Positions 1-64,000 of a stretch of 64,000 nucleotides of DNA are shown here, in pieces. The stretch comes from a virus (lineage: Duplodnaviria > Heunggongvirae > Uroviricota > Caudoviricetes). The notes beneath the pieces were generated by a model that did no database searches, had not been told where the DNA came from, and saw only the letters and a program-made list of their open reading frames with translations. The stretch lies in the IMG/VR virus record IMGVR_UViG_3300028602_000006; one strand, given 5' to 3'. Position 1 is the stretch's first letter, and each line of letters starts with the position of its first letter. Made by a program: the position numbers and the translations under genes.

Positions 1-2
1 AA

Positions 3-965
3 GATATTTGTTTCTTGACAGACTGTGAACAAAAGGCTAAATTTGGTCAAAAGATAGGAGTAGAAATTATGAGTGATGACTTTTTTGATTTCTTTGAGAA
101 GGTGCAAGAAAAGAAAGAAGTAAGGACTTGGGATGCTTGCATAATGAATCCTCCCTACCAAACAAAAAGCAATAACAAGCACAAAAAAACTCAGGCAATA
201 TGGGATAAGTTTGTCGCATGTTCGGTTGATATTGTTGAACAAGGAGGGACTATCGCGGCTATTCATCCTTCTGGGTGGCGTAATGTTGATGGCATGTTTA
301 AGAAGACACAAGATATTTTGAAATCTAAAGATATGAAATATCTTGAAATGCACGACGAGAAAGATGGGTTGATGGTCTTCGGAGCCGAAACTCGTTATGA
401 TTGGCATGTAACACAAAACGTCCGGAATAAAGGTAATACGATTATAGTTGGTAAAAATGGAGAATCTTGCACCATTGATATAAGTAAATATGAATTTATT
501 CCGAACAGTATGTTTAAAGAAATTAATAACCTTTTAGCTAAGGATGGCGAAGAAAAAGTTGAAGTTCTGAGAGATGCATCCGACTGTCACACTCAAAAAC
601 CATGGATGTCACAGGAGAAAACAAAACAATTTTGCAATCCATGTGCCTATATGGTTAATTCTGAAGACCTTTGCATTCTATGGTATTCTAAAAAGCGCGA
701 TGGGCATTTCGGAATTCCTAAGTTGATATGGTCTAACGGGCGTGTTACATCGGTGGGGTCTATTGTTGACGCCGATGGGATCTATGGTCTTACCCAGTTT
801 GCTTACGCAATTGCTGATTCTTCTAAAAATCTACCAATGATAAAAAAAGCATTTGATAGTGACAAATTCCGTACTATTATGCAACAATGTGCTGTTGGTC
901 AGCTTTCCATTAACTATAAAGTAATTGCTCAATTTCGTAAGGACTTTTGGAAGGAGTTTGTCTAA
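3..965 (+). CDS. N6-adenine DNA methyltransferase, catalytic/TRD part (5' partial)
   Basis: CIMNPPYQ (motif IV) followed by WDKFV and HPSGWR typical of Eco57I-like MTases; frame is open to the window edge. Confidence 0.8.
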   Translation, partial: DICFLTDCEQKAKFGQKIGVEIMSDDFFDFFEKVQEKKEVRTWDACIMNPPYQTKSNNKHKKTQAIWDKFVACSVDIVEQGGTIAAIHPSGWRNVDGMFKKTQDILKSKDMKYLEMHDEKDGLMVFGAETRYDWHVTQNVRNKGNTIIVGKNGESCTIDISKYEFIPNSMFKEINNLLAKDGEEKVEVLRDASDCHTQKPWMSQEKTKQFCNPCAYMVNSEDLCILWYSKKRDGHFGIPKLIWSNGRVTSVGSIVDADGIYGLTQFAYAIADSSKNLPMIKKAFDSDKFRTIMQQCAVGQLSINYKVIAQFRKDFWKEFV

Positions 966-966
966 A

Positions 967-1518
967 ATGTCACAAGAACAAAAAACTCTTTCGGAAGTCA
1001 ATCACGAAAAACGAAAAGAAAGAAGGAAAAAGTCTGCCGAAGATTTTACGCCGCTTTCTTTAGTCAATCAGATGCTTGATAAAATGGAAGAATATACTCC
1101 CGATATATTTATAAATCCAGAGAAAACAATAATAGACCCATCTTGCGGCAATGGCAATATGCTGATTGAAACACTCAAAAGAAAACTAAAACACGCCAAT
1201 CCTGTTCAAGCCATATCAACAATATATGGATGCGATATATTCAGGGACAACGTAAATGAATGCAGATTGAGACTCCTAAAGGTTATTACCAAATATAAGA
1301 CCGTAAAACTATCACAACAAGATTACATTGAGATTATTAAACAGTTGGCAAAGAATATAGTTCATGTTCCACTAACACAATTTCCTAATGGTTCACTTGA
1401 TTATCTTAAATTGCCAAAAGGAGAGACATTTAACAATTACTTGTCAGAAGCAAGATGTTTGGAAACTATAAAAAAGATAAAAGACGGGAAATTACTTGAC
1501 GGGCTTAAAATAGAATGA
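967..1518 (+). CDS. DNA methyltransferase AdoMet-binding subunit/domain
   Basis: FTPLSLVNQML, IIDPSCGNGNML (motif I), IYGCDI; no NPPY; ATG 967 directly follows the upstream stop. Confidence 0.75.
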   Translation: MSQEQKTLSEVNHEKRKERRKKSAEDFTPLSLVNQMLDKMEEYTPDIFINPEKTIIDPSCGNGNMLIETLKRKLKHANPVQAISTIYGCDIFRDNVNECRLRLLKVITKYKTVKLSQQDYIEIIKQLAKNIVHVPLTQFPNGSLDYLKLPKGETFNNYLSEARCLETIKKIKDGKLLDGLKIE

Positions 1519-2603
1519 AAATAATAAGGTCAACAAAATGTAGCACTAAGTTTGCTACTCAAAAGAAAAAGCAAGAACTACTCACCATTCTTCAAGAGTA
1601 TGGAAAGGTAGTAAATTGCTTTGTTGACTATTTCTGGACTAATCCAACAGACAAAACTCAATTGCTAAAACCAATTGTTGACATACCTCAAACGTGGTTA
1701 TCTGCTCGTTTAAGAAAAGTAGCCGCAAGAGAAGCACTTGATATGATTTCTGCCTCAAAAGAACGTTGGAAGAGTCAACCAAAGAAACTCGTCAAGTCAA
1801 TTCACAAGGGCAAAAGAATGTATGTTTCCTGCACTATAGCAGAACTTAAAGATTCAAAAGAAGCAAAACAATTTGATGCTTGGCTACATATCGCTTCTGT
1901 CGGAAACAAGATAACAATGGATATTCCAATCAAATTCCACAAGCATTATAATAGACTTTGTATTAAAGGCAAAAGACTCAATTCATACATTATCACAGAA
2001 AACTATGTTCAATTCGTTTTTGAAACGGAAACAGGATTAAAGAAAGATGGCAAAAAGTGTATTGGAATTGATACAGGAATAAATGCCTTGGCTTCTCTTT
2101 CAACGGGACAACAATTAGGCAAGGATATTAAACAGAACATAGAACGAGTCAAGAGATGTAAGCAAGGTTCTAAGGGCAAGGATAGGGCTAGAAGGGCTTT
2201 AAAACAAAGAATAGATGAAGTAGCCAAGGAAGTTATTAAAACGAATCCTGATTTAATTGTGGTTGAAGGATTAAAGAATTTGGGTAAGAACTCAAAACTC
2301 AAACGACGATTGAGTAAAAATATTCGTCGTTCTATCGGTAGTTGGAATTGGAAATACTGGTTAGGCAGACTAGAACAAAGGTGCGAAGACAATCGTATTG
2401 CTTTTCGTACTGTCTCTCCTTACAATACTAGTATTACCTGTCCGAAATGTGGTCTTGCCGATAAGAAGAATCGTGACGGAGAAGTATTCCGCTGTCAGAG
2501 TTGTGATCATACTGACAACGCAGATATAAATGCAAGCAGGAATATTTTGTCACGATTTCTTACTGGTCCCTACGGTGCCAGTTACAAACCAATAAACCCA
2601 TAA
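1515..2603 (+). CDS. tnpB: TnpB-family RNA-guided endonuclease (RuvC + Zn ribbon)
   Basis: IGIDTG / VVEGL / CPKCG..CQSC / NADINASRN; ATGA overlap with MTase stop; no tnpA. Confidence 0.9.
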   Translation: MKIIRSTKCSTKFATQKKKQELLTILQEYGKVVNCFVDYFWTNPTDKTQLLKPIVDIPQTWLSARLRKVAAREALDMISASKERWKSQPKKLVKSIHKGKRMYVSCTIAELKDSKEAKQFDAWLHIASVGNKITMDIPIKFHKHYNRLCIKGKRLNSYIITENYVQFVFETETGLKKDGKKCIGIDTGINALASLSTGQQLGKDIKQNIERVKRCKQGSKGKDRARRALKQRIDEVAKEVIKTNPDLIVVEGLKNLGKNSKLKRRLSKNIRRSIGSWNWKYWLGRLEQRCEDNRIAFRTVSPYNTSITCPKCGLADKKNRDGEVFRCQSCDHTDNADINASRNILSRFLTGPYGASYKPINP

Positions 2604-2659
2604 AATAAATGATGAAAAACTATGACACAGATTTTTGTAGGTTTAAAGGAACGGTAATG

Positions 2660-3070
2660 GGGCTATTATTTTGTTTAGAAATAATGTGGGAACCTATTAT
2701 TTTGTTTAAAAATCCATTATATTATCACAAATTAATAAATAAGTCAACACGATAAAATAATTAATTAATTGTGAGGGGGATAATAAATAAGTCAACACAA
2801 TAAAATCTGGCGTGGGATTCGGGAAGGATGATATCATAATAATTTATTTATGTCAAGTAAATAAATTCTGGCGTGGGTTTGAATTCTTGATTGTTGGATT
2901 TAATTCTGGCGTGGGATTTAAATATCAGTAGGGAATTATATCACGCTCGAATATGATTGTCAAGCATAAAAATTCTGGCGTGGGTTTGATCTTCGAGAGG
3001 ATTATAGTCTAGCGTGGGAATCAATATATAACAAATTAGTTATATATTTATACTTAAATTCTGGCGTGAG
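2660..3070. repeat. Cluster of TCT(G/A)GCGTG motifs and short direct repeats
   Basis: Motif at 2806, 2867, 2905, 2974, 3008, 3060; CTATTATTTTGTTTA x2; AATAAATAAGTCAACAC x2. Confidence 0.85.
2719..2963 (-). promoter_or_regulatory. Three leftward sigma70-like promoters
   Basis: On - strand: TTGACT-17-TAATAT (2747-2719), TTGACA-17-TATCAT (2856-2828), TTGACA-17-TAATTC (2963-2935). Confidence 0.55.
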
Positions 3071-3159
3071 TATTTATTTTGATCGTTAGAAATATGAATA
3101 ATTTGCTTGCAATTGAGCGTGAGTTATGATATGGTCATGTTTAAAGATTGGGGAAAGAA

Positions 3160-3387
3160 ATGAAACAAATTGGTAAAACAAAAATAGATCTTAATTTAAT
3201 CGTAGATAATGAATTTGTTCGTGAGCAGATAGAGGAAGCAAAAACTGACCATGCTTATGAGGTAGAAGAAATTATTGAAATTGGGAAATATCAAGACGAT
3301 TTCTTTTCGTTTACTACCTTGAGGAGCGATAAAAATTCAAATGCAAAAGCTGGAACAATATTATTGACAACATACTTCCATCAATAA
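3160..3387 (+). CDS. hypothetical protein
   Basis: ORF track 3148; ATG 3160 chosen as start. Confidence 0.6.
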   Translation: MKQIGKTKIDLNLIVDNEFVREQIEEAKTDHAYEVEEIIEIGKYQDDFFSFTTLRSDKNSNAKAGTILLTTYFHQ

Positions 3388-3433
3388 TATATTCATTGGT
3401 ATTTAAAGATTGGGAAACAAATAGGAGAAACAG

Positions 3434-4006
3434 ATGAAGAATGAATATTATCCTGAGAGATGTATGCCGATTGGGGAAGATACAGAATATCCTGAGGTAT
3501 GTCCTATATGCGGGGCGGGGATAAAGGATGTGGAGCAGAATCATTATAAGGGGCCGATTTATGAATGTGGCGGGCAATACAGGATGAAATCTCAGATACA
3601 GAATCATACGGACAAATGGGGCGGTTCATGTCCTGTTACTTATATGGAAAGATTAAAGAGTCAGGGTCTTTTGGATTCTAAAGCGACAGTATGGTCAGTT
3701 AAGAAAGATGGTCGCAGATTTCATATTGCTTCTTTCTCTATGGGATTTTTGGCGGGAGATTTTGCGAAGGATTTCAGCATGAGTTATCCTCGGTTTTGGG
3801 ATGAGGATTCAGAAGTTGTTTATATTGAAGTACTTGGGGAATTACATGGGGAGAGTGGGATACGTTATCGGAAGGGGGAAGTGATAGCGAAGAAGGGGAA
3901 TGCGTATCATATAAAGGGATCTCCGCATGAGCATGTATGGTTTAAGGTTAAGCAGGTAAATAGTTATCAACAGGAGTATGGGGAAATAATTATAGAAGAG
4001 GCTTGA
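3434..4006 (+). CDS. hypothetical protein with N-terminal Zn ribbon
   Basis: GGAG RBS; CPICG...ECGG. Confidence 0.7.
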   Translation: MKNEYYPERCMPIGEDTEYPEVCPICGAGIKDVEQNHYKGPIYECGGQYRMKSQIQNHTDKWGGSCPVTYMERLKSQGLLDSKATVWSVKKDGRRFHIASFSMGFLAGDFAKDFSMSYPRFWDEDSEVVYIEVLGELHGESGIRYRKGEVIAKKGNAYHIKGSPHEHVWFKVKQVNSYQQEYGEIIIEEA

Positions 4007-4065
4007 CATTAGGATATTGGATGTGATACCGTTTGGGTAATGATTGGATAAGGAGAAAGAAAATT

Positions 4066-4284
4066 ATGAAACGTAAGACTAAGAAAGAGATAATCATATG
4101 GGCATCTGGTGAATTTTTGACTGAATCTTTGCCTGAAGATTATGACAGCATAGATGAGGATCAATTATTTATTTATATTGACGATCATGCTTCATTGGAA
4201 TATGAAAATGATAGGGCGAAGGATATTTGGAGGAAGATAACGGATTTAGCAGATTCCATTGAGCAATTTTTGAATAAGGAATAA
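4066..4284 (+). CDS. hypothetical protein
   Basis: GGAG RBS, ATG 4066. Confidence 0.7.
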   Translation: MKRKTKKEIIIWASGEFLTESLPEDYDSIDEDQLFIYIDDHASLEYENDRAKDIWRKITDLADSIEQFLNKE

Positions 4285-4286
4285 GT

Positions 4287-4511
4287 ATGAAGCAAATTGT
4301 AGTAGAGGTAAAATTTACATATCGTTGGTGGCGGGAAGATGGGAAAGATATTGTTCCTGAGCATATTGAAGCGTTGCAAGAGACTGCGTTAAAACATATT
4401 GGAGAGAAAATTGCTGAGGGTTATGTTGAGGGGGAATTGACAGATAACATTCATATGATAGGCAGTGATCCTGAAGATGGGATTTATTATCGGGGGTATT
4501 GGACTAAATAA
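4287..4511 (+). CDS. hypothetical protein (paralog of 6876..7115)
   Basis: Shared TYRWW..PEH..AL.E.A..EGY..GEL.DNI.M..DPEDGI.Y.G.W. Confidence 0.75.
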   Translation: MKQIVVEVKFTYRWWREDGKDIVPEHIEALQETALKHIGEKIAEGYVEGELTDNIHMIGSDPEDGIYYRGYWTK

Positions 4512-4690
4512 TGAAAAAGCCTGCATTAGAGGAAACAATATACAGATTACCACCGGATAATAAACATCCAAAGGGAATGAGAGTTCGGAAGTATAAAGGC
4601 CAATATTGTAATGAAAAGGAATGCGCCGTTGTATGCGTTAAGGATGGGCATGTATTTTACACGAAAAAGACATTGACAAGGGAAGAATAA
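4511..4690 (+). CDS. small hypothetical protein (59 aa, not in ORF track)
   Basis: MKKPALEET...TLTREE; TAATG overlaps on both sides. Confidence 0.6.
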   Translation: MKKPALEETIYRLPPDNKHPKGMRVRKYKGQYCNEKECAVVCVKDGHVFYTKKTLTREE

Positions 4691-4992
4691 TGAATCTAAA
4701 AGATATGTTAGAGCAATTGGCAACGATTGATGGGTATGAAAAATTAAAATATCACAATGGCATGTGGTGGGTGCTTGAGGATATAAGCCCTCTTTGTACT
4801 ATCCCTGAATATTTTGAAAACGATTCTGCTTTGCAACGAATCATTAACCATATGCCTGAAGAGATACTTGAGAAATATGGATATGAATTGGGCAAAATGT
4901 TTACCCGCAAAAGTTGGTGGTGGGTATTAACTGCAACTTGTCAGCAGAAAACCGAAGCTATTTTAAGGGCATATGGTAAATGGGTGGAATAA
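4690..4992 (+). CDS. hypothetical protein
   Basis: ORF, coupled start. Confidence 0.7.
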   Translation: MNLKDMLEQLATIDGYEKLKYHNGMWWVLEDISPLCTIPEYFENDSALQRIINHMPEEILEKYGYELGKMFTRKSWWWVLTATCQQKTEAILRAYGKWVE

Positions 4993-5087
4993 AATGTACG
5001 ATAAACTCATAGAATCTGGCGTTAAATGAATTGACATCTAGCCTCAATATGCTACAATGATTTCATAATAAGTTAAGGAAGAATTTT

Positions 5088-5288
5088 ATGACAGATACAA
5101 TTGAGAAGGTTGATAATTCTTATGATGAGATTATCCCTTGTTATATTCTTGTTGCAGTTATGCCTGTAAAAATGGGTTCTGGGAAAAAGAATCCTAAACC
5201 GCTGTCTTCCACGATGATTACTTTGGGAGGTATTCGACCCAGCGAAGCCCATCATATTTTAAATGATTTCTTCAAGGGTGACGAGTGA
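5088..5288 (+). CDS. hypothetical protein
   Basis: Own promoter and RBS. Confidence 0.65.
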   Translation: MTDTIEKVDNSYDEIIPCYILVAVMPVKMGSGKKNPKPLSSTMITLGGIRPSEAHHILNDFFKGDE

Positions 5289-5365
5289 GAATTTGTGGTT
5301 GACATTTTACACAAAAAATGAGATGTTAAAAGAATGAAGATTGGAAAAGGAACGGGAGAAAAACA

Positions 5366-5620
5366 ATGAGTATGTCCAAAAGAAAGTTTTACAAGACTAC
5401 AATCAAAATCTCAATCTTATCGGAAGAAAAAATTGACTTTCATAATATGACTCTTGCGGATATTGACCACGAGATAACAGAGGGTGGATCTTCGGGGGAA
5501 GTGTGGACAAGCCCGACAAGTGAAATAGACGCTGTGCAGGCCGTTAAGGGGCTTTCAAAAATGGGTTCAGACCCAGCATTCTTTAGACTCACAGAGGATG
5601 GGGAAGATTGCGAAGATTAA
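5366..5620 (+). CDS. hypothetical protein
   Basis: GGGAG RBS. Confidence 0.7.
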   Translation: MSMSKRKFYKTTIKISILSEEKIDFHNMTLADIDHEITEGGSSGEVWTSPTSEIDAVQAVKGLSKMGSDPAFFRLTEDGEDCED

Positions 5621-5641
5621 GAAAAGTCAGGAAGAATAATT

Positions 5642-5854
5642 ATGGCAAAAAAATACACCTATGAAGTCCCTGTAAAATTCACCTTTGATGGCGTTTTCAA
5701 AGTCAAAGCGAAGTCAAGAGAAGAAGCTGTTGAATTGGTGAAGAATGATTGTGGAATGACGATGACCAATGGGGTTCATTCTTCTTTACCCGAAGGAAAT
5801 ATTGATTGGGAATTTCCTTGTCATCCCGAAAAAGAAATTGGAGAACCGCAATGA
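5642..5854 (+). CDS. hypothetical protein (V.A.S.EEA motif, DpnD/PcfM-like)
   Basis: FKVKAKSREEAVELV. Confidence 0.6.
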   Translation: MAKKYTYEVPVKFTFDGVFKVKAKSREEAVELVKNDCGMTMTNGVHSSLPEGNIDWEFPCHPEKEIGEPQ

Positions 5855-6159
5855 GCAAAAAGAAATCCAAAAAGATTGAACCGCCAGTAGGTGTTTATTG
5901 TGAAATGGTGGAACTTCGCAAAAATATGGATAAGATCATTAGGGATTTATTAACGGGTAGGCTTTATGGGGAATTACTATCTGAATGGTCGCACGTTCCG
6001 CTTCATGTCATAAATACGCTGATGAAATTTTGTAATTTATATGCGGATGGAAAGTACAAAAAGGCAAAAGAGTTAGTTTATAAAACAGCAATAGTTCACT
6101 ATCTTTCTGCTAAAACAAGATATTGGCTTGCGTATGATGTTAGTCCGGAGATGTTATGA
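5851..6159 (+). CDS. hypothetical protein
   Basis: ATGA overlap, GGAG RBS. Confidence 0.65.
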   Translation: MSKKKSKKIEPPVGVYCEMVELRKNMDKIIRDLLTGRLYGELLSEWSHVPLHVINTLMKFCNLYADGKYKKAKELVYKTAIVHYLSAKTRYWLAYDVSPEML

Positions 6160-6383
6160 AAATCAAAAAAGCAAAAGATATTGTTGTTGGTGATTGGGTT
6201 TCCCGTTCGAAGGATAAGATAACGATATTCAAAAAGGTGGATTTTGTCCATATTGCGCTAGTAGACGGTGTTTATATGGAAATTACACTTTTAAATTCTC
6301 CATCCCGGCTAGGATCTGTTACCCATATGTTACACCAAGATGATCTTATATTAGTTGCTGATGAAAGCGAAATCCCTTCTTGA
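6156..6383 (+). CDS. hypothetical protein
   Basis: ATGA overlap. Confidence 0.65.
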   Translation: MKIKKAKDIVVGDWVSRSKDKITIFKKVDFVHIALVDGVYMEITLLNSPSRLGSVTHMLHQDDLILVADESEIPS

Positions 6384-6429
6384 CATTTAAAATGAATCTG
6401 CTATGATGATTGAAAGATAGGAGAAAGAA

Positions 6430-6699
6430 ATGAAAGTATTATTCGATAATTTCGAGTGCGTAAAAATGGCAAAGTATTATGATCTTACCACGGATGGGTT
6501 TATTGATGAACCCATTATTACCGAAGAAGATCAATCTAATGCCGATGAAGAAGCAGAGTCGCAGTTTTGGGTGGTTCAGGCGCATGTACCTGATGGTGGA
6601 ATGGAATCTTTGTTCGAAACTGATGATGAAGAATATGCAAAGGAGATGACTACGTTCTTTCAGACTCTTTTGCAAAAATTGGGATTGAACGTAAAATGA
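6430..6699 (+). CDS. hypothetical acidic protein
   Basis: Promoter and GGAG RBS. Confidence 0.7.
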   Translation: MKVLFDNFECVKMAKYYDLTTDGFIDEPIITEEDQSNADEEAESQFWVVQAHVPDGGMESLFETDDEEYAKEMTTFFQTLLQKLGLNVK

Positions 6700-6866
6700 A
6701 GAAAAAAGTGGAATCGTTTCTGGAAGAGCTTAGGCGTTCACGTGCAAGGGAAATCAAGAAATTTGATCATTCACAAGGAAAAGAAGCGGTTGAGGCTAAT
6801 GCAAGGTCAGATGTTTTATTCTTTGTGATTAAGCGTCTTGAAAGTATTATTGAGAGCGAACAATAA
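6696..6866 (+). CDS. small hypothetical protein (56 aa, not in track)
   Basis: MKKKVESFLEEL...; ATGA overlap. Confidence 0.55.
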   Translation: MKKKVESFLEELRRSRAREIKKFDHSQGKEAVEANARSDVLFFVIKRLESIIESEQ

Positions 6867-6875
6867 GGGAAAACA

Positions 6876-7115
6876 ATGAAAGAAATGGAACGCAAAATTG
6901 AAATCACCTATAGATGGTGGATTAACGGGCGGCGTTATGACAAAATTAAACCCGAACATTATGTGGCTCTCGAAGAATCAGCAGAAAAACGTATTCATGA
7001 AATGATGGATGAAGGTTACTTATCTGGTGAACTCAATGACAATATCCGCATGACTGACGACGATCCCGAAGATGGCATTGAATATAAAGGATGGTGGGAA
7101 ATTAAAAGGACTTAG
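6876..7115 (+). CDS. hypothetical protein (paralog of 4287..4511)
   Basis: Same motif string as its paralog; TAG stop. Confidence 0.75.
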   Translation: MKEMERKIEITYRWWINGRRYDKIKPEHYVALEESAEKRIHEMMDEGYLSGELNDNIRMTDDDPEDGIEYKGWWEIKRT

Positions 7116-7133
7116 CAAAAGTTAGGAGATAAT

Positions 7134-7484
7134 ATGAGAGTAATTGTAACGGCCAAAGAGATGTTAGATAGCGGTAAGTGGGAAACCTTTTGTGAGATTA
7201 AGGGATTGAGTCCATATTGTATTAACGAGGGTCCTCTAACTTCTGATGAGGAATTTTCTTTAAATAGTAATGAGTGTGCAATTTTAGGGATTGGTGTTCC
7301 CATTCTTCCAGAGTGTCGCTACCGTGCATGTGAAAAATGTGGATCAGAATTAATTGGCGAATATTGCAATGATAAAACCTGTCCATATTCTGATTGGCCT
7401 CAAGATGTAGCGGTTGAAGATCTTTGTGAACTTTCAACGTTGGCAATTGAGAACAAATATAAAATCACTAAGAGAGCCATATAA
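7134..7484 (+). CDS. hypothetical protein with CxxC motif
   Basis: GGAG RBS; CEKCG..C....CP. Confidence 0.7.
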   Translation: MRVIVTAKEMLDSGKWETFCEIKGLSPYCINEGPLTSDEEFSLNSNECAILGIGVPILPECRYRACEKCGSELIGEYCNDKTCPYSDWPQDVAVEDLCELSTLAIENKYKITKRAI

Positions 7485-7566
7485 AGAGTAAAAAAGTAAA
7501 TTTTACTCTTGCAATTTATTCAAGCCTGTGGTAATATAGCTTTAACAATTAATAAAAGGAGTTGTT

Positions 7567-8778
7567 ATGGCGAACAATGGCAGGAATGGCTTTGAGAAAT
7601 ATGAATCTGATTGTGATGCAGTATGGCTTTATCGGCTCAGAAGTTCTTACTCCAAGATTCGAAAACATGTAGAAGAGAAAACTCAAAAAATTCTCAGAGA
7701 ACCTACTTTTCACATTAATCCCAATACTCAATATAAATGGGGGTCATGGGAACCTTCTACTCGTATTATGACATTTTCTGCTATTCTACTTAGAAATTTT
7801 GAGTGGGAAGCAGTAGAACATGTAATGAAGCATGAAGTAGCGCATCAGATTGTCTCAGAAATATTTGATATGAATTGTTATGGAGTTGCTCATGGTGCGG
7901 CTTGGGAAAGAGCCTGTACTATTGTAGGGATTAAACCTGTTCGTTGTGATAGTAATAAATTTTTATCTGAATTTAAAGGTAATGGTGGGTCTTCAATGGC
8001 CGATAGAGTGCGTAAAATTATTATTCATGCTAATGATTCTGCGGCGACTGAAAAAGAAGCTGAAACCTTTATGCGCAAAGCAAGAGAGTTAATGCTTCGT
8101 CATAATATTGAGATGGAAGATATTATGGGAACGAAAAGGGTTTGGGTTTCTAGACCTTTCGGGCCAAACTTCGAACGTTGGCCGACTTATATGTGGTGTT
8201 TAGGGAATTTGCTTGAGGAACATTTTAATATCAAACATATTAAAACATATGGTCCATATAATAATTGTCGTTTAGAAATTTTTGGAGAGCCTGATAATTT
8301 AGATATTGCAGAATATGTTGGTCATGCTTTATTGAATCAGGCAGAGAAATTATATGAGATTCATAAAAAAGGAGTAGCTAAAGAAAAAGCATTAGAAAGA
8401 ATTTCAGGATCAAGATATGGTTATGGGCGTACTCGTCTTTCGAAAAGGGCTTTCATTGAAGGAATTATTTCAGGCTATTCTAAAAAATTACGTTTAGATA
8501 GGGAAGAGGCAGAAAAGAGAGTGGGAGAACAAATTGCTAAAGAGAGAGCCGAAAAAGAAGGTAGTAAATATATTGCAGGGGATTGCGCTATAGTTCCTGC
8601 TTATGATAAGAGATTAATGAATGAGATGTATAGGAATGCTTATCCTAGAATGAGAACTACTTCAAGTATTTGTGTTCGGGGAGAAGGTTATCTTGCAGGA
8701 CGTAATGCAGGATCAAAGTTATCTCTTGCCAAGGGCGTTAGTCGGGGAAACAATAATGGCTGTTTATTGGCATCTTAA
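7567..8778 (+). CDS. SprT-like zinc metalloprotease fused to DUF2786-like domain
   Basis: KHEVAHQ + AHGAAWERAC; DRVRKII..A....ATEKEAETFMRKARELMLRHNI. Confidence 0.75.
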   Translation: MANNGRNGFEKYESDCDAVWLYRLRSSYSKIRKHVEEKTQKILREPTFHINPNTQYKWGSWEPSTRIMTFSAILLRNFEWEAVEHVMKHEVAHQIVSEIFDMNCYGVAHGAAWERACTIVGIKPVRCDSNKFLSEFKGNGGSSMADRVRKIIIHANDSAATEKEAETFMRKARELMLRHNIEMEDIMGTKRVWVSRPFGPNFERWPTYMWCLGNLLEEHFNIKHIKTYGPYNNCRLEIFGEPDNLDIAEYVGHALLNQAEKLYEIHKKGVAKEKALERISGSRYGYGRTRLSKRAFIEGIISGYSKKLRLDREEAEKRVGEQIAKERAEKEGSKYIAGDCAIVPAYDKRLMNEMYRNAYPRMRTTSSICVRGEGYLAGRNAGSKLSLAKGVSRGNNNGCLLAS

Positions 8779-8790
8779 TGGGAGTAAATT

Positions 8791-9357
8791 ATGAGTGAAA
8801 AATCAATTAAGAAAATGATGGATGATATTAAGCGGGAAGAGAAAGAGCGTATCAGTAATCTCCCTGATTGGGCGAAAGAGTTGCAGGAGTATGGACAGAA
8901 TTGCACCTTTGAAATATTCAGTATTCATTATCCTTGGTCTCATAAAGATTGCCAGTTAATATCTAAATATTTTGGCGATAATATTTGTACGATCATGAAT
9001 GATGGATTCCCTATTGTTCGGTTCAGAGTATTGAATGATGGTAAAAAATTCCGTTTACTTCAATATCGTTTTTGGAATTCTCGTGAAAATAAGTTCACTT
9101 GTTCGAATGGTGCGTTAATACTTCGGGCATTACAGGATAGAGTATGGAAACAATCTTGGAATGAAGATTTGACGATCAATCAAGTAAAAGAATTTTTGAG
9201 GTTGCAGGGATTGGTTTCTTATAGCAATGAAAAAGCCGCATCCGTAGCTATTAAAAAACATGGGAAAATTCCTAGAGAGTTAACTAATACTCATTCGCTT
9301 GACGTTCAGATGGAAACGGGAACATATAGTGGAAAATTTATAAGCAAAAAAAGTTGA
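8791..9357 (+). CDS. hypothetical protein
   Basis: 188 aa ORF, GGGAG RBS. Confidence 0.7.
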   Translation: MSEKSIKKMMDDIKREEKERISNLPDWAKELQEYGQNCTFEIFSIHYPWSHKDCQLISKYFGDNICTIMNDGFPIVRFRVLNDGKKFRLLQYRFWNSRENKFTCSNGALILRALQDRVWKQSWNEDLTINQVKEFLRLQGLVSYSNEKAASVAIKKHGKIPRELTNTHSLDVQMETGTYSGKFISKKS

Positions 9358-9553
9358 AAAAAACACTTGCAATTATTTAAAGGATGTGGTAGAGTGTACT
9401 CAGACAATAGGGAAAGAACGAAGTCACTCCCTAGATGAAGAGAAGCACGAAAAAAGATAAAAAAGTTCTTGCAATCTAAATCGAATTGTGATAGAGTATT
9501 AGAAGATGGTAGAAGTAGTAGAAAAACATAACCAAAGGAAAGGGGTTAATAGT

Positions 9554-9955
9554 ATGGCATCGAAGAATAAAAATCCGTATCGGGCAGGGTCGGCATATGC
9601 GAATATTTTTGATTTTATTCGCTCAAAGCAGGTTGTAACTCGGAGTGATTTGCTCAAGCAGGGCTTTTCAGTTTCCGATGTTACGGTTGTCCTGTCTCCT
9701 CGTGCAGAGGGCAGTTCAACTCGGGACGGGGATTGTCGGGGTAATCTGTCGGCTCAGGGACAGGTTTATTTCTTGGAGAAGTTGGCCAAGAAGCAGGGCG
9801 AGGATCAGCGGTTCCGTCTTCGCTATCGCAAGACTGAACTCGAAAAGCGGGTTCGTCCTCCGAAGGTAGAAAAAGCTTCCAAAAAGTCTGAATCGGCGAA
9901 GGCTTCAAAGAAGACTGTCGAAAAGGCGGTCGAGAAAACTGCAACTGAGGCGTAA
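9554..9955 (+). CDS. putative DNA-binding protein with histone-like K/A/E tail
   Basis: Two tandem promoters upstream, RBS, tail KVEKASKKSESAKASKKTVEKA, strong terminator. Confidence 0.6.
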   Translation: MASKNKNPYRAGSAYANIFDFIRSKQVVTRSDLLKQGFSVSDVTVVLSPRAEGSSTRDGDCRGNLSAQGQVYFLEKLAKKQGEDQRFRLRYRKTELEKRVRPPKVEKASKKSESAKASKKTVEKAVEKTATEA

Positions 9956-9972
9956 GCTATAAGGGGCGGGAT

Positions 9973-18740: not shown

Positions 18741-19357
18741 ACGACGCCATTACATTCTTAAATGATTATTGCGCCTTTGATGATCCTAATTGTGTTTGGA
18801 TTATGAAGGGGATTTCTCGTACTAAGGATAATGAGAATAGTCCCGATATGCATCAGTTTCTTCGTCGTATGGTTTTAACTTCCCCCGAAGACATTCAGAA
18901 ATGCTATGATGAGATTCATTTGGTTGCGAATGATCCCAAAACTACCTACAGAATATATATCTCTTTGAATTCAAGAGACGCCGTTGATGCCGCATTCCAG
19001 TTTCAGAAAAAGCTTGTTGATATAACTCAAGGGCTTGCAAAGAGACATGATGATGCGCTTGCTTTGTCTAAGAAAATTGGTAGCCTATGGAAGACAGAGC
19101 TTGAACAGAAACATGCAAGAGGAACTAAGCGTCTTCTATTGGATATTGATGTTATTGATGAAATGATTGCCAAGGATCTCTTACGTTATTTGCAGGATAA
19201 AGCTAAAGCAACAATTAGAGCATTTCGAAAGACTCCTAATGGTTTTGCAATTGTTTTTGATGCTTGCGATACAAGAGGCTTAATCAAGTATTATGAAGAG
19301 CGTCATATTGATTGCTCCTTACAGAGAGATTCAATGCTCTTCGTTGAACAGTTCTAA
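18737..19357 (+). CDS. hypothetical phage protein
   Basis: 206 aa; RIYISLNSR, LLLDID, KTPNG. Confidence 0.75.
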   Translation: MNDAITFLNDYCAFDDPNCVWIMKGISRTKDNENSPDMHQFLRRMVLTSPEDIQKCYDEIHLVANDPKTTYRIYISLNSRDAVDAAFQFQKKLVDITQGLAKRHDDALALSKKIGSLWKTELEQKHARGTKRLLLDIDVIDEMIAKDLLRYLQDKAKATIRAFRKTPNGFAIVFDACDTRGLIKYYEERHIDCSLQRDSMLFVEQF

Positions 19358-19576
19358 AAAGATTCATATCTCAATTAAATCCCCGAGATCCCCACGCCAG
19401 ACTTTTAAATAGTAAAATTTACTATTTGTCAAGCCTAAAATTGAATTATTTTTCTGGCGTGGATTACAGAAGTAGTGAAAAAAGTTTCATTTTATTCTTG
19501 CAATTCTAATCGGGATTTGATAGATTGACGACATGATTAAGGAATCTATTGGTTGCGAAACTGAAAGGAAATAAAA

Positions 19577-19963
19577 ATGAAGAAGAAGTTTTCTGGAGCG
19601 ATTGATCTTTTGAAGAGTATTTTCAATGAATTGGATGGAGTTTTTGCTAATAAAAGCGTTACTCGGAATTTAGACAAGAATCGGAACATAATTATTTCAT
19701 TGGAATATGGCAAGACATTTGAGTATTGGGATAGGCTATTGGTCAAGATAGTCAATAAATTGAGCGGGGAAGTGGTGCATCAGGATTTTCTGTTTGTAGA
19801 TTATCTTGAAATGGAAGAGAAACATCCCAATATTGATAAGCTTACCCATTTATATTCTCCTATGGGGGAAAAATGTATAGAATGGTATGGGAATGCTCCG
19901 TCTGATGAATCTGTCAATCATCTCATTAGCGAAATCAATAAATGGATTTCTCTTTGGGAATAG
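19577..19963 (+). CDS. hypothetical protein
   Basis: ORF with RBS; TAG stop. Confidence 0.7.
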   Translation: MKKKFSGAIDLLKSIFNELDGVFANKSVTRNLDKNRNIIISLEYGKTFEYWDRLLVKIVNKLSGEVVHQDFLFVDYLEMEEKHPNIDKLTHLYSPMGEKCIEWYGNAPSDESVNHLISEINKWISLWE

Positions 19964-20016
19964 TATTGACATCTTATATGATTTGTGTTATAGTCTGCCA
20001 AAACTAGGAGAATATC

Positions 20017-20202
20017 ATGGGATGGAAAAAAATCAGCGACAAAAATGTTCGACACGTTTGGGCTTCGAAATGTGATGAAGACTGCGAAAGTCATGGGGAA
20101 GAAGTTGAGATTTCTCCTGATTATTATGAAGAAAATGGAGAGCCTTCTTGCGGGACTTGCGGATCAGTTTTTGAATATAAGAGAACGGAGATACGTTCCT
20201 GA
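20017..20202 (+). CDS. small Zn-ribbon protein
   Basis: Promoter, GGAG; C...C ... CGTCG. Confidence 0.65.
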   Translation: MGWKKISDKNVRHVWASKCDEDCESHGEEVEISPDYYEENGEPSCGTCGSVFEYKRTEIRS

Positions 20203-20203
20203 T

Positions 20204-20623
20204 ATGCAGACTCAACAGATGGAAAGAATAGGCATCTACTCTCTTGAAGATGTTCTCCCTTATATCGTAGCATCAAAACGAGATGTAAATAGTAAGAGGG
20301 TTTATGATGGGAATCTTGTCAATGTTCATTCTCTACGCTTGCAGTTATTCAAATCCAAGGGCGTTGAGTGTATTATTTGCGGAATTAAAGGGTCATTCTT
20401 TTCTTTAGAGCGTCCTTTACATTGCAAGCAGTTACCAAAAGTATATCATTTCAATTTGTATGCTTTGGAAGACGGAGGTAGTATTCATAACCCGTTGACA
20501 TGGAGACTGATAACGCAAGATCATATTATCCCGAAATCTAAAGGGGGAAAAGATAATTTGAGTAATCTTCAAGTAATGTGTACTGTTTGTAATTGCGAAA
20601 AAGATAATAAAATAATTACTTGA
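20204..20623 (+). CDS. HNH endonuclease
   Basis: CIICG...TQDHIIPKSKGGKDNLSNLQVMCTVCN; ATG 20204 after GGAG. Confidence 0.85.
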   Translation: MQTQQMERIGIYSLEDVLPYIVASKRDVNSKRVYDGNLVNVHSLRLQLFKSKGVECIICGIKGSFFSLERPLHCKQLPKVYHFNLYALEDGGSIHNPLTWRLITQDHIIPKSKGGKDNLSNLQVMCTVCNCEKDNKIIT

Positions 20624-20675
20624 CTTTGCCAAAAAACTGTGCTAAACTATGTCTTATAAAAATGGGAGATAGGTT

Positions 20676-21974
20676 ATGGCAACTTTAATCAAAGAAGCGA
20701 AATACATTCTCAGTAATATTGGGAATAACAATAACAAATTTTGGTACATTGAATTGTACGATGATGGTTCTACAATTACTCGCAATGGTCGGGTTGGAGC
20801 AAGCGGTCAGATTCATAATAAATCTCATGGATCTCGGTATTCTGCTGAAAGTTTCTTTGATTCAAAATGCGCCGAAAAAGAGGGCAAGGGGTATCGTCCT
20901 CTCAATGTCATTGGCGTACAGGGTGATAGTCGTATGGTTCGTCCTATCAGTAATCTTAATGAGATTGCTCGTAAACAGATCAAAACAAATAATACGCTTG
21001 TCGGGCAATTGATTAATTATTTTACTCAAGTCAATGCTCATAACATTTGCTCTGCTACAGGCGGTCAGATTGTTTTCAATAATACTACAGGATTATTTTC
21101 TACTCCTTTAGGGATCGTTACTCAAGCAAACATAAATGAGGCTAATTGTCTCTTGGCTAAAATCGGGGATAAAGTTTCTACTTCTAGTTATGATTATGAA
21201 TTGGAACGGTTCACGAATGAATACATGATGTTTGTTCCGCAGAATGTTGGGATGCGTAGGGTCGAAGTCCGTTCATTTTGGAATAACTTGATGGCTGTTC
21301 AGCGTCAGAAACAGATTGTAGATTCATTGGAAGCGTCTTTGATTCAGGCCTCGCAAGGGAAATTAGTCAAGGATGATAATGGAGAAGTTCCTGAAGTTTT
21401 TGATGTTCAACTTGATCTTGTTACGGAAGATGCTACGATTGAAAAGGTCAAAAAATTATATGAGGGTTCCAAGAATGATATACATTGTTGCTCTCATCTT
21501 AAGTTGAAGAAAGTCTATTCTGTTCAAATTGCTGTAGCGCATAAAGAATTTTCTAACAAGGGGATGCCCATTGGTAATGTAAAGAGTCTTTGGCATGGTA
21601 CAAGGGCAAGTAATGTTTTGTCTATTCTCAAGCAAGGGTTAGTAATCCCCCCTTCATCTTCTTCGCATTGCACAGGCCGTATGTTCGGGAATGGAGTATA
21701 TTTTTCAGATCAATCTACAAAGGCTTTGAATTATTCTTACGGATATTGGGGAGGCAAGTCAACAGACAATAATTGTTTTATGTTTCTTTGCCAAGTCGCT
21801 TTGGGAAAGCCTTATACTCCTTCGGGCGGTTATATGAGCAGTTCTTTCAAGCCCCCGAAAGGTTATGATTCAACTTTTGCGAAAGCAGGGAAAAGCGGAG
21901 TTAAGAATAATGAAATGATTGTCTATGAAACGTATCAGGCAAATCTTCAATATTTAGTTGAATTTTCGTCTTGA
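20676..21974 (+). CDS. WGR-domain poly(ADP-ribose) polymerase-like protein
   Basis: NNNKFWYIEL..RNGRVG (WGR); LWHGT, GRMFGNGVYFSD..KALNYS, NNEMIVY (H-Y-E triad). Confidence 0.85.
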   Translation: MATLIKEAKYILSNIGNNNNKFWYIELYDDGSTITRNGRVGASGQIHNKSHGSRYSAESFFDSKCAEKEGKGYRPLNVIGVQGDSRMVRPISNLNEIARKQIKTNNTLVGQLINYFTQVNAHNICSATGGQIVFNNTTGLFSTPLGIVTQANINEANCLLAKIGDKVSTSSYDYELERFTNEYMMFVPQNVGMRRVEVRSFWNNLMAVQRQKQIVDSLEASLIQASQGKLVKDDNGEVPEVFDVQLDLVTEDATIEKVKKLYEGSKNDIHCCSHLKLKKVYSVQIAVAHKEFSNKGMPIGNVKSLWHGTRASNVLSILKQGLVIPPSSSSHCTGRMFGNGVYFSDQSTKALNYSYGYWGGKSTDNNCFMFLCQVALGKPYTPSGGYMSSSFKPPKGYDSTFAKAGKSGVKNNEMIVYETYQANLQYLVEFSS

Positions 21975-22062
21975 AAATAGGTATAATATTTTTTTATTTT
22001 ATGCTTGCAATTTTTAAGAGGCTGTGTTAGACTATGGTTACAAAATCGGAAAAGGAATAAAT

Positions 22063-22299
22063 ATGAACAATGGATTCGTACAGTTTAAGAATAATGACGG
22101 GGAAACGATTACCACTAATGGTGCGTTATCTTTCGTTCAGTCGGGGGATAGGAACCTTGCTTTCTATGGTTCTAAAGGTCGCTCTGTAATCAGCGATGAA
22201 GAGTTCGAGCGGATTCATAATGAAATTGGTCTTCCTGTTCCTGTTGCAAATCAAAAGAAGAATGACAGCGAAGATGAAGAGTTTGTTCTCCCCTCTTAA
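22063..22299 (+). CDS. hypothetical protein
   Basis: Promoter and AGGA RBS. Confidence 0.65.
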   Translation: MNNGFVQFKNNDGETITTNGALSFVQSGDRNLAFYGSKGRSVISDEEFERIHNEIGLPVPVANQKKNDSEDEEFVLPS

Positions 22300-22314
22300 A
22301 TAAAGGATTCTAAC

Positions 22315-22488
22315 GTGGCTACTGATTGGGAAAAATGGGAAGAGATGGAAGAAGATTTTATTCCTCGGAGTCGCAGGGATCGTTTGCAGGATAAAATGTC
22401 TGACAAGAAGAGGCAGAAATCTAAAGGTAATTATTCAAAACCAAAGGGATTCAAACATCGGAAGGATCGTCGAGATGAAAGAATATGA
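22315..22488 (+). CDS. small charged protein (57 aa, not in track)
   Basis: GTG start after AAGGA; MATDWEKW... Confidence 0.5.
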   Translation: MATDWEKWEEMEEDFIPRSRRDRLQDKMSDKKRQKSKGNYSKPKGFKHRKDRRDERI

Positions 22489-22843
22489 TGTGACGATTGA
22501 AGCGAAAGTCAGGAAGAATATTCGAGTTGAGGGCGAAACGGAACAGGAAGCAATCAAACTGGCACATGAATTGTTTACCGTTGCAAATACTGATGAAGCC
22601 GAAGATTATGAGCAGAATGATATTGGTTGGGAATTAATTGGGGAAGTTAAAGAAGAGATTCCAGAGATCAATTATTCCGTCAAACAAACTCCCTTTGATA
22701 AATCTCTGTATGAAATTTGTATCAATGGAGAACACGCAGGGTATTATACTTTGCTGAGTAATGAAATCGTTCTGACTATTAGCAAAACACCCGTGTCTGT
22801 TCTTAACGGGATCGCCGCTGAAATACAGAAAATAACTGCTTGA
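22475..22843 (+). CDS. hypothetical protein, DpnD/PcfM-like N-terminus
   Basis: YDVTIEAKVRKNIRVEGETEQEA. Confidence 0.65.
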   Translation: MKEYDVTIEAKVRKNIRVEGETEQEAIKLAHELFTVANTDEAEDYEQNDIGWELIGEVKEEIPEINYSVKQTPFDKSLYEICINGEHAGYYTLLSNEIVLTISKTPVSVLNGIAAEIQKITA

Positions 22844-22880
22844 CATTCCGAAAGTTATTTGATATAGTGTCAACAATAAT

Positions 22881-23010
22881 TAGAGAGGGAGCATTATAAA
22901 TTTAAGGTTGAGTTAATATAATTTCTTAAAAACTCTTGTTGGATTCTTCCATCCCATGAATTATAATGTTGTTAGTTAATATAATTTCTTAAAAGCTACA
23001 TCCCTCTCTA
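22881..23010 (+). ncRNA. candidate small RNA with two identical 21-nt boxes
   Basis: Closing stem TAGAGAGGGA/TCCCTCTCTA; AGTTAATATAATTTCTTAAAA at 22911 and 22974; promoter near 22840. Confidence 0.5.
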
Positions 23011-23028
23011 TTAAAATTGAAAGTTACC

Positions 23029-23487
23029 ATGAAAAAAGAATTGGCAGTTAAAAAAGAATTCCCGTACAATGTCATTCATTCTTGGAGGGATGGAAATCCA
23101 TTTACAATCGCCTTTGTTTATCCTAAAAAGGGAGAGCCATTTATTGTTAAAGGCGGGGCAAATGATGTGAATCCCTTTCTGGGAACTCTTAAAACTCCCT
23201 GTATTGCTCATATAGGGTATTGGAAGGGTAATAAATGCCGTTACAATGGTATTAAATTTTTTGGGTTTAACTCTCGTTATAAAATCTATTGTCAGTCTCG
23301 ATGGCCAAAGGAAAATAGAAAGACTTACGATGACATTGGTAATCCTATTATTACTAAAAGCGTTAGAAATGTATTTCGCCACAGGTTGATGGTTTTTGAT
23401 GAACGAGCTATAGGTGAAGTTTTCAATAAATCATTTCGCCATGTTCCCCGTAAATGGATAAAAGAATTGGATCAGTTCCTCGCTTGA
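23029..23487 (+). CDS. hypothetical basic protein
   Basis: ORF; ATG 23029. Confidence 0.7.
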   Translation: MKKELAVKKEFPYNVIHSWRDGNPFTIAFVYPKKGEPFIVKGGANDVNPFLGTLKTPCIAHIGYWKGNKCRYNGIKFFGFNSRYKIYCQSRWPKENRKTYDDIGNPIITKSVRNVFRHRLMVFDERAIGEVFNKSFRHVPRKWIKELDQFLA

Positions 23488-23498
23488 AAAGAGTAATT

Positions 23499-23708
23499 AT
23501 GGAAGCAAAGACAAATATAAAAAAGATTTTATTTTTTTTCGGGACGGGTATTGAAAAATGGACAATTTATGTAAATGATAATCGTGTAGGGACTCAAACG
23601 TTTAATAGTCTCTACGACGCTATTGAATACGCAATTGGCAAGGGATTACTTCCGAAAGATTTTGACAGAGAATCATTAAACAAAAATATACCTGCTGAAA
23701 TATCTTGA
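23499..23708 (+). CDS. hypothetical protein
   Basis: ORF; ATG 23499. Confidence 0.6.
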   Translation: MEAKTNIKKILFFFGTGIEKWTIYVNDNRVGTQTFNSLYDAIEYAIGKGLLPKDFDRESLNKNIPAEIS

Positions 23709-23769
23709 CTCCCACCATTGAATGTGTTATGATGCGTACATAATAGTAATAATAAGATAGGAAGATATT

Positions 23770-23973
23770 ATGATAAAGATGATTTCAATCAAGACGGATT
23801 TAACAACAATTGACAAGATACAAAGTAGAATGTCCGTGTTTTCTCAACCAGAAGATCCCGATATCATAATTGATCTTGCCAATGCGGAATGTCTCCGAAA
23901 TATATCGTTCTTGGAAGAAGTTCTTGGGCAAATGATTGATGATGAATATGATTACTTGTTAATTACTATATGA
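23770..23973 (+). CDS. hypothetical protein
   Basis: Promoter and RBS. Confidence 0.65.
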   Translation: MIKMISIKTDLTTIDKIQSRMSVFSQPEDPDIIIDLANAECLRNISFLEEVLGQMIDDEYDYLLITI

Positions 23974-23997
23974 TGCGTACATAATAGGAGAAGTATA

Positions 23998-24234
23998 ATG
24001 TACGAATTAATCAGACGTTTAAATTCAGATAACAAAGACCAATTTGGGGCGATGCTTGTTTATGCTCGCTTCTTCAATTTGCCTTTTGTCGAAGAAGATA
24101 TTCCTGAACTTATGGAATTTTGGGTTAATATAGAAACTCATGTCGTTTCAGTTTCTCTTGTTCTTGATGAAACAAATATCTATGACAAGGAATTAGAAAT
24201 TACTCCCGAATTTGCTATGATTCTTGGGGCATAA
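23998..24234 (+). CDS. hypothetical protein
   Basis: GGAG RBS. Confidence 0.65.
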   Translation: MYELIRRLNSDNKDQFGAMLVYARFFNLPFVEEDIPELMEFWVNIETHVVSVSLVLDETNIYDKELEITPEFAMILGA

Positions 24235-24310
24235 AAAAGTAAAAATTACTATTGACAATCCTGTGAATTTGTGATAGGATATACGAAACAATAGAGAAAG
24301 GACTAAGATT

Positions 24311-24703
24311 ATGCCCAAAGCAGTATATCGTTTGAGAGATGATGGAGACTATGATTTCTGCGCCCTGTTCAGCGATGAAGAAATTGAAAAGGGGCAGACA
24401 AATCGTGGAGACGTTGCGGATGAGTATGCCTATCGTTGTACTATGACGACAGATGATGCGTATATAACAAAGACCTTTGAAGATATTTCCCATGTGACAG
24501 ATGTATTAATAGGAGATAGCAATATAGCCGACAAGAAAATCAAAATGATTTGTTCCAAATGTGGTTCCGCAGATGTTCGTAAAGATGCTGATGCTATTTG
24601 GAATATTGAAAAGCAGGAATGGGAACTTGTCGTAGTCTATGACAACTCCACTTGCGAAGATTGCGGTGGAGAATGTAGTCTTTTTGAAGAAGAAATAATT
24701 TAA
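24311..24703 (+). CDS. hypothetical protein with C-terminal Zn ribbon
   Basis: CSKCGS...CEDCG. Confidence 0.7.
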   Translation: MPKAVYRLRDDGDYDFCALFSDEEIEKGQTNRGDVADEYAYRCTMTTDDAYITKTFEDISHVTDVLIGDSNIADKKIKMICSKCGSADVRKDADAIWNIEKQEWELVVVYDNSTCEDCGGECSLFEEEII

Positions 24704-24785
24704 GAAAAGGCTTGATTTAATTTGAGCAATGTGTTAATCTAGTCTTTTAAATGGGAATGGAATAATTAAATAACGGAGAAAAATA

Positions 24786-25196
24786 ATGAACGAAATCATT
24801 CATGAGTATATTCGGGAGCGGGTAACGGGCAAGGGAAAACAGAAAGTCGGAATCATTGCGGGAACGGTGGTCAATGGCAAGATTATAGTAGGATGGTCAA
24901 AAACAAATCTCAAGGCGGGAGATGTTTTTGACAAGAATGAGGGCATTCAGCTTGCTCTTGATCGGGCAATTGGAACAATTCCTTCCCCTGAACTTCCCCT
25001 TCAAATGGTTGACCAGATGCGGGATTTTCAGATTCGTTGTCTGAGGTATTTTCAACAGGGTTCATTTCTTCCTGCAACTGCCCCCTCACGGACTTCAAAT
25101 GAAGATCAGATAGAAAGTATTTGTAAGCTCATCAATAAGGTAGGCGAAGAACTTTTTGGCGGGTCATTGATCGCAGGCATCGGGTTTGTTCCATAA
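24786..25196 (+). CDS. hypothetical protein (paralog of 32028..32450)
   Basis: EYI..R...G(I/V)I.G..V.G....GWS..NLK. Confidence 0.75.
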   Translation: MNEIIHEYIRERVTGKGKQKVGIIAGTVVNGKIIVGWSKTNLKAGDVFDKNEGIQLALDRAIGTIPSPELPLQMVDQMRDFQIRCLRYFQQGSFLPATAPSRTSNEDQIESICKLINKVGEELFGGSLIAGIGFVP

Positions 25197-25224
25197 CGCT
25201 ATTCTCCTGTAGCGTTGTTCCCTC

Positions 25225-25262
25225 AGGGGTGGTTTCTATTGTTCGGGAACCACCCCTTCTCT
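25225..25262 (+). terminator. probable terminator hairpin
   Basis: AGGGGTGGTTTC / GGAACCACCCCT. Confidence 0.6.
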
Positions 25263-25440
25263 TGTATAATAGTCTTAGATTCTGGCGTGAGTTCGATCTA
25301 TAAAAAGGTTATTTTTTACTTGCAATTGAAGTAAAAATATGTTATTCTACTCTAAACAATCATGAAAGGAGAGAAAATGTACTATTTTTCTGGCGATTTC
25401 TTCTAGATTAGCATGAAGCTAGTCATAAGGAGAAATAAAA

Positions 25441-25767
25441 ATGTCACGTACATATCGTAAGAACCCTCGTTGTTATCGCAAGCATCAGGGGGTTATCTAT
25501 AATACCTATGACGACATAACCATTAAGGGGAAGGCTAAAAATTTTGAAAGAATTTCTAGCTATGACACTTATACTTCGCCTATTTGGAGTAGTGGTCGTT
25601 ATCGTTGCGAAGTTCTTGTTTCCGATTCAGAGAATTGCATAATGAGTCCGCCGAGTGGATGGAAGGAAATGTGCAATCGTATTGATCGTAAACGCTACAA
25701 GGTCGCATTGAGAGAAAATGAAGATGCTTATATCAAGTCCTCTTATAACCCTTGGGATTGGGATTGA
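25441..25767 (+). CDS. basic hypothetical protein (MSRTYR start)
   Basis: GGAG RBS. Confidence 0.7.
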   Translation: MSRTYRKNPRCYRKHQGVIYNTYDDITIKGKAKNFERISSYDTYTSPIWSSGRYRCEVLVSDSENCIMSPPSGWKEMCNRIDRKRYKVALRENEDAYIKSSYNPWDWD

Positions 25768-25844
25768 AATTAATATTTTCAAAAACATCTTGACTTCCAT
25801 ATCCTCATGTGATATATTACTCATAATGAAATGGAGGAATATTA

Positions 25845-26030
25845 ATGTCGAGAATAGATGTTTTACCCTCTGATAAAAAGGGTAAGTTTAGAGTGCTTGT
25901 AGATTTTATCCAAAGAGGCGTCGCCTACTCATCTCCAATATCTGCCAACAGAGAAGCAGAAACTTTATCAAAAAAAATGCCAAGAGCAGAATTGCATCTC
26001 GCTGAAATTGTAACAGAAATAGTTAAGTGA
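25845..26030 (+). CDS. hypothetical protein
   Basis: Promoter and GGAGG RBS. Confidence 0.7.
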   Translation: MSRIDVLPSDKKGKFRVLVDFIQRGVAYSSPISANREAETLSKKMPRAELHLAEIVTEIVK

Positions 26031-26096
26031 TACTTGGGAAGTGCTTGACATTTCTACTGCGTTATGATATTATCTTAATACAAAATAGGAGAAAAT

Positions 26097-26291
26097 ATGA
26101 AATTCAATATTCAAGTTGAAAAAAGAATGTATGCTCTCGGCTCAATAGAAGTTGAAGCGGACAGTCTTGATGAAGCTATTCAGAAAACAGACAATAAGAT
26201 TAACAGGGGAGAACTCCAAACGACAGAAGCATCTTGGGGAGATCCTAAGTATGAAGATTGTTCTTTTCAGACAACAGGAGATGAAGCGTAA
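26097..26291 (+). CDS. hypothetical protein (paralog of 37790..38041)
   Basis: VEK(R/K)MYA.G.I...A...GE.QT.E..W..P.YE.CSF.TTGD. Confidence 0.75.
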   Translation: MKFNIQVEKRMYALGSIEVEADSLDEAIQKTDNKINRGELQTTEASWGDPKYEDCSFQTTGDEA

Positions 26292-26482
26292 TGGATGCAG
26301 ATTGTAAATGTAAATATTGTGATGACGTTATGGAGAGCTTAGAAGATGGTAATTATGTTTGCGATAATTGCGGAGCAGTCTATAATGAAGAAGCTGACGA
26401 ATGGACAATTCCTGCTAAAAATCTAAAATTCAGCGAAGAAGAAATATTCGCAACAAAACAAGAACTATTGGAGTCATTATGA
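26291..26482 (+). CDS. small Zn-ribbon protein
   Basis: CKYC...YVCDNCG. Confidence 0.65.
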   Translation: MDADCKCKYCDDVMESLEDGNYVCDNCGAVYNEEADEWTIPAKNLKFSEEEIFATKQELLESL

Positions 26483-26748
26483 GTACAAAATCATTTAACG
26501 GAGAAATTTGTTTCTTTTGTCGTAAACCTATTGAAGGTGAAGGAATTGAATGGCAAGAACAAAATAACTGGCTTGAAAATCCTGATGGAGATAACTTAAT
26601 TACAGTCAATCTTCATGCAGAATGTTCTGTTGATCTTGGCATCCGTCTTATAAGAGATGGTATGAAGCTTATGTCAAAACAAGACGTAGATCTTATCAAT
26701 GATAAAAAAGAAGTTGTAAAATATTGCTTGAACTTGGAGAGAATATAA
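26479..26748 (+). CDS. hypothetical Zn-binding protein
   Basis: CFFC...HAEC. Confidence 0.65.
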   Translation: MSTKSFNGEICFFCRKPIEGEGIEWQEQNNWLENPDGDNLITVNLHAECSVDLGIRLIRDGMKLMSKQDVDLINDKKEVVKYCLNLERI

Positions 26749-26966
26749 TGTCTAAAGATATGATAGATAGACGAGAATTAGATATGCTTAGAGATGAATA
26801 TATAGAACTCTGCATAGAAGAAGCAAGCTGGGAGGGATGTAATAACCCGCTTAACCCGTTTTCTGAGAAGAGACAGAAACGTCTTGATGAAATTACGAAA
26901 CTTGTCGGAGATTCTATTGCCAATGAGTGGAGTAATAAAGTTGAAGAAATAGAAAAATCCGCTTGA
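26748..26966 (+). CDS. hypothetical protein
   Basis: TAATG coupling, GGAG. Confidence 0.65.
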   Translation: MSKDMIDRRELDMLRDEYIELCIEEASWEGCNNPLNPFSEKRQKRLDEITKLVGDSIANEWSNKVEEIEKSA

Positions 26967-27040
26967 CAATTCCCTAAATCTGTGATACTATTGTTTCATA
27001 ATAAAAATTAGAAAGTGCTAACGCTCAGGAGAAGAAGATT

Positions 27041-27802
27041 ATGATTAGCCAACAGATAACAAAAAAACAAGAAGACATTTGCGATAATCTCATTAAGTCA
27101 GGAAAATCCAAGGTTAAAGTGGAATGGGCAGATGGAACTACTGAGAATATCCGTATTTTTAAGGGAAGTGGAAGCTGTCAGATTTGTCGCTTTAGTAGGC
27201 GGTCAAGACGTTTCGGGTATCCCATTAACTTCTCGCAAATAGTAAAAATTACTCCATTGGAATCAAAAAAGACTCCTGAACAGAAATGGGAATTTGCTTG
27301 GAAGAAAGTTTTATCCCGTCTCGAAAAATCGGGTCTTTGGTCAGAAATAGCAGAAGATATAAAGATTGCTTTTGAAATTGGGTATCCCATTCTGCAAGAA
27401 GCTAGGAAAGAATATTGGGCTTCTCATATGTCTGAAGAGGATGCGGAACAATTTCTTCTTAAATACCCGAAGCTCCGAAAAAGCAAAGATGGAAGGTCTT
27501 TTATTAATACGAATATCTTATGGCATATCAGCGAATTGCCAAAAGTAAAGAAGATGTATTTCGAGAGGAAAGAGCGCAATAATATTATTCTTGAACAGAT
27601 TAAGAAACACATGGACAATAAAGAACCTTGCGAAAAATCAGGTCGGGCAAGATATGATGTTTCTTTTGAATATAATCCGAAAATAAATAAGGCTTGGTAT
27701 AGCGAAGAATACCGAGGGTGCGGTATAATGGTCATTATTATCTTGCTCTTGACTCTACGCATGCTATATTTTATGAAGATGATTAAGATAATTTTTAGAT
27801 AG
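27041..27802 (+). CDS. hypothetical phage protein, apparent 2-nt frameshift near C-terminus
   Basis: After EEYRGCG the shifted frame reads NGHYYLALDSTHAIFYEDD* (stop 27786). Confidence 0.7.
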   Translation: MISQQITKKQEDICDNLIKSGKSKVKVEWADGTTENIRIFKGSGSCQICRFSRRSRRFGYPINFSQIVKITPLESKKTPEQKWEFAWKKVLSRLEKSGLWSEIAEDIKIAFEIGYPILQEARKEYWASHMSEEDAEQFLLKYPKLRKSKDGRSFINTNILWHISELPKVKKMYFERKERNNIILEQIKKHMDNKEPCEKSGRARYDVSFEYNPKINKAWYSEEYRGCGIMVIIILLLTLRMLYFMKMIKIIFR

Positions 27803-27822
27803 GTCTGCTTTCATTCCCGTCA

Positions 27823-27923
27823 TGTAGACTATGCGGGCATTATATAAGGGTTTTGATTGTCTGTATTTGACTTATATAATGGTATTTCAAATGTGCTAGT
27901 AATAGAGCTTAAAATAGTCTACA
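27823..27923 (+). ncRNA. candidate three-way-junction/pseudoknot RNA
   Basis: TGTAGACTAT/ATAGTCTACA, CATTATATAAG/CTTATATAATG, possible ATTTGA/TCAAAT. Confidence 0.45.
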
Positions 27924-27934
27924 CTATTACAAAA

Positions 27935-27968
27935 AAATAACGCTTGTAGAAATACAGGCGTTATTTTT
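27935..27968 (+). terminator. intrinsic terminator
   Basis: AATAACGCTTGTA / TACAGGCGTTATT + T-run. Confidence 0.8.
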
Positions 27969-28035
27969 TATTATAAACTCTTGACTTCTTCAATCAACCG
28001 TGATATGCTATTTACATAATCATGGAGAAAGAACA

Positions 28036-28449
28036 ATGAATAAAGAAGCACAGCAAATCATAGACAACCTTTCAGATGAATCCAAGAATCCGTTTGCAGG
28101 GGCAGATATGGTCTTCTGCTATACATGGGAGGATGCAATCAAGGATGGAACGTTTGTCGAAGTAACAGGAATTGCGAAGGAATGTGGCTTCAAGATTCCC
28201 GTTGCAGTTACTCGTTCTGTTTATGATCTTTGCATAGGGTTTGATGGAATACAGACAAATAAAAACATTACTCGTTTGCTTCTCGCTACTCTTAAAGCAA
28301 TCAGGGGTTCTGCTTCCAAAGATGAAAGCCTGTTGACCTATCAACATACTTTCAAAGATGAAGAAATTGAAGTTTGGGCTTCTATTGAGGGAAGGAATAC
28401 AAAAAATCCTGAACCTGTTATGACAATTTTTAAACCGGAAGAATATTAA
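28036..28449 (+). CDS. DUF6573-like protein
   Basis: YTWEDAIKDGTFVEV..AKECGFKIPVAVT. Confidence 0.65.
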   Translation: MNKEAQQIIDNLSDESKNPFAGADMVFCYTWEDAIKDGTFVEVTGIAKECGFKIPVAVTRSVYDLCIGFDGIQTNKNITRLLLATLKAIRGSASKDESLLTYQHTFKDEEIEVWASIEGRNTKNPEPVMTIFKPEEY

Positions 28450-28456
28450 GACAAAT

Positions 28457-28533
28457 GGGCTTGTAGTTCAGTTGGTTAGAACGCCGAACTCATAATTCGG
28501 GAGTCCTCCGTTCGAATCGGAGCAGGCCCACCA
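28457..28533 (+). tRNA. tRNA with CAU anticodon (Ile2-lysidine type likely, or elongator Met)
   Basis: GGGCTTG/CAGGCCC with paired G1-C72, CCGAA-CTCATAA-TTCGG, encoded CCA; 5' half resembles tRNA-Ile. Confidence 0.9.
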
Positions 28534-28593
28534 TTTTTATCTTGACTTAGTTATCAAAATAAGATAGTATGCGGGAAACATAGGAGAAAGATC

Positions 28594-28944
28594 ATGGCAA
28601 CAGCATTTAGACCAATTAAAGGAATGGACTTCAATTTTGATTATAGTAATTTTTCACTCGAAGCATATAATAAAGCAACGGATGAATATATCGCTCGTCT
28701 GCGGAAATGGGTTATGAAAAATACTGATTCAAAAGATTCTATCGTGGGGGAAATGATTCGCTTCCCTGTTGCTGATGGTTATGCAAACTATATGATTTAT
28801 CGTACAAAGCCCCTTCAACTAATTCATGTAGCAATTGGAGACGCTTGGGAGGCTGATCGTTGTCTTATCCGTGGGCTTCGTTTACAGGACGCAAGGGGAC
28901 GGGTGAAGAACGCTAAAGCTATCTCGAAAATGTTTGGGAGATAA
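28594..28944 (+). CDS. hypothetical phage protein
   Basis: IRFPVADGYANYM; GGAG RBS. Confidence 0.75.
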   Translation: MATAFRPIKGMDFNFDYSNFSLEAYNKATDEYIARLRKWVMKNTDSKDSIVGEMIRFPVADGYANYMIYRTKPLQLIHVAIGDAWEADRCLIRGLRLQDARGRVKNAKAISKMFGR

Positions 28945-29027
28945 TGTTTCCCTAGCAAGATTAAATTTTGAAAATAAGTCTTGCAATATTCGCAGGATAT
29001 GATATATTAGTCTTATTCTTTAAAAAT

Positions 29028-29107
29028 GGAATAGAAGAGAGCGTTAGCCATAGAGTAATTGATTGGGTTAACCAGATAATGAAATAGTCCTAATGCCTCT
29101 TTATTCT
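29028..29107 (+). ncRNA. candidate ~80-nt hairpin RNA
   Basis: GAATAGAAGAG/CTCTTTATTC and GCGTTAG/CTAATGC, downstream of promoter near 28980. Confidence 0.4.
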
Positions 29108-29124
29108 GTTATTCTTTGAAAATT

Positions 29125-29410
29125 GAGAAGAAGGAAAAGGCTCTGATGCGTTTTATAGCTGGGAGTCCATTCCAAGTTAGCCAAACAATTAACAACTGGT
29201 TTCCAACTGGACGTTAATTGGACTGTGAACTACCCCGAATGATGGTAACAGAGGGTAAGGAGCAGTTTGTATGCAATCTTGTCATGGATAGGTTATAAGA
29301 TTAAGATTAATCGGGCTGAATAGAACTGCCTATTATTGCGGTGACAATACTATAAAGAACTGTTCCATTATGTTACCGAAAATTCTCGTTTAGAGTGATG
29401 CCTTCTTCTC
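29125..29410 (+). ncRNA. candidate ~290-nt multibranched structured RNA
   Basis: GAGAAGAAGG/CCTTCTTCTC closing stem with nested CAATTAAC/GTTAATTG, GGTAACA/TGTTACC, AATCTTGT/ATAAGATT; no ORF. Confidence 0.6.
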
Positions 29411-29445
29411 TTTTTGATTTAGTGAAAAAATAAAGGAAAAATAAA

Positions 29446-29781
29446 ATGGCAAAACCTGATGAAAAGAAAACTCTCGCAACCCCTAGTGCTTATGGAAGTC
29501 ATGCCTCAATGATTGAACAAGATTTGATGGATCAACCGATTCTTGTTGAACAGCCTAATCTCGTACTATTGAAAGATGAACGTGGTCTTTATCTTACTGA
29601 TCGCTTTCGTTTGGATAATAAACAGGCAGACCCCAATCGTCATGCTTCTGATGAATATCGGGAAGCGCAAATTAAGGGAAATGGGATTGATATTAAATGG
29701 ACTGCTCCCGCTCCCACTGAATGTGATGTATGTGTACCCGCAGAAGGTACAATTGAACCCGCACAGGGTACGGAGGCATAA
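29446..29781 (+). CDS. hypothetical protein
   Basis: AAGGA RBS. Confidence 0.7.
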   Translation: MAKPDEKKTLATPSAYGSHASMIEQDLMDQPILVEQPNLVLLKDERGLYLTDRFRLDNKQADPNRHASDEYREAQIKGNGIDIKWTAPAPTECDVCVPAEGTIEPAQGTEA

Positions 29782-30002
29782 TGATAACAGTAATTGAAAC
29801 ACTTGATGGACGAATATTGATCACTGATAAGAAGAATATTCGTGGAGTAATTGAAGAAGCTCGTAAAGATTGCGTTGAGCTTCCTGACAAGATTAAAGAT
29901 ATTCTTGCTGGAGCAGAGAAATATAAATCATCTTATATTCTTATTTCAAACGGGGATATAAAAGTAGATAGAGCTTGTTCGCCGATCAGTAATCTGGAAT
30001 GA
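29781..30002 (+). CDS. hypothetical protein
   Basis: TAATG coupling. Confidence 0.65.
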   Translation: MITVIETLDGRILITDKKNIRGVIEEARKDCVELPDKIKDILAGAEKYKSSYILISNGDIKVDRACSPISNLE

Positions 30003-30008
30003 GAATAA

Positions 30009-30560
30009 ATGAATATACTTACAAAACTTGCAATATTTCTTGATCCTAATTCAAATCCTGATGCAAAGATACGCTATGTCAAAGGCGATGCGACTCAACC
30101 CATCGGTAAAGGAAATAAAGTCATTATTCATTGTTGTAATGATATTGGGGCGTGGGGAGCAGGATTTGTAATAGCCCTAAGCAAGCGAAGTAAAGCTCCT
30201 GAACTATGTTACAAAGAATGGCATAAGACGGGTAAATCTACTCTTTCATCAGGGAAATTCAAATTGGGAAGCGTTCAATTTACCCCTTATTTTGATGCCT
30301 CTCCCTTTACCGTTGTGGCTAATATGATTGGTCAGCATGGTTGTGGTATGGATGAAAAAGGGAACCCACCTATTCGTTATTCTGCGATTCGTAAATGCCT
30401 CAAGAAAGTCCGTAATCATTGTCTCTTGACTGATGCGTCTGTTCATGCTCCCCGTTTCGGTTCAGACCTTGCGGGAGGCGATTGGAATATCATTGAAAAA
30501 ATAATTGAAGAAGAATTGACAATGAGGGGCGTTTCTGTTACAGTCTATAATTGGAATTAG
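30009..30560 (+). CDS. macrodomain protein (ADP-ribose hydrolase, TARG1/Poa1-like)
   Basis: IRYVKGDAT, IIHCCNDIGAWGAGFV, PRFGSDLAGGDW. Confidence 0.85.
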   Translation: MNILTKLAIFLDPNSNPDAKIRYVKGDATQPIGKGNKVIIHCCNDIGAWGAGFVIALSKRSKAPELCYKEWHKTGKSTLSSGKFKLGSVQFTPYFDASPFTVVANMIGQHGCGMDEKGNPPIRYSAIRKCLKKVRNHCLLTDASVHAPRFGSDLAGGDWNIIEKIIEEELTMRGVSVTVYNWN

Positions 30561-30584
30561 TAATAGAATAATACGGAGAAAACA

Positions 30585-30785
30585 ATGAATAATGGAACGA
30601 ATGATCTCAAGAAGTTTCTCGAAAGGAATTATATGCGTAAGGGCGGGGCAGATACAATGTCTATCGCTATTCGTGATCTGTTGACTGACCTACTTCATAT
30701 CGGATCAGAAATAAATGTTGACATTCCCACTCGTCTGACTGACGCTGAAGAAGTTTTTGCGGAAGAGATTTTGGAGCAGAATTAA
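30585..30785 (+). CDS. hypothetical protein
   Basis: GGAG RBS. Confidence 0.65.
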   Translation: MNNGTNDLKKFLERNYMRKGGADTMSIAIRDLLTDLLHIGSEINVDIPTRLTDAEEVFAEEILEQN

Positions 30786-30798
30786 GAAGGGATATATC

Positions 30799-31110
30799 AT
30801 GCAATTTGTATGTAAGAAATGCGGTGGAACTCGTCTTGAAGAAGTTATGGTTGACGTTACTGTTTCCTCTATGATAACTTCTATTGCAATTGAAGATGGA
30901 GAAATCAATCTTGAATATGGCGAACAATCATATGAAAATAATGAAGGTGGAACTGTAGAGAGTTATCAATGCATGGATTGCGGGCAGGTTATCGCTCGCT
31001 CTCAAGAAGAACTCATTGAAGCTCTGTCAGGTAAAGAATGTCTTGTTGATTCAGATGGTTGTCTAATTGATAATGATGGCGATGCTGAAACAGATATGGA
31101 AGATAGATAA
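30799..31110 (+). CDS. Zn-ribbon hypothetical protein
   Basis: CKKCG...YQCMDCG. Confidence 0.7.
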   Translation: MQFVCKKCGGTRLEEVMVDVTVSSMITSIAIEDGEINLEYGEQSYENNEGGTVESYQCMDCGQVIARSQEELIEALSGKECLVDSDGCLIDNDGDAETDMEDR

Positions 31111-31173
31111 TTTTTCCAAAAAGTAAAAATTACTATTGACATCGTTATGCTTCTGTGATATATTAGTTGCATA

Positions 31174-31314
31174 ATGAAAAATAAGAAAATAAAGATTCGC
31201 AAAAGTTGGGGACAAGTCAATCCTGTTCAACGCCCTCATTCTACTAAAAAAGGCAAGATTGGATATGACCGCAAAGAGAACAAGCGGATTGAACGAAGCG
31301 AACAGGAACTTTAA
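31174..31314 (+). CDS. small basic peptide, weakly ArfA-like (46 aa, not in track)
   Basis: Own promoter; PVQRPHSTKKGKIGYDRKENKR. Confidence 0.45.
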   Translation: MKNKKIKIRKSWGQVNPVQRPHSTKKGKIGYDRKENKRIERSEQEL

Positions 31315-31344
31315 TAACATTGAGAAAAATATAGGAGAAAAATC

Positions 31345-31533
31345 ATGGCATGGATTATTGGAGTAGTATCTGACGAAGAGTTAGAACAGTTGCGTAAGAT
31401 TGGATGGAAAGACGAAGATCCACCCCAAACATTGCCCCTTCGAACAAATAAGGGTAGTGTACAAGCGTTTTTCGTAGATAATGATGTGTATAATATTATG
31501 ACGGGGCCAGATTGGGAAAAGCCAACGTCTTGA
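31345..31533 (+). CDS. hypothetical protein
   Basis: GGAG RBS. Confidence 0.65.
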   Translation: MAWIIGVVSDEELEQLRKIGWKDEDPPQTLPLRTNKGSVQAFFVDNDVYNIMTGPDWEKPTS

Positions 31534-31612
31534 AAAAAGAACTTTTGTAATAAAAAGTTCTTGCATTGTTAAAGCTCATTTGATATATTACCAATAATGA
31601 AAGGAAAATAAA

Positions 31613-31945
31613 ATGATAGATATTGTACTTCTGACAAGGGAACCGAATGGCGACAAGAACAATTGGGTTATTGCAACTCAAGAAACAGATAAGAATACAG
31701 GAAAATTCTGGCGTGGAGTTGTATTTGGGAAAGGCGTTACGGGATTCAAGGGATGTTCATTCGTTGAAGTGGACAATGAACTTGATAATTTTATCTCCAA
31801 TCGAAAAGGAACAGGCTATGTTGAGCAGGTTCGAATGAAGATCTATTTCCCTGCTGAAAAGATTATTCGTTTCCTTCAGCGTTATGCCCCGAAGATGCAG
31901 GAATTGTCTAAAGAAATTAGTGAGATGATTCTCAAGAATTGTTGA
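31613..31945 (+). CDS. hypothetical protein
   Basis: Promoter and RBS. Confidence 0.7.
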   Translation: MIDIVLLTREPNGDKNNWVIATQETDKNTGKFWRGVVFGKGVTGFKGCSFVEVDNELDNFISNRKGTGYVEQVRMKIYFPAEKIIRFLQRYAPKMQELSKEISEMILKNC

Positions 31946-32027
31946 TGATTTTTTAGTATTGACAACTGAACCTCAATATGCCATAATGGGGCTTTGAATA
32001 TTGGAAGAGAAATCAATAGGAGTAAAG

Positions 32028-32450
32028 ATGGGCGAAATTCTGGCAAAGTATATTGAGAATCGCAAAGGTCAGCGTTGCGGAGTTATTGTTGGGCAGTGCG
32101 TTGACGGGGAACTTCAGATTGGATGGAGTCATTGCAATCTGAAGGTGGACAAGTATACTACTAATAAAAGAGCAAGGGAGATAGCTCTGTTTCACGCAGT
32201 AAATGGCACGAATCATCAGATGCCTCATGCAATTGCCAAGCTTTATGATGGCTTCGTTCATCGTTGTCTCTGTTATTTTAAACAGGCAACGCATATGCTC
32301 GAACATATTGCCAAGAAAGATGACCTTACGGGCGAGATTCATATCATCCCCATTCAGAATCCTATCGTCTTTGAACAAAGATCCAAAAGGATTTGGAGAG
32401 GCAATATTAGAGGGAATAGCCAAAGCAGACAGGGAAAATGGGGAGGTTAA
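32028..32450 (+). CDS. hypothetical protein (paralog of 24786..25196)
   Basis: GGAG RBS before ATG 32028. Confidence 0.7.
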   Translation: MGEILAKYIENRKGQRCGVIVGQCVDGELQIGWSHCNLKVDKYTTNKRAREIALFHAVNGTNHQMPHAIAKLYDGFVHRCLCYFKQATHMLEHIAKKDDLTGEIHIIPIQNPIVFEQRSKRIWRGNIRGNSQSRQGKWGG

Positions 32451-32526
32451 TGAAATTTGTTAAACGGGCAAAAGAAATCGTTCTTGAAGCAGAAAAGTTT
32501 GTGAGAGAAATCCTCAAGGGGCAATA

Positions 32527-32751
32527 ATGAAAGTAAAATGTACAGTAGCTTGTGTTAATGCGAACGGCGAACCTGATTTCCATTTCGTAACCGTTAAATG
32601 CACTCAGGAGCAATATGATAATGGCGATCATTACGATGCCGCCAAACAGGATGCAGAGAAAGAAGGCTATGAACCGTTCTTGGCTTATGATGAAAATGAT
32701 CCCCTAATGTCAATGACTGTATGGGAATCAATGAATGTTGTGGAAATTTAA
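32527..32751 (+). CDS. hypothetical protein
   Basis: ORF with RBS. Confidence 0.65.
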   Translation: MKVKCTVACVNANGEPDFHFVTVKCTQEQYDNGDHYDAAKQDAEKEGYEPFLAYDENDPLMSMTVWESMNVVEI

Positions 32752-32763
32752 CGGGAGAATGAA

Positions 32764-32982
32764 ATGATAGATGGATATGTAACCCCGCCCAAATTGGTTG
32801 AGGAAGTTCTGAATGAAAAGAAAGTCCCCTATCAGGATATGAGTCAAATGGCAAAGGCATGTCTTGATTCGAATTGGAAACAAGTTGAAGTCTGGGATAC
32901 CGACGCTCAAAAATGGGAGCAGAATAGGATTTGCCCTCGTCATTGGAACCTTGACGCCTATCGAGTTCCAGGGTTTCATTAA
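32764..32982 (+). CDS. hypothetical protein
   Basis: GGGAG RBS. Confidence 0.6.
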   Translation: MIDGYVTPPKLVEEVLNEKKVPYQDMSQMAKACLDSNWKQVEVWDTDAQKWEQNRICPRHWNLDAYRVPGFH

Positions 32983-33133
32983 ATCGGAATAAAAATGAAA
33001 AAGAGCCAGCCTCTACAATTTAAATTGAAAGAAGGAAGTCCTTTAATTGACTTTATAAAGAGATTTAAAGCCAGTGATGTTTCTAAAACATGTAGAGACT
33101 TTTTCACAGAATATAGGGTGAATAAGCAGAAAA

Positions 33134-33370
33134 ATGAAAAAGATTGAATTAGGCTCTGATGATATTTATTATCAAATTGAGGGAAGTTATACCCACATTT
33201 TTGATGATGAGGGAGAGCCTCTGCTAACCTTGCGCTGGGCAGCGTCGGAAACTGAAATCGCGGCCACGGCATATGGGTTTGGGGCCGGACGGAAGATAGG
33301 CATAATCATTGGCAGGCTTGAAAAGGAATTTGAAATAAAGAGGGTTTTAGGTATTGTAAATCCATCGTAA
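33134..33370 (+). CDS. hypothetical protein
   Basis: ORF. Confidence 0.55.
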   Translation: MKKIELGSDDIYYQIEGSYTHIFDDEGEPLLTLRWAASETEIAATAYGFGAGRKIGIIIGRLEKEFEIKRVLGIVNPS

Positions 33371-33446
33371 CAATGGGAGATTAAAAATGAAGAGTGTCAT
33401 CATTTCGTCTTCGAACGCAGGGAAAAATAGAGTATTGGTATGAATT

Positions 33447-33854
33447 ATGAATGAAGAAATATCAGTTGCCCCGAATGACGAAGGCAAAATCCCTATCGGA
33501 TATACTTGCAAATATTCCGCTGAATGTAATTTTAAGGACGTAGCCCGTAATTGGGAAGGATGTCCTGTTTGTAATGGAAAAACGCATACTGTAGAATTCT
33601 CATGCGCTAATGCAAGAGCGTTTAAGATTTCGGATAATAGTATTGAATTTGAAGATAAATGGGATGAAACAATTAAAGATACCCTGCAAGAAATTTGTAG
33701 AGATTGTGAAAAAGTTGAAAAATTAATAGATGCTCTGAGAGAAATTGCATCATACGGATTTAAGCATTCGGGTTGCGGATATACTTGCGCTACTATGGCT
33801 ACGACAGCGTTAAACGATTTGGGCAAAATGGGTAGTAAGACGGGTAAAACATGA
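33447..33854 (+). CDS. Cys-rich hypothetical protein
   Basis: CPVCNG, CRDC. Confidence 0.6.
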   Translation: MNEEISVAPNDEGKIPIGYTCKYSAECNFKDVARNWEGCPVCNGKTHTVEFSCANARAFKISDNSIEFEDKWDETIKDTLQEICRDCEKVEKLIDALREIASYGFKHSGCGYTCATMATTALNDLGKMGSKTGKT

Positions 33855-33949
33855 ATTACATATGCCTAGATTGCGGATGCGAATTTGAATACAATATTGA
33901 TGGATGCCCTGACTGCGGTAGCCAAAATATATATCACTATCCCGAATGA
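33851..33949 (+). CDS. micro Zn-ribbon peptide (32 aa, not in track)
   Basis: MNYICLDCG...CPDCGS; ATGA overlap. Confidence 0.5.
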   Translation: MNYICLDCGCEFEYNIDGCPDCGSQNIYHYPE

Positions 33950-34008
33950 TTTATCTTGACTTACCCACGGAATGTATGATACGCTACGTCTAACAATAGG
34001 AGAAGAAA

Positions 34009-34182
34009 ATGAAACTTAATGATTATATCGGGAAAGAAGTTGATGTATGGGCTAAAGAGGGAGACGACTTCAATGATTTTGGAGGGACAGCAATTGGAAT
34101 CCGCAATGGGCATTTACAAGTTCGTGACCAAGAAGATGATGTCTTTGAAGTAGATGAAGACCAAGTTGATATTGTGGAATGA
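34009..34182 (+). CDS. small hypothetical protein (not in track)
   Basis: Promoter near 33956, GGAG RBS; MKLNDYIGKEVDV. Confidence 0.55.
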   Translation: MKLNDYIGKEVDVWAKEGDDFNDFGGTAIGIRNGHLQVRDQEDDVFEVDEDQVDIVE

Positions 34183-34397
34183 GGGAAACAATGTCTGATA
34201 TTAAATTACCGAAATTGCTCGAAGCGTCTGATTACCATGAGTTTGTGGCCATTGATACCGCCCTTAATGGTACTGGAATAAGATGTAAAGAAATTGGTTT
34301 TAACGGCAAATATCTGGGTATCATCTATACTGGAACATTTCAAGACCCTGAAAACAGAAAGATGATTGATGAAATTCGTAAAATGGAGATGGCATGA
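34179..34397 (+). CDS. hypothetical protein
   Basis: ORF; start may be 34191. Confidence 0.6.
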   Translation: MRETMSDIKLPKLLEASDYHEFVAIDTALNGTGIRCKEIGFNGKYLGIIYTGTFQDPENRKMIDEIRKMEMA

Positions 34398-34762
34398 TTA
34401 CTTCAGGCAGAATTATTAACAACCCCGAATCCCACCTTCTTTTCGCAAATATTAAAGTCAATGGAGTTTATACCCGCTTCATTATTGCCAATGGTTCTTT
34501 GCCGATTACCCCGCTGAATGATGAAACCGCTATTTTTGAAGTTGACCCCGACGATCAGTATTGCTATTATCTTCCCGATGATTGCGTAACAAAGAAACCA
34601 ATCTTCAAGGATGATATGTGCAAAAAACTGAAGTGTCCCAATTGTCCCGAAGATACCGAAATTTATTGTACGCAGGAATCGAGTACAAAGGGAGACTGTT
34701 GGGTATATTTTTGCAAAGAATGTGATGCTGAAATTTTTTCTGAACCCATTATTTATAAGTGA
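34394..34762 (+). CDS. hypothetical protein with C-terminal Zn ribbon
   Basis: CPNCP...CKECD. Confidence 0.65.
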   Translation: MITSGRIINNPESHLLFANIKVNGVYTRFIIANGSLPITPLNDETAIFEVDPDDQYCYYLPDDCVTKKPIFKDDMCKKLKCPNCPEDTEIYCTQESSTKGDCWVYFCKECDAEIFSEPIIYK

Positions 34763-34766
34763 AATT

Positions 34767-35015
34767 ATGAACTACTATAATTGTCCAATCCCAAAAGATA
34801 AGATGACTCAGTTTCACGAAATTCTTTGTGCTACTGGAGGAAGATATATCGAAGATCCACAATTTGTTAAACACGAGAATCAATATCGAGTCAGTTATAC
34901 TCCGGGTAAAGAAACTGAAAAATTGTGGCATCGTTGTTTAACCGAAATTAAAGAAGTACGCAAGGATCAGAAGTGGAGAATATTCTTGCGCAGGTTTTTA
35001 CATATTAATGCTTGA
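34767..35015 (+). CDS. hypothetical protein
   Basis: ATG 34767. Confidence 0.6.
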   Translation: MNYYNCPIPKDKMTQFHEILCATGGRYIEDPQFVKHENQYRVSYTPGKETEKLWHRCLTEIKEVRKDQKWRIFLRRFLHINA

Positions 35016-35063
35016 CTTAACTACCTGAATGTGATATTCTTTACCTAACAATAAAAGAATGTC

Positions 35064-35261
35064 ATGCAAAAAATAACTAAAGCAGATAGAAAAGTCGGAC
35101 AAGAGTTCTTTGACTCGCTTTCTGATAAAGAATTGAGCAAACGTCTTGACCTCATTCGAAAACAAAAAGAAGTTGCTTTCTACTCCCTGAATACTGAAGT
35201 ACTTGACGAGTTGGATAAAACCGAACAGCAAATTATCAAAGCAAGGGTGAAAAAAGTATGA
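35064..35261 (+). CDS. hypothetical helical protein
   Basis: Own promoter. Confidence 0.6.
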   Translation: MQKITKADRKVGQEFFDSLSDKELSKRLDLIRKQKEVAFYSLNTEVLDELDKTEQQIIKARVKKV

Positions 35262-35452
35262 GCCTTTCAAGAAAAACAAGATTGTACGCTTTCATATGTT
35301 CTCCTGTTCTGTTTTTTGCAGGATGCGTTTTGATTCAATCTGGTCATGTTAAATTCCCCGAAGAGTTTAATTACTTCGCTTATCTTGGTACAATTTTCAT
35401 TTTCTTGTCAGGAGCAATGTTTAGTGAGTTTTCCCCAGAAATAATAAAATGA
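35258..35452 (+). CDS. small two-helix membrane protein
   Basis: Two hydrophobic segments. Confidence 0.6.
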   Translation: MSLSRKTRLYAFICSPVLFFAGCVLIQSGHVKFPEEFNYFAYLGTIFIFLSGAMFSEFSPEIIK

Positions 35453-35661
35453 AATCCACATATCTATTTGATAATGAACTAATTGAGATAAATGGAATAG
35501 AGTACGAATATTCTGGCGTGATATATGGCGAAGAAGAGCATAGAGCCGACGAGATTGATGACCTTTCCAGAACTGATGGAGAAGAAATCCCCTTAGATAT
35601 TCGTGACGAGATTGAAGAAAAATGTATTGATGATATGAACAAACAAGTGCGAGAACAATGA
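35449..35661 (+). CDS. acidic hypothetical protein
   Basis: ATGA overlap. Confidence 0.6.
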   Translation: MKSTYLFDNELIEINGIEYEYSGVIYGEEEHRADEIDDLSRTDGEEIPLDIRDEIEEKCIDDMNKQVREQ

Positions 35662-35712
35662 AAATAATAATCTTGTTCTTGACTTTCTATTCCAATATGA
35701 TATAGTGGTGGC

Positions 35713-35922
35713 ATGATAAAAGAAAGAACAATTCAAGAACAAATCCTTGCTGATGAATGGTTCCTTGCCATTCCCGATGACCTTTATCAGCCTTGCCCTT
35801 GCGGAGGAATAGACGGCAAAGGTTGCAATAAAAAGATGCGCTTTGTAATTAAAGACGGGGATGAAGAAATAGATAAGCATATTGACCAATTCATCCAAAA
35901 TAAACAAAAGGGATTGATATGA
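35713..35922 (+). CDS. hypothetical protein (SEC-C-like PCPCG)
   Basis: YQPCPCGG...KKMRF. Confidence 0.6.
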   Translation: MIKERTIQEQILADEWFLAIPDDLYQPCPCGGIDGKGCNKKMRFVIKDGDEEIDKHIDQFIQNKQKGLI

Positions 35923-36449
35923 AATACGCATACAATCAGTTAATTAAAGGTTTTGTAATCACAAAGGGCGATGAAGAAATCGCAATCGTCCCTTGCTATG
36001 ATCCCAAACTCGACAATGAAAAGAAACAGATAGCCGAACTCATTACAAATCTTTTGAATGAACATGAAGATGGGTCTAAGGTACGTTGGGTAGATGCCCT
36101 CGAAGAACTCAAGCCACTACTCAATGAAATGTTTGGAATGTTCAAGTGGCATTTATGGTGGAATGAAGAAGATGCAGAATCCCCTAACTCTATTAAAATC
36201 GCCGTCTATGATGATCACGATGGATGGCTTGCCCTGATATATGCTTCTTATATTGATGGGAAGCTCCGAGAGAGTATCTTCCCTTACGAAGACTTGCTTA
36301 TTGACCATGCCTGCCAAGAATGCGGTAAGGGGCATACTGAAAAACTGTCTGATACCCCTTGCCGATTTACCAAAATATGGGGCGAACACGAAGATTACTG
36401 CCATGTCTGCAAAAAGAAAACAACTTGGCATTGGGATATTATGAGCTAA
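35919..36449 (+). CDS. hypothetical protein with C-terminal Zn ribbon
   Basis: CQECG...CHVC. Confidence 0.7.
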   Translation: MKYAYNQLIKGFVITKGDEEIAIVPCYDPKLDNEKKQIAELITNLLNEHEDGSKVRWVDALEELKPLLNEMFGMFKWHLWWNEEDAESPNSIKIAVYDDHDGWLALIYASYIDGKLRESIFPYEDLLIDHACQECGKGHTEKLSDTPCRFTKIWGEHEDYCHVCKKKTTWHWDIMS

Positions 36450-36459
36450 TATGACTCCT

Positions 36460-36493
36460 TAACTCGTAATGGATGACGAGTTATTTATCTTTT
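36460..36493 (+). terminator. probable terminator
   Basis: TAACTCGT/ACGAGTTA + T-rich tail. Confidence 0.55.
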
Positions 36494-36579
36494 TATAATT
36501 TAATTCGTCTTATTTGGCGAAATAAGTATTGACTTCTCACAATAAATATGTTTTAATATGGGGAGAATAGGAGATAGAT

Positions 36580-36966
36580 ATGGATTCAAATTATTACGAT
36601 TGGCTTGCGGGACTGAAAGAAGGTGATACCGTATTTTATGCTTCCGATTCTAATAGCGTAAAAGTTCCCCGAAAGGTTGTCAAAGTCACCAATACGATGA
36701 TTATTGTTGAAATCGGTAAAAACCTCGAAGGGGTAGCCTATACTGACCGCTTTCGCAAAAAAAATGGCAATAAGGTTGGTGGCGGGGATTGGTCAAGGTC
36801 AAGCATATTCCCTCCTACGGATGAACTTTATAAGACCTACAAAACAACCATTCTGAAAAATAAAGTACTCAAGGCAATGAAGGAAATTGATTTGTCGGGT
36901 AAAGATCAGACTTGGCTTGAAAATTTCCTCAATGTCATTGCTCCATTTATTGCAAAAGAAAACTAA
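36580..36966 (+). CDS. hypothetical protein
   Basis: Promoter and GGAG RBS. Confidence 0.7.
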   Translation: MDSNYYDWLAGLKEGDTVFYASDSNSVKVPRKVVKVTNTMIIVEIGKNLEGVAYTDRFRKKNGNKVGGGDWSRSSIFPPTDELYKTYKTTILKNKVLKAMKEIDLSGKDQTWLENFLNVIAPFIAKEN

Positions 36967-36994
36967 AAATTGTGCTTGACTTTTGAGAAAATTT

Positions 36995-37258
36995 ATGAGT
37001 GAAAAAACAGTTATTGTTGGGAATGGCCTTACAAGTCCTATTCAGGAAATCAAAAATATGGATTGCGAAGTAATATTCCCATATTATCCTGTTCATCATG
37101 AAATTCCCAAAATAGAAAAAAGAGGGAAACCCCAAAATCCCAAACAAGCAAAAAAATGCAGACTTCCTTTCTGCGACAATATGACAACGCATAATGGTGG
37201 TTATTGTAAACCCGAACATTGCAAAGAACATCATGAAATGATGAAAAATAGGGCTTGA
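36995..37258 (+). CDS. hypothetical Zn-binding protein
   Basis: CRLPFC...HNGGYC. Confidence 0.55.
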   Translation: MSEKTVIVGNGLTSPIQEIKNMDCEVIFPYYPVHHEIPKIEKRGKPQNPKQAKKCRLPFCDNMTTHNGGYCKPEHCKEHHEMMKNRA

Positions 37259-37306
37259 CTTTCAAAATCAATTATGTTAGGCTTCAATCAACAATAGGAG
37301 AAAATT

Positions 37307-37528
37307 ATGGAAACTTACGCTGTCATTGAAATGAATTCAGACGATTCCAAAGTGTTTCTTTCTGCTCGTTCATTCCCTTATACTCGTGAAGGCAAGAGAG
37401 ATGCCGAACAGCTTTTCCTTAACTGCATGAAGGAAAATGGAGCAAAGAAGGATGAATTCCCGCAAGCTATTGAGGATGGCACTTGGGAAATTGGAACTTA
37501 TCATATTGTCCTTGTTACAACGGAATAA
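37307..37528 (+). CDS. hypothetical protein
   Basis: Promoter and GGAG RBS. Confidence 0.7.
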   Translation: METYAVIEMNSDDSKVFLSARSFPYTREGKRDAEQLFLNCMKENGAKKDEFPQAIEDGTWEIGTYHIVLVTTE

Positions 37529-37581
37529 TACTTGACTTCATTCCTGTAATATGTTATCCTTTCTGAAAATAAGGAGAATAA

Positions 37582-37779
37582 ATGAGCAACAAAAAAATAA
37601 CCTTGTCGAAAAATCTTGTTCAGAAATTGATTGGAATTGCAAGCGATGGAATTGACCTTGCACAGGAGTATGCAGGCGGAGAATCTGAATCTGCTGATGA
37701 ATTTCTGAAACAACTCAAAAAAGTCAATAAAATAATCACGAAAGAAAACGGCGGGAAAGAACTCGTTTGGGTTGAATAA
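37582..37779 (+). CDS. hypothetical protein
   Basis: Promoter and AAGGAG RBS. Confidence 0.7.
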   Translation: MSNKKITLSKNLVQKLIGIASDGIDLAQEYAGGESESADEFLKQLKKVNKIITKENGGKELVWVE

Positions 37780-37789
37780 GGAGACAATC

Positions 37790-38041
37790 ATGCCCACAAA
37801 AAAGAAAAATTCCAAGAAAGCAACGAAGTCCAAGAAATCAAATCTGAAGTGGTTTGATGTATCCGTCGAAAAAAAGATGTATGCCACGGGAAAGATCCGC
37901 TTCAAAGCCGAAAATAGCGACATGGCACTCCAAATCGTAAGAAATAAAATCGAAATTGGTGAAATCCAGACTTCTGAAGTGGAATGGGATGAACCTCAAT
38001 ACGAATATTGCAGTTTCGATACGACAGGCGATGTGGATTGA
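37790..38041 (+). CDS. hypothetical protein (paralog of 26097..26291)
   Basis: AAGGAG RBS before ATG 37790. Confidence 0.7.
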   Translation: MPTKKKNSKKATKSKKSNLKWFDVSVEKKMYATGKIRFKAENSDMALQIVRNKIEIGEIQTSEVEWDEPQYEYCSFDTTGDVD

Positions 38042-38247
38042 AACTTTGGAAATTAGAATCTTGTTTCACTCGTCCCGCCGCAAAGACAGCGAAGTGTTGT
38101 ATTTGCGATCAAGGCTTTCCCCTCGATACAAAATGGGGATGGAAAAAAGTTCCCGTTATGGTGAAAGAAGAACAGAACTCGAATTTCAGGGGAGATGATA
38201 CGGTTACTTTTGCTCACCCAAATTGTATGAAACAATTCCAAAAATAG
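38038..38247 (+). CDS. small Zn-binding hypothetical protein
   Basis: CCICD...HPNC; start uncertain (TTG overlap). Confidence 0.5.
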   Translation: MKLWKLESCFTRPAAKTAKCCICDQGFPLDTKWGWKKVPVMVKEEQNSNFRGDDTVTFAHPNCMKQFQK

Positions 38248-38255
38248 GATAGATT

Positions 38256-38483
38256 ATGAGAATTATCATAAATGATGGCTTTGGGAATGGAAATAATAAG
38301 GTTCTTGATACAGATATTCTCCCTCGTATCGGAGATTATCTATGCTTGGATTCCAATATGACCCCGCCTGTAAACCAAGTTATCCTTTACCCCGATGAAA
38401 AATTATTGAAATGGCTTTTGCCTACAGAGAAGCAATTAATACTTGAAAACATTGACGCCCTTGTTATTTTGAAACAATTTTGA
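38256..38483 (+). CDS. hypothetical protein
   Basis: ORF with RBS. Confidence 0.6.
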   Translation: MRIIINDGFGNGNNKVLDTDILPRIGDYLCLDSNMTPPVNQVILYPDEKLLKWLLPTEKQLILENIDALVILKQF

Positions 38484-38534
38484 TATTGACATTGTTCTCT
38501 GAATATGCCATGATACCAAAGAAAGGTAAAAACA

Positions 38535-38843
38535 ATGGAAACAAAACAGACAGAACATACAGCAGGAAATTGGGAAGCAGGGAAGGCGTATGCCCACGAT
38601 AAGAATTCGTGGTATGCAGTAGTATTTGCTCCCCAAAAAACAGGCCGTACCCATTCCCCTCGTGTGGCCGAAGCGTTAGGTCTTACTAGAGAAGAAGCCG
38701 AAGCCAATGCCAAGTTCATCGCCAAATCACCCGAAATGCTCAAGATTTTGAATTGGCTCGAAAAGGTTTTGTCTAACGGAGCAATCCCGACAAATGAAAG
38801 TGCTTGGGATATGGCCGAAAGAATTAGGAAAGTTATTGAATAA
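38535..38843 (+). CDS. hypothetical phage protein
   Basis: HTAGNW...EAEANAKFIAKSPEMLKIL. Confidence 0.7.
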   Translation: METKQTEHTAGNWEAGKAYAHDKNSWYAVVFAPQKTGRTHSPRVAEALGLTREEAEANAKFIAKSPEMLKILNWLEKVLSNGAIPTNESAWDMAERIRKVIE

Positions 38844-38902
38844 AGTTCTTTACTTTACCCACTGAATATGTCATGATATGCATATAAGAATAGGAGTAAA
38901 AA

Positions 38903-39094
38903 ATGCCAAAATCAGTAATTCTATCCGGACAAACTTATTGGGAACGCAAAAGCCCACATGGTGCAAAAGTTCGAATACTCGCAGACAATCCAGAACTCAC
39001 TAAAGAAATCAGGAAATTAAAAAAAGAAAACAAAGCCTTGAAATCCAAACTCGCTGAATATATGGAAGCATTTGGAAATGTGGAAACCTTGTAG
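38903..39094 (+). CDS. small coiled-coil protein
   Basis: GGAG RBS; TAG stop. Confidence 0.65.
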   Translation: MPKSVILSGQTYWERKSPHGAKVRILADNPELTKEIRKLKKENKALKSKLAEYMEAFGNVETL

Positions 39095-39102
39095 AAATTC
39101 CA

Positions 39103-39282
39103 ATGAAAAAATATAACTTGCAATACAATGTCGGTAACGCCAAGTATGTTGTTAATTTCACTGATGGTCACCGACGACACAACGATGGAAGTGCTTTCTA
39201 CGATATAAGAACCTTCAAAAATAAAAAGAAACAAGAATCATTCGTAAAAGAACTCATTGAAAAAGGTTTTGTTTATTCTTGA
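39103..39282 (+). CDS. small hypothetical protein (59 aa, not in track)
   Basis: YNVGNAKYVVNFTDG..HNDGSAFYDI. Confidence 0.6.
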   Translation: MKKYNLQYNVGNAKYVVNFTDGHRRHNDGSAFYDIRTFKNKKKQESFVKELIEKGFVYS

Positions 39283-39547
39283 CTCTACCCACTGAATGTG
39301 ATATAGTATGCGTATAATAAGATAAGAAAGGCATCTAATCCGGAATGTTGTAATTAGTCAAAAAGGGAATAATGATGCAGAACAATAAGGCATACCTCTC
39401 CCTACTTATCTTACCCACTGAATGCGCCCACCTATGTTCACGTATATGCCCACGTTCACGCATACATGAACAATAATTAAAATTAATACTTGACTTCCAC
39501 CTATAAATATGAGATGATATAGGAAAGATAGAGAAAGGGAATTAAAA

Positions 39548-39841
39548 ATGGCCACAAAAATAGAACAAATTGTAACTATCAATGTCCCTCTCGGCAAAAT
39601 GGATATAACCGTTGAAGAAATTGAAAAAATGTATCGGGATATTCAATTCTTGGAAGATGTCGCTCTCGTCCTCTCCAATCCCAAAGTCGTTGAAAAATCC
39701 GATGTTCCTTACAAAGAAGAAGATGCAAAAGCCCTGCTGAAACATTACTTCATCGAACAGGAACGCCCCGCAGATTTCGTCGAGGCAGTCTTCGGCAAGG
39801 TAAAGGATGTCTATGAATCCTTCGGAGTTCATACAAAATAG
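39548..39841 (+). CDS. hypothetical protein
   Basis: Promoter and RBS; TAG stop. Confidence 0.7.
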   Translation: MATKIEQIVTINVPLGKMDITVEEIEKMYRDIQFLEDVALVLSNPKVVEKSDVPYKEEDAKALLKHYFIEQERPADFVEAVFGKVKDVYESFGVHTK

Positions 39842-39911
39842 CTTGACATTTAATCCTAAATATGATTTAATCATTCAAACATCATAGCTAATTTAAAAAT
39901 AAGGATTTAAA

Positions 39912-40085
39912 ATGAGCAATACTCGAAGTTCTACTTGCAAGCACTGTGGACAATCAATCCGCTTGCATCGAGGCGTTTGGGTTCACGATGATCCTGACGA
40001 AGACCCAAAATCAGAAGACTACGGATGGGGAAAGTGTCTTCCAAATAAAGACGGATCTTTCGAGTACGCTGAACCAATAAAATAA
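39912..40085 (+). CDS. small Zn-binding protein (57 aa, not in track)
   Basis: CKHCG...WVH...C; AAGGA RBS. Confidence 0.55.
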   Translation: MSNTRSSTCKHCGQSIRLHRGVWVHDDPDEDPKSEDYGWGKCLPNKDGSFEYAEPIK

Positions 40086-40573
40086 CAAATTTTATCAGGC
40101 ATATTTCTCCCATAAGAAAAACGGACTCTCGCCAAATAGAAGGAAAGGGGTTTAAGAAAACCGTTCCCCATCCTGTCAGAAATAATGCCTCCTATCCCTG
40201 ACACAAATATTACCCTGTATTTATGTCAAAGATAAAACATAGTTAATATATAACCCATTAATAATAAACAAATAGTAATGGAGATTCTCAAAAGAGGGTT
40301 CAGTTTCCACGCCAGAAATAATGCGCTTGACAAATGAATAGAAATATGATAGCTAAAATAACAATTATCACGCTAGAAAATAGTTTATTTTTAGGCTTGC
40401 ATTTTGTTTCATAATATGATTTTATATTAGGCAGAAAATGAGAATCAGCGAAACAAAACGAAGTAAAAAAAAGATGAAAAAAAGTCTTGCAATCTTAAAA
40501 CAGATATGATAGATTAGTGTCAGAAAATGAGGACAGGCTAAATCCTCAAAACAAAAAGAAAAGGGAGAAAAAA

Positions 40574-41110
40574 ATGCAGAAAGACTTGGTACTCGCAATC
40601 GTTTCCGAAGCCCACAAAGGCGCAAATATCAAATTGTCTTGGCATCGGGCTTGCAAAACGAAAAAGACTTGCGCCGATGCTATCAGCAAAGAAGTCCACG
40701 CTGTCGGGCGGGTGGGCATTGATTACGACAATCAGAAAGCGGTCATTGCCAAACGGGAATCGGGCGAACTTCCCGAAGAATCCCAGCCGATATGGCATGG
40801 CAAGGGTGAGTGGGCGATTTTCCCCTACCTTATCCGCCATACGGTAACGGGTCAGTATTATCTGCGCCTTTATACGGGAACGGGGTCTGCGAAGCCCTCC
40901 GTTCAATTCTACCGCAACGGAAAAGCGGTCAGCTTTGAAAGCGTCGAAGCTGATTTGCTCGCATCGGAAAAGTCATCCGAACACGGCGATTGCTTCTGTT
41001 GCAAGGTCGAGGATATGACAGGAATCTCATGGGTTCCTGCGCCTCCGAAGATTGACAGGGATTCCGTTAAGGACGAAGCCCCTGCGGAAGCCGAAGCCGT
41101 CCCTGCGTAA
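40574..41110 (+). CDS. hypothetical protein, probably highly expressed
   Basis: Three tandem promoters (near 40326, 40397, 40488), GGGAG RBS, higher GC, terminator. Confidence 0.75.
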   Translation: MQKDLVLAIVSEAHKGANIKLSWHRACKTKKTCADAISKEVHAVGRVGIDYDNQKAVIAKRESGELPEESQPIWHGKGEWAIFPYLIRHTVTGQYYLRLYTGTGSAKPSVQFYRNGKAVSFESVEADLLASEKSSEHGDCFCCKVEDMTGISWVPAPPKIDRDSVKDEAPAEAEAVPA

Positions 41111-41131
41111 AAGTCAAGAAAAATCGTAAAG

Positions 41132-41167
41132 AAAATCCGCTCTCAAAAAGGGCGGATTTTTCTTTTT
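41132..41167 (+). terminator. intrinsic terminator
   Basis: AAAATCCGCTCT / AGGGCGGATTTT + T-run. Confidence 0.8.
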
Positions 41168-41322
41168 GTCAAGAATATTATTTCTAGCGTGAGAATCCAA
41201 AAATCAAAAAGAAGCATATCATAAAGCCACAAACAAATCAAGCATATATTTTCTGGCGTGAGAAAGGATAATCCTCCATAATTTTTGAAATATGATCTAG
41301 TTCAAAAATGGAGTAGATAATT

Positions 41323-41682
41323 ATGGCTAATCAAATATTAATTTCAGGTTTCAGCAAAGAAGCAATTAACGGAACATATAGCTATTGGAAACAAGTCAAT
41401 GGCTATGATGGATACCAAAAAGACTCTACCCATATAATTATCTATCAACCCAAATATGGAGAGTATTGCCAAACTCCCGCTTACTATATCCTAGAGAATA
41501 AACAATTAAGCGGAGCAATACCTAAATGGCTTCCTGTCGCTCGTATTGAAGGCACAAGCGTCGAAGGTACTTGGATCAATATGAAAGACTATGGTTCGGG
41601 AGAAACTACTACAGGAACCGTTATAGACGAATCTTCTTCTAGTTCCTCTTACAGAGAATCTAGTTCTTCTAGTTCCTCCTAA
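41323..41682 (+). CDS. hypothetical protein with poly-Ser tail
   Basis: GGAG RBS; ends DESSSSSSYRESSSSSSS. Confidence 0.65.
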   Translation: MANQILISGFSKEAINGTYSYWKQVNGYDGYQKDSTHIIIYQPKYGEYCQTPAYYILENKQLSGAIPKWLPVARIEGTSVEGTWINMKDYGSGETTTGTVIDESSSSSSYRESSSSSSS

Positions 41683-41900
41683 ACTAAAAAATCCATAAAC
41701 CATATTCCCCACGCCAGAATTCTATCAAAAATTCTGACAAATCATCTCATTATATCATATCCCCACCACCATTGTCAATACCTAATTATTTTTATTTTTA
41801 ATCATTTTAGGCTTGCATTCTCTCCCTAAATATGATTATATATAGGCATTGACAATAAGAAAAGGCAAATCGCCGAAGGTCAATAAAAGGAATAAATAAA

Positions 41901-42827
41901 ATGGCATCTATAAAGATATATGAAATGGTTACGGAACGGGTCGTCATCGCTATTGAAGACGCTATCAAACAGGCAGAAGCAGGAAACAAGTCACCCGTTG
42001 CACCTTGGCACCGCCCTTGGTTTCAAGCGGGGATTCCTATGAATCTTATTTCAAAAAAACCTTATCGTGGAATGAATGTCTTTATCCTCTCTATGATGGG
42101 CTTTGCCTCCCCCTATTTTCTCACTTTCAATCAGGCTAGTTCTCTCGGCGGGACAGTCAAAAAGGGTGAAAAGGGTATCCCTGTTATCTTTTGGAAGTGG
42201 CTCGAAGCAAGTAAAGACAAGGATGGGAATGCGCTCGACAAACCTAAAAAAATCCCTTTTCTGCGATACTATACTGTTTTCAATGTCTCTCAATGCGAAG
42301 GAATTGACGAAAACAAAATCCCTGAAATCCCTGTCAGAGAGTTCAATCCCATTGAAGACGCTGATAAAATCATAAGCAATATGCCCAACCGTCCCGAAAT
42401 TACCCATAATGAGGCACGAGCTTGTTACCGTCCCGCTATAGATTCTGTCAATATGCCCAAGCATGAATTATTTGACGGTGATGAAGAATATTACTCCACA
42501 ATCTTTCACGAGCTAGTTCATTCAACAGGACATTCCTCTCGCTTGAACCGAAAAGAAGTTATGGATAATAATTCTTTTGGCAATCATTCTTACAGCATTG
42601 AAGAATTGGTGGCCGAAATGGGAGCCGTTTTCCTCTGCAATGAAATCGGTTTGAATACCACCTTTGACAATAGCCTTGCCTATCTCAAATCATGGCTCGG
42701 AAAGTTGAAGGATGATACCAAAATGCTGATTACCGCTTCAGGCAGAGCGCAAAAGGCTTCCGATTATATCCTTGGAACATATGAAGACCCTAACGCCCCA
42801 AAAAATGAGAACAACGACGACGAATAA
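41901..42827 (+). CDS. ardC: ArdC-family antirestriction/ssDNA-binding protein with zincin-like domain
   Basis: PWHRPW, NLISKKPYRGMN, FLTFNQA..GGTVKKGEKG, YYTVFN, FHELVHSTGH, YSIEELVAE. Confidence 0.9.
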   Translation: MASIKIYEMVTERVVIAIEDAIKQAEAGNKSPVAPWHRPWFQAGIPMNLISKKPYRGMNVFILSMMGFASPYFLTFNQASSLGGTVKKGEKGIPVIFWKWLEASKDKDGNALDKPKKIPFLRYYTVFNVSQCEGIDENKIPEIPVREFNPIEDADKIISNMPNRPEITHNEARACYRPAIDSVNMPKHELFDGDEEYYSTIFHELVHSTGHSSRLNRKEVMDNNSFGNHSYSIEELVAEMGAVFLCNEIGLNTTFDNSLAYLKSWLGKLKDDTKMLITASGRAQKASDYILGTYEDPNAPKNENNDDE

Positions 42828-42852
42828 GTCAAGCAAATAATGAAAGAAAATT

Positions 42853-42880
42853 GCTCCTCTCTACGGGGAGCTTTTTCTTT
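42853..42880 (+). terminator. intrinsic terminator
   Basis: GCTCCTC / GGGGAGC + T-run. Confidence 0.75.
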
Positions 42881-42941
42881 TTGTCAATACTATTCTTTCT
42901 GACGTGAGGTTCCTAGATCTCCCAAAACCCAACCAAACGGT

Positions 42942-42989
42942 ATTATAGCACTGAATGATTCAGATGTCAAGATCATATTCTCTGGCGTG
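42942..42989 (-). promoter_or_regulatory. consensus leftward promoter with upstream CACGCCAGA box
   Basis: - strand CACGCCAGA-N10-TTGACA-17-TATAAT with TG at extended -10; faces ardC antisense. Confidence 0.7.
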
Positions 42990-43147
42990 AGTTCGATCTT
43001 CGAGAGAACTCTTGACCGTGAGTTCCCAATGCCCTCCAAATCCAATAGAAAAGTATAAAAAACATTAAATTAAGTATTGACTTATGCGCCGACCTATGAT
43101 ATTCTTATGTTTACAAAATAAGGGAATATAACTTAAAGGAATTAAAT

Positions 43148-43777
43148 ATGAAAATCCGAATTGAAAATCTTCCCGCTAATCAGAAAATCTCTTGCATCAA
43201 AGCTGTTCGTTTTGCCTTTGATCTCGGACTCAAAGAAGCCAAGGATGCTGTTGAATCCGCTATTTCTCTCTCCCGTTCAAAAGATTATTTCAGCATTGAA
43301 GGGGAAACCCGCAAAAATCTCGACTACCTCCGCAAATATATCTGCATGGATGGTATTGATCTTGAAACGCAATATCATCGTTGCGGATTGTTCTCTGCCA
43401 AGATTACGGAATTGAATATCCCCGAAGCTTCTGCGATCAAGACAACGGGCAATCAGGTATTCAATGTCCCCAACAATGAAGAAGGCAAGCAATTCATGGA
43501 AAGCCTTGCCAAGTATTTGAATCGCCCAAAGTATTCTATCAAGCGCAGGGGCAGGGGAACTCGTAAGAACAAAGGCAGTAACTCGGATATTCCTCTCTCT
43601 CATGCTGAATGGGTTGCGGTCTATCTTAATGAATCAAATCCTGCTATTGCACCTATTGCTCCGCAGAGTATTCCCGCTCCCCGAACCGACCACAATGTTC
43701 TCCCCAATATTGACTTGGTTCTCGCAAATGGAAACAAGGTCAGAGTGTCAGGCGCAAAGGCTATTCAAATAATCTAA
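43148..43777 (+). CDS. protein with N-terminal ribosomal bL12 CTD-like motif
   Basis: KISCIKAVRFAFDLGLKEAKDAVE. Confidence 0.65.
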   Translation: MKIRIENLPANQKISCIKAVRFAFDLGLKEAKDAVESAISLSRSKDYFSIEGETRKNLDYLRKYICMDGIDLETQYHRCGLFSAKITELNIPEASAIKTTGNQVFNVPNNEEGKQFMESLAKYLNRPKYSIKRRGRGTRKNKGSNSDIPLSHAEWVAVYLNESNPAIAPIAPQSIPAPRTDHNVLPNIDLVLANGNKVRVSGAKAIQII

Positions 43778-43843
43778 AGAGAATAAAGAAAGGAGTTAGA
43801 CATGAGGCGTTAGCATAAGTACTTACTCATTAATAATATAGAA

Positions 43844-43880
43844 TGAATCCCGCCTCGACTAACAGGGGCGGGATCATTCA
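43844..43880. terminator. GC-rich hairpin after bL12-like gene
   Basis: ATCCCGCC / GGCGGGAT; no clear U-tract. Confidence 0.5.
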
Positions 43881-44498
43881 TAAGGAAGTATAGCACAGAA
43901 TAAAACATATGTCAAGTAGAAAAGGATAGGAAATTACATACCAGATTGTATAAGGAATGTCAAGCAGAAAAAGTTTCACGTTAGAATTATTTTTTTATTT
44001 AGGGCTTGACAATAGGAGTCTAAAATGGTATAAGGCATAGGCAAACGACGGTCCGAAAAATCATGGGACTCCTAAAATTCCCGGGGATGCCTTAGCGGCT
44101 AGTTTGCGAACCTTTCTTTTGAGAAATGGCCATTTGCTTTTAAAAAAGTCTTATTAATTAATTATTTAATTCCTTAAATGCATAACATTAGTCGTGGCGG
44201 ACCTACTCTTTGGATAATAGAAAAAATCATATTGGGAAAGTGGGACTCCCGATATTTTTTTCACACCGGGAAAATTTTCAAAAAGTACAAATGGGATTAT
44301 TAAAAACTTCACTCAGGGATAGAACTTCATTACGCAGTGAATATTGGCTATTGGGTGAATAGAACATGGGACTCCTAAGAAGAAAGGGACTCCTGCCCAA
44401 AAAAATCACACCGGAAAAAATCACACAAACTATATTTCTTCTATAATAGGTAAAGCGCTTTACTAGTATGAATTATAGAAGTTATAAACTGCCCTAAT

Positions 44499-44561
44499 TG
44501 TTTTGTATAATATGTGTTATGTTTTGTATAATATGTGTTATGTTTTGTATAATATGTGTTA
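44499..44561. repeat. 21-bp tandem repeat x3 containing TATAAT
   Basis: TGTTTTGTATAATATGTGTTA x3. Confidence 0.9.
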
Positions 44562-44902
44562 TGAATATCGTTAAAATACTACCAGAATTGGATGAGCGTT
44601 TAATTCGTTTATTAAAAGAGGCTGAACAAATAGACATAGGCTGTGACAATAATGAAGATGCAATTGAAGAGTATGAGCATTATGATTGGGTTTCTAATTA
44701 TACAGAAATGGATATAAGTGATTTTGCTGTTGAAAAAGATATTCGGGAAGACAAATGGAAAATAAATTTAGAATCTGTGAAAATAGTTAGGGAAAATTAT
44801 AAAAACAATCTGGATATTATAAGGACGCCCAAACAATTACGATGTGTACAATACAAGCATATTGACAATAATTCTTGCTATAGATATTTTAAATTTAATT
44901 AA
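44561..44902 (+). CDS. hypothetical protein
   Basis: ATG at end of the repeat; track start 44498 is repeat-derived. Confidence 0.6.
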   Translation: MNIVKILPELDERLIRLLKEAEQIDIGCDNNEDAIEEYEHYDWVSNYTEMDISDFAVEKDIREDKWKINLESVKIVRENYKNNLDIIRTPKQLRCVQYKHIDNNSCYRYFKFN

Positions 44903-45075
44903 AACTGCATAACATTAGTCGTGGCGGGCATACTCTTTTATCTAACGATGGGACTCCTGCCCAAATAAAGGGACTCCAAAACGAAGTTGCAAACGGAAGT
45001 TTTAACTTTCCTAGTTATTTTTTCACACCGGGATATTTTTGAAAAGTACAAATTGCTTTATTGTATAATGTCTAT

Positions 45076-45366
45076 ATGAATAAGCTGCTAATAGAAGGAA
45101 CAGATTTAACGCTTGATATACGTCGGATGGATATCTTAGCTATAATTCCTCAATCTAAGCATAAAGAGGCTCATAAGGCATGTGGGTTAAATATCTCTAT
45201 TGATTATGATTTTGCTGAACGTGCATTTGAAGAACATATGAATAGGGTTATCGGGGGTGGTGATTGGGTACGTTGTATTATTGAATATGATGATTATCGC
45301 ATTCCTATAGATATTCATGGTGGTAATATTAATAAGAGTTATTTTGGCTATATTTTGTTCATTTAG
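45076..45366 (+). CDS. hypothetical protein
   Basis: TGTATAAT just upstream; TAG stop. Confidence 0.55.
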   Translation: MNKLLIEGTDLTLDIRRMDILAIIPQSKHKEAHKACGLNISIDYDFAERAFEEHMNRVIGGGDWVRCIIEYDDYRIPIDIHGGNINKSYFGYILFI

Positions 45367-45723
45367 TTTAACTTCCTGAATTAAACCATCGCTAACGGCT
45401 TTATTGAACATAGATTTGCCAGAGTCAGTGAAGTCAGTGCTTACGAAATCATTTCCTATTCCGACTCTATTGAGGAAATCATGGAACAGTATATATCCGA
45501 ATCCCTTTTTATTTGAATGTATCGTGATAAAGTAGGGGAGATATCCTTCTTTGAAATCGGCGGTATAGTCTACATCGGATTCATTCTATCCGCTATAGGA
45601 TTTATTTAATATTCCGTCGATCAGGAGGTTTTGTTCTTCTTTGGTGGAATCGGTGGAAATTTTAATCCATCCCGTTTGTTTACCTATAGACTGCCATTTT
45701 GATTTTGACAGTTTAATTTTCAT
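45187..45723 (-). CDS. leader-bearing gene with in-frame TAG at codon 46 (readthrough candidate or pseudogene)
   Basis: GGGAG RBS; MKIKLSKSKWQSIGKQTGWIK...YSG[TAG 45588-45586]NESDV...KKGFGYILF...DFTDSGKSMFNK. Confidence 0.65.
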
Positions 45724-45835
45724 ATTATTCTCCCATATTGATTGTGTTTTATTCAAAAAATAGAATTAAAATAACCTCCTTCAATGTTCTTCAAGGATTT
45801 AATTTGAGATTTAATGAAGAATTTATAGGTGACAA

Positions 45836-46675
45836 ATGATTTCTTTAAGACAAATATTATTGATTTTTATATTACTATCGTGTTTATCGTGTTCGGCTAT
45901 TGCGCAAATTATAACTCCTTTTCATGTACATGCTCCGGGACCCATTGTTGACGAATTTAATCGAAATTTATTAGGGACTGCAAATAATCCGCAAGACAAG
46001 GTTTTGATATTACGGGCAGAGGGGGGTATATTCCCATCGCAACAAGGTGGTATTCCAGATCCAAGGAATCCTCAAATATCAGGGGGAGAAGGTGGCATTG
46101 GGAAATTTACTTCTAGGTCTCAAGATAATACTGGGCGATTTGGCTTAGTAATTGGAAGCACTAATAGACCTCCGCATGGGATAAAAGTATTTGCGAGAGT
46201 TTTTAATGATCCGGTTCCATCTAGAGCTACTTTTTATGGGGATTCGCAAATTTTTACAATTAATTACAACGATGTATTTGTGGTAGAGTTGGGCAAAACA
46301 GATAAACCGATTTACCCTGAAGATTCTGATGGAGATGGGTTAAATGATTCATGGGAGATGAGTTTAGATACTGACCCTATGGATATTGATACAGATAACG
46401 ATGGATATACTGATTACATAGAATTTTTATCTGGCAGGAATCCATTAGGAGAGGATAAGGATATATTAATTACCGGTATTGCGAGATTGCTTAACGATTG
46501 GTATGCTATAACGTGGGAATCGACAATAAATGCAAGATACATTATTCAGTCGTCAAGTGATTTATTGATGCCATTTGAAGATATTTCTGGGGTAATTACT
46601 GCGATAACAGAGGTTACGACAGAGAGTGTTTGTGACACCAATGAGATACAGTTTTTTAGGATAAAGCAGGAATAA
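45836..46675 (+). CDS. secreted protein with TSP3-like Ca-binding repeats
   Basis: Signal peptide; DSDGDGLNDSWE, DTDNDGYTDYIE; C-terminal ITW.S...Y.IQSSSDL...FFRI. Confidence 0.75.
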   Translation: MISLRQILLIFILLSCLSCSAIAQIITPFHVHAPGPIVDEFNRNLLGTANNPQDKVLILRAEGGIFPSQQGGIPDPRNPQISGGEGGIGKFTSRSQDNTGRFGLVIGSTNRPPHGIKVFARVFNDPVPSRATFYGDSQIFTINYNDVFVVELGKTDKPIYPEDSDGDGLNDSWEMSLDTDPMDIDTDNDGYTDYIEFLSGRNPLGEDKDILITGIARLLNDWYAITWESTINARYIIQSSSDLLMPFEDISGVITAITEVTTESVCDTNEIQFFRIKQE

Positions 46676-46713
46676 GAGAGGATTATAGAAACGAATATTG
46701 GAATTATTTTAAT

Positions 46714-46998
46714 ATGAAAATAAAAATATCAAAATCTAAGTGGGAAGAAATAGGTCGCAAGGCTGGATGGATAAAAACGGCTGGTGGATGGAAATATTAT
46801 TCTGAAGAACTATCTGACATTATAGAAGGTGCGATTGGGGTTGGAATCAGAAACAATGAAACTGAATCTGAGATATTCAATAGAATAGTTAATGACAAAT
46901 CTTTACTTGAATTAATGGGTCAAGAAGATATGTCATTAGAAGATCTTAGGGAATGCATTCAAGACAATATAGAGACGTATAAGATTACTGGTTATTAA
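46714..46998 (+). CDS. hypothetical protein with ISKSKW..IG..AGW leader
   Basis: Leader motif; AGG-N19-GAA promoter. Confidence 0.7.
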   Translation: MKIKISKSKWEEIGRKAGWIKTAGGWKYYSEELSDIIEGAIGVGIRNNETESEIFNRIVNDKSLLELMGQEDMSLEDLRECIQDNIETYKITGY

Positions 46999-47357
46999 TT
47001 GTTCTGGTTCGGATCTTCAACAAATACATAGCCCATAATATTTTGTTTTCCCAAGGCATTAGCGACAGCGATTCTATGTTTGCCATCAATAATTTCCCAG
47101 TCGTAATTTGGGCCTAGTGTAACAATTGGCATATCATTTACCTTGGACGTATCCATTCCCTCAAAATCTGTCCAGTATGGGAATACAGATAGCGGAATGC
47201 TTTGGAGAACGTATTTGCCTCCATACATAACCATATGTTTTGCATCTGAATAGTCTATCTCGCCTCCGCAATCTTGGGCGTTATTACATAAAAAGTCTAT
47301 CATGCCATCAGACGATAATTCTTGTGGCCATGTTTTTGATAACTTATATAATTTCAT
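46995..47357 (-). CDS. ParB/Srx-like domain protein with MKLYKLSK leader
   Basis: PIVTL...WEIIDGKHRIAVA. Confidence 0.65.
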   Translation of the reverse strand: MKLYKLSKTWPQELSSDGMIDFLCNNAQDCGGEIDYSDAKHMVMYGGKYVLQSIPLSVFPYWTDFEGMDTSKVNDMPIVTLGPNYDWEIIDGKHRIAVANALGKQNIMGYVFVEDPNQNN

Positions 47358-47527
47358 TATATAGAGCTTGGATAATTCAGTTTCAATATCATTTCATTAA
47401 TATTTTGATAGTTTTATTTTCTATAAATATAGCTCTTATTCCTTTTTGGTATTACATCTCGCATGATTCGCAAGGGAATTCGTCTGGCATTTGTGAATAA
47501 TATAATCAAGTGTATTGTGTATAAATT

Positions 47528-48223
47528 ATGAAAATATTAAAAACAGCAAACAATAAAAAATTAAAGCTTTCGAAAAGAGAGTGGGAAGTTATAGGCAAGA
47601 AAGCTGGATGGATTAAAGTTTCTGCTGATGAGCGGGATTTAAAGACGTTAAAGCAGCTCATGGATAGTCCTATGTTTTTAAATGCAATTTTGAGCGGGTC
47701 AGATGAATATTCCGCTAATATTCAAGAGGCCGTTAAATCAGTTATTTCCAATTGGGACGCTTTGGTTCGAGCTAAGACATTGCAACAGACGCAAGGGATT
47801 GAATTAGAAGAGGGTATGCCATTATCGGCGAAGAAAAGGGGTAAAATTTTAATAACCTCTCAGAATCAAAGTACAGACGACAGGGGAATGATTGATCTTC
47901 TGATTAAAAAATTAGAGGGATTGAAAAACAATATTCGTCCGGGGCAGGAAACATTAAAAGATGATATCAATGAATTTTCAAATAAAATAGATTCTATTAT
48001 TGGCTCTAATAGCGGGCAACCATCTTTACTAACACCGGGTGCGCCCGTAAATGTAACGATGATGGAAGGTGGCGGAATATATAAAATAGACACAGTAAAT
48101 AGCGATGGTACAGTAGTAGTTCAAGATGAGATGAATCGTCCTATGACTGTCAAGCAAACCAGAATTTATGGGCTTAATGAGCCGAAACCTAAAACGGATG
48201 CGATGGGGAATATAAAGAGATAA
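47528..48223 (+). CDS. hypothetical protein with MKILKTA...LSK..W..IG..AGW leader
   Basis: Leader motif; AGG-N19-GAA promoter. Confidence 0.7.
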   Translation: MKILKTANNKKLKLSKREWEVIGKKAGWIKVSADERDLKTLKQLMDSPMFLNAILSGSDEYSANIQEAVKSVISNWDALVRAKTLQQTQGIELEEGMPLSAKKRGKILITSQNQSTDDRGMIDLLIKKLEGLKNNIRPGQETLKDDINEFSNKIDSIIGSNSGQPSLLTPGAPVNVTMMEGGGIYKIDTVNSDGTVVVQDEMNRPMTVKQTRIYGLNEPKPKTDAMGNIKR

Positions 48224-48228
48224 TGTAT

Positions 48229-48708
48229 TTACTCTTCTTGTTCAAATATAACTGATATATCAGAACAAATAACTAAAGAAGATCCTATACCGAATAGATC
48301 TGCCATTAGATCTCCTACATCGAGTCTATTCTCGGTTGTAATGACATCTATTTCTTCTAAAGCTTCATAAATTGCATCGAAAGCGTTGGATATGATTCCT
48401 TCTGAGACTCCTTGATCTCTAAGTTCTTTTTGTAATCCAGTTTGATAAGCTCTCATAAATCCCTCAAGATGGGCGGATGCTGCGTTAGAGGCTGTGGAAG
48501 ATACCATAGCCAGAGTGAACAGAGGTTTGGATGCGATAGCATGATATTGTTTATCTATATCGAAATTTGTTTTAATTTCATTCTCAAACAATCGATTATA
48601 TAGGGTGGTAAAATCATCGGTTTCTCTTTGATTTAATGTAGAGCATCCAACCATCAAAATTGTCCCTAAGAGTATTAATATTGTTTTATTCATAATTATC
48701 CTTTCCAT
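48229..48708 (-). CDS. putative lipoprotein
   Basis: Signal peptide with ILMVGC lipobox; start may be 48693. Confidence 0.65.
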   Translation of the reverse strand: MERIIMNKTILILLGTILMVGCSTLNQRETDDFTTLYNRLFENEIKTNFDIDKQYHAIASKPLFTLAMVSSTASNAASAHLEGFMRAYQTGLQKELRDQGVSEGIISNAFDAIYEALEEIDVITTENRLDVGDLMADLFGIGSSLVICSDISVIFEQEE

Positions 48709-48833
48709 TTAGAATTTAATACATTATACAATCGTTTATAGGCATAGTGGGAGGATTAGGGCAAATATATTTTGAAATAAGAGGTTGTAATATAGTAAGA
48801 AATGGTAATGATTTTTATTCGCAAGATATTTTT

Positions 48834-51800
48834 ATGAACACATTTGATGATTTTATTAGATTAGCGTTTGCCAGACAAATTTGGAGTGATTTTCAAATTG
48901 GGTGGAAGGACGTAAATTTAATTAAAAAATTTGCAGTTCGATCTAATGGAATTGGCTCCAGAGAAAAAGAGTCATCTTGGGATAAACTAGAGAAGCTGAA
49001 AGATAGGGATGATATTTTTCTTTCATATATTAGTGAATTAAAAGATCCTCCATCGCCAAGAGGGGAGCGGACTCCTAGGTATCCAAAAATAGGAATCAAT
49101 CCCAAAAGTCATTACAATACTCCATTAGGTGTTTATACATATCCAATAAAAGAAATTTGGGGAAAACTTAGTAAGGGTGATTTATCAAATGTACCTTATC
49201 AAGGGGAGAAGCCCTACATTGCTGTTCTTCAACTCAGAGAGGGGAAAAAGTTCGTACAGGACATGTATAAAGATTATGATTCATCTGATTATGATGATGA
49301 TAGAAAGAAACTGCATAATTATTTTGTTCCGAAGGTATTATCAGAAGAAGAATTTAATCAAGTTGTAGACAAAGCTTCTCAAGAATCTTCTGATAAGAAT
49401 CCCATCACATCAATGTGGAATATTGCTCGCTATTTGGCCTATATTATTGTTCAATTCAAAGATAGAGATGTTGACAGAAACGCTATTTTAGATAAAGTAA
49501 AAGAGTATGGGGTATCATATCTAATGCCCTATAAAGTGAGGGGAAAATTAAACCCTTATGGATTGATTTTTAATAGAATTTTAAGCGACGATGAAGTTTT
49601 GGGTTATGCCGGATTTGCCGACCGTACTGGAAAGTCATACATTCACTCTGGTGAACCAATACAGGCAATTTTTCTAGATCCAAGCGGGTATAATGTTTTA
49701 GATATATTGCCGAATGAAAGTTCTGATGAGTATATCCCTTTAAATCCCAAAATAGAGGATGGCATTGAACTTACGAAAAAAATGCAAGATAATAGAATTC
49801 GCAGTAAAATACGTTCTTTTATTGAAAAGATGGGGGCAGAAAATATATCGGAGGATGTGTGGCGTCAAATTTTAGCTGGTCACCCCGATTTCATAAAGAG
49901 TTGTCCATATAAAAATTTGTTAGATGATCCATCAATTATAAAAAATCTCGATAAGTATTGGAGTAAAAAGGCCTTATTTGGCGATATAATCAATTTCAAT
50001 CCAGAAGAAATACCCATACATATTGATAAACTGCCGGAAACAAAAAGAGCGTTAAAAGAGGCATGGGAAAGAAATATTAAAGAAGATCCCACGGGTTTTA
50101 AATATGCTCCTGATTATGTTAAAAATGATCCGAGAATGGGGAGAGCGCACAAGGAGGGATGGGAATCATATTTAATGAAAGCGCCTATGTCTTGGAATGA
50201 TTGCCCATTTGAGGAAGTAAAGAAAAATAAAAAAGTCATTGAAAAAGCACAAGAATATTTCATAGACAGGATAAGATATGATGTAAGGGATTATGCATAT
50301 GTTCCAGAAGATTTAAAGAATGGAGAGTTGCATGAAAGTGCTGTTTTTGAATTTATAGAGCACATTAAAAATGATCCTACGTATTATTTATCCCCCAATC
50401 TTGAGTCGTTAAGATCAGAGCCTCGTGTATTGGATATTGCACGAGAAGAATGGAAGACGTTAATAAAACATCAACCAATTCAATTAGATAGACTGCCCAA
50501 GGAATTGAAAGAAGAATCCGACGGGGGCGCTATATATAGGGATATTGCCAAAAATACTGTTATGGGATGGATTAATAGTGAAGATCCTGTAAACTCTTAT
50601 TATGGGGAGGGGGGATATAATTGTAGAGTGCCAAAAGAATTAATGGAAAAAGACAAGGATATATTCAATGCTGTTATTGAGAAATGGGTTGAATTAATAA
50701 GAACAGGGGATATCTATATAGCGAAGGAAACGCCCAAGGATTTACTCAATATTCCACAGATTATAGATCAATTGAAAAAGACTTGGAAGGCGTACATAAT
50801 GGATCATCCTTACTCATTAGAGTCTTCTCCATTTCCTGAATTACAACATGACGAAGATATATGGAAATCTATTTTGAGTAATGAAGAATTTAGTGGTGAA
50901 TTCTGGCCAAGCTGTCCATTTGAATATATAAAAAATGACCCAAGAGTTATAGAGATTGCAAGAAATTGGTGGATAGATGCTTTAAAAAAAGATATTTATT
51001 TGATACAACAATTACCATCTGAACTAGGTTTGGATAATCTTCCGTCGATAAAAAAGATAAAGATAAAATACATCAAAGAGCGATCTAAACACGATCCTCG
51101 TTCGGTAGATACGCAAAATCTTGACGAAGAAGAAAGAGAAGCTTGGATGTCTGGGGCGAAATACCATGCAAAAACGTTTCCAGCGCAGGCAATGATTTTT
51201 AATGAAAGCGAGAGGCTTGAATTAATGCAAGACCCGCTTATAAGAAAAACATGGTTCAATACGTGGAAGAATATAGCCGTTTCAAATTGGGAAGATAAAA
51301 TTGAAAATCCTTTCGGTCATGCGCTTTATAATGATCCGGAAGTTATAAATAAAATTAGCGATTATATAGAAAAAGAGTTAAGTTATGGAAATCCCGTCGA
51401 AAAATGCGCAATTGATGGGCTTATAGAAAAGGTTAAAAATGATCCAAAATTACAACAGAATCTTTTAGAGCGATGGAAAAATGAAATATCCTCCAGTGAC
51501 CAATATCGTATTGATAAAGTGTATGATATTGCTATTGATAGATTCGCTTCAGACAAAGAAGCCATTAAAGAATTAAAGGGTGTTTACTTTAACACATGGG
51601 CGGAAATGGCCAAAAATAGTAGTTTGTTACATCTTGAATTGACTCCTATTGTGGTGGATTATTTTTCCAAGAGGCAGGATATGAGAGAATGGCTTATGGA
51701 TCAATGGCTAAAAGTGGCTGATAGGACAAAGATTTCTGATAATACGTATTTCGGCGGTGCTTTTGTGGGCTATAATACTCCCCCTTCTTTTGTGCAAAAC

Positions 51801-52076
51801 GATCAAAGATTCATTAATGTATTGGAAGATAATAGGTGGTCATATTTCTTGAGGCATTCCCCCAGCAAATTGAATGAGGTTCCTCCCGAGGTTATGAACT
51901 TGCCTAAGGTGAAATATGAAATAGAAAAAATAAACGCATCAAAAGGTTCTAATGAAATCCATACAGAGGAGCCGGCAGCTGCGCCATTGGAAACTGGAGA
52001 AAAAGATATACAAGCATCATCTCAACGAACATTATGGGCAAGCACTTTTAACGATAATGTAATAATTAATATATAA
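48834..52076 (+). CDS. large protein: globular N-domain plus Trp-rich helical repeats
   Basis: NPKSHYNTPLGVYTYP...EPIQAIF; repeated (C/S)PF..(I/L)K.DP.V units; ATG 48834 preferred. Confidence 0.75.
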   Translation: MNTFDDFIRLAFARQIWSDFQIGWKDVNLIKKFAVRSNGIGSREKESSWDKLEKLKDRDDIFLSYISELKDPPSPRGERTPRYPKIGINPKSHYNTPLGVYTYPIKEIWGKLSKGDLSNVPYQGEKPYIAVLQLREGKKFVQDMYKDYDSSDYDDDRKKLHNYFVPKVLSEEEFNQVVDKASQESSDKNPITSMWNIARYLAYIIVQFKDRDVDRNAILDKVKEYGVSYLMPYKVRGKLNPYGLIFNRILSDDEVLGYAGFADRTGKSYIHSGEPIQAIFLDPSGYNVLDILPNESSDEYIPLNPKIEDGIELTKKMQDNRIRSKIRSFIEKMGAENISEDVWRQILAGHPDFIKSCPYKNLLDDPSIIKNLDKYWSKKALFGDIINFNPEEIPIHIDKLPETKRALKEAWERNIKEDPTGFKYAPDYVKNDPRMGRAHKEGWESYLMKAPMSWNDCPFEEVKKNKKVIEKAQEYFIDRIRYDVRDYAYVPEDLKNGELHESAVFEFIEHIKNDPTYYLSPNLESLRSEPRVLDIAREEWKTLIKHQPIQLDRLPKELKEESDGGAIYRDIAKNTVMGWINSEDPVNSYYGEGGYNCRVPKELMEKDKDIFNAVIEKWVELIRTGDIYIAKETPKDLLNIPQIIDQLKKTWKAYIMDHPYSLESSPFPELQHDEDIWKSILSNEEFSGEFWPSCPFEYIKNDPRVIEIARNWWIDALKKDIYLIQQLPSELGLDNLPSIKKIKIKYIKERSKHDPRSVDTQNLDEEEREAWMSGAKYHAKTFPAQAMIFNESERLELMQDPLIRKTWFNTWKNIAVSNWEDKIENPFGHALYNDPEVINKISDYIEKELSYGNPVEKCAIDGLIEKVKNDPKLQQNLLERWKNEISSSDQYRIDKVYDIAIDRFASDKEAIKELKGVYFNTWAEMAKNSSLLHLELTPIVVDYFSKRQDMREWLMDQWLKVADRTKISDNTYFGGAFVGYNTPPSFVQNDQRFINVLEDNRWSYFLRHSPSKLNEVPPEVMNLPKVKYEIEKINASKGSNEIHTEEPAAAPLETGEKDIQASSQRTLWASTFNDNVIINI

Positions 52077-52099
52077 GTCTTCTGTATAATACAGGGGAT

Positions 52100-52402
52100 A
52101 TGTCAACTCAATTTATAGCTAAGCCTAGAGATAACATGGATATGGTTTTCTCTGCGCCATCCAAACCGTCTTTAGTTTGCGGGATACGGTGTGTAACTCG
52201 TTCAAATAAACATATTGTGTCGATTCCGTTTTCTTCATATAAGCAAGGGGATTATAAAACAGCAAATAACATTAGAATGTATGGGGTTAGAACTCCAGAA
52301 CATAGTAAAGTAATGGGACCATTTGACGGAGTTATGGATGCGTTTGATGATATTCCAAAAAAAATTGTTAAAAATAATATTTTGAAGAATTTTCAAAACT
52401 AA
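52100..52402 (+). CDS. hypothetical protein
   Basis: TGTATAAT and GGGG upstream. Confidence 0.6.
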   Translation: MSTQFIAKPRDNMDMVFSAPSKPSLVCGIRCVTRSNKHIVSIPFSSYKQGDYKTANNIRMYGVRTPEHSKVMGPFDGVMDAFDDIPKKIVKNNILKNFQN

Positions 52403-52422
52403 GTAACGGGGGCGGAGGATAT

Positions 52423-52695
52423 ATGCCGATAGTAAAATTTTTTCCAGAGGATGAAGATAGGACTTATGAAATACAAAAGTATCGTAAGGAATTGAATAAA
52501 AAATATAAAAGAGGCGCATCATCTGAGTTTATCCCGAATCCAAATCCCCCTAATGTTAAATTTCCTACGCCGTTAGATATTGTGGGAAGTACAGACGGTA
52601 AATTGAACGGTTATATTGGCTCTATTCCTCCGCAAGATAAATCGTTAATTAGAGCTAAAATTTTAACTTGTAATCCAATTGTTTGCAATGATTAA
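52423..52695 (+). CDS. hypothetical protein
   Basis: GGAGG RBS. Confidence 0.6.
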   Translation: MPIVKFFPEDEDRTYEIQKYRKELNKKYKRGASSEFIPNPNPPNVKFPTPLDIVGSTDGKLNGYIGSIPPQDKSLIRAKILTCNPIVCND

Positions 52696-52707
52696 GGAGA
52701 TGCGAAA

Positions 52708-52938
52708 ATGACACTGTTAAAATGGAAACACGAAAATAAATCAAATGAATGGATTGATAATGAGCATGGATGGGCAATCAATAAGAATGATGTCCCCGAA
52801 AGGCCGTACCAACTATTATCCAATGGAATAAATTTAGGTTCATTAAATAAATTAGCATCTGCAAAACAGTTGGCAGAACTTGCAGAGTTGGGTGAAATAT
52901 ATATTGAAGAGCCAAAGGCGGAAGAATTATCCCAATAG
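52708..52938 (+). CDS. hypothetical protein
   Basis: AAGGAG RBS. Confidence 0.65.
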   Translation: MTLLKWKHENKSNEWIDNEHGWAINKNDVPERPYQLLSNGINLGSLNKLASAKQLAELAELGEIYIEEPKAEELSQ

Positions 52939-52942
52939 TTAA

Positions 52943-53866
52943 TTATTGGAAAAGAAGTTGAAGCCATTGCTCCATGGGAGGTATTTGTTTTGGCCATAAA
53001 AATGCCTGAAGATATTTAGAGGCTTCGTCTATATTCCAAGATTTAATTATTTCCAATATTTTATTAACTGGCCATCCATGATCATCGGCCAATCTTTTCA
53101 GAAAATCTGTTGCATCAAATTCATCTTCTGGCATATACACTTTATTTTTTATATCGATATGCTTATTTTCCATTGTTTCTTTACCGTCAAATCCCTTTCG
53201 TTTGCTATATTGATATTGTTGGATGAAATCCTCTCTCGCCAGTTCTTCCCATGGGTCTGAGATGAGAGGCGTATCTTCATGTTTTTGAACCCAAAATGAA
53301 TTGATTCTTGACGGATTAAGATTACCGATAAATAGTGCCTGATATTCTCTTGGAGCCATAAGCATTTCCGCAAGTTCAGGACGGCTAGAATTTGCAATAG
53401 CCTTATATTCTGATTGTTTTGCTTTCTCTCTTTGTTTTAGGATTGCTTGTTGACGCTGTTCATCTAACTTATCCCAGTCCCAATATTCCGACATGCCACC
53501 TTGAACTGTATATCCGCCTCCCGGCCATACAGGGATTTCCAGTTCTTTATATCGGCAAGTGAATTCCATAATAGCCCCAAAAGTAGTGAAGTCCTTAGCT
53601 GTTTCGAAGTTTGTTGTTATAAACAGACCTTTAGGGTTATTATTGCTTTCATAGGAATAAACTCTTTCTGCCACACTTTGTCCGCTTAGTCCGTGTTTTG
53701 CCGTTATTATGGCATCATTCATATCTCTGAAGGCATGATAAACACGCAACTCATCATCTTCTTGAAACGCTTCTTGTTTTTCAATAACTTTATAGAAGAC
53801 ATTTTCGGCGTTATCAAATCCGAATTCTCTTCTCTTATTTTGGGCAATTTTATACCAAGATATCAT
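52943..53866 (-). CDS. MISWYKIAQ-leader protein with possible ADP-ribosyltransferase fold
   Basis: LRVYHAF / KGLFITTNFETAKDF / EYQALF pattern. Confidence 0.55.
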   Translation of the reverse strand: MISWYKIAQNKRREFGFDNAENVFYKVIEKQEAFQEDDELRVYHAFRDMNDAIITAKHGLSGQSVAERVYSYESNNNPKGLFITTNFETAKDFTTFGAIMEFTCRYKELEIPVWPGGGYTVQGGMSEYWDWDKLDEQRQQAILKQREKAKQSEYKAIANSSRPELAEMLMAPREYQALFIGNLNPSRINSFWVQKHEDTPLISDPWEELAREDFIQQYQYSKRKGFDGKETMENKHIDIKNKVYMPEDEFDATDFLKRLADDHGWPVNKILEIIKSWNIDEASKYLQAFLWPKQIPPMEQWLQLLFQ

Positions 53867-53945
53867 AATGTGTTAATTTCTATCTTATTGCTATGGAATC
53901 CTTGATTTTAGAGGGCAAATCATTTGTTTTTTAGAATTAATATAA

Positions 53946-54134
53946 ATGAATTTTAGAGAAAAAATAATAGTGATTGCAATAGCGGCTATATTATCGGGAT
54001 GCGTTACGGCTAGGAACCCATCAGATATACGTCCGCCTTTAATGAATGATCGTACATTTACAAATTTTGTACCCACTATTGTAACTAATGAACTGCCATC
54101 AACAAATTATTATATTCAAAATGGGGGATTTTAA
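53946..54134 (+). CDS. small lipoprotein
   Basis: AILSGC lipobox. Confidence 0.65.
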   Translation: MNFREKIIVIAIAAILSGCVTARNPSDIRPPLMNDRTFTNFVPTIVTNELPSTNYYIQNGGF

Positions 54135-54841
54135 TGCTATTAGATCATTTGAGATACAGTAAGACTAATTTTGAATCGGGGGGACTATTAGATGAGCCTG
54201 ATATTCGTGCCAAACGCATAATAATGAGGGTTCCAGAACAATTTATAGCTCCACGAAGGATTGATTCAAGAGATATGTGTTTAAGTTCAAGTAACCAACA
54301 GCAAACGCCGCACTGCGCTGGATACTCTGCCGCTGGATATATTGAATTTCGCAATTGGAAAACCTTGCACTATCCTGCGCAAGTTGATGGTGATAAGATA
54401 TATGAAGAAGCCAAGAAGATTGACATGAATAATCATCCGGGAACAACATTGATATCTGTGGCAACAGCATCAATTAGTTTAGGGTTGATAAAAGGGAAAC
54501 CCCAATATGTTGCGTACCCAGAGATTGAGGGATCAGCGATGGATAGAAAGTTAAAAAGAATAACATCCATAAAGTTTGCCCTACATCAATATGGTGTTGT
54601 TTTGGCCGGATTTAGGATTACGGATGAATGGGATTGGGTCGATAAAAGGAATGGAATGATTAGAGATTTAGGAGATAAGGCGATAAACCGTGGCGGACAT
54701 GCAGTTTTGCTTTGTGGTTATGATGATATGGGCGTTTATATACAAAATAGTTGGTCCGAAAAATGGGGCATCTATGGGTTTGCATGTTTAAGTTGGGATC
54801 AATACGATAAACAGATCATGCAAGCTATGATTATTGATTAA
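54134..54841 (+). CDS. papain-like C1 cysteine peptidase
   Basis: NQQQTPHCAGYS, GGHAVLLCGYD, IQNSWSEKWG. Confidence 0.85.
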   Translation: MLLDHLRYSKTNFESGGLLDEPDIRAKRIIMRVPEQFIAPRRIDSRDMCLSSSNQQQTPHCAGYSAAGYIEFRNWKTLHYPAQVDGDKIYEEAKKIDMNNHPGTTLISVATASISLGLIKGKPQYVAYPEIEGSAMDRKLKRITSIKFALHQYGVVLAGFRITDEWDWVDKRNGMIRDLGDKAINRGGHAVLLCGYDDMGVYIQNSWSEKWGIYGFACLSWDQYDKQIMQAMIID

Positions 54842-54923
54842 TGATAACCTTAAATAATGTGCTTCTTCCGCTGAGCCTGTGGACAATATTGCAATATTCT
54901 TTAAATGACTCTTCATCGAGCGT

Positions 54924-56208
54924 CTGACATACTCCCACGGCTAAAGACCGTGGGGTTCTAGTTTCCTTTCGGAAATAAAGTCTTTGCCCAGACTTTTTAT
55001 TAAAGCAAATTGTTTAATATTGTTAGCAGCATTTATGTCTCTATCATGATTTGTTCCACAAGAAGAACATTCCCATTCTTTTTCTTCTCGTTTTAATTTT
55101 TGATAGATATGACCACAAACAGAACATCTTTTACTAGATGGTTCAAATCTTCCAATAACTAAAAGATTTTTACCACTATCTTCACATTTATATTCCATCA
55201 TTTGTCTAAACATTCTCCATCCCGCATCTCCTATGGCCTTAGACATTGGTGCGAAATTTTCTTGTTCCATTTCTTTTACTGCTAAATCCTCCATAGCATA
55301 ACTTGTCCAGTCTTGGTTCTTGACTAAACTTGTTGTTAATTTATGGAGAAAATCTTTTCTCTGGCTTCTAATTTTTTTGTGTATTCGTCTTACTTTCTCC
55401 TTTTGTTTTTGATATACTTTTGTGTCTTTATTCTTTTTACTAAGAATCTGTTGTTCTTTTGCTAATTTGTCTTCATACTTTTTGAAATGTTTAGGATTAT
55501 CTATTTTTGTGTCATCTGAAAATATTGCCAAATGAGTTGTCCCTAAATCAATTCCTAGTGTTTTGCTTTCTTTGATTTGTGAAGGCTGTGGGGTTTCTAT
55601 TCCTTCATCATAACAAATTGAAGCATAATATTCTGTTCCTTCTCTTGAAACAGTTATGTTTTTAAATGCACAATCTTCTGGAGCATTAAATTTATCTATG
55701 AATCTTATCCACTTTAGTTTTGGAAGTTTAATATGCTTTTTGTCTTTAGAAATTTCAAAGTATTGTGGAACACGAAAAGATTGTTTTGGATTGTGTTTTG
55801 ATTTGAATTTTGGAAATTTATTGTTTTTCTTGAAAAAGTGAGAAAAAGCAGAGTCTAAATCTTTTAGGGTTTGTTGAAGTGATTGGGCATTAACTTCTTT
55901 TAGCCAAGGTTTTTCTTCATACATCTTTGGAATATCTTTTTGAATTTGATAAACAGAAATTGATTTTTTGGTTTCTGTGTATGTTTTGGATTTCGTTTCT
56001 AGTCCATAATTATAGATAACTCGGCAACAACCGAAATGTTTTTCGATTAATTCTTTCTGCCATTTTCTAGGATATATTTTGACCTTTATCGCTTTCACAT
56101 TTTTATTATACATTAAGTTATTAACTTTTTCCTCTAAAAAAGTTAAAATAATTGAAATGTTCGCTTTCATCCTACGACTGAAGATCGTAGGCTTTCCCGC
56201 TCGCCTTC
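54924..56208 (-). mobile_element. IS200/IS605-family (tnpB-only, IS1341-like) insertion
   Basis: LE hairpin CCTACGAT-CTTCA-GTCGTAGG after AAAG; RE hairpin CCCACGG-TCTTTAG-CCGTGGG ending GTCAG; no tnpA; junction uncertain by 2-3 nt. Confidence 0.85.
54941..56113 (-). CDS. tnpB: TnpB RNA-guided endonuclease
   Basis: HTH KIYP..WQKELIEKHFGCCRVIYN; LGIDLG, AMEDL, CSVCG..CSSC, DRDINAANNI; ATG 56113. Confidence 0.92.
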   Translation of the reverse strand: MYNKNVKAIKVKIYPRKWQKELIEKHFGCCRVIYNYGLETKSKTYTETKKSISVYQIQKDIPKMYEEKPWLKEVNAQSLQQTLKDLDSAFSHFFKKNNKFPKFKSKHNPKQSFRVPQYFEISKDKKHIKLPKLKWIRFIDKFNAPEDCAFKNITVSREGTEYYASICYDEGIETPQPSQIKESKTLGIDLGTTHLAIFSDDTKIDNPKHFKKYEDKLAKEQQILSKKNKDTKVYQKQKEKVRRIHKKIRSQRKDFLHKLTTSLVKNQDWTSYAMEDLAVKEMEQENFAPMSKAIGDAGWRMFRQMMEYKCEDSGKNLLVIGRFEPSSKRCSVCGHIYQKLKREEKEWECSSCGTNHDRDINAANNIKQFALIKSLGKDFISERKLEPHGL

Positions 56209-56343
56209 GTAAATTCATTGGCCTGAGATTGTCGCAATGGAAGTTTGATTTTTTTGCCCATTGATTCAAGCTTTTGACTAAAAGATTCTAATTGAACATC
56301 ATTCATGCTTGTATTATCCATAAAATTAGTTATAATAGTCTAT

Positions 56344-57036
56344 ATGACAAAAATTTACATAACAGGAGATATACATGGAGATCCGTTTAGGTTTTCTACA
56401 AAAAAATTTCCAGAGGGTAAAAAATTAACCAAAGAAGATTATGTCATTGTCGCTGGAGATTTCGGGATTATTTGGAAGAACGATTCTGGAAGAGAAGAGC
56501 AATATAAACTCAAGTGGTTAAGAGACAAACCTTGGACTACGCTGTTTGTGGACGGGAACCATGAGAATCATGAGCGTTTAGATATTCTGCCGACTGAAGA
56601 AAAATTCGGAGGCAAGGTGGGAGTAGTATGCCAAGATGTATACCATTTGAAACGTGGCGAAATATATCAAATTGGAGGGAAATCGTTTTTTACTTTTGGG
56701 GGGGCGCACTCTACTGATAGAGAAAGTAGAAGAATAGGAGTATCTTGGTGGGATAGAGAATTGCCCAATTATGCAGAAATGGATTATGGGTTAGGGCAAT
56801 TGGAGAAGGTGAAATACTCAGTCGATTATATTATTACTCACACAATCCCCCGATCTTTAATTGAAGTCTTAGGATTTTCAAAAAGACCGATAGAAGGTGA
56901 TGACCCAACCATTAAATATTTAGATCATATCGCTCACGCAACTACTTTTAAGAAGTGGTATTTTGGGCATATGCATGTCGATAGGGACTTAGGTAAATTC
57001 AGAGCGCTTTACGAGTATATTGACGAGATTATGTGA
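56344..57036 (+). CDS. calcineurin-like metallophosphoesterase
   Basis: GDIHG, AGDFG, VDGNHE, THT, YFGHMH. Confidence 0.88.
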   Translation: MTKIYITGDIHGDPFRFSTKKFPEGKKLTKEDYVIVAGDFGIIWKNDSGREEQYKLKWLRDKPWTTLFVDGNHENHERLDILPTEEKFGGKVGVVCQDVYHLKRGEIYQIGGKSFFTFGGAHSTDRESRRIGVSWWDRELPNYAEMDYGLGQLEKVKYSVDYIITHTIPRSLIEVLGFSKRPIEGDDPTIKYLDHIAHATTFKKWYFGHMHVDRDLGKFRALYEYIDEIM

Positions 57037-57364
57037 TTTTTGGATCTAAATCTTTGATTTTTGGATCTAAATCTTTTTCAGGGATATATTCCGCTCCGGT
57101 TGCCTCCCCCATCATCGATGATTGAAATCTATTTATATATCTCCCTTTATTTGTGAGAAATAGGTCTATTGCTCCGCTATATGTCATATCATTACCGTCT
57201 TTATCGACCAGTTCATCATCGGAGTTTATTATTGCATAGCCTTCCTGAATGGCATTTTGCAAAGCTTCTGCATGGTTTCTTCCCGTAAAGAATTTTCCTC
57301 CGGCATAAATGGCGGCGGCGATGGGATACTCTCTGTCTTTGGATGTTTTGTACCAAGATTTCAT
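57029..57364 (-). CDS. MKSWYKTSK-leader hypothetical protein
   Basis: Leader; FFTGRNH..FLTNKGRYINR; C-terminal KDLDPKI x2 from 21-bp duplication 57034-57075. Confidence 0.7.
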   Translation of the reverse strand: MKSWYKTSKDREYPIAAAIYAGGKFFTGRNHAEALQNAIQEGYAIINSDDELVDKDGNDMTYSGAIDLFLTNKGRYINRFQSSMMGEATGAEYIPEKDLDPKIKDLDPKIT

Positions 57365-57450
57365 GCGATATATTTCTTTTTGGCAGGGGAATGAACCTTT
57401 TTAAGAGAATATAGGTAATAATATCTTATAAAACACATGGAGTATAACAC

Positions 57451-57900
57451 ATGAAAATATTAAAGACAGCATCTGGCAATAAACTTTCTATTTCAAGGAA
57501 AGAATGGGAAGCGATGGGTATTAAATCGGGGTGGTTGACTTCTCGCTATCGTGGGCCGGGCAAAGGGACGAGCGAAAAAGAAGTTACTCTTTATCGTGAC
57601 TCTAACGGAACAATATCTTTAATGGAAGATGAAGGTACTCCTTTTACAGCATTTATTGAATATTCCTATTCTCCCGCTGAAAAAGCTGAATATGAAGGTA
57701 GTTTGATGACTTATCCGGGGGCAAGCGCATCAGTAGATATAATTTCTGTAAAGGATGAGAATGGAAACGAAGTTCCAGTTGACCATGAATCTTTATCAGA
57801 GACATTTGATCTTGTGAATGAATATGAGAATGTTTCAGAGTCTGCTTATGAAAATGCTATGGATGCGAAACGTGAGGATAAGATTCTAGGTAGTTACTAA
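57451..57900 (+). CDS. hypothetical protein with MKILKTA...ISRKEW..MG..SGW leader
   Basis: GGAG RBS; leader. Confidence 0.7.
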   Translation: MKILKTASGNKLSISRKEWEAMGIKSGWLTSRYRGPGKGTSEKEVTLYRDSNGTISLMEDEGTPFTAFIEYSYSPAEKAEYEGSLMTYPGASASVDIISVKDENGNEVPVDHESLSETFDLVNEYENVSESAYENAMDAKREDKILGSY

Positions 57901-58208
57901 AATTTCCCCTGTTGCCATCTTTTTTCTCTCTCATTAAGCCATTCTTGTTCAGCTTCTTGCTTTTCTTTTCGAGTGTCTTTGTACCGAAGAGTTTTTAGAA
58001 GATCTACAGATGGAACTCTTCCGAATTTTTTCCCAGAAGATTTCTCAATTTGTTCTAGAAAAGAATTTGCATCTTCATGGCTTTTGAAGAGGGGGATATT
58101 ATATTTGTAGAGTTCTCTTACAGAAAATACTTCATCGCCCTCTTCGTCATAAAGCATCCCATTTTCAAGTAAGTATTCTTCGGATTGAGCTAATTTGTAA
58201 ATCTTCAT
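57897..58208 (-). CDS. MKIYKLAQ-leader hypothetical protein
   Basis: ATG 58208 just after AGG-N19-GAA. Confidence 0.65.
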   Translation of the reverse strand: MKIYKLAQSEEYLLENGMLYDEEGDEVFSVRELYKYNIPLFKSHEDANSFLEQIEKSSGKKFGRVPSVDLLKTLRYKDTRKEKQEAEQEWLNEREKRWQQGKF

Positions 58209-58276
58209 AGGTAAATAATTCACAAAATAATTATGTTTTACCTTTAGAATGTTACACATTATGTATAATATCAAAT

Positions 58277-59062
58277 ATGAAAGTGATTGTTTTAGGCAAA
58301 GGGTATCTAGGATCTGAATTCGAGCGGAATGGATATGATGTTAGAGGAAGAGGTTTCTTTAACGCTCAATCTCTTCATAATATGCCTTTATCAAAATTAG
58401 ATGACTTCAATATTATTATTAATTGTATTGGGAATAGCGATACTAGGTGGTGCGAAGATCCTAGAAATTTTGAAGAGGCTATGTTTGTAAATGCGTATGT
58501 GCCTAAAATTTTAAGTGATTATTGCAAATTAAATAACAAAAGGTTTGTGCATATATCAACTGGATGTCTTTATGACAAGAATAATAGCAGGGAGAACAAT
58601 AATCTCGTTTCTCATTGTAATTATACAGTTACAAAATTTGCCGCTGAGAGGTTAATAGATCCATCTAGAGACCTTATCATTCGCCCTAGGTTATTATTCA
58701 GCGATGTAGTAAATAAAAAGAATTTGTTAGTAAAGCTACCTAATTTCAAGCACTATATATATGATAAGTGGGATAGTTTAACATGTACAACTACTATCGT
58801 TGAAGCGGTACAAAGCTTATTAGATAATGATCAGGTTGGAGTATTTAACGTTGCAAATGATGGTAATGCATCTATTTTTGATATTGCATCTTGGTGCGGA
58901 TGGGCAGAATATACTAAAATAATTGGAATAGAAGATTTAAGGGCGGAACAAGGTTTATATCTTGTTAATAATACGATGAGGCTGGAAAAGTTAAAGCAGT
59001 TTTACCAACCGCCAAAATTAAAAGATATTGTAATTGATTGTTTTAGCAAGCTATATGTCTGA
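58277..59062 (+). CDS. NAD-dependent sugar reductase/epimerase (RmlD-like SDR)
   Basis: VIVLGKGYLG, FVHISTGCLY, YTVTK. Confidence 0.8.
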   Translation: MKVIVLGKGYLGSEFERNGYDVRGRGFFNAQSLHNMPLSKLDDFNIIINCIGNSDTRWCEDPRNFEEAMFVNAYVPKILSDYCKLNNKRFVHISTGCLYDKNNSRENNNLVSHCNYTVTKFAAERLIDPSRDLIIRPRLLFSDVVNKKNLLVKLPNFKHYIYDKWDSLTCTTTIVEAVQSLLDNDQVGVFNVANDGNASIFDIASWCGWAEYTKIIGIEDLRAEQGLYLVNNTMRLEKLKQFYQPPKLKDIVIDCFSKLYV

Positions 59063-59064
59063 TT

Positions 59065-59646
59065 CTATTTTACTCTTCCCAACTTCCAGCACTTCCTGCA
59101 AACAGCGATATAAGACTCATTTCCTCCGGTTTGTATTTGTACGCCAGTTTTAATTGCCTCTCCATTACTTAGACGAAGATTGCAGTTGGCTTTTCTTCCG
59201 CAGTGGCACATTGTTTTTATTTCTTGAATTGAATCCGAAAGTTCTATTAGGCGTTTACTTCCTGTAAATAATTTATTTTTAAAATCAGTTTTCAATCCAT
59301 AGCATATAACGACGATATTGAGAGTGTCTACAATATCACTTAGTTGTTCAACTTGACATTTTGATAGAAACTGAGCCTCTTCGACAATGATAAGATCTAT
59401 TTTTTGTTTCTTAATTAGTTCTGATACTATCTCATAGAAATTTGTATCTTCATAGATCACAAGATCAGCCTTCGCCTCTATTCCAATTCTTGATTTTATC
59501 ACGCCGATGCCATCTCGATCATCAATTGAGGAAGTCGCCAGCAGAGTATTCATGCCCTGCTCTTTGTAATTAAAATTTGTAATCAATAGTTGTGCGGTTT
59601 TGGCGGCTCCCATAGCGCCATAATAAAAATACAATTTTGCTTTCAT
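59065..59646 (-). CDS. tdk: thymidine kinase
   Basis: YGAMGAAKT, IVEEAQF, YGLKTDF, CHCG, YIAVCRKC. Confidence 0.92.
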   Translation of the reverse strand: MKAKLYFYYGAMGAAKTAQLLITNFNYKEQGMNTLLATSSIDDRDGIGVIKSRIGIEAKADLVIYEDTNFYEIVSELIKKQKIDLIIVEEAQFLSKCQVEQLSDIVDTLNIVVICYGLKTDFKNKLFTGSKRLIELSDSIQEIKTMCHCGRKANCNLRLSNGEAIKTGVQIQTGGNESYIAVCRKCWKLGRVK

Positions 59647-59680
59647 TGGATTATTATACAGCCTTCCAAGCAAAATTAGA

Positions 59681-60124
59681 TTAATCTAATCCGAATACAT
59701 TGTCAAATAAACCGCTTAGGTTAGGTACTTCCGCTGGATCAATATTTTCATATACTTCTGTATTTATTTGCATATCAGAAGAGTCAACATACGTTGGTTC
59801 AGGTTCTATATAATCATACTTATCTCTTAAAGCAGTGAGACGATTAGATTCAAGAGAATGGTCGTAATTAGCAAAACTTGGATGGGTTTCAGTCTTTTGA
59901 TCAAGCTCGCCAACCTTTAACTTAGTTGGTATACTTATGTAATCGCTGCAATTTTGAGAACGGTTGAGTTGCAATTTCGCTTTAGTTATCCATCCATCAT
60001 GTATTTGAGATGCTTTGTCGAAGACTTCTTGCCTCTTTTCTTCAAATGCGTCGATACCACCATGAGGAGCGTAAGTTTGTTCTATAAAAGCGTCCATCAT
60101 TTTGCTCATATCATATGCCTCCAC
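59681..60124 (-). CDS. hypothetical protein
   Basis: 147 aa ORF; start uncertain. Confidence 0.65.
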   Translation of the reverse strand: MEAYDMSKMMDAFIEQTYAPHGGIDAFEEKRQEVFDKASQIHDGWITKAKLQLNRSQNCSDYISIPTKLKVGELDQKTETHPSFANYDHSLESNRLTALRDKYDYIEPEPTYVDSSDMQINTEVYENIDPAEVPNLSGLFDNVFGLD

Positions 60125-60579
60125 ATGTCCTGATGAGTCTTATACCAATTAGCAAGATAAACTTGTCCGTCTATTTCCCCTAGCCTTGTTCCGTCAACGG
60201 CAAGGGAGTGCTGATTATCTTTGCATCGTTCGCATCCGAAGAGATCGTAATATCTCCCATTTTTTTGATATCCATTTTTTAAACAACTCCATACTCCCCA
60301 GCAATAAGGGCAGTATTCATCATTACAGAACCCCCACGCTTCTGGATCGTGGCTGTATGGTATTTCTTCTCCATCGCACCATTTAATGAGATCTTTTGGA
60401 TAGCGAATTGAGTTTGCCCAAACTTTAGATTTCCCGCAGGAGCATTTCATCAATTGCCCCGGGTTAAAATGATGTTTTGGATTATTTATTATATCTGTTA
60501 TTTCTAGGAGCGTATTGCAAAGTTCACAAATATAGCTTCCATCTTTGGCGAACTTCCATGCTATTCGATACATTTTCAT
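60106..60579 (-). CDS. MKMYRIAW-leader multi-Zn-finger protein
   Basis: CELC, CSCG, CPYC, CERC. Confidence 0.7.
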   Translation of the reverse strand: MKMYRIAWKFAKDGSYICELCNTLLEITDIINNPKHHFNPGQLMKCSCGKSKVWANSIRYPKDLIKWCDGEEIPYSHDPEAWGFCNDEYCPYCWGVWSCLKNGYQKNGRYYDLFGCERCKDNQHSLAVDGTRLGEIDGQVYLANWYKTHQDMWRHMI

Positions 60580-60596
60580 TTTGCTTCTACGATATT

Positions 60597-60899
60597 TTAC
60601 TCTAAAAGATTTTTATGCTGACCATGCGCTAGCGGAGTAACAAGGACTTCATATATTTTACCGTCATTATATCTAAACCACCCTACCGAGCCATTTGATA
60701 CTAAATATGAACTTAATCTTTCGTCAAATACTCCGGATTTAGATATATCTTCGATGATATCAGATGTATGCGCTTTACCTTTCTCGCCAAGTTCCTCCTT
60801 TCGCCATTCTTGTTCCATTAGAAAGGATTCGGCTTCTGGAGATTCGAGAGGGTCTACTCCTTCATTTGAAAATGGTTGAGCTAATTTTAATATTTTCAT
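60597..60899 (-). CDS. MKILKLAQ-leader hypothetical protein
   Basis: Leader; AGG-N18-GAA upstream. Confidence 0.7.
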   Translation of the reverse strand: MKILKLAQPFSNEGVDPLESPEAESFLMEQEWRKEELGEKGKAHTSDIIEDISKSGVFDERLSSYLVSNGSVGWFRYNDGKIYEVLVTPLAHGQHKNLLE

Positions 60900-60955
60900 A
60901 ATGTTAGTATTTCAATAAAAAGGGTCAATATACCTTTCTATCGAAATAATAGTAT

Positions 60956-61357
60956 ATGAATTGGTACAAAGAACATAAAATGGTTGAGGCATTTTACTGC
61001 CTTGTCACAGAAGAAAATTATCGATTCGCCATGTCCCCATCAAGAGACTATAAAAAAATAGATCTGAAGAGGTGGGGGAAGTTGCATGCGATGTTATCTA
61101 AAATTGTTGGATTGACTTCTTCTGACCCAGATTTTCTTGATAAATTCATGGAGTTAAGCGATGTTTTCAGGGAACTTACTGATCGTTTAGGTAGATTGCC
61201 AAAAAAAGAAGAATTTTTAACTGCATGGAGATCTTGGGAACTGTATAAAGGCATGCGCCATCCAGAAAGAATAAAAGAGGAATATAATTATCCTATGGGC
61301 GGATTAACCAAAGTCCCTCAACCAGAGCAAAGTTTACCTGTTAACGCATTAGTTTAA
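60956..61357 (+). CDS. MNWYKEH-leader hypothetical protein
   Basis: Leader; AGG-N19-GAA upstream. Confidence 0.7.
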   Translation: MNWYKEHKMVEAFYCLVTEENYRFAMSPSRDYKKIDLKRWGKLHAMLSKIVGLTSSDPDFLDKFMELSDVFRELTDRLGRLPKKEEFLTAWRSWELYKGMRHPERIKEEYNYPMGGLTKVPQPEQSLPVNALV

Positions 61358-61919
61358 TGGTTGTTGATTTATCTTCGTAATCTTCAAAAATTACTTCGTC
61401 AAAATCAAATTTTAATCCCTCAAACTTTCTGTTTTTGATATACTTCTCTCCATTACCGCATTTTAGATATGCCAGCGTAACATGCGGATGATAATCCGGG
61501 AATGTGCTGGAGTGCTCTAAGTTCTCTTGGAGAGCGTAATGAATACGGTGAAGTGCCGAGCTTATTATATTGACCTTCAAAACATCGTATTCTTCTTTCT
61601 CAAACATTCCTATCTGGCCAAGTTTTACTGTGCCTCCTTTTTGCTCTTCAAGAATTTTTCTAACTTTACGAACATCTTTTGTGTGTATGCCCCATAGAAC
61701 TGTGATATGAGGATCATCTTCAACTCCATATTTCCAACCTTTTCCATGAACTACTTCACCTTTTTCTTCTTTTTTGATAAATAGTTCACGTTCAGGAATG
61801 GTTTTAGCATACTGCATTGTTTTTGATCCAATATTTTTTGGAAGACTAATACTTACCCAGCTATAGTCACGTTCTTTAGCGATTCTATCCATGCGAGATA
61901 TTTTATACCAATTATTCAT
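61341..61919 (-). CDS. 2H phosphoesterase, Acb1/T4 57B-like, with MNNWYKISR leader
   Basis: PHITVLWG and TFPDYHPHVTLAY (two HxT motifs). Confidence 0.8.
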   Translation of the reverse strand: MNNWYKISRMDRIAKERDYSWVSISLPKNIGSKTMQYAKTIPERELFIKKEEKGEVVHGKGWKYGVEDDPHITVLWGIHTKDVRKVRKILEEQKGGTVKLGQIGMFEKEEYDVLKVNIISSALHRIHYALQENLEHSSTFPDYHPHVTLAYLKCGNGEKYIKNRKFEGLKFDFDEVIFEDYEDKSTTIKLMR

Positions 61920-61923
61920 TCTG

Positions 61924-61991
61924 TAATAATTCAAAGAAACAATACAAATAACCTTTCTAATAATTCAAAGAAACAATACAAATAACCTTTC
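61924..61991. repeat. 34-bp tandem duplication of a complete - strand AGG-N19-GAA promoter
   Basis: TAATAATTCAAAGAAACAATACAAATAACCTTTC x2. Confidence 0.9.
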
Positions 61992-62060
61992 TAAGAGGAG
62001 CAGGAGGCTTATAGTTTGAATAAAGTAACTGAAATATAATATATTAAGGAGTAGGTAAAT

Positions 62061-62609
62061 ATGCTTCCAATAGCAGACAGAACAGTTCAAGTTGACGATT
62101 TAGCGCTTCATAAAGCGTATGCCGTTGAGAAAATTAAGCAAGTCATAGAGATCGAGAGCAATCAAAGTTCTGGCTTGGTTAAATATGCTTCTATTGGGGC
62201 TGATGTGGAGAATGAATTATCATTTGATTTTTCGGTTGATGAATCTCCTAAAACAATTTATGTAGATTGGTGTGATCCGATACACATAAAGGATGGCGTG
62301 GTCTATTTTAGCGGAGGCACGATGGATTCACATATTGATATATGGATGGTATGTCCTCAGGGACAATATTATCTCGATAACAATGGCAATCCTGCTTATG
62401 CGCATACAGAGACTCCAATTGCATATTATGTAATAAATCAAATAATGGCTGGCGATGCAGAGATGGGAATATACTTTGATGTAGAAGCTCGTTCAACGGC
62501 AATTCCTAATAATTATAAGTTAAAGGTTGTTATAAATAAAGGCTCTGCTACAGAACTAAGGGGTTGTTTGCGGTTGGAAATTAATCGGCAGAGAACTGTT
62601 ATTCTCTAG
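62061..62609 (+). CDS. hypothetical beta-rich protein (possibly structural)
   Basis: AGGAG RBS; TAG stop. Confidence 0.7.
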   Translation: MLPIADRTVQVDDLALHKAYAVEKIKQVIEIESNQSSGLVKYASIGADVENELSFDFSVDESPKTIYVDWCDPIHIKDGVVYFSGGTMDSHIDIWMVCPQGQYYLDNNGNPAYAHTETPIAYYVINQIMAGDAEMGIYFDVEARSTAIPNNYKLKVVINKGSATELRGCLRLEINRQRTVIL

Positions 62610-63202
62610 GACTGATCGATAGATATTAGTGAATTTACAATCTTTTTAATGATTTCAGGGTTTCTCCAATAATCATAATGCGCCACATATGGATTATAGG
62701 CGTTAAAATTCCACCATGGCCCTGCATAAACGTAGTTTTCTACATTATCGAATGGGATATTATATGCTAATTGATCATATTTATTTACAATGTTTAAAAT
62801 ACTTTTCTTTTGTCCTATTACGGAAGATATTGATATTTCATTTTCATCTTTATCACGTATAATATCAACTAATACAGCGGGGCTTCCAAAAGTTACACAC
62901 GATGGATTTTCTTGTACTAGCGCCAGAATACTTCCAGCCGAATGACCTATATAATAATCTGCGGATGGAACTTCTGTTTGTTGAGCATATTTAATTACAT
63001 GTTGGAAATCAAGAATAATTTCGCAAACCCATTTCCTAACAGTTTTATATGGATTTGGAATTGGAGGGATGGATAAATTATGCTGCCAATAAAATATTTC
63101 TATTTCGCAATTGGGTATTTTTGAACTTATCTGGTCTTTAAAATATAGATGATTCTCTTTATGTTCGTGGAATCCCACTCCCGGTATAATTACTATTTTC
63201 AT
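62606..63202 (-). CDS. alpha/beta hydrolase-like protein
   Basis: IIPGVG, IGHSAG nucleophile elbow, DQL, AHYDYW. Confidence 0.7.
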   Translation of the reverse strand: MKIVIIPGVGFHEHKENHLYFKDQISSKIPNCEIEIFYWQHNLSIPPIPNPYKTVRKWVCEIILDFQHVIKYAQQTEVPSADYYIGHSAGSILALVQENPSCVTFGSPAVLVDIIRDKDENEISISSVIGQKKSILNIVNKYDQLAYNIPFDNVENYVYAGPWWNFNAYNPYVAHYDYWRNPEIIKKIVNSLISIDQS

Positions 63203-63242
63203 GCCGGTTCATTCAAAAAAATAACGCAAATATCCTTCCAAA

Positions 63243-63824
63243 CTAGAGATTGATATTTTTGTTTTTATATAGATCTGACGGGCATTTTATAATTCCATCA
63301 ATCATCCCCATTTCAAGAGCTTCTTCTGCGGAAATATAAGAGTCAATCCTCATAAGCTCTTTTATTTTTGATCTTGATAACTTAGTATATTTAACAATTA
63401 ATTTTTCAAGTATACCTTGTATTTTTTTAGATTCAATAATATCGACATCCATTTCGGATAATTTACCAAATGTTCCGGCTGATAACTGGTGCATTAATAT
63501 TCTGGAGTTAGGAGTAACAAATCGCTTACCCTTTGTCCCCGACATTAGGAGCATTTGGGCGCAGCTCATTTGTTTGCCAATCCCTAACGTTATGATATCG
63601 CATCTGGTTACGTGTTTTATCACATCATGTATCGCCATAAGACTATGTATATACCCTCCGTAAGAATCAATCATTAATAATATATCTTTTGTCGGGTCTT
63701 TGGCCTCAAGAGCTAAAATTTCTGTAATAATACTTTTTGCCTTATCTTCATTGAATATTCCACTCAAAAATACGATCCTGTTTTGCTCCAAAGAATTCCC
63801 ACTTTTATCTGGCGATATTGACAT
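63243..63824 (-). CDS. clpP: ClpP-like protease subunit
   Basis: IDSYGG, MSCAQML, RILMHQ, DSYISAEEALEMGMIDGI. Confidence 0.9.
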   Translation of the reverse strand: MSISPDKSGNSLEQNRIVFLSGIFNEDKAKSIITEILALEAKDPTKDILLMIDSYGGYIHSLMAIHDVIKHVTRCDIITLGIGKQMSCAQMLLMSGTKGKRFVTPNSRILMHQLSAGTFGKLSEMDVDIIESKKIQGILEKLIVKYTKLSRSKIKELMRIDSYISAEEALEMGMIDGIIKCPSDLYKNKNINL

Positions 63825-63867
63825 ATATTATCCCCTTCTTTTTTGTTAAATATTTAATCTATTATAC

Positions 63868-63897
63868 AAAAGCCCCATGCTATATCATGGGGTTTTT
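63868..63897. terminator. hairpin terminator
   Basis: AAAAGCCCCATG / CATGGGGTTTTT. Confidence 0.7.
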
Positions 63898-63918
63898 GCA
63901 ATTTAGTTCATTAAAAGA

Positions 63919-63999
63919 TTAATCTTCTCTTGTGCCATTAAGATCGGACACATAAGATGGAATCGCTTTTTCGAATTTTGATTTCTTATTGATTAGGTC
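63919..63999 (-). CDS. 3' end of a gene running off the window
   Basis: ...DLINKKSKFEKAIPSYVSDLNGTRED*. Confidence 0.4.
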   Translation of the reverse strand, partial: DLINKKSKFEKAIPSYVSDLNGTRED

Positions 64000-64000
64000 T

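What the first reader, a model, noticed from the sequence alone, without database searches (positions are those of the whole stretch)
45187..45780. Late-type gene split by a single in-frame TAG: likely target of the suppressor tRNA
Seen: missed by the ORF track. It has an AGG-N20-GAA promoter, GGGAG RBS and the MKIKLSKSKWQSIGKQTGW leader. TAG is codon 46 (45588-45586), and the frame stays open for over 130 more codons with protein-like sequence (KKGFGYILF..STDFTDSGKSMFNK, loosely GNAT-like). Without readthrough only a 45-aa peptide (mostly leader) is made; with it the domain is attached. Caveat: the last ~58 codons overlap a + gene antisense, so decay is possible.
Basis: partly seen in the sequence, partly recalled or inferred. 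Interest (0 to 1): 0.8.

Follow-up and report, generated by a model that had tools for sequence, protein, structure and literature searches.

The report
Amber-interrupted, tail-truncated phage gene remnant
A small late-type gene in a huge phage has a stop codon (TAG) inside a conserved domain. It has also lost its conserved end where a deletion joined it to a neighbouring gene, so it is more likely a recently broken gene than a designed target of the phage's suppressor tRNA.

Summary
ATG 45723, TAG at codon 46 (45588-45586) and 132 further open codons on the minus strand are all present.

An exhaustive HMMER search found 38 hits. About 30 belong to an unnamed domain family with a weak GNAT-like fold; the rest match only the leader. 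The best hit (58% identity, E 4e-30) aligns across the TAG, where homologs mostly have Phe or Leu. The TAG therefore lies inside a real domain, and all 12 family-conserved positions are intact.

The gene carries a second lesion. Its similarity to the family stops at about 45337-45355. The conserved last strand and C-terminal helix ('T.WKV..DP..L') are replaced by 45-55 codons that are the in-register antisense of the convergent + gene 45076-45366. That + gene has lost its own conserved tail at 45354. An 18-nt stretch resembling both genes marks a probable deletion junction.

This was the only intragenic TAG found in about 74 kb scanned. TAG ends 16 of 117 ORFs, so the genome is not recoded.

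Best reading (about 0.6): a recently inactivated gene, read through at most incidentally by tRNA(CUA). A suppression-dependent late gene remains possible (about 0.2). No reads or close relatives were available to decide.

The parts
45751..45782 (-). Promoter-like motif GAAGGAGG-N20-GAAT, an imperfect version of the AAGG-N19-GAAW motif of the neighbouring leader-type genes
   Evidence: The same N19 motif precedes the closest homolog's gene in L002.
45730..45734 (-). Shine-Dalgarno-like GGGAG, 6 nt before the ATG
45589..45723 (-). Codons 1-45. These hold the class-B motif (MKIKLSKSKWQSIGKQTGWIK) and the first helix of the domain. This is the 45-aa product made if TAG terminates.
   Evidence: P0002 is the called 45-aa ORF. 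Homology to the family starts at about residue 27-33.
45586..45588 (-). In-frame TAG, codon 46. Homologs mostly have Phe, some Leu. P0001 has TTT here.
45355..45585 (-). Codons 47-123, the conserved core of the domain. It runs from DY.ADF through GFGYILFHDFLNRVG and STDFT to GLIQ. It has no stops or frameshifts, and all family-conserved positions are kept.
   Evidence: AF2 pLDDT about 90 for residues 25-125
45337..45354 (.). An 18-nt stretch similar to both gene families, probably the microhomology at a deletion or recombination junction. Similarity to the + family ends exactly at 45354. Similarity to the minus family ends at about 45337.
45187..45336 (-). Non-homologous tail of the minus ORF. 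It is the in-register antisense of the + gene, scores as non-coding, and has AF2 pLDDT below 50 from residue 137.
45076..45366 (+). Convergent 96-aa gene of the left (early) module. It keeps the family's invariant IPIDIHGGN..YFGYI but has lost the usual NPxxF tail, which is replaced by LFI. Its stop, TAG, is the complement of minus-strand codon 120 (CTA).
17730..17805 (+). tRNA with anticodon CTA (amber-suppressor type). It has a canonical cloverleaf and a short variable loop. Which amino acid it carries was not determined.
   Evidence: It is weakly similar to the annotated suppressor tRNAs of jumbo phages XacN1 and RAS14.

Best explanation
The minus-strand ORF 45723-45187 is a recently disabled copy of a small late-type phage gene. 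The intact gene would consist of a class-B N-terminal motif followed by an unnamed domain of about 100 aa with a weak GNAT-like fold.

Two independent lesions are present. (1) A nonsense TAG sits at codon 46, a position where relatives mostly have Phe or Leu. (2) The conserved last beta-strand and C-terminal helix have been lost. The loss lies at a junction (about 45337-45355) where a deletion or illegitimate recombination, at an imperfect 18-nt microhomology, joined the 3' ends of two convergent genes. Both genes were clipped.

If TAG terminates, translation yields a 45-aa peptide. The genome also carries a tRNA(CUA), so some ribosomes may read through. That would produce the domain core with a 45-55-residue antisense-derived tail, most likely as a tolerated by-product rather than a designed product.

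Shown here: the TAG, the homology across it, the missing C-terminus, the synteny break and the coding frame in the overlap. Inferred: the deletion mechanism, the loss of function, and any readthrough.
For: Homology across the TAG:
- 38 HMMER hits. P0001 aligns to query 33-134 at 58% identity, E 3.8e-30.
- 17 aligned representatives plus 14 metagenome loci. None has an in-frame stop. All except one member that stops after 'WRVL' and one locus cut by its contig end carry the C-terminal 'T.W[KR]V..DP..L' segment. The window copy reads 'ITLINITT...' there.
- the AF2 model of P0001 (pLDDT 91.5) shows this segment as strand 110-117 plus helix 121-140, an integral part of the fold.
- in the read-through product the core has pLDDT about 90, but residues 137-178 fall below 50.

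The overlap and the junction:
- in the overlap the + frame scores +0.40/codon and the minus frame -0.04.
- the + gene has a family with an invariant YFGYI. Its similarity ends exactly at 45354, and the family tail is missing.
- L003 is syntenic (ArdC, L12-like gene, + gene homolog) up to that point and then differs.
- 45337-45354 matches the + relative at 16 of 18 nt, and 45337-45360 matches the minus relative at 17 of 24 nt.
- a 59-codon open in-register antisense frame is expected in 9-11% of cases, so its openness needs no selection.

No sign of recoding:
- this is the only TAG with coding signal on both sides that lies within a gene, over 64 kb plus a further 10 kb. The extra 10 kb includes genes next to the ClpP-like protease.
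- TAG ends 16 of 117 ORFs.
Against: - Apart from the two lesions the gene looks fresh. All 12 invariant or near-invariant family positions are kept, and there is no frameshift or second stop in 77 post-TAG core codons. A promoter-like motif and an RBS are in place. This fits very recent inactivation, but it fits a functional suppressed gene equally well.
- A canonical tRNA(CUA) is encoded in the same genome.
- The TAG is followed by A, a context generally favourable to amber suppression. This point rests on general knowledge and was not tested here.
- The antisense tail begins with a strand-like stretch (TLINI). AF2 places it as a strand at pLDDT 63-75, so partial function is not excluded.
Confidence: 0.6

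Rival explanations
1. This is a functional gene that depends on suppression. The phage tRNA(CUA) accumulates during infection, reads the TAG, and so times or limits synthesis of the leader-plus-domain protein. It would be an early step towards TAG recoding of late genes, as proposed for standard-code relatives of recoded phages.
For: - A canonical tRNA(CUA) is present.
- The domain is intact across the TAG, with all conserved residues kept.
- A late-type promoter-like motif and an RBS are present.
- The gene sits in the late or leader-gene module.
- Borges et al. (bioRxiv 10.1101/2021.08.26.457843) describe suppressor tRNA acquisition in standard-code relatives, followed by accumulation of in-frame stops in structural and lysis genes.
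Against: - It is a single case in about 74 kb.
- TAG is used as an ordinary stop in 14% of ORFs, including late-region genes.
- Backup stops after TAG are not significantly enriched (44% within 4 codons, against 27-29% for TAA and TGA; n=16).
- The product would lack the conserved C-terminal strand and helix and would carry a low-confidence antisense tail.
- Relatives have hydrophobic Phe or Leu at the site, whereas known phage TAG reassignments insert Gln.
Confidence: 0.2
2. The 45-aa product is itself the functional protein. It would be a stand-alone class-B motif peptide, and the downstream sequence would be a leftover.
For: - The class-B motif is a self-contained unit of about 20 aa. It occurs at N-termini and internally in many unrelated metagenomic proteins. 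It also occurs in a 78-aa protein whose first 23 residues are nearly identical to this one (P0037).
- The promoter motif and RBS are intact.
Against: - Residues 27-45 are the first helix of the downstream domain, not an independent module.
- No homolog ends at this point.
- There is no evidence for any function of the isolated motif.
Confidence: 0.12
3. The TAG is a sequencing or assembly error, or a minority variant, and the real population has a sense codon.
For: - This is a metagenome assembly and no reads could be examined.
- TAG is one substitution away from TTG (Leu) or TAT (Tyr), both of which would fit the position.
Against: - Two non-identical public records of this phage carry the same TAG. 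They differ by one 21-nt repeat unit and show 0 mismatches over 20 kb.
- A read-level error would not explain the missing C-terminus.
Confidence: 0.05

Closest known systems
Stop-codon (TAG to Gln, code 15) recoding of late genes in phages with suppressor tRNAs (Ivanova 2014; Borges et al., bioRxiv 10.1101/2021.08.26.457843; Peters et al. 2022, PMC9523058)
   Same: This is a low-GC phage genome that encodes a tRNA(CUA). The in-frame TAG lies in a gene of the late-type module, at a position where homologs have a sense codon.
   Different: Recoded phages have many in-frame TAGs spread over structural and lysis genes, and few TAG stops. Here there is one in-frame TAG in about 74 kb, TAG ends 14% of ORFs, and the affected gene is also truncated.
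Standard-code jumbo phages that carry a suppressor tRNA (for example Xanthomonas phage XacN1, Stenotrophomonas phage RAS14)
   Same: These are large phages with annotated tRNA-Sup genes. The window's tRNA is 76-79% identical to them over most of its length.
   Different: No target codons are annotated in those records, and none were examined here.
GNAT-fold acetyltransferases, including minimal ones such as anti-CRISPR AcrVA5 and the acetyl-CoA-binding C-terminal domain of M. tuberculosis ICL2/Rv1916
   Same: The model of the closest homolog has a beta-beta-alpha-beta-alpha-beta-beta-alpha layout with a GxG loop before the central helix. Its best structural matches are GNAT-type domains (Rv1916 Z 7.3, AcrVA5 Z 5.9, Foldseek E about 4e-3).
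   Different: No Pfam GNAT model matches. The scores lie in the range the tool calls non-specific. Winged-helix regulators score similarly. The N-terminal half of a canonical GNAT is absent.
Ordinary phage pseudogenes or gene remnants at module junctions
   Same: A premature stop combined with loss of a conserved terminus, at a point where synteny with relatives breaks.
   Different: A suppressor tRNA in the same genome could make the nonsense lesion leaky.

Membership tests
TAG-recoded (code 15-like) phage gene set | Genome encodes a tRNA that reads TAG | tested here: met
   ARAGORN finds anticodon CTA at 17730-17805. Rfam tRNA score is 65.9 bits.
TAG-recoded (code 15-like) phage gene set | Many genes, especially late ones, carry in-frame TAG at positions that are sense codons in homologs | tested here: not met
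   The scans found only this intragenic case in 64 kb plus 10 kb. Reading TAG as Gln merges no other genes, apart from two adjacent gene pairs that happen to share a frame. About 108 kb of the genome was not scanned.
TAG-recoded (code 15-like) phage gene set | TAG is rare or absent as a true stop | tested here: not met
   TAG ends 16 of 117 chosen ORFs and 7 of 36 ORFs of at least 150 aa.
Unnamed 'DY.ADF...GYIVFHDFL.RVG...STDFT' domain family of huge phages | Significant sequence similarity over the domain core | tested here: met
   E 3.8e-30 to P0001, with 11 hits at or below 1e-10. 14 further loci were found.
Unnamed 'DY.ADF...GYIVFHDFL.RVG...STDFT' domain family of huge phages | Conserved C-terminal strand and helix 'T.W[KR]V..DP..L' | tested here: not met
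   The segment is present in nearly all full-length relatives. It is absent from the window copy, which reads ITLINITT followed by an antisense tail.
GNAT acetyltransferase superfamily | Match to a GNAT sequence model | tested here: not met
   No Pfam hit for the window protein or for 28 family members.
GNAT acetyltransferase superfamily | GNAT fold with a pyrophosphate-binding loop (R/Q-x-x-G-x-G/A) before the central helix | tested here: inconclusive
   The top fold matches are GNAT-type, but only at Z 7.3 or below and Foldseek E at or above 4e-3. A GxG loop precedes helix 60-72, but the R/Q position varies.
Pseudogene | Premature stop and a missing conserved segment relative to all homologs | tested here: met
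Pseudogene | Neutral evolution of the remnant | not testable with these tools
   The closest relative found is only 58% identical. No closer genome or read set was available.
Pyrrolysine decoding | Atypical tRNA-Pyl architecture and pyl genes | tested here: inconclusive
   ARAGORN's 'Pyl' label reflects only the anticodon. The tRNA has an ordinary cloverleaf. Pyl genes were not searched for in the whole genome.

The most novel reading that the evidence does not exclude
This standard-code huge phage has just begun TAG recoding. Its tRNA(CUA) has 'detoxified' a first in-frame amber codon in a late gene, and the gene's expression now depends on the suppressor. That would be a natural snapshot of the earliest step in the recoding path proposed by Borges et al.
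Probability: 0.2. Interest if true: 0.65.

Novelty: new member of a known kind. Interest (0 to 1): 0.35.

Why it matters
If the TAG is read through on purpose, this gene would be a rare first-step example of how phages move from the standard code to a recoded one. It would also give the suppressor tRNA a concrete target. On the more likely reading it shows something different: a suppressor tRNA and an in-frame TAG in the same genome are not enough to infer recoding, and comparing the gene with its homologs exposed a second lesion. As a by-product, the work defines an unnamed domain family of huge phages with a weak GNAT-like fold. The family is attached to interchangeable N-terminal motifs and also occurs inside giant proteins.

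Tried and rejected
- Phage GenBank tblastn found no match.
- IMG/VR scans with the gene and with two neighbours found no relatives.
- The word-indexed protein search with the read-through product found nothing, although the exhaustive HMMER search did.
- Pfam and PHROGs gave no family for the gene.
- Sequencing runs: none was listed in either search. No RNA holder was listed.
- The whole genome is not held, so about 108 kb of the 182.6-kb contig was not scanned for other in-frame TAGs.
- Cluster look-up showed only the same phage record(s).
- Relatives of the 1109-aa neighbour are only 31-42% identical, and their contigs end before the relevant position.
- Looking up the second contig through the 1109-aa protein failed, because the GTG start was printed as V.
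- tRNA isotype: blastn against E. coli genomes found nothing. Phage hits were annotated Met, Sup and Thr, so the inserted amino acid is undetermined.
- Tandem backup stops after TAG and the nucleotide following TAG stops gave no significant signal.
- A 13-nt exact inverted repeat (ATAGAATGAATCC) links the TAG site to 43838. About 0.2 chance matches are expected per window, so it was judged probably coincidental.
- An assembly chimera at the junction was considered unlikely. The shared stretch is only 18 nt and imperfect, far shorter than the assembler's k-mer.

Full report
**Context**

The window is part of a low-GC (about 36%) huge-phage contig of 182,571 bp. It encodes PARP-like, RtcB, RNA ligase, TnpB and ArdC-like proteins. 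It also holds two tRNAs, one with anticodon CTA at 17730-17805.

Under the standard code nearly all long genes are open. Reading TAG as a sense codon does not merge genes in any systematic way.

**The observation**

On the minus strand, GGGAG (45734-45730) precedes an ATG at 45723. Codons 1-45 encode MKIKLSKSKWQSIGKQTGW... Codon 46 is TAG (45588-45586). The frame then stays open for 132 codons, to TAA at 45189-45187.

The N-terminal motif recurs at three other gene starts in the window: 46714+, 47528+ and 57451+.

**Is the part after the TAG real coding sequence?**

Yes, for codons 47 to about 123. An exhaustive HMMER search of 1.84 billion representatives gave 38 hits. Eleven of them score at or below 1e-10.

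The best hit, P0001 (141 aa), is 58% identical and aligns to query residues 33-134. That alignment runs straight across the TAG. About 30 of the hits belong to one family of small proteins or domains. Its conserved blocks are DY.ADF, PYFLNIWS, GxGYIVFHDFLxRVG, F.STDFT, LF.KA and GLI.

A metagenome scan added 14 loci. At the TAG position most relatives have Phe and some have Leu. P0001 has TTT there.

All seven invariant and five near-invariant alignment positions are kept in the window copy. Codon-usage scoring also favours this frame for 45585-45367 (+0.185 per codon, best of six frames, no stops).

**A second lesion**

Nearly all full-length relatives continue after GLI.. with a short linker. 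Then comes a conserved strand 'T.W[KR]V', then '..DP...L' and a helix. The exceptions are one member that stops after 'WRVL' and one locus cut by its contig end.

In the AF2 model of P0001 (pLDDT 91.5) these form strand 110-117 and helix 121-140. The window copy reads '...GLIQEVKLNEQNIAKITLINITTMNIY...' instead and has no such segment.

From 45366 downwards the minus ORF is the exact in-register reverse complement of the + ORF 45076-45366. In that interval the + frame scores +0.40 per codon and the minus frame -0.04.

The + ORF is a real gene. It has five homologs at 32-60% identity, with an invariant ...IPIDIHGGN..YFGYI. Its closest homolog sits in a syntenic contig, L003, in the order ArdC-like, L12-like..., homolog.

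Similarity to that family ends exactly at 45354. The relatives go on with 'NPxxF...', whereas the window has 'LFI' followed by TAG. That TAG is the complement of minus-strand codon 120 (CTA).

Similarity of the minus strand to P0001 DNA runs down to about 45337, with 17 of 24 nt identical over 45337-45360. The two homologies therefore overlap in an 18-nt stretch, 45337-45354.

I read this as the microhomology at a deletion or illegitimate-recombination junction. The event would have joined the 3' ends of two convergent genes and clipped both. Downstream of the + gene homolog, L003 carries other genes that are absent here.

That the antisense frame stays open for 59 codons needs no selection. 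The + gene has no TTA, CTA or TCA codon there, and 9-11% of 59-codon windows in this genome's genes share that property.

In an AF2 model of the read-through product the core (residues 25-125) has pLDDT about 90. Residues 137-178 are below 50. A strand-like TLINI is placed at moderate confidence.

**Is the genome recoded?**

No sign of it. I scanned for TAGs flanked on both sides by 40 open codons with coding signal. In 64 kb this found the present site and two other sites, at 7113 and 17356. Those two are gene ends, each followed in the same frame by the next gene with its own ATG.

A further 10 kb beyond the window includes genes next to the ClpP-like protease and a cell-wall hydrolase. It gave no case.

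TAG ends 16 of 117 chosen ORFs. Backup stops within 4 codons follow 44% of TAG stops, against 27-29% of TAA and TGA stops. With n=16 that difference is not significant. The base following TAG stops shows no avoidance of A.

**Reliability of the base**

A second public record of the phage (L001) is identical to the window over 20,138 nt. The only difference is one copy of a 21-nt tandem repeat, and L001 carries the same TAG. No sequencing run was listed, so reads could not be examined.

**What the domain is**

No Pfam or PHROG family matches.

Fold searches with the P0001 model put GNAT-type domains at the top. Foldseek against PDB gives E about 6e-3. Foldseek against AFDB clusters gives E about 4e-3, naming 'GCN5-related N-acetyltransferase'. 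VIA-align gives Z 7.3 to the acetyl-CoA-binding domain of Rv1916/ICL2 and Z 5.9 to the minimal acetyltransferase AcrVA5.

These scores fall in the range the tool itself calls non-specific, and winged-helix proteins score similarly. 'Loosely GNAT-like' is therefore a fair but unproven description.

The family occurs in several forms:
- as stand-alone proteins with different N-termini (P0001 has a class-A-type MKIYRICQL start);
- fused to other domains;
- inside giant ORFs.

**Promoter**

AAGG-N19-GAAW occurs 19 times against 10.7 expected. Ten of the matches lie just upstream of leader-type genes between 47 and 63 kb. The same N19 motif precedes the P0001 gene in L002.

The copy upstream of this gene is imperfect. 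It is GAGG-N20-GAAT, or AAGG-N23, and lies farther from the ATG.

**Interpretation**

Two independent lesions in one gene are most simply explained by relaxed selection. The genome is otherwise compact and contains no other interrupted gene in about 74 kb. On this reading the gene is a recent remnant.

The intact conserved residues, promoter-like motif and RBS show that the inactivation is recent. They are equally what a functional suppressed gene would show, so that rival keeps about 0.2.

[quoted passage not shown] It proposes that in-frame stops then accumulate in late genes once they are 'detoxified'. A leaky nonsense allele tolerated because of the tRNA would fit between the two readings. 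What the tRNA inserts is unknown.

**Verdict**

- Observation: confirmed.
- Interpretation: partly supported. The TAG does split a real domain, and a tRNA(CUA) exists. The evidence favours a broken, 3'-truncated gene over a programmed suppression target.

Noticed in passing
window 44499-44563: A 21-nt tandem repeat (TGTTTTGTATAATATGTGTTATG register) is present in 3 copies in the window but 2 copies in the other public record (L001). Each unit contains a TGTATAAT -10-like box just upstream of the ATG at 44559. This is the only difference between the two records over 20 kb.
   Followed up: partly
window 45723-, 46714+, 47528+, 57451+; proteins P0022, P0027, P0028, P0032, P0035, P0036: The class-B 'leader' (K[IL]KLSKSQWE.IGKKAGW[IM]K) is not only N-terminal. 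In metagenomic proteins it also occurs a second time internally, 100-270 residues in. It therefore behaves as a repeatable module of about 20 aa rather than a simple signal peptide.
   Followed up: partly
window 47418-63237 (10 sites); L002 2462-2488: The motif AAGG-N19-GAAW lies 10-60 nt upstream of the starts of class-A and class-B leader genes. It also precedes the closest homolog's gene in an unrelated contig. It is a candidate late-promoter consensus shared across this phage group.
   Followed up: partly
window 44176-44301 and 44903-45062: A composite intergenic cassette of about 130-160 nt is repeated. It holds a 36-nt block at 92% identity, GGGACTCCTGCCCAAA, and TCACACCGGG...TTTTCAAAAAGTACAAAT. 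It lies ahead of small + strand genes of the left module and probably holds shared regulatory sites.
   Followed up: no
window 6876-7484 and 17140-17694: Two gene pairs are separated by a TAG stop, with the next gene in the same frame (TAG at 7113 and at 17356). If the tRNA(CUA) is active, readthrough would fuse each pair.
   Followed up: partly
window 43838-43850 (+) and 45589-45577 (-): An exact 13-nt inverted repeat, ATAGAATGAATCC, covers the TAG codon on one arm and one arm of a hairpin downstream of the 43148-43777 gene on the other. About 0.2 chance matches are expected per window, so it is probably coincidence.
   Followed up: partly
window 63243-63824 (-) and L021 7044-9906: A ClpP-family protease gene lies next to three unannotated genes (312, 379 and 238 aa) just beyond the window's end. 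It may be a prohead protease and capsid module. It would be a candidate processor of the shared N-terminal leaders.
   Followed up: no
L015 (Ga0315277_10000010) and L004: The same domain is embedded near the middle of a giant ORF of more than 2000 codons on a 336-kb contig. In another contig it is fused to an unrelated N-terminal domain of about 250 aa.
   Followed up: no
window 45076-45366 (+): The convergent 96-aa gene is itself 3'-truncated relative to its family. The conserved 'NPxxF..' tail is replaced by LFI, and its TAG stop is followed by a TAA six codons later.
   Followed up: yes

Follow-up and report, generated by a model that had tools for sequence, protein, structure and literature searches.

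A portable N-terminal peptide tag on otherwise unrelated proteins of a phage-G-like huge phage, with capsid loading as a possible role

Twelve otherwise unrelated proteins of an uncultured ocean phage related to the giant Bacillus phage G share a common short N-terminal peptide. This tag is a portable, disordered, peptide-level add-on that lies outside the cargo fold and swaps between cargo families, and we infer that it resembles an address label or docking code, possibly one that directs proteins to the capsid. A preliminary description of the window (the whole 64,000-nucleotide stretch analysed here) had listed eight leaders of class A and four of a longer class B, and all 12 were verified as written and at real gene starts. 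They are confined to 45.5-62 kb, with no leaders among the ~100 ORFs at 1-45 kb. The class A genes are as follows:

46995..47357, minus strand: class A tagged gene, 120 aa, starting MKLYKLSK; DGxHR motif, ParB-like by reading only
52943..53866, minus strand: class A tagged gene, 307 aa, starting MISWYKIAQ; cargo with an ADP-ribosyltransferase-like fold
57029..57364, minus strand: class A tagged gene, 111 aa, starting MKSWYKTSK
57897..58208, minus strand: class A tagged gene, 103 aa, starting MKIYKLAQ
60106..60579, minus strand: class A tagged gene, 157 aa, starting MKMYRIAW; Cys-rich, Zn-finger-like by reading
60597..60899, minus strand: class A tagged gene, 100 aa, starting MKILKLAQ
60956..61357, plus strand: weak class A variant, 133 aa, starting MNWYKEH
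61341..61919, minus strand: class A tagged gene, 192 aa, starting MNNWYKISR; 2H phosphoesterase/Acb1-like cargo

The class A core comprises 6-8 residues with the consensus M-(K)-(x)-[I/W]-Y-[K/R]-[I/L/T]-[A/S]-[Q/N/K], drawn from 53 tags. Orthologues of 58208- start with MKIYRLAQ, MKIYHIAQ and MKIFKIAQ, and that of 60899- with MRIFRTAN; the leader of 60956+ is without A/S at core position 5 and corresponds to a MNWFKTHK start in the orthologue from the relative G1. In a set of 331 crude gene starts from three related genomes, 38 fit a strict form of the pattern, which occurs in 0.16% of internal windows (gene-start excess, binomial P ~3e-57). A control set of 77 unrelated viral loci (~1 Mb, many AT-rich) gave 0 WYK starts and ~6 weak matches to the same strict pattern, and the WYK/IYR-type tag was not found in cultured phages, cellular genomes or the literature. 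Within the tag, serine is written as AGT, TCA, TCG and TCT, leucine as TTA, CTA, CTC, CTT and TTG, arginine with six codons and alanine with four. Since all codon families occur, selection acts on the peptide and not on the DNA.

The codons also bear on whether the conserved start could reflect a constraint on mRNA or translation initiation, through leaderless first codons or through promoter and start moving together as a recombination cassette, with no peptide function. Tagged genes of the window have their own promoters of the form AAGG-N19-20-GAA(A/T)(A/T)-N7-9-ATG, without a Shine-Dalgarno sequence, and one intergenic region holds two of them:

60900..60955: divergent promoter pair, AAGG-N19-20-GAAAT-N8-9-ATG, serving 60899- and 60956+

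The same AAGG...GAA(A/T)(A/T) layout precedes 53866-, 57364- (AAGG...GAAAT, with 7 nt to the ATG), 58208- (8 nt) and 61919-, as well as 12 tagged genes in relatives. Because no Shine-Dalgarno sequence is present, AAGG-type promoters probably give leaderless mRNAs; with the ATG of stand-alone tagged genes only 7-9 nt past the -10-like GAA(A/T)(A/T), the tag codons would form the mRNA 5' end, in keeping with an mRNA-level constraint. However, synonymous sites vary freely, including AGT versus TCN for serine and AGR versus CGN for arginine, and the same peptide stands on translationally coupled genes with Shine-Dalgarno sites. Such a constraint is very improbable, and the codon data largely refute it. 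Head genes and a head-proximal tagged operon instead have TGTATAAT-type promoters with a GGAG site. The earlier suggestion that the effectors are made late is therefore unsupported for the window genes, whose promoter class differs from that of the head genes.

In class B the tag is extended to ~33 residues, with an optional MKILKTA start followed by KxKISKSEWExIGKKAGW, and gains one helix. The window contains four examples, and a tRNA gene is listed with them:

17730-17805: tRNA with anticodon CTA
45586..45723, minus strand: class B tagged ORF, 45 aa, ending in a TAG stop; read-through extends it to 45187, giving 178 aa
46714..46998, plus strand: class B tagged gene, 94 aa, short form MKIKISKSKWEEIGRKAGWIKTA
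47528..48223, plus strand: class B tagged gene, 231 aa, long form with MKILKTA start
57451..57900, plus strand: class B tagged gene, 149 aa, long form

Class B closes with W-[M/I]-K-x-A-Q, i.e., the class A core. The two classes are thus connected, as had been proposed, although this closing core and not the MKILKTA start is the better link. The tag is retained in the orthologues of 57451+ in G1 and L059, and a class B profile matched 2,463 protein clusters, with the match at residue 1 in nearly all cases; among its best 150 matches, 18 carry a second, internal copy. In an AF2 model of residues 1-60 of 47528+, helix 16-26 alone is confident, and a SpoVT/AbrB-like swapped-hairpin domain was rejected on the grounds that AF2 gives just one confident helix, that the class B profile had no match to PDB sequences at E up to 10 and that Pfam gave no match. 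The 178-aa read-through product of 45723- likewise had no Pfam match.

What follows the tag differs widely, the tagged cargo families being 2H, ART-like, GNAT, PcfJ-like, lysozyme and Hydrolase_2. Among the assignments made earlier by reading, the 2H phosphoesterase/Acb1-like one (61919-) is borne out by PF13563 and PF23474 matches over cut-off. The ADP-ribosyltransferase-like assignment of the 307-aa protein (53866-) is weakly supported: its AF2 model has a pLDDT of 87 overall and 41 for tag residues 1-10, and a Foldseek search of the PDB returned ADP-ribosyltransferases for all of the top 50 matches, but at E of 0.012 or worse. The ParB-like (47357-) and Zn-finger (60579-) assignments remain motif readings, with no Pfam match for either. 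In the 307-aa family the tag is present in all orthologues at ≥47% identity and absent from homologues at ≤42%. In the Acb1-like family, 28 of 30 homologues at ≥36% identity have a W-type or I-type tag and 16 more distant homologues have none, and the two types interchange on orthologous cargo. One further gene lies in the early part of the window:

17362..17694, plus strand: untagged paralogue of 57029-57364, paralogy by alignment

As previously described, this paralogue is without the leader: its residue 2 aligns to residue 10 of the tagged protein (E 8e-6). Descent of all tagged genes from one ancestor, with the N-terminus alone still recognisable, could be suspected from the frequent tandem arrangement of tagged genes. 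Yet their cargo belongs to the different families and folds named above, untagged homologues of the same cargo exist, and sorting 144 class B proteins by their cargo gives 104 unrelated groups; common descent is refuted for the families tested and barely credible as a general account. Of the targeting code originally proposed, the portable protein-level add-on on unrelated cargo stands, while packaging and injection would be a step beyond it.

Reading the same contig outward to the window-equivalent coordinate 118,156 revealed nine further tagged genes outside the window, for a total of at least 21 in 118 kb; G1 has ~30 in 94 kb. Part of the tagged set adjoins head genes. A tagged 333-aa gene sits between the terminase and portal genes (outside the window), and 3 kb downstream of the capsid gene there is a six-gene tagged operon (108869-113269) encoding, among others, one class B protein, a GNAT, a 797-aa protein and an ART-PolyVal-like protein. 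In G1, tagged genes come immediately after the capsid gene, and 11 consecutive ones lie further along. Because of this operon, and because the cargo is typical of injected effectors, we tentatively favor the reading that the tag loads proteins into the capsid, as the T4 capsid-targeting sequence does, while recognizing that it has more chance of being wrong than right. A disordered peptide of 6-8 residues, or its ~33-residue version, placed before stand-alone effector-type enzymes and spread within one clade of phage-G-like huge phages, would be recognised on all tagged proteins by one common partner. The likeliest partner would be the prohead interior, either the 1874-aa protease-scaffold protein or the capsid shell; the tagged proteins would be sealed into the head and reach the next host together with the DNA. 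We infer, then, an address whose destination is the capsid and whose bearers are injected.

The capsid protein is HK97-like (PF25209/PF05065), the phage being HK97/phage-G-like and not T4-like, and a 1864/1874-aa protease-scaffold protein contains the head protease as its N-terminal domain; a search for PF03420 (T4 gp21 family) gave no match, nor did its controls. The overlap of the cargo (ART, ParB-like, GNAT, 2H) with the polyvalent-protein domain set supports capsid loading. Weak support comes from [KR][ILVT]A[QKN] copies in the protease-scaffold protein, present 4-5 times against 0.9 expected (P 0.002, post hoc), three of them conserved between the two phages. Similarly weak is the report that phage G gp346, which bears a tag of the MKRLIKK type, is in the particle proteome, where the base rate is 104/668 (PMC12484599).

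Several observations argue against capsid loading. No uniform protease site was found after the tag (A-x-E and A-x-D each in 8 of 53), the 12 window genes differ from the head genes in promoter class, and the tagged set is large. Phage G has its own dialect of the tag, MKRLIKK, which is scattered genome-wide and not concentrated at the head module. One tagged protein beyond the window (extended coordinates 67136-67786) is a cell-wall hydrolase whose membrane segment is rich in Gly/Ala; it might be released from the membrane for lysis and not packaged. In addition, the clear polyvalent-type protein of the window has no tag:

41901-42827: ArdC-N plus MPTase-PolyVal protein, untagged

The tag may instead dock proteins on some other common partner outside the capsid, such as a host machine, a phage chaperone or adaptor, or the membrane. 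The portable, disordered, peptide-level nature of the add-on fits this equally well, the separate promoter class of the window genes and the genome-wide spread of the phage G dialect are in its favor, and the internal class B copies are more what one would expect of a binding module than of a signal confined to the terminus. Docking elsewhere would, however, leave the tagged operon beside the head genes unexplained, and no candidate partner was found, the sole neighbor checked for linkage proving unlinked:

54134..54841, plus strand: papain-like cysteine peptidase, PF00112, 24.6 bits versus a cut-off of 20.7

In this peptidase Cys61, His189 and Asn205 are invariant, and it was rejected as a tag peptidase in view of homologues at 50% identity in other phages with no tags within 8 kb. 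We consider a non-capsid partner rather unlikely.

A further alternative is that the tag is an N-terminal degron for a Clp unfoldase and a phage ClpP, through which potent effectors would be removed on schedule. The tagged zone includes a gene that lends itself to this:

63243..63824, minus strand: ClpP homologue, PF00574, with Ser/His/Asp by sequence reading

The catalytic triad of this homologue is apparently intact, and the protein is conserved in both relatives, G1 and G2. N-motif 1 of ClpX reads polar, hydrophobic, hydrophobic, basic, hydrophobic, a pattern that K-I-Y-R-I and S-W-Y-K-I would fit. Phage G encodes both ClpP and ClpX (PMC12484599), and ClpX reads disordered N-terminal motifs (N-motifs 1-3) (PMC12723719, citing Flynn 2003); the tag, likewise disordered in an AF2 model, is an N-terminal peptide that one machine may read. 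Against a degron, no ClpX was among the Pfam matches in the 118 kb read, and the tag also stands on large proteins encoded in the head-proximal operon. Degrons, those of ClpX included, are usually loosely defined and conserved, whereas the tag and its 33-residue, helix-bearing class B module are sharply conserved over thousands of protein clusters. Scheduled degradation is, in our view, quite unlikely.

Returning to capsid loading, the T4 capsid-targeting sequence cited in the preliminary description is indeed the closest described analogue: a conserved peptide, 10-20 residues long, at the N-terminus of diverse anti-defence proteins (IPI-III, Alt) (PMC3012670, PMC5694885). Both are short conserved peptides on otherwise diverse proteins, and in both systems these are fast-evolving anti-host proteins, often in variable gene clusters (PMC3012670, PMC5694885). 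T4 Alt, a packaged ADP-ribosyltransferase, is a precedent (PMC5512222) for the several cargoes here that seem to be ADP-ribosyltransferases. The T4 sequence MKTYQEFIAE, however, has no likeness to the tag beyond MK.Y, is longer than the 6-8-residue core and ends in an (L/I)xE protease site, whereas the tag has an extended 33-residue form and no such uniform site, and its packaging is putative. SPN3US and phiKZ are likewise huge phages with many internal head proteins; the SPN3US paralogues gp53/gp54 share an identical 15-residue N-terminus, and in one SPN3US ejection protein the propeptide is followed by a membrane segment (PMC5694885). Their ejection-protein propeptides, though, are mostly >100 residues, cut at AxE or SxE and demonstrated by mass spectrometry, unlike a tag of 6-8 residues known from sequence. 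Encapsulin cargo-loading peptides are short terminal peptides that bind the inner face of an HK97-fold shell and load unrelated enzymes. The capsid protein here is also HK97-like, but encapsulin peptides are usually C-terminal with another consensus, whereas the tag is N-terminal and its binding putative.

For the polyvalent proteins of phages and conjugative elements, packaging and injection with the DNA have been predicted (PMC5512222). These proteins share effector domains with the tagged set (ART-PolyVal-like, ParB-like, GNAT), and DNA-linked delivery is predicted for both, but they string 2-15 domains on one polypeptide, whereas the proteins here are single-domain and individually tagged, short of the two or more unrelated effector domains that mark a polyvalent protein. 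We speculate, as a doubtful but possible generalization, that phage-G-like huge phages use an N-terminal code to put dozens of separate effectors (ADP-ribosyltransferase-like, acetyltransferase, 2H/Acb1-like, ParB-like) into the capsid for delivery with the DNA, an unbundled polyvalent-protein strategy in which clade dialects (WYK.AQ, IYR.AQ, extended KISKSEWExIGKKAGW and phage G MKRLIKK) co-evolve with the head interior. Should the tag be an address label, it would flag a large hidden group of proteins, mostly of unknown function, that huge phages handle jointly; membership would be visible at a glance, and the class B clusters alone run to thousands. If the destination is the capsid, it would identify the enzymes at work during the first seconds after infection, with candidates for counter-defence such as the Acb1-like protein among them, and would offer a simple handle for packaging foreign proteins in large phage heads, a use to which the T4 tag is already put. 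Phage G, which is cultivable and has the analogous MKRLIKK tag, provides a bench test system.

A Sec, Tat or lipoprotein signal peptide was rejected as an identity for the tag, which has no hydrophobic core (≥10 residues after a basic start) and is commonly followed by acidic residues. Genuine signal peptides in the tagged zone, e.g., at 53946-54134, look unlike it.

All 12 leaders named in the preliminary description were found where it had placed them. Each is a short N-terminal peptide, or tag, in front of an otherwise unrelated protein (the cargo), with eight genes carrying a short form (class A) and four a longer form (class B). The window belongs to a 182,571-bp metagenomic contig, and the observation is not only confirmed but wider than first noted. 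Of 331 crude gene starts in the window phage and two relatives, 38 matched a strict class A pattern, compared to 0.16% of internal sequence windows (enrichment at starts, P about 3e-57). Across 77 unrelated viral loci (~1 Mb), the same pattern gave no WYK starts and about six weak matches. Within the window, tags are limited to 45.5-62 kb and absent from the ~100 ORFs of 1-45 kb, a region that encodes RtcB, PARP, RNA ligase and an ArdC-like protein, none of which is tagged:

11193-12314, RNA ligase
15877-17130, RtcB
20676-21974, WGR-PARP
41901-42827, ArdC-N + MPTase-PolyVal protein

Proteins of the ArdC-N + MPTase-PolyVal type are anti-restriction proteins that normally move together with the DNA. 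Stop-codon recoding was rejected as a source of short ORFs: a reading with TAG as a coding triplet gained little, and the standard genetic code was retained. One class B gene is broken by a single in-frame TAG (45586-45588); its 178-aa read-through product stays protein-like for ~80 more residues after this codon and has no Pfam match. A tRNA with anticodon CTA is encoded at 17730-17805.

The 53 curated starts gave the class A core M-(K)-(x)-[I/W]-Y-[K/R]-[I/L/T]-[A/S]-[Q/N/K], which occurs in two registers, MK-IY(K/R).A and MK(S/N)-WYK.A. The class B consensus is MK(I/L).KTA.GK.K(I/L)K(I/L)SKSEWE.IGKKAGW, in which the W, G, G and W positions never vary. In 150 database members of class B, GW is followed by [M/I]-K-[E/T/K]-A-[Q], which repeats the class A core. 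Class B is therefore an extended form that ends in the class A core, and its long version also starts with a class A-like MKILKTA. AlphaFold predicted a single confident helix for class B, spanning SKREWEVIGKKAG; an AbrB-like fold received no support from either this model or profile comparison.

A 35-position class B profile matched 2,463 representatives of 50%-identity clusters (E ≤0.001), nearly all at residue 1, and the cargo behind the best 144 matches fell into 104 unrelated groups. A second, internal copy was present in 18 of the best 150 matches; some of these copies start with Met, suggesting fused gene calls or read-through, and others do not. At the DNA level, the strict class A pattern MK.WYK.AQ matched 3 IMG/VR contigs and 44 metagenome stretches, 20 of the 44 resembling genuine tagged gene starts, and many of these 20 having more class A and class B genes close by. 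The same pattern matched eight times in 185,579 species genomes; these matches look like chance, as five lie inside ORFs and the other three were not reported by the ORF scan. Among the cultured phages of INPHARED there was no match for the 45-53 kb DNA, the 94-aa class B protein, the 1080-aa protein or a consensus-like class B leader. A literature search on the tag strings returned no relevant paper, and we found no printed description of the tag.

The tag is a portable add-on. For a 307-aa protein (52943..53866, minus strand; tag MISWYKIAQ), all 11 full-length homologues of at least 47% identity are tagged, with W-type and I-type tags swapping among them, and 75 homologues at or below 42% identity have no tag. 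Similarly, 28 of 30 homologues of an Acb1-like 2H protein (61341..61919, minus strand; tag MNNWYKISR) are tagged down to 36% identity, and 16 more distant ones are untagged. In the model of the 307-aa protein, tag residues 1-10 have a pLDDT of 41 inside a confident structure of pLDDT 87. The paralogue at 17362 does lack the leader, as had been proposed; its alignment to the tagged protein at 57029-57364 begins with its residue 2 opposite residue 10 of the latter. Common descent of the tagged genes, which would explain the shared start by shared ancestry, is excluded for the families tested.

Of the cargoes suggested earlier, the 2H phosphoesterase holds, with a 2H/Acb1-like identity supported among tagged proteins. 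The ART-like cargo is backed by PDB matches whose top 50 are all ARTs, but at E values of 0.012 or worse. Further tagged genes encode GNAT, ART-PolyVal-like and PcfJ-like proteins, and cell wall hydrolases of two distinct families stand behind a common tag and membrane segment. One of these, a tagged Hydrolase_2 protein beyond the window on the same contig (67136-67786, window-equivalent numbering), has a membrane segment rich in Gly and Ala following the tag. Relatives retain both, and in G1, a related phage genome, a Phage_lysozyme catalytic domain comes behind them instead.

The conserved start could in principle reflect a constraint on the mRNA. Serine in tags is coded by AGT, TCA, TCG and TCT, and six Arg, all four Ala and five Leu codons are used. 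Tagged genes are also of two types: one lacks a Shine-Dalgarno sequence and has its ATG 7-9 nt 3' of a promoter element, and the other has a GGAG site with translational coupling within operons. Since codons vary and both gene types share the tag, a nucleotide-level or translation-initiation signal is very unlikely, and an mRNA-level constraint is nearly excluded. Selection acts on the tag at the level of the peptide. Most of the twelve window genes are solitary behind AAGG-N19-20-GAA(A/T)(A/T)-N7-9-ATG, often as divergent pairs, and the same layout lies upstream of twelve tagged genes in relatives. In the window, the AAGG-N19-20-GAA(A/T)(A/T) cassette, with no Shine-Dalgarno sequence, is found within the 40 nt upstream of these starts:

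53866, minus strand
57364, minus strand
58208, minus strand
60899, minus strand, and 60956, plus strand
61919, minus strand

Given an ATG 7-9 nt past the promoter element and no Shine-Dalgarno sequence, these units may produce leaderless mRNAs. The cassette upstream of 61919 is an exact tandem duplicate, and the G1 orthologue of a trypsin-like protease gene has the same cassette.

The window's own contig was followed up to window-equivalent coordinate 118,156. The head region reads, in order:

87305-90316, terminase
90464, tagged 333-aa gene, between terminase and portal
92878-96285, portal
98582-104206, 1874-aa protein whose G1 orthologue has an N-terminal head-protease domain
105045-105911, capsid gene
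106054-108156, inserted homing endonuclease/methylase (LAGLIDADG + methylase gene), directly after the capsid gene
108869-113269, six-gene tagged operon

The capsid protein shares 55.8% identity with that of Bacillus phage G and was the only link to phage G in the cultured-phage comparison. It is an abundant protein, with 989 homologues. The operon has a class B gene at its front, followed by GNAT, ART-PolyVal-like, a 797-aa protein and others, and resembles the head genes in its TATAAT-type promoter and GGAG sites. The window's tagged genes belong to a different promoter class from the head genes, leaving the proposal that their products are made late unsupported. The region is syntenic in G1 (~66% protein identity), with tagged genes directly 3' of the capsid gene and eleven consecutive ones further along. 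Searches of relatives with T4-type head protease and capsid families gave no match, and neither did the controls. Three mobile-endonuclease features lie in or adjoin the head module: intein (Hom_end_hint) matches in the terminase, DUF559 endonuclease matches in the portal gene, and the LAGLIDADG + methylase gene that follows the capsid gene. The contig also has three TnpB/IS605 OrfB-like genes (1515-2603, 54941-56269 and ~68.6-69.8 kb in extended numbering).

The preliminary description read the tags as a code for loading effectors into the virion for injection at the next infection, which is plausible and unproven. We rank capsid loading first, as a possible rather than a probable reading: tagged cargo would enter the phage head as do the diverse anti-defence proteins of T4 that share a single conserved N-terminal peptide (PMC3012670, PMC5694885). 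Besides this precedent, it is favored by the tagged operon near the head genes and by cargo whose domain sets overlap with those of polyvalent proteins, themselves predicted to be injected (PMC5512222). Weak evidence in its favor comes from the protease-scaffold protein (1874 aa in the window phage), where [KR][ILVT]A[QKN] occurs five times in G1 (0.9 expected) and four times in the window phage, three being conserved; a suggested ~13-fold repeat of the second half of the tag there came down to 4-5 copies with weak enrichment. Against capsid loading stand the separate promoter class of the window genes, the large tagged set, the resemblance of the tagged hydrolase to a membrane-released lysis enzyme, the untagged ArdC-like protein and the lack of a uniform cleavage site behind the tag. 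Two alternatives rank below capsid loading, namely that the tag docks cargo onto another shared partner or that it is a degradation signal read with a phage ClpP (PMC12723719). A papain-like peptidase (54134-54841) was rejected as a dedicated tag peptidase: no tag lies within 8 kb of its 50%-identity homologues in three other phages. It has an intact Cys/His/Asn triad and is preceded by a 62-aa predicted lipoprotein (53946-54134); the pair is kept in relatives, and in the related genome G2 the peptidase forms the C-terminal portion of a 571-aa protein.

Bacillus phage G (JN638751) lacks the WYK and IYR tags and has a tag of its own, (M/L/V)KRL[IFMV]KK[SAG], on ~25 genes genome-wide. K-R-L-x-K-K occurs 10 times versus 2 in the control, and all nine occurrences checked lie at codon 2-3 of annotated genes (gp17, 38, 57, 126, 213, 345, 346, 351 and 610); a looser start-K-R-L-x-[K/R] pattern gave 27 versus 4, distributed across the genome. 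The KRL-tagged gp346 was reported in the phage G particle proteome (PMC12484599), which counts 104 proteins (a base rate of 16%), and this tag offers a cultivable handle on the question. Two KRL-tagged phage G proteins have (F/M)HGT motifs, as does the ART-PolyVal-like cargo of the window phage.
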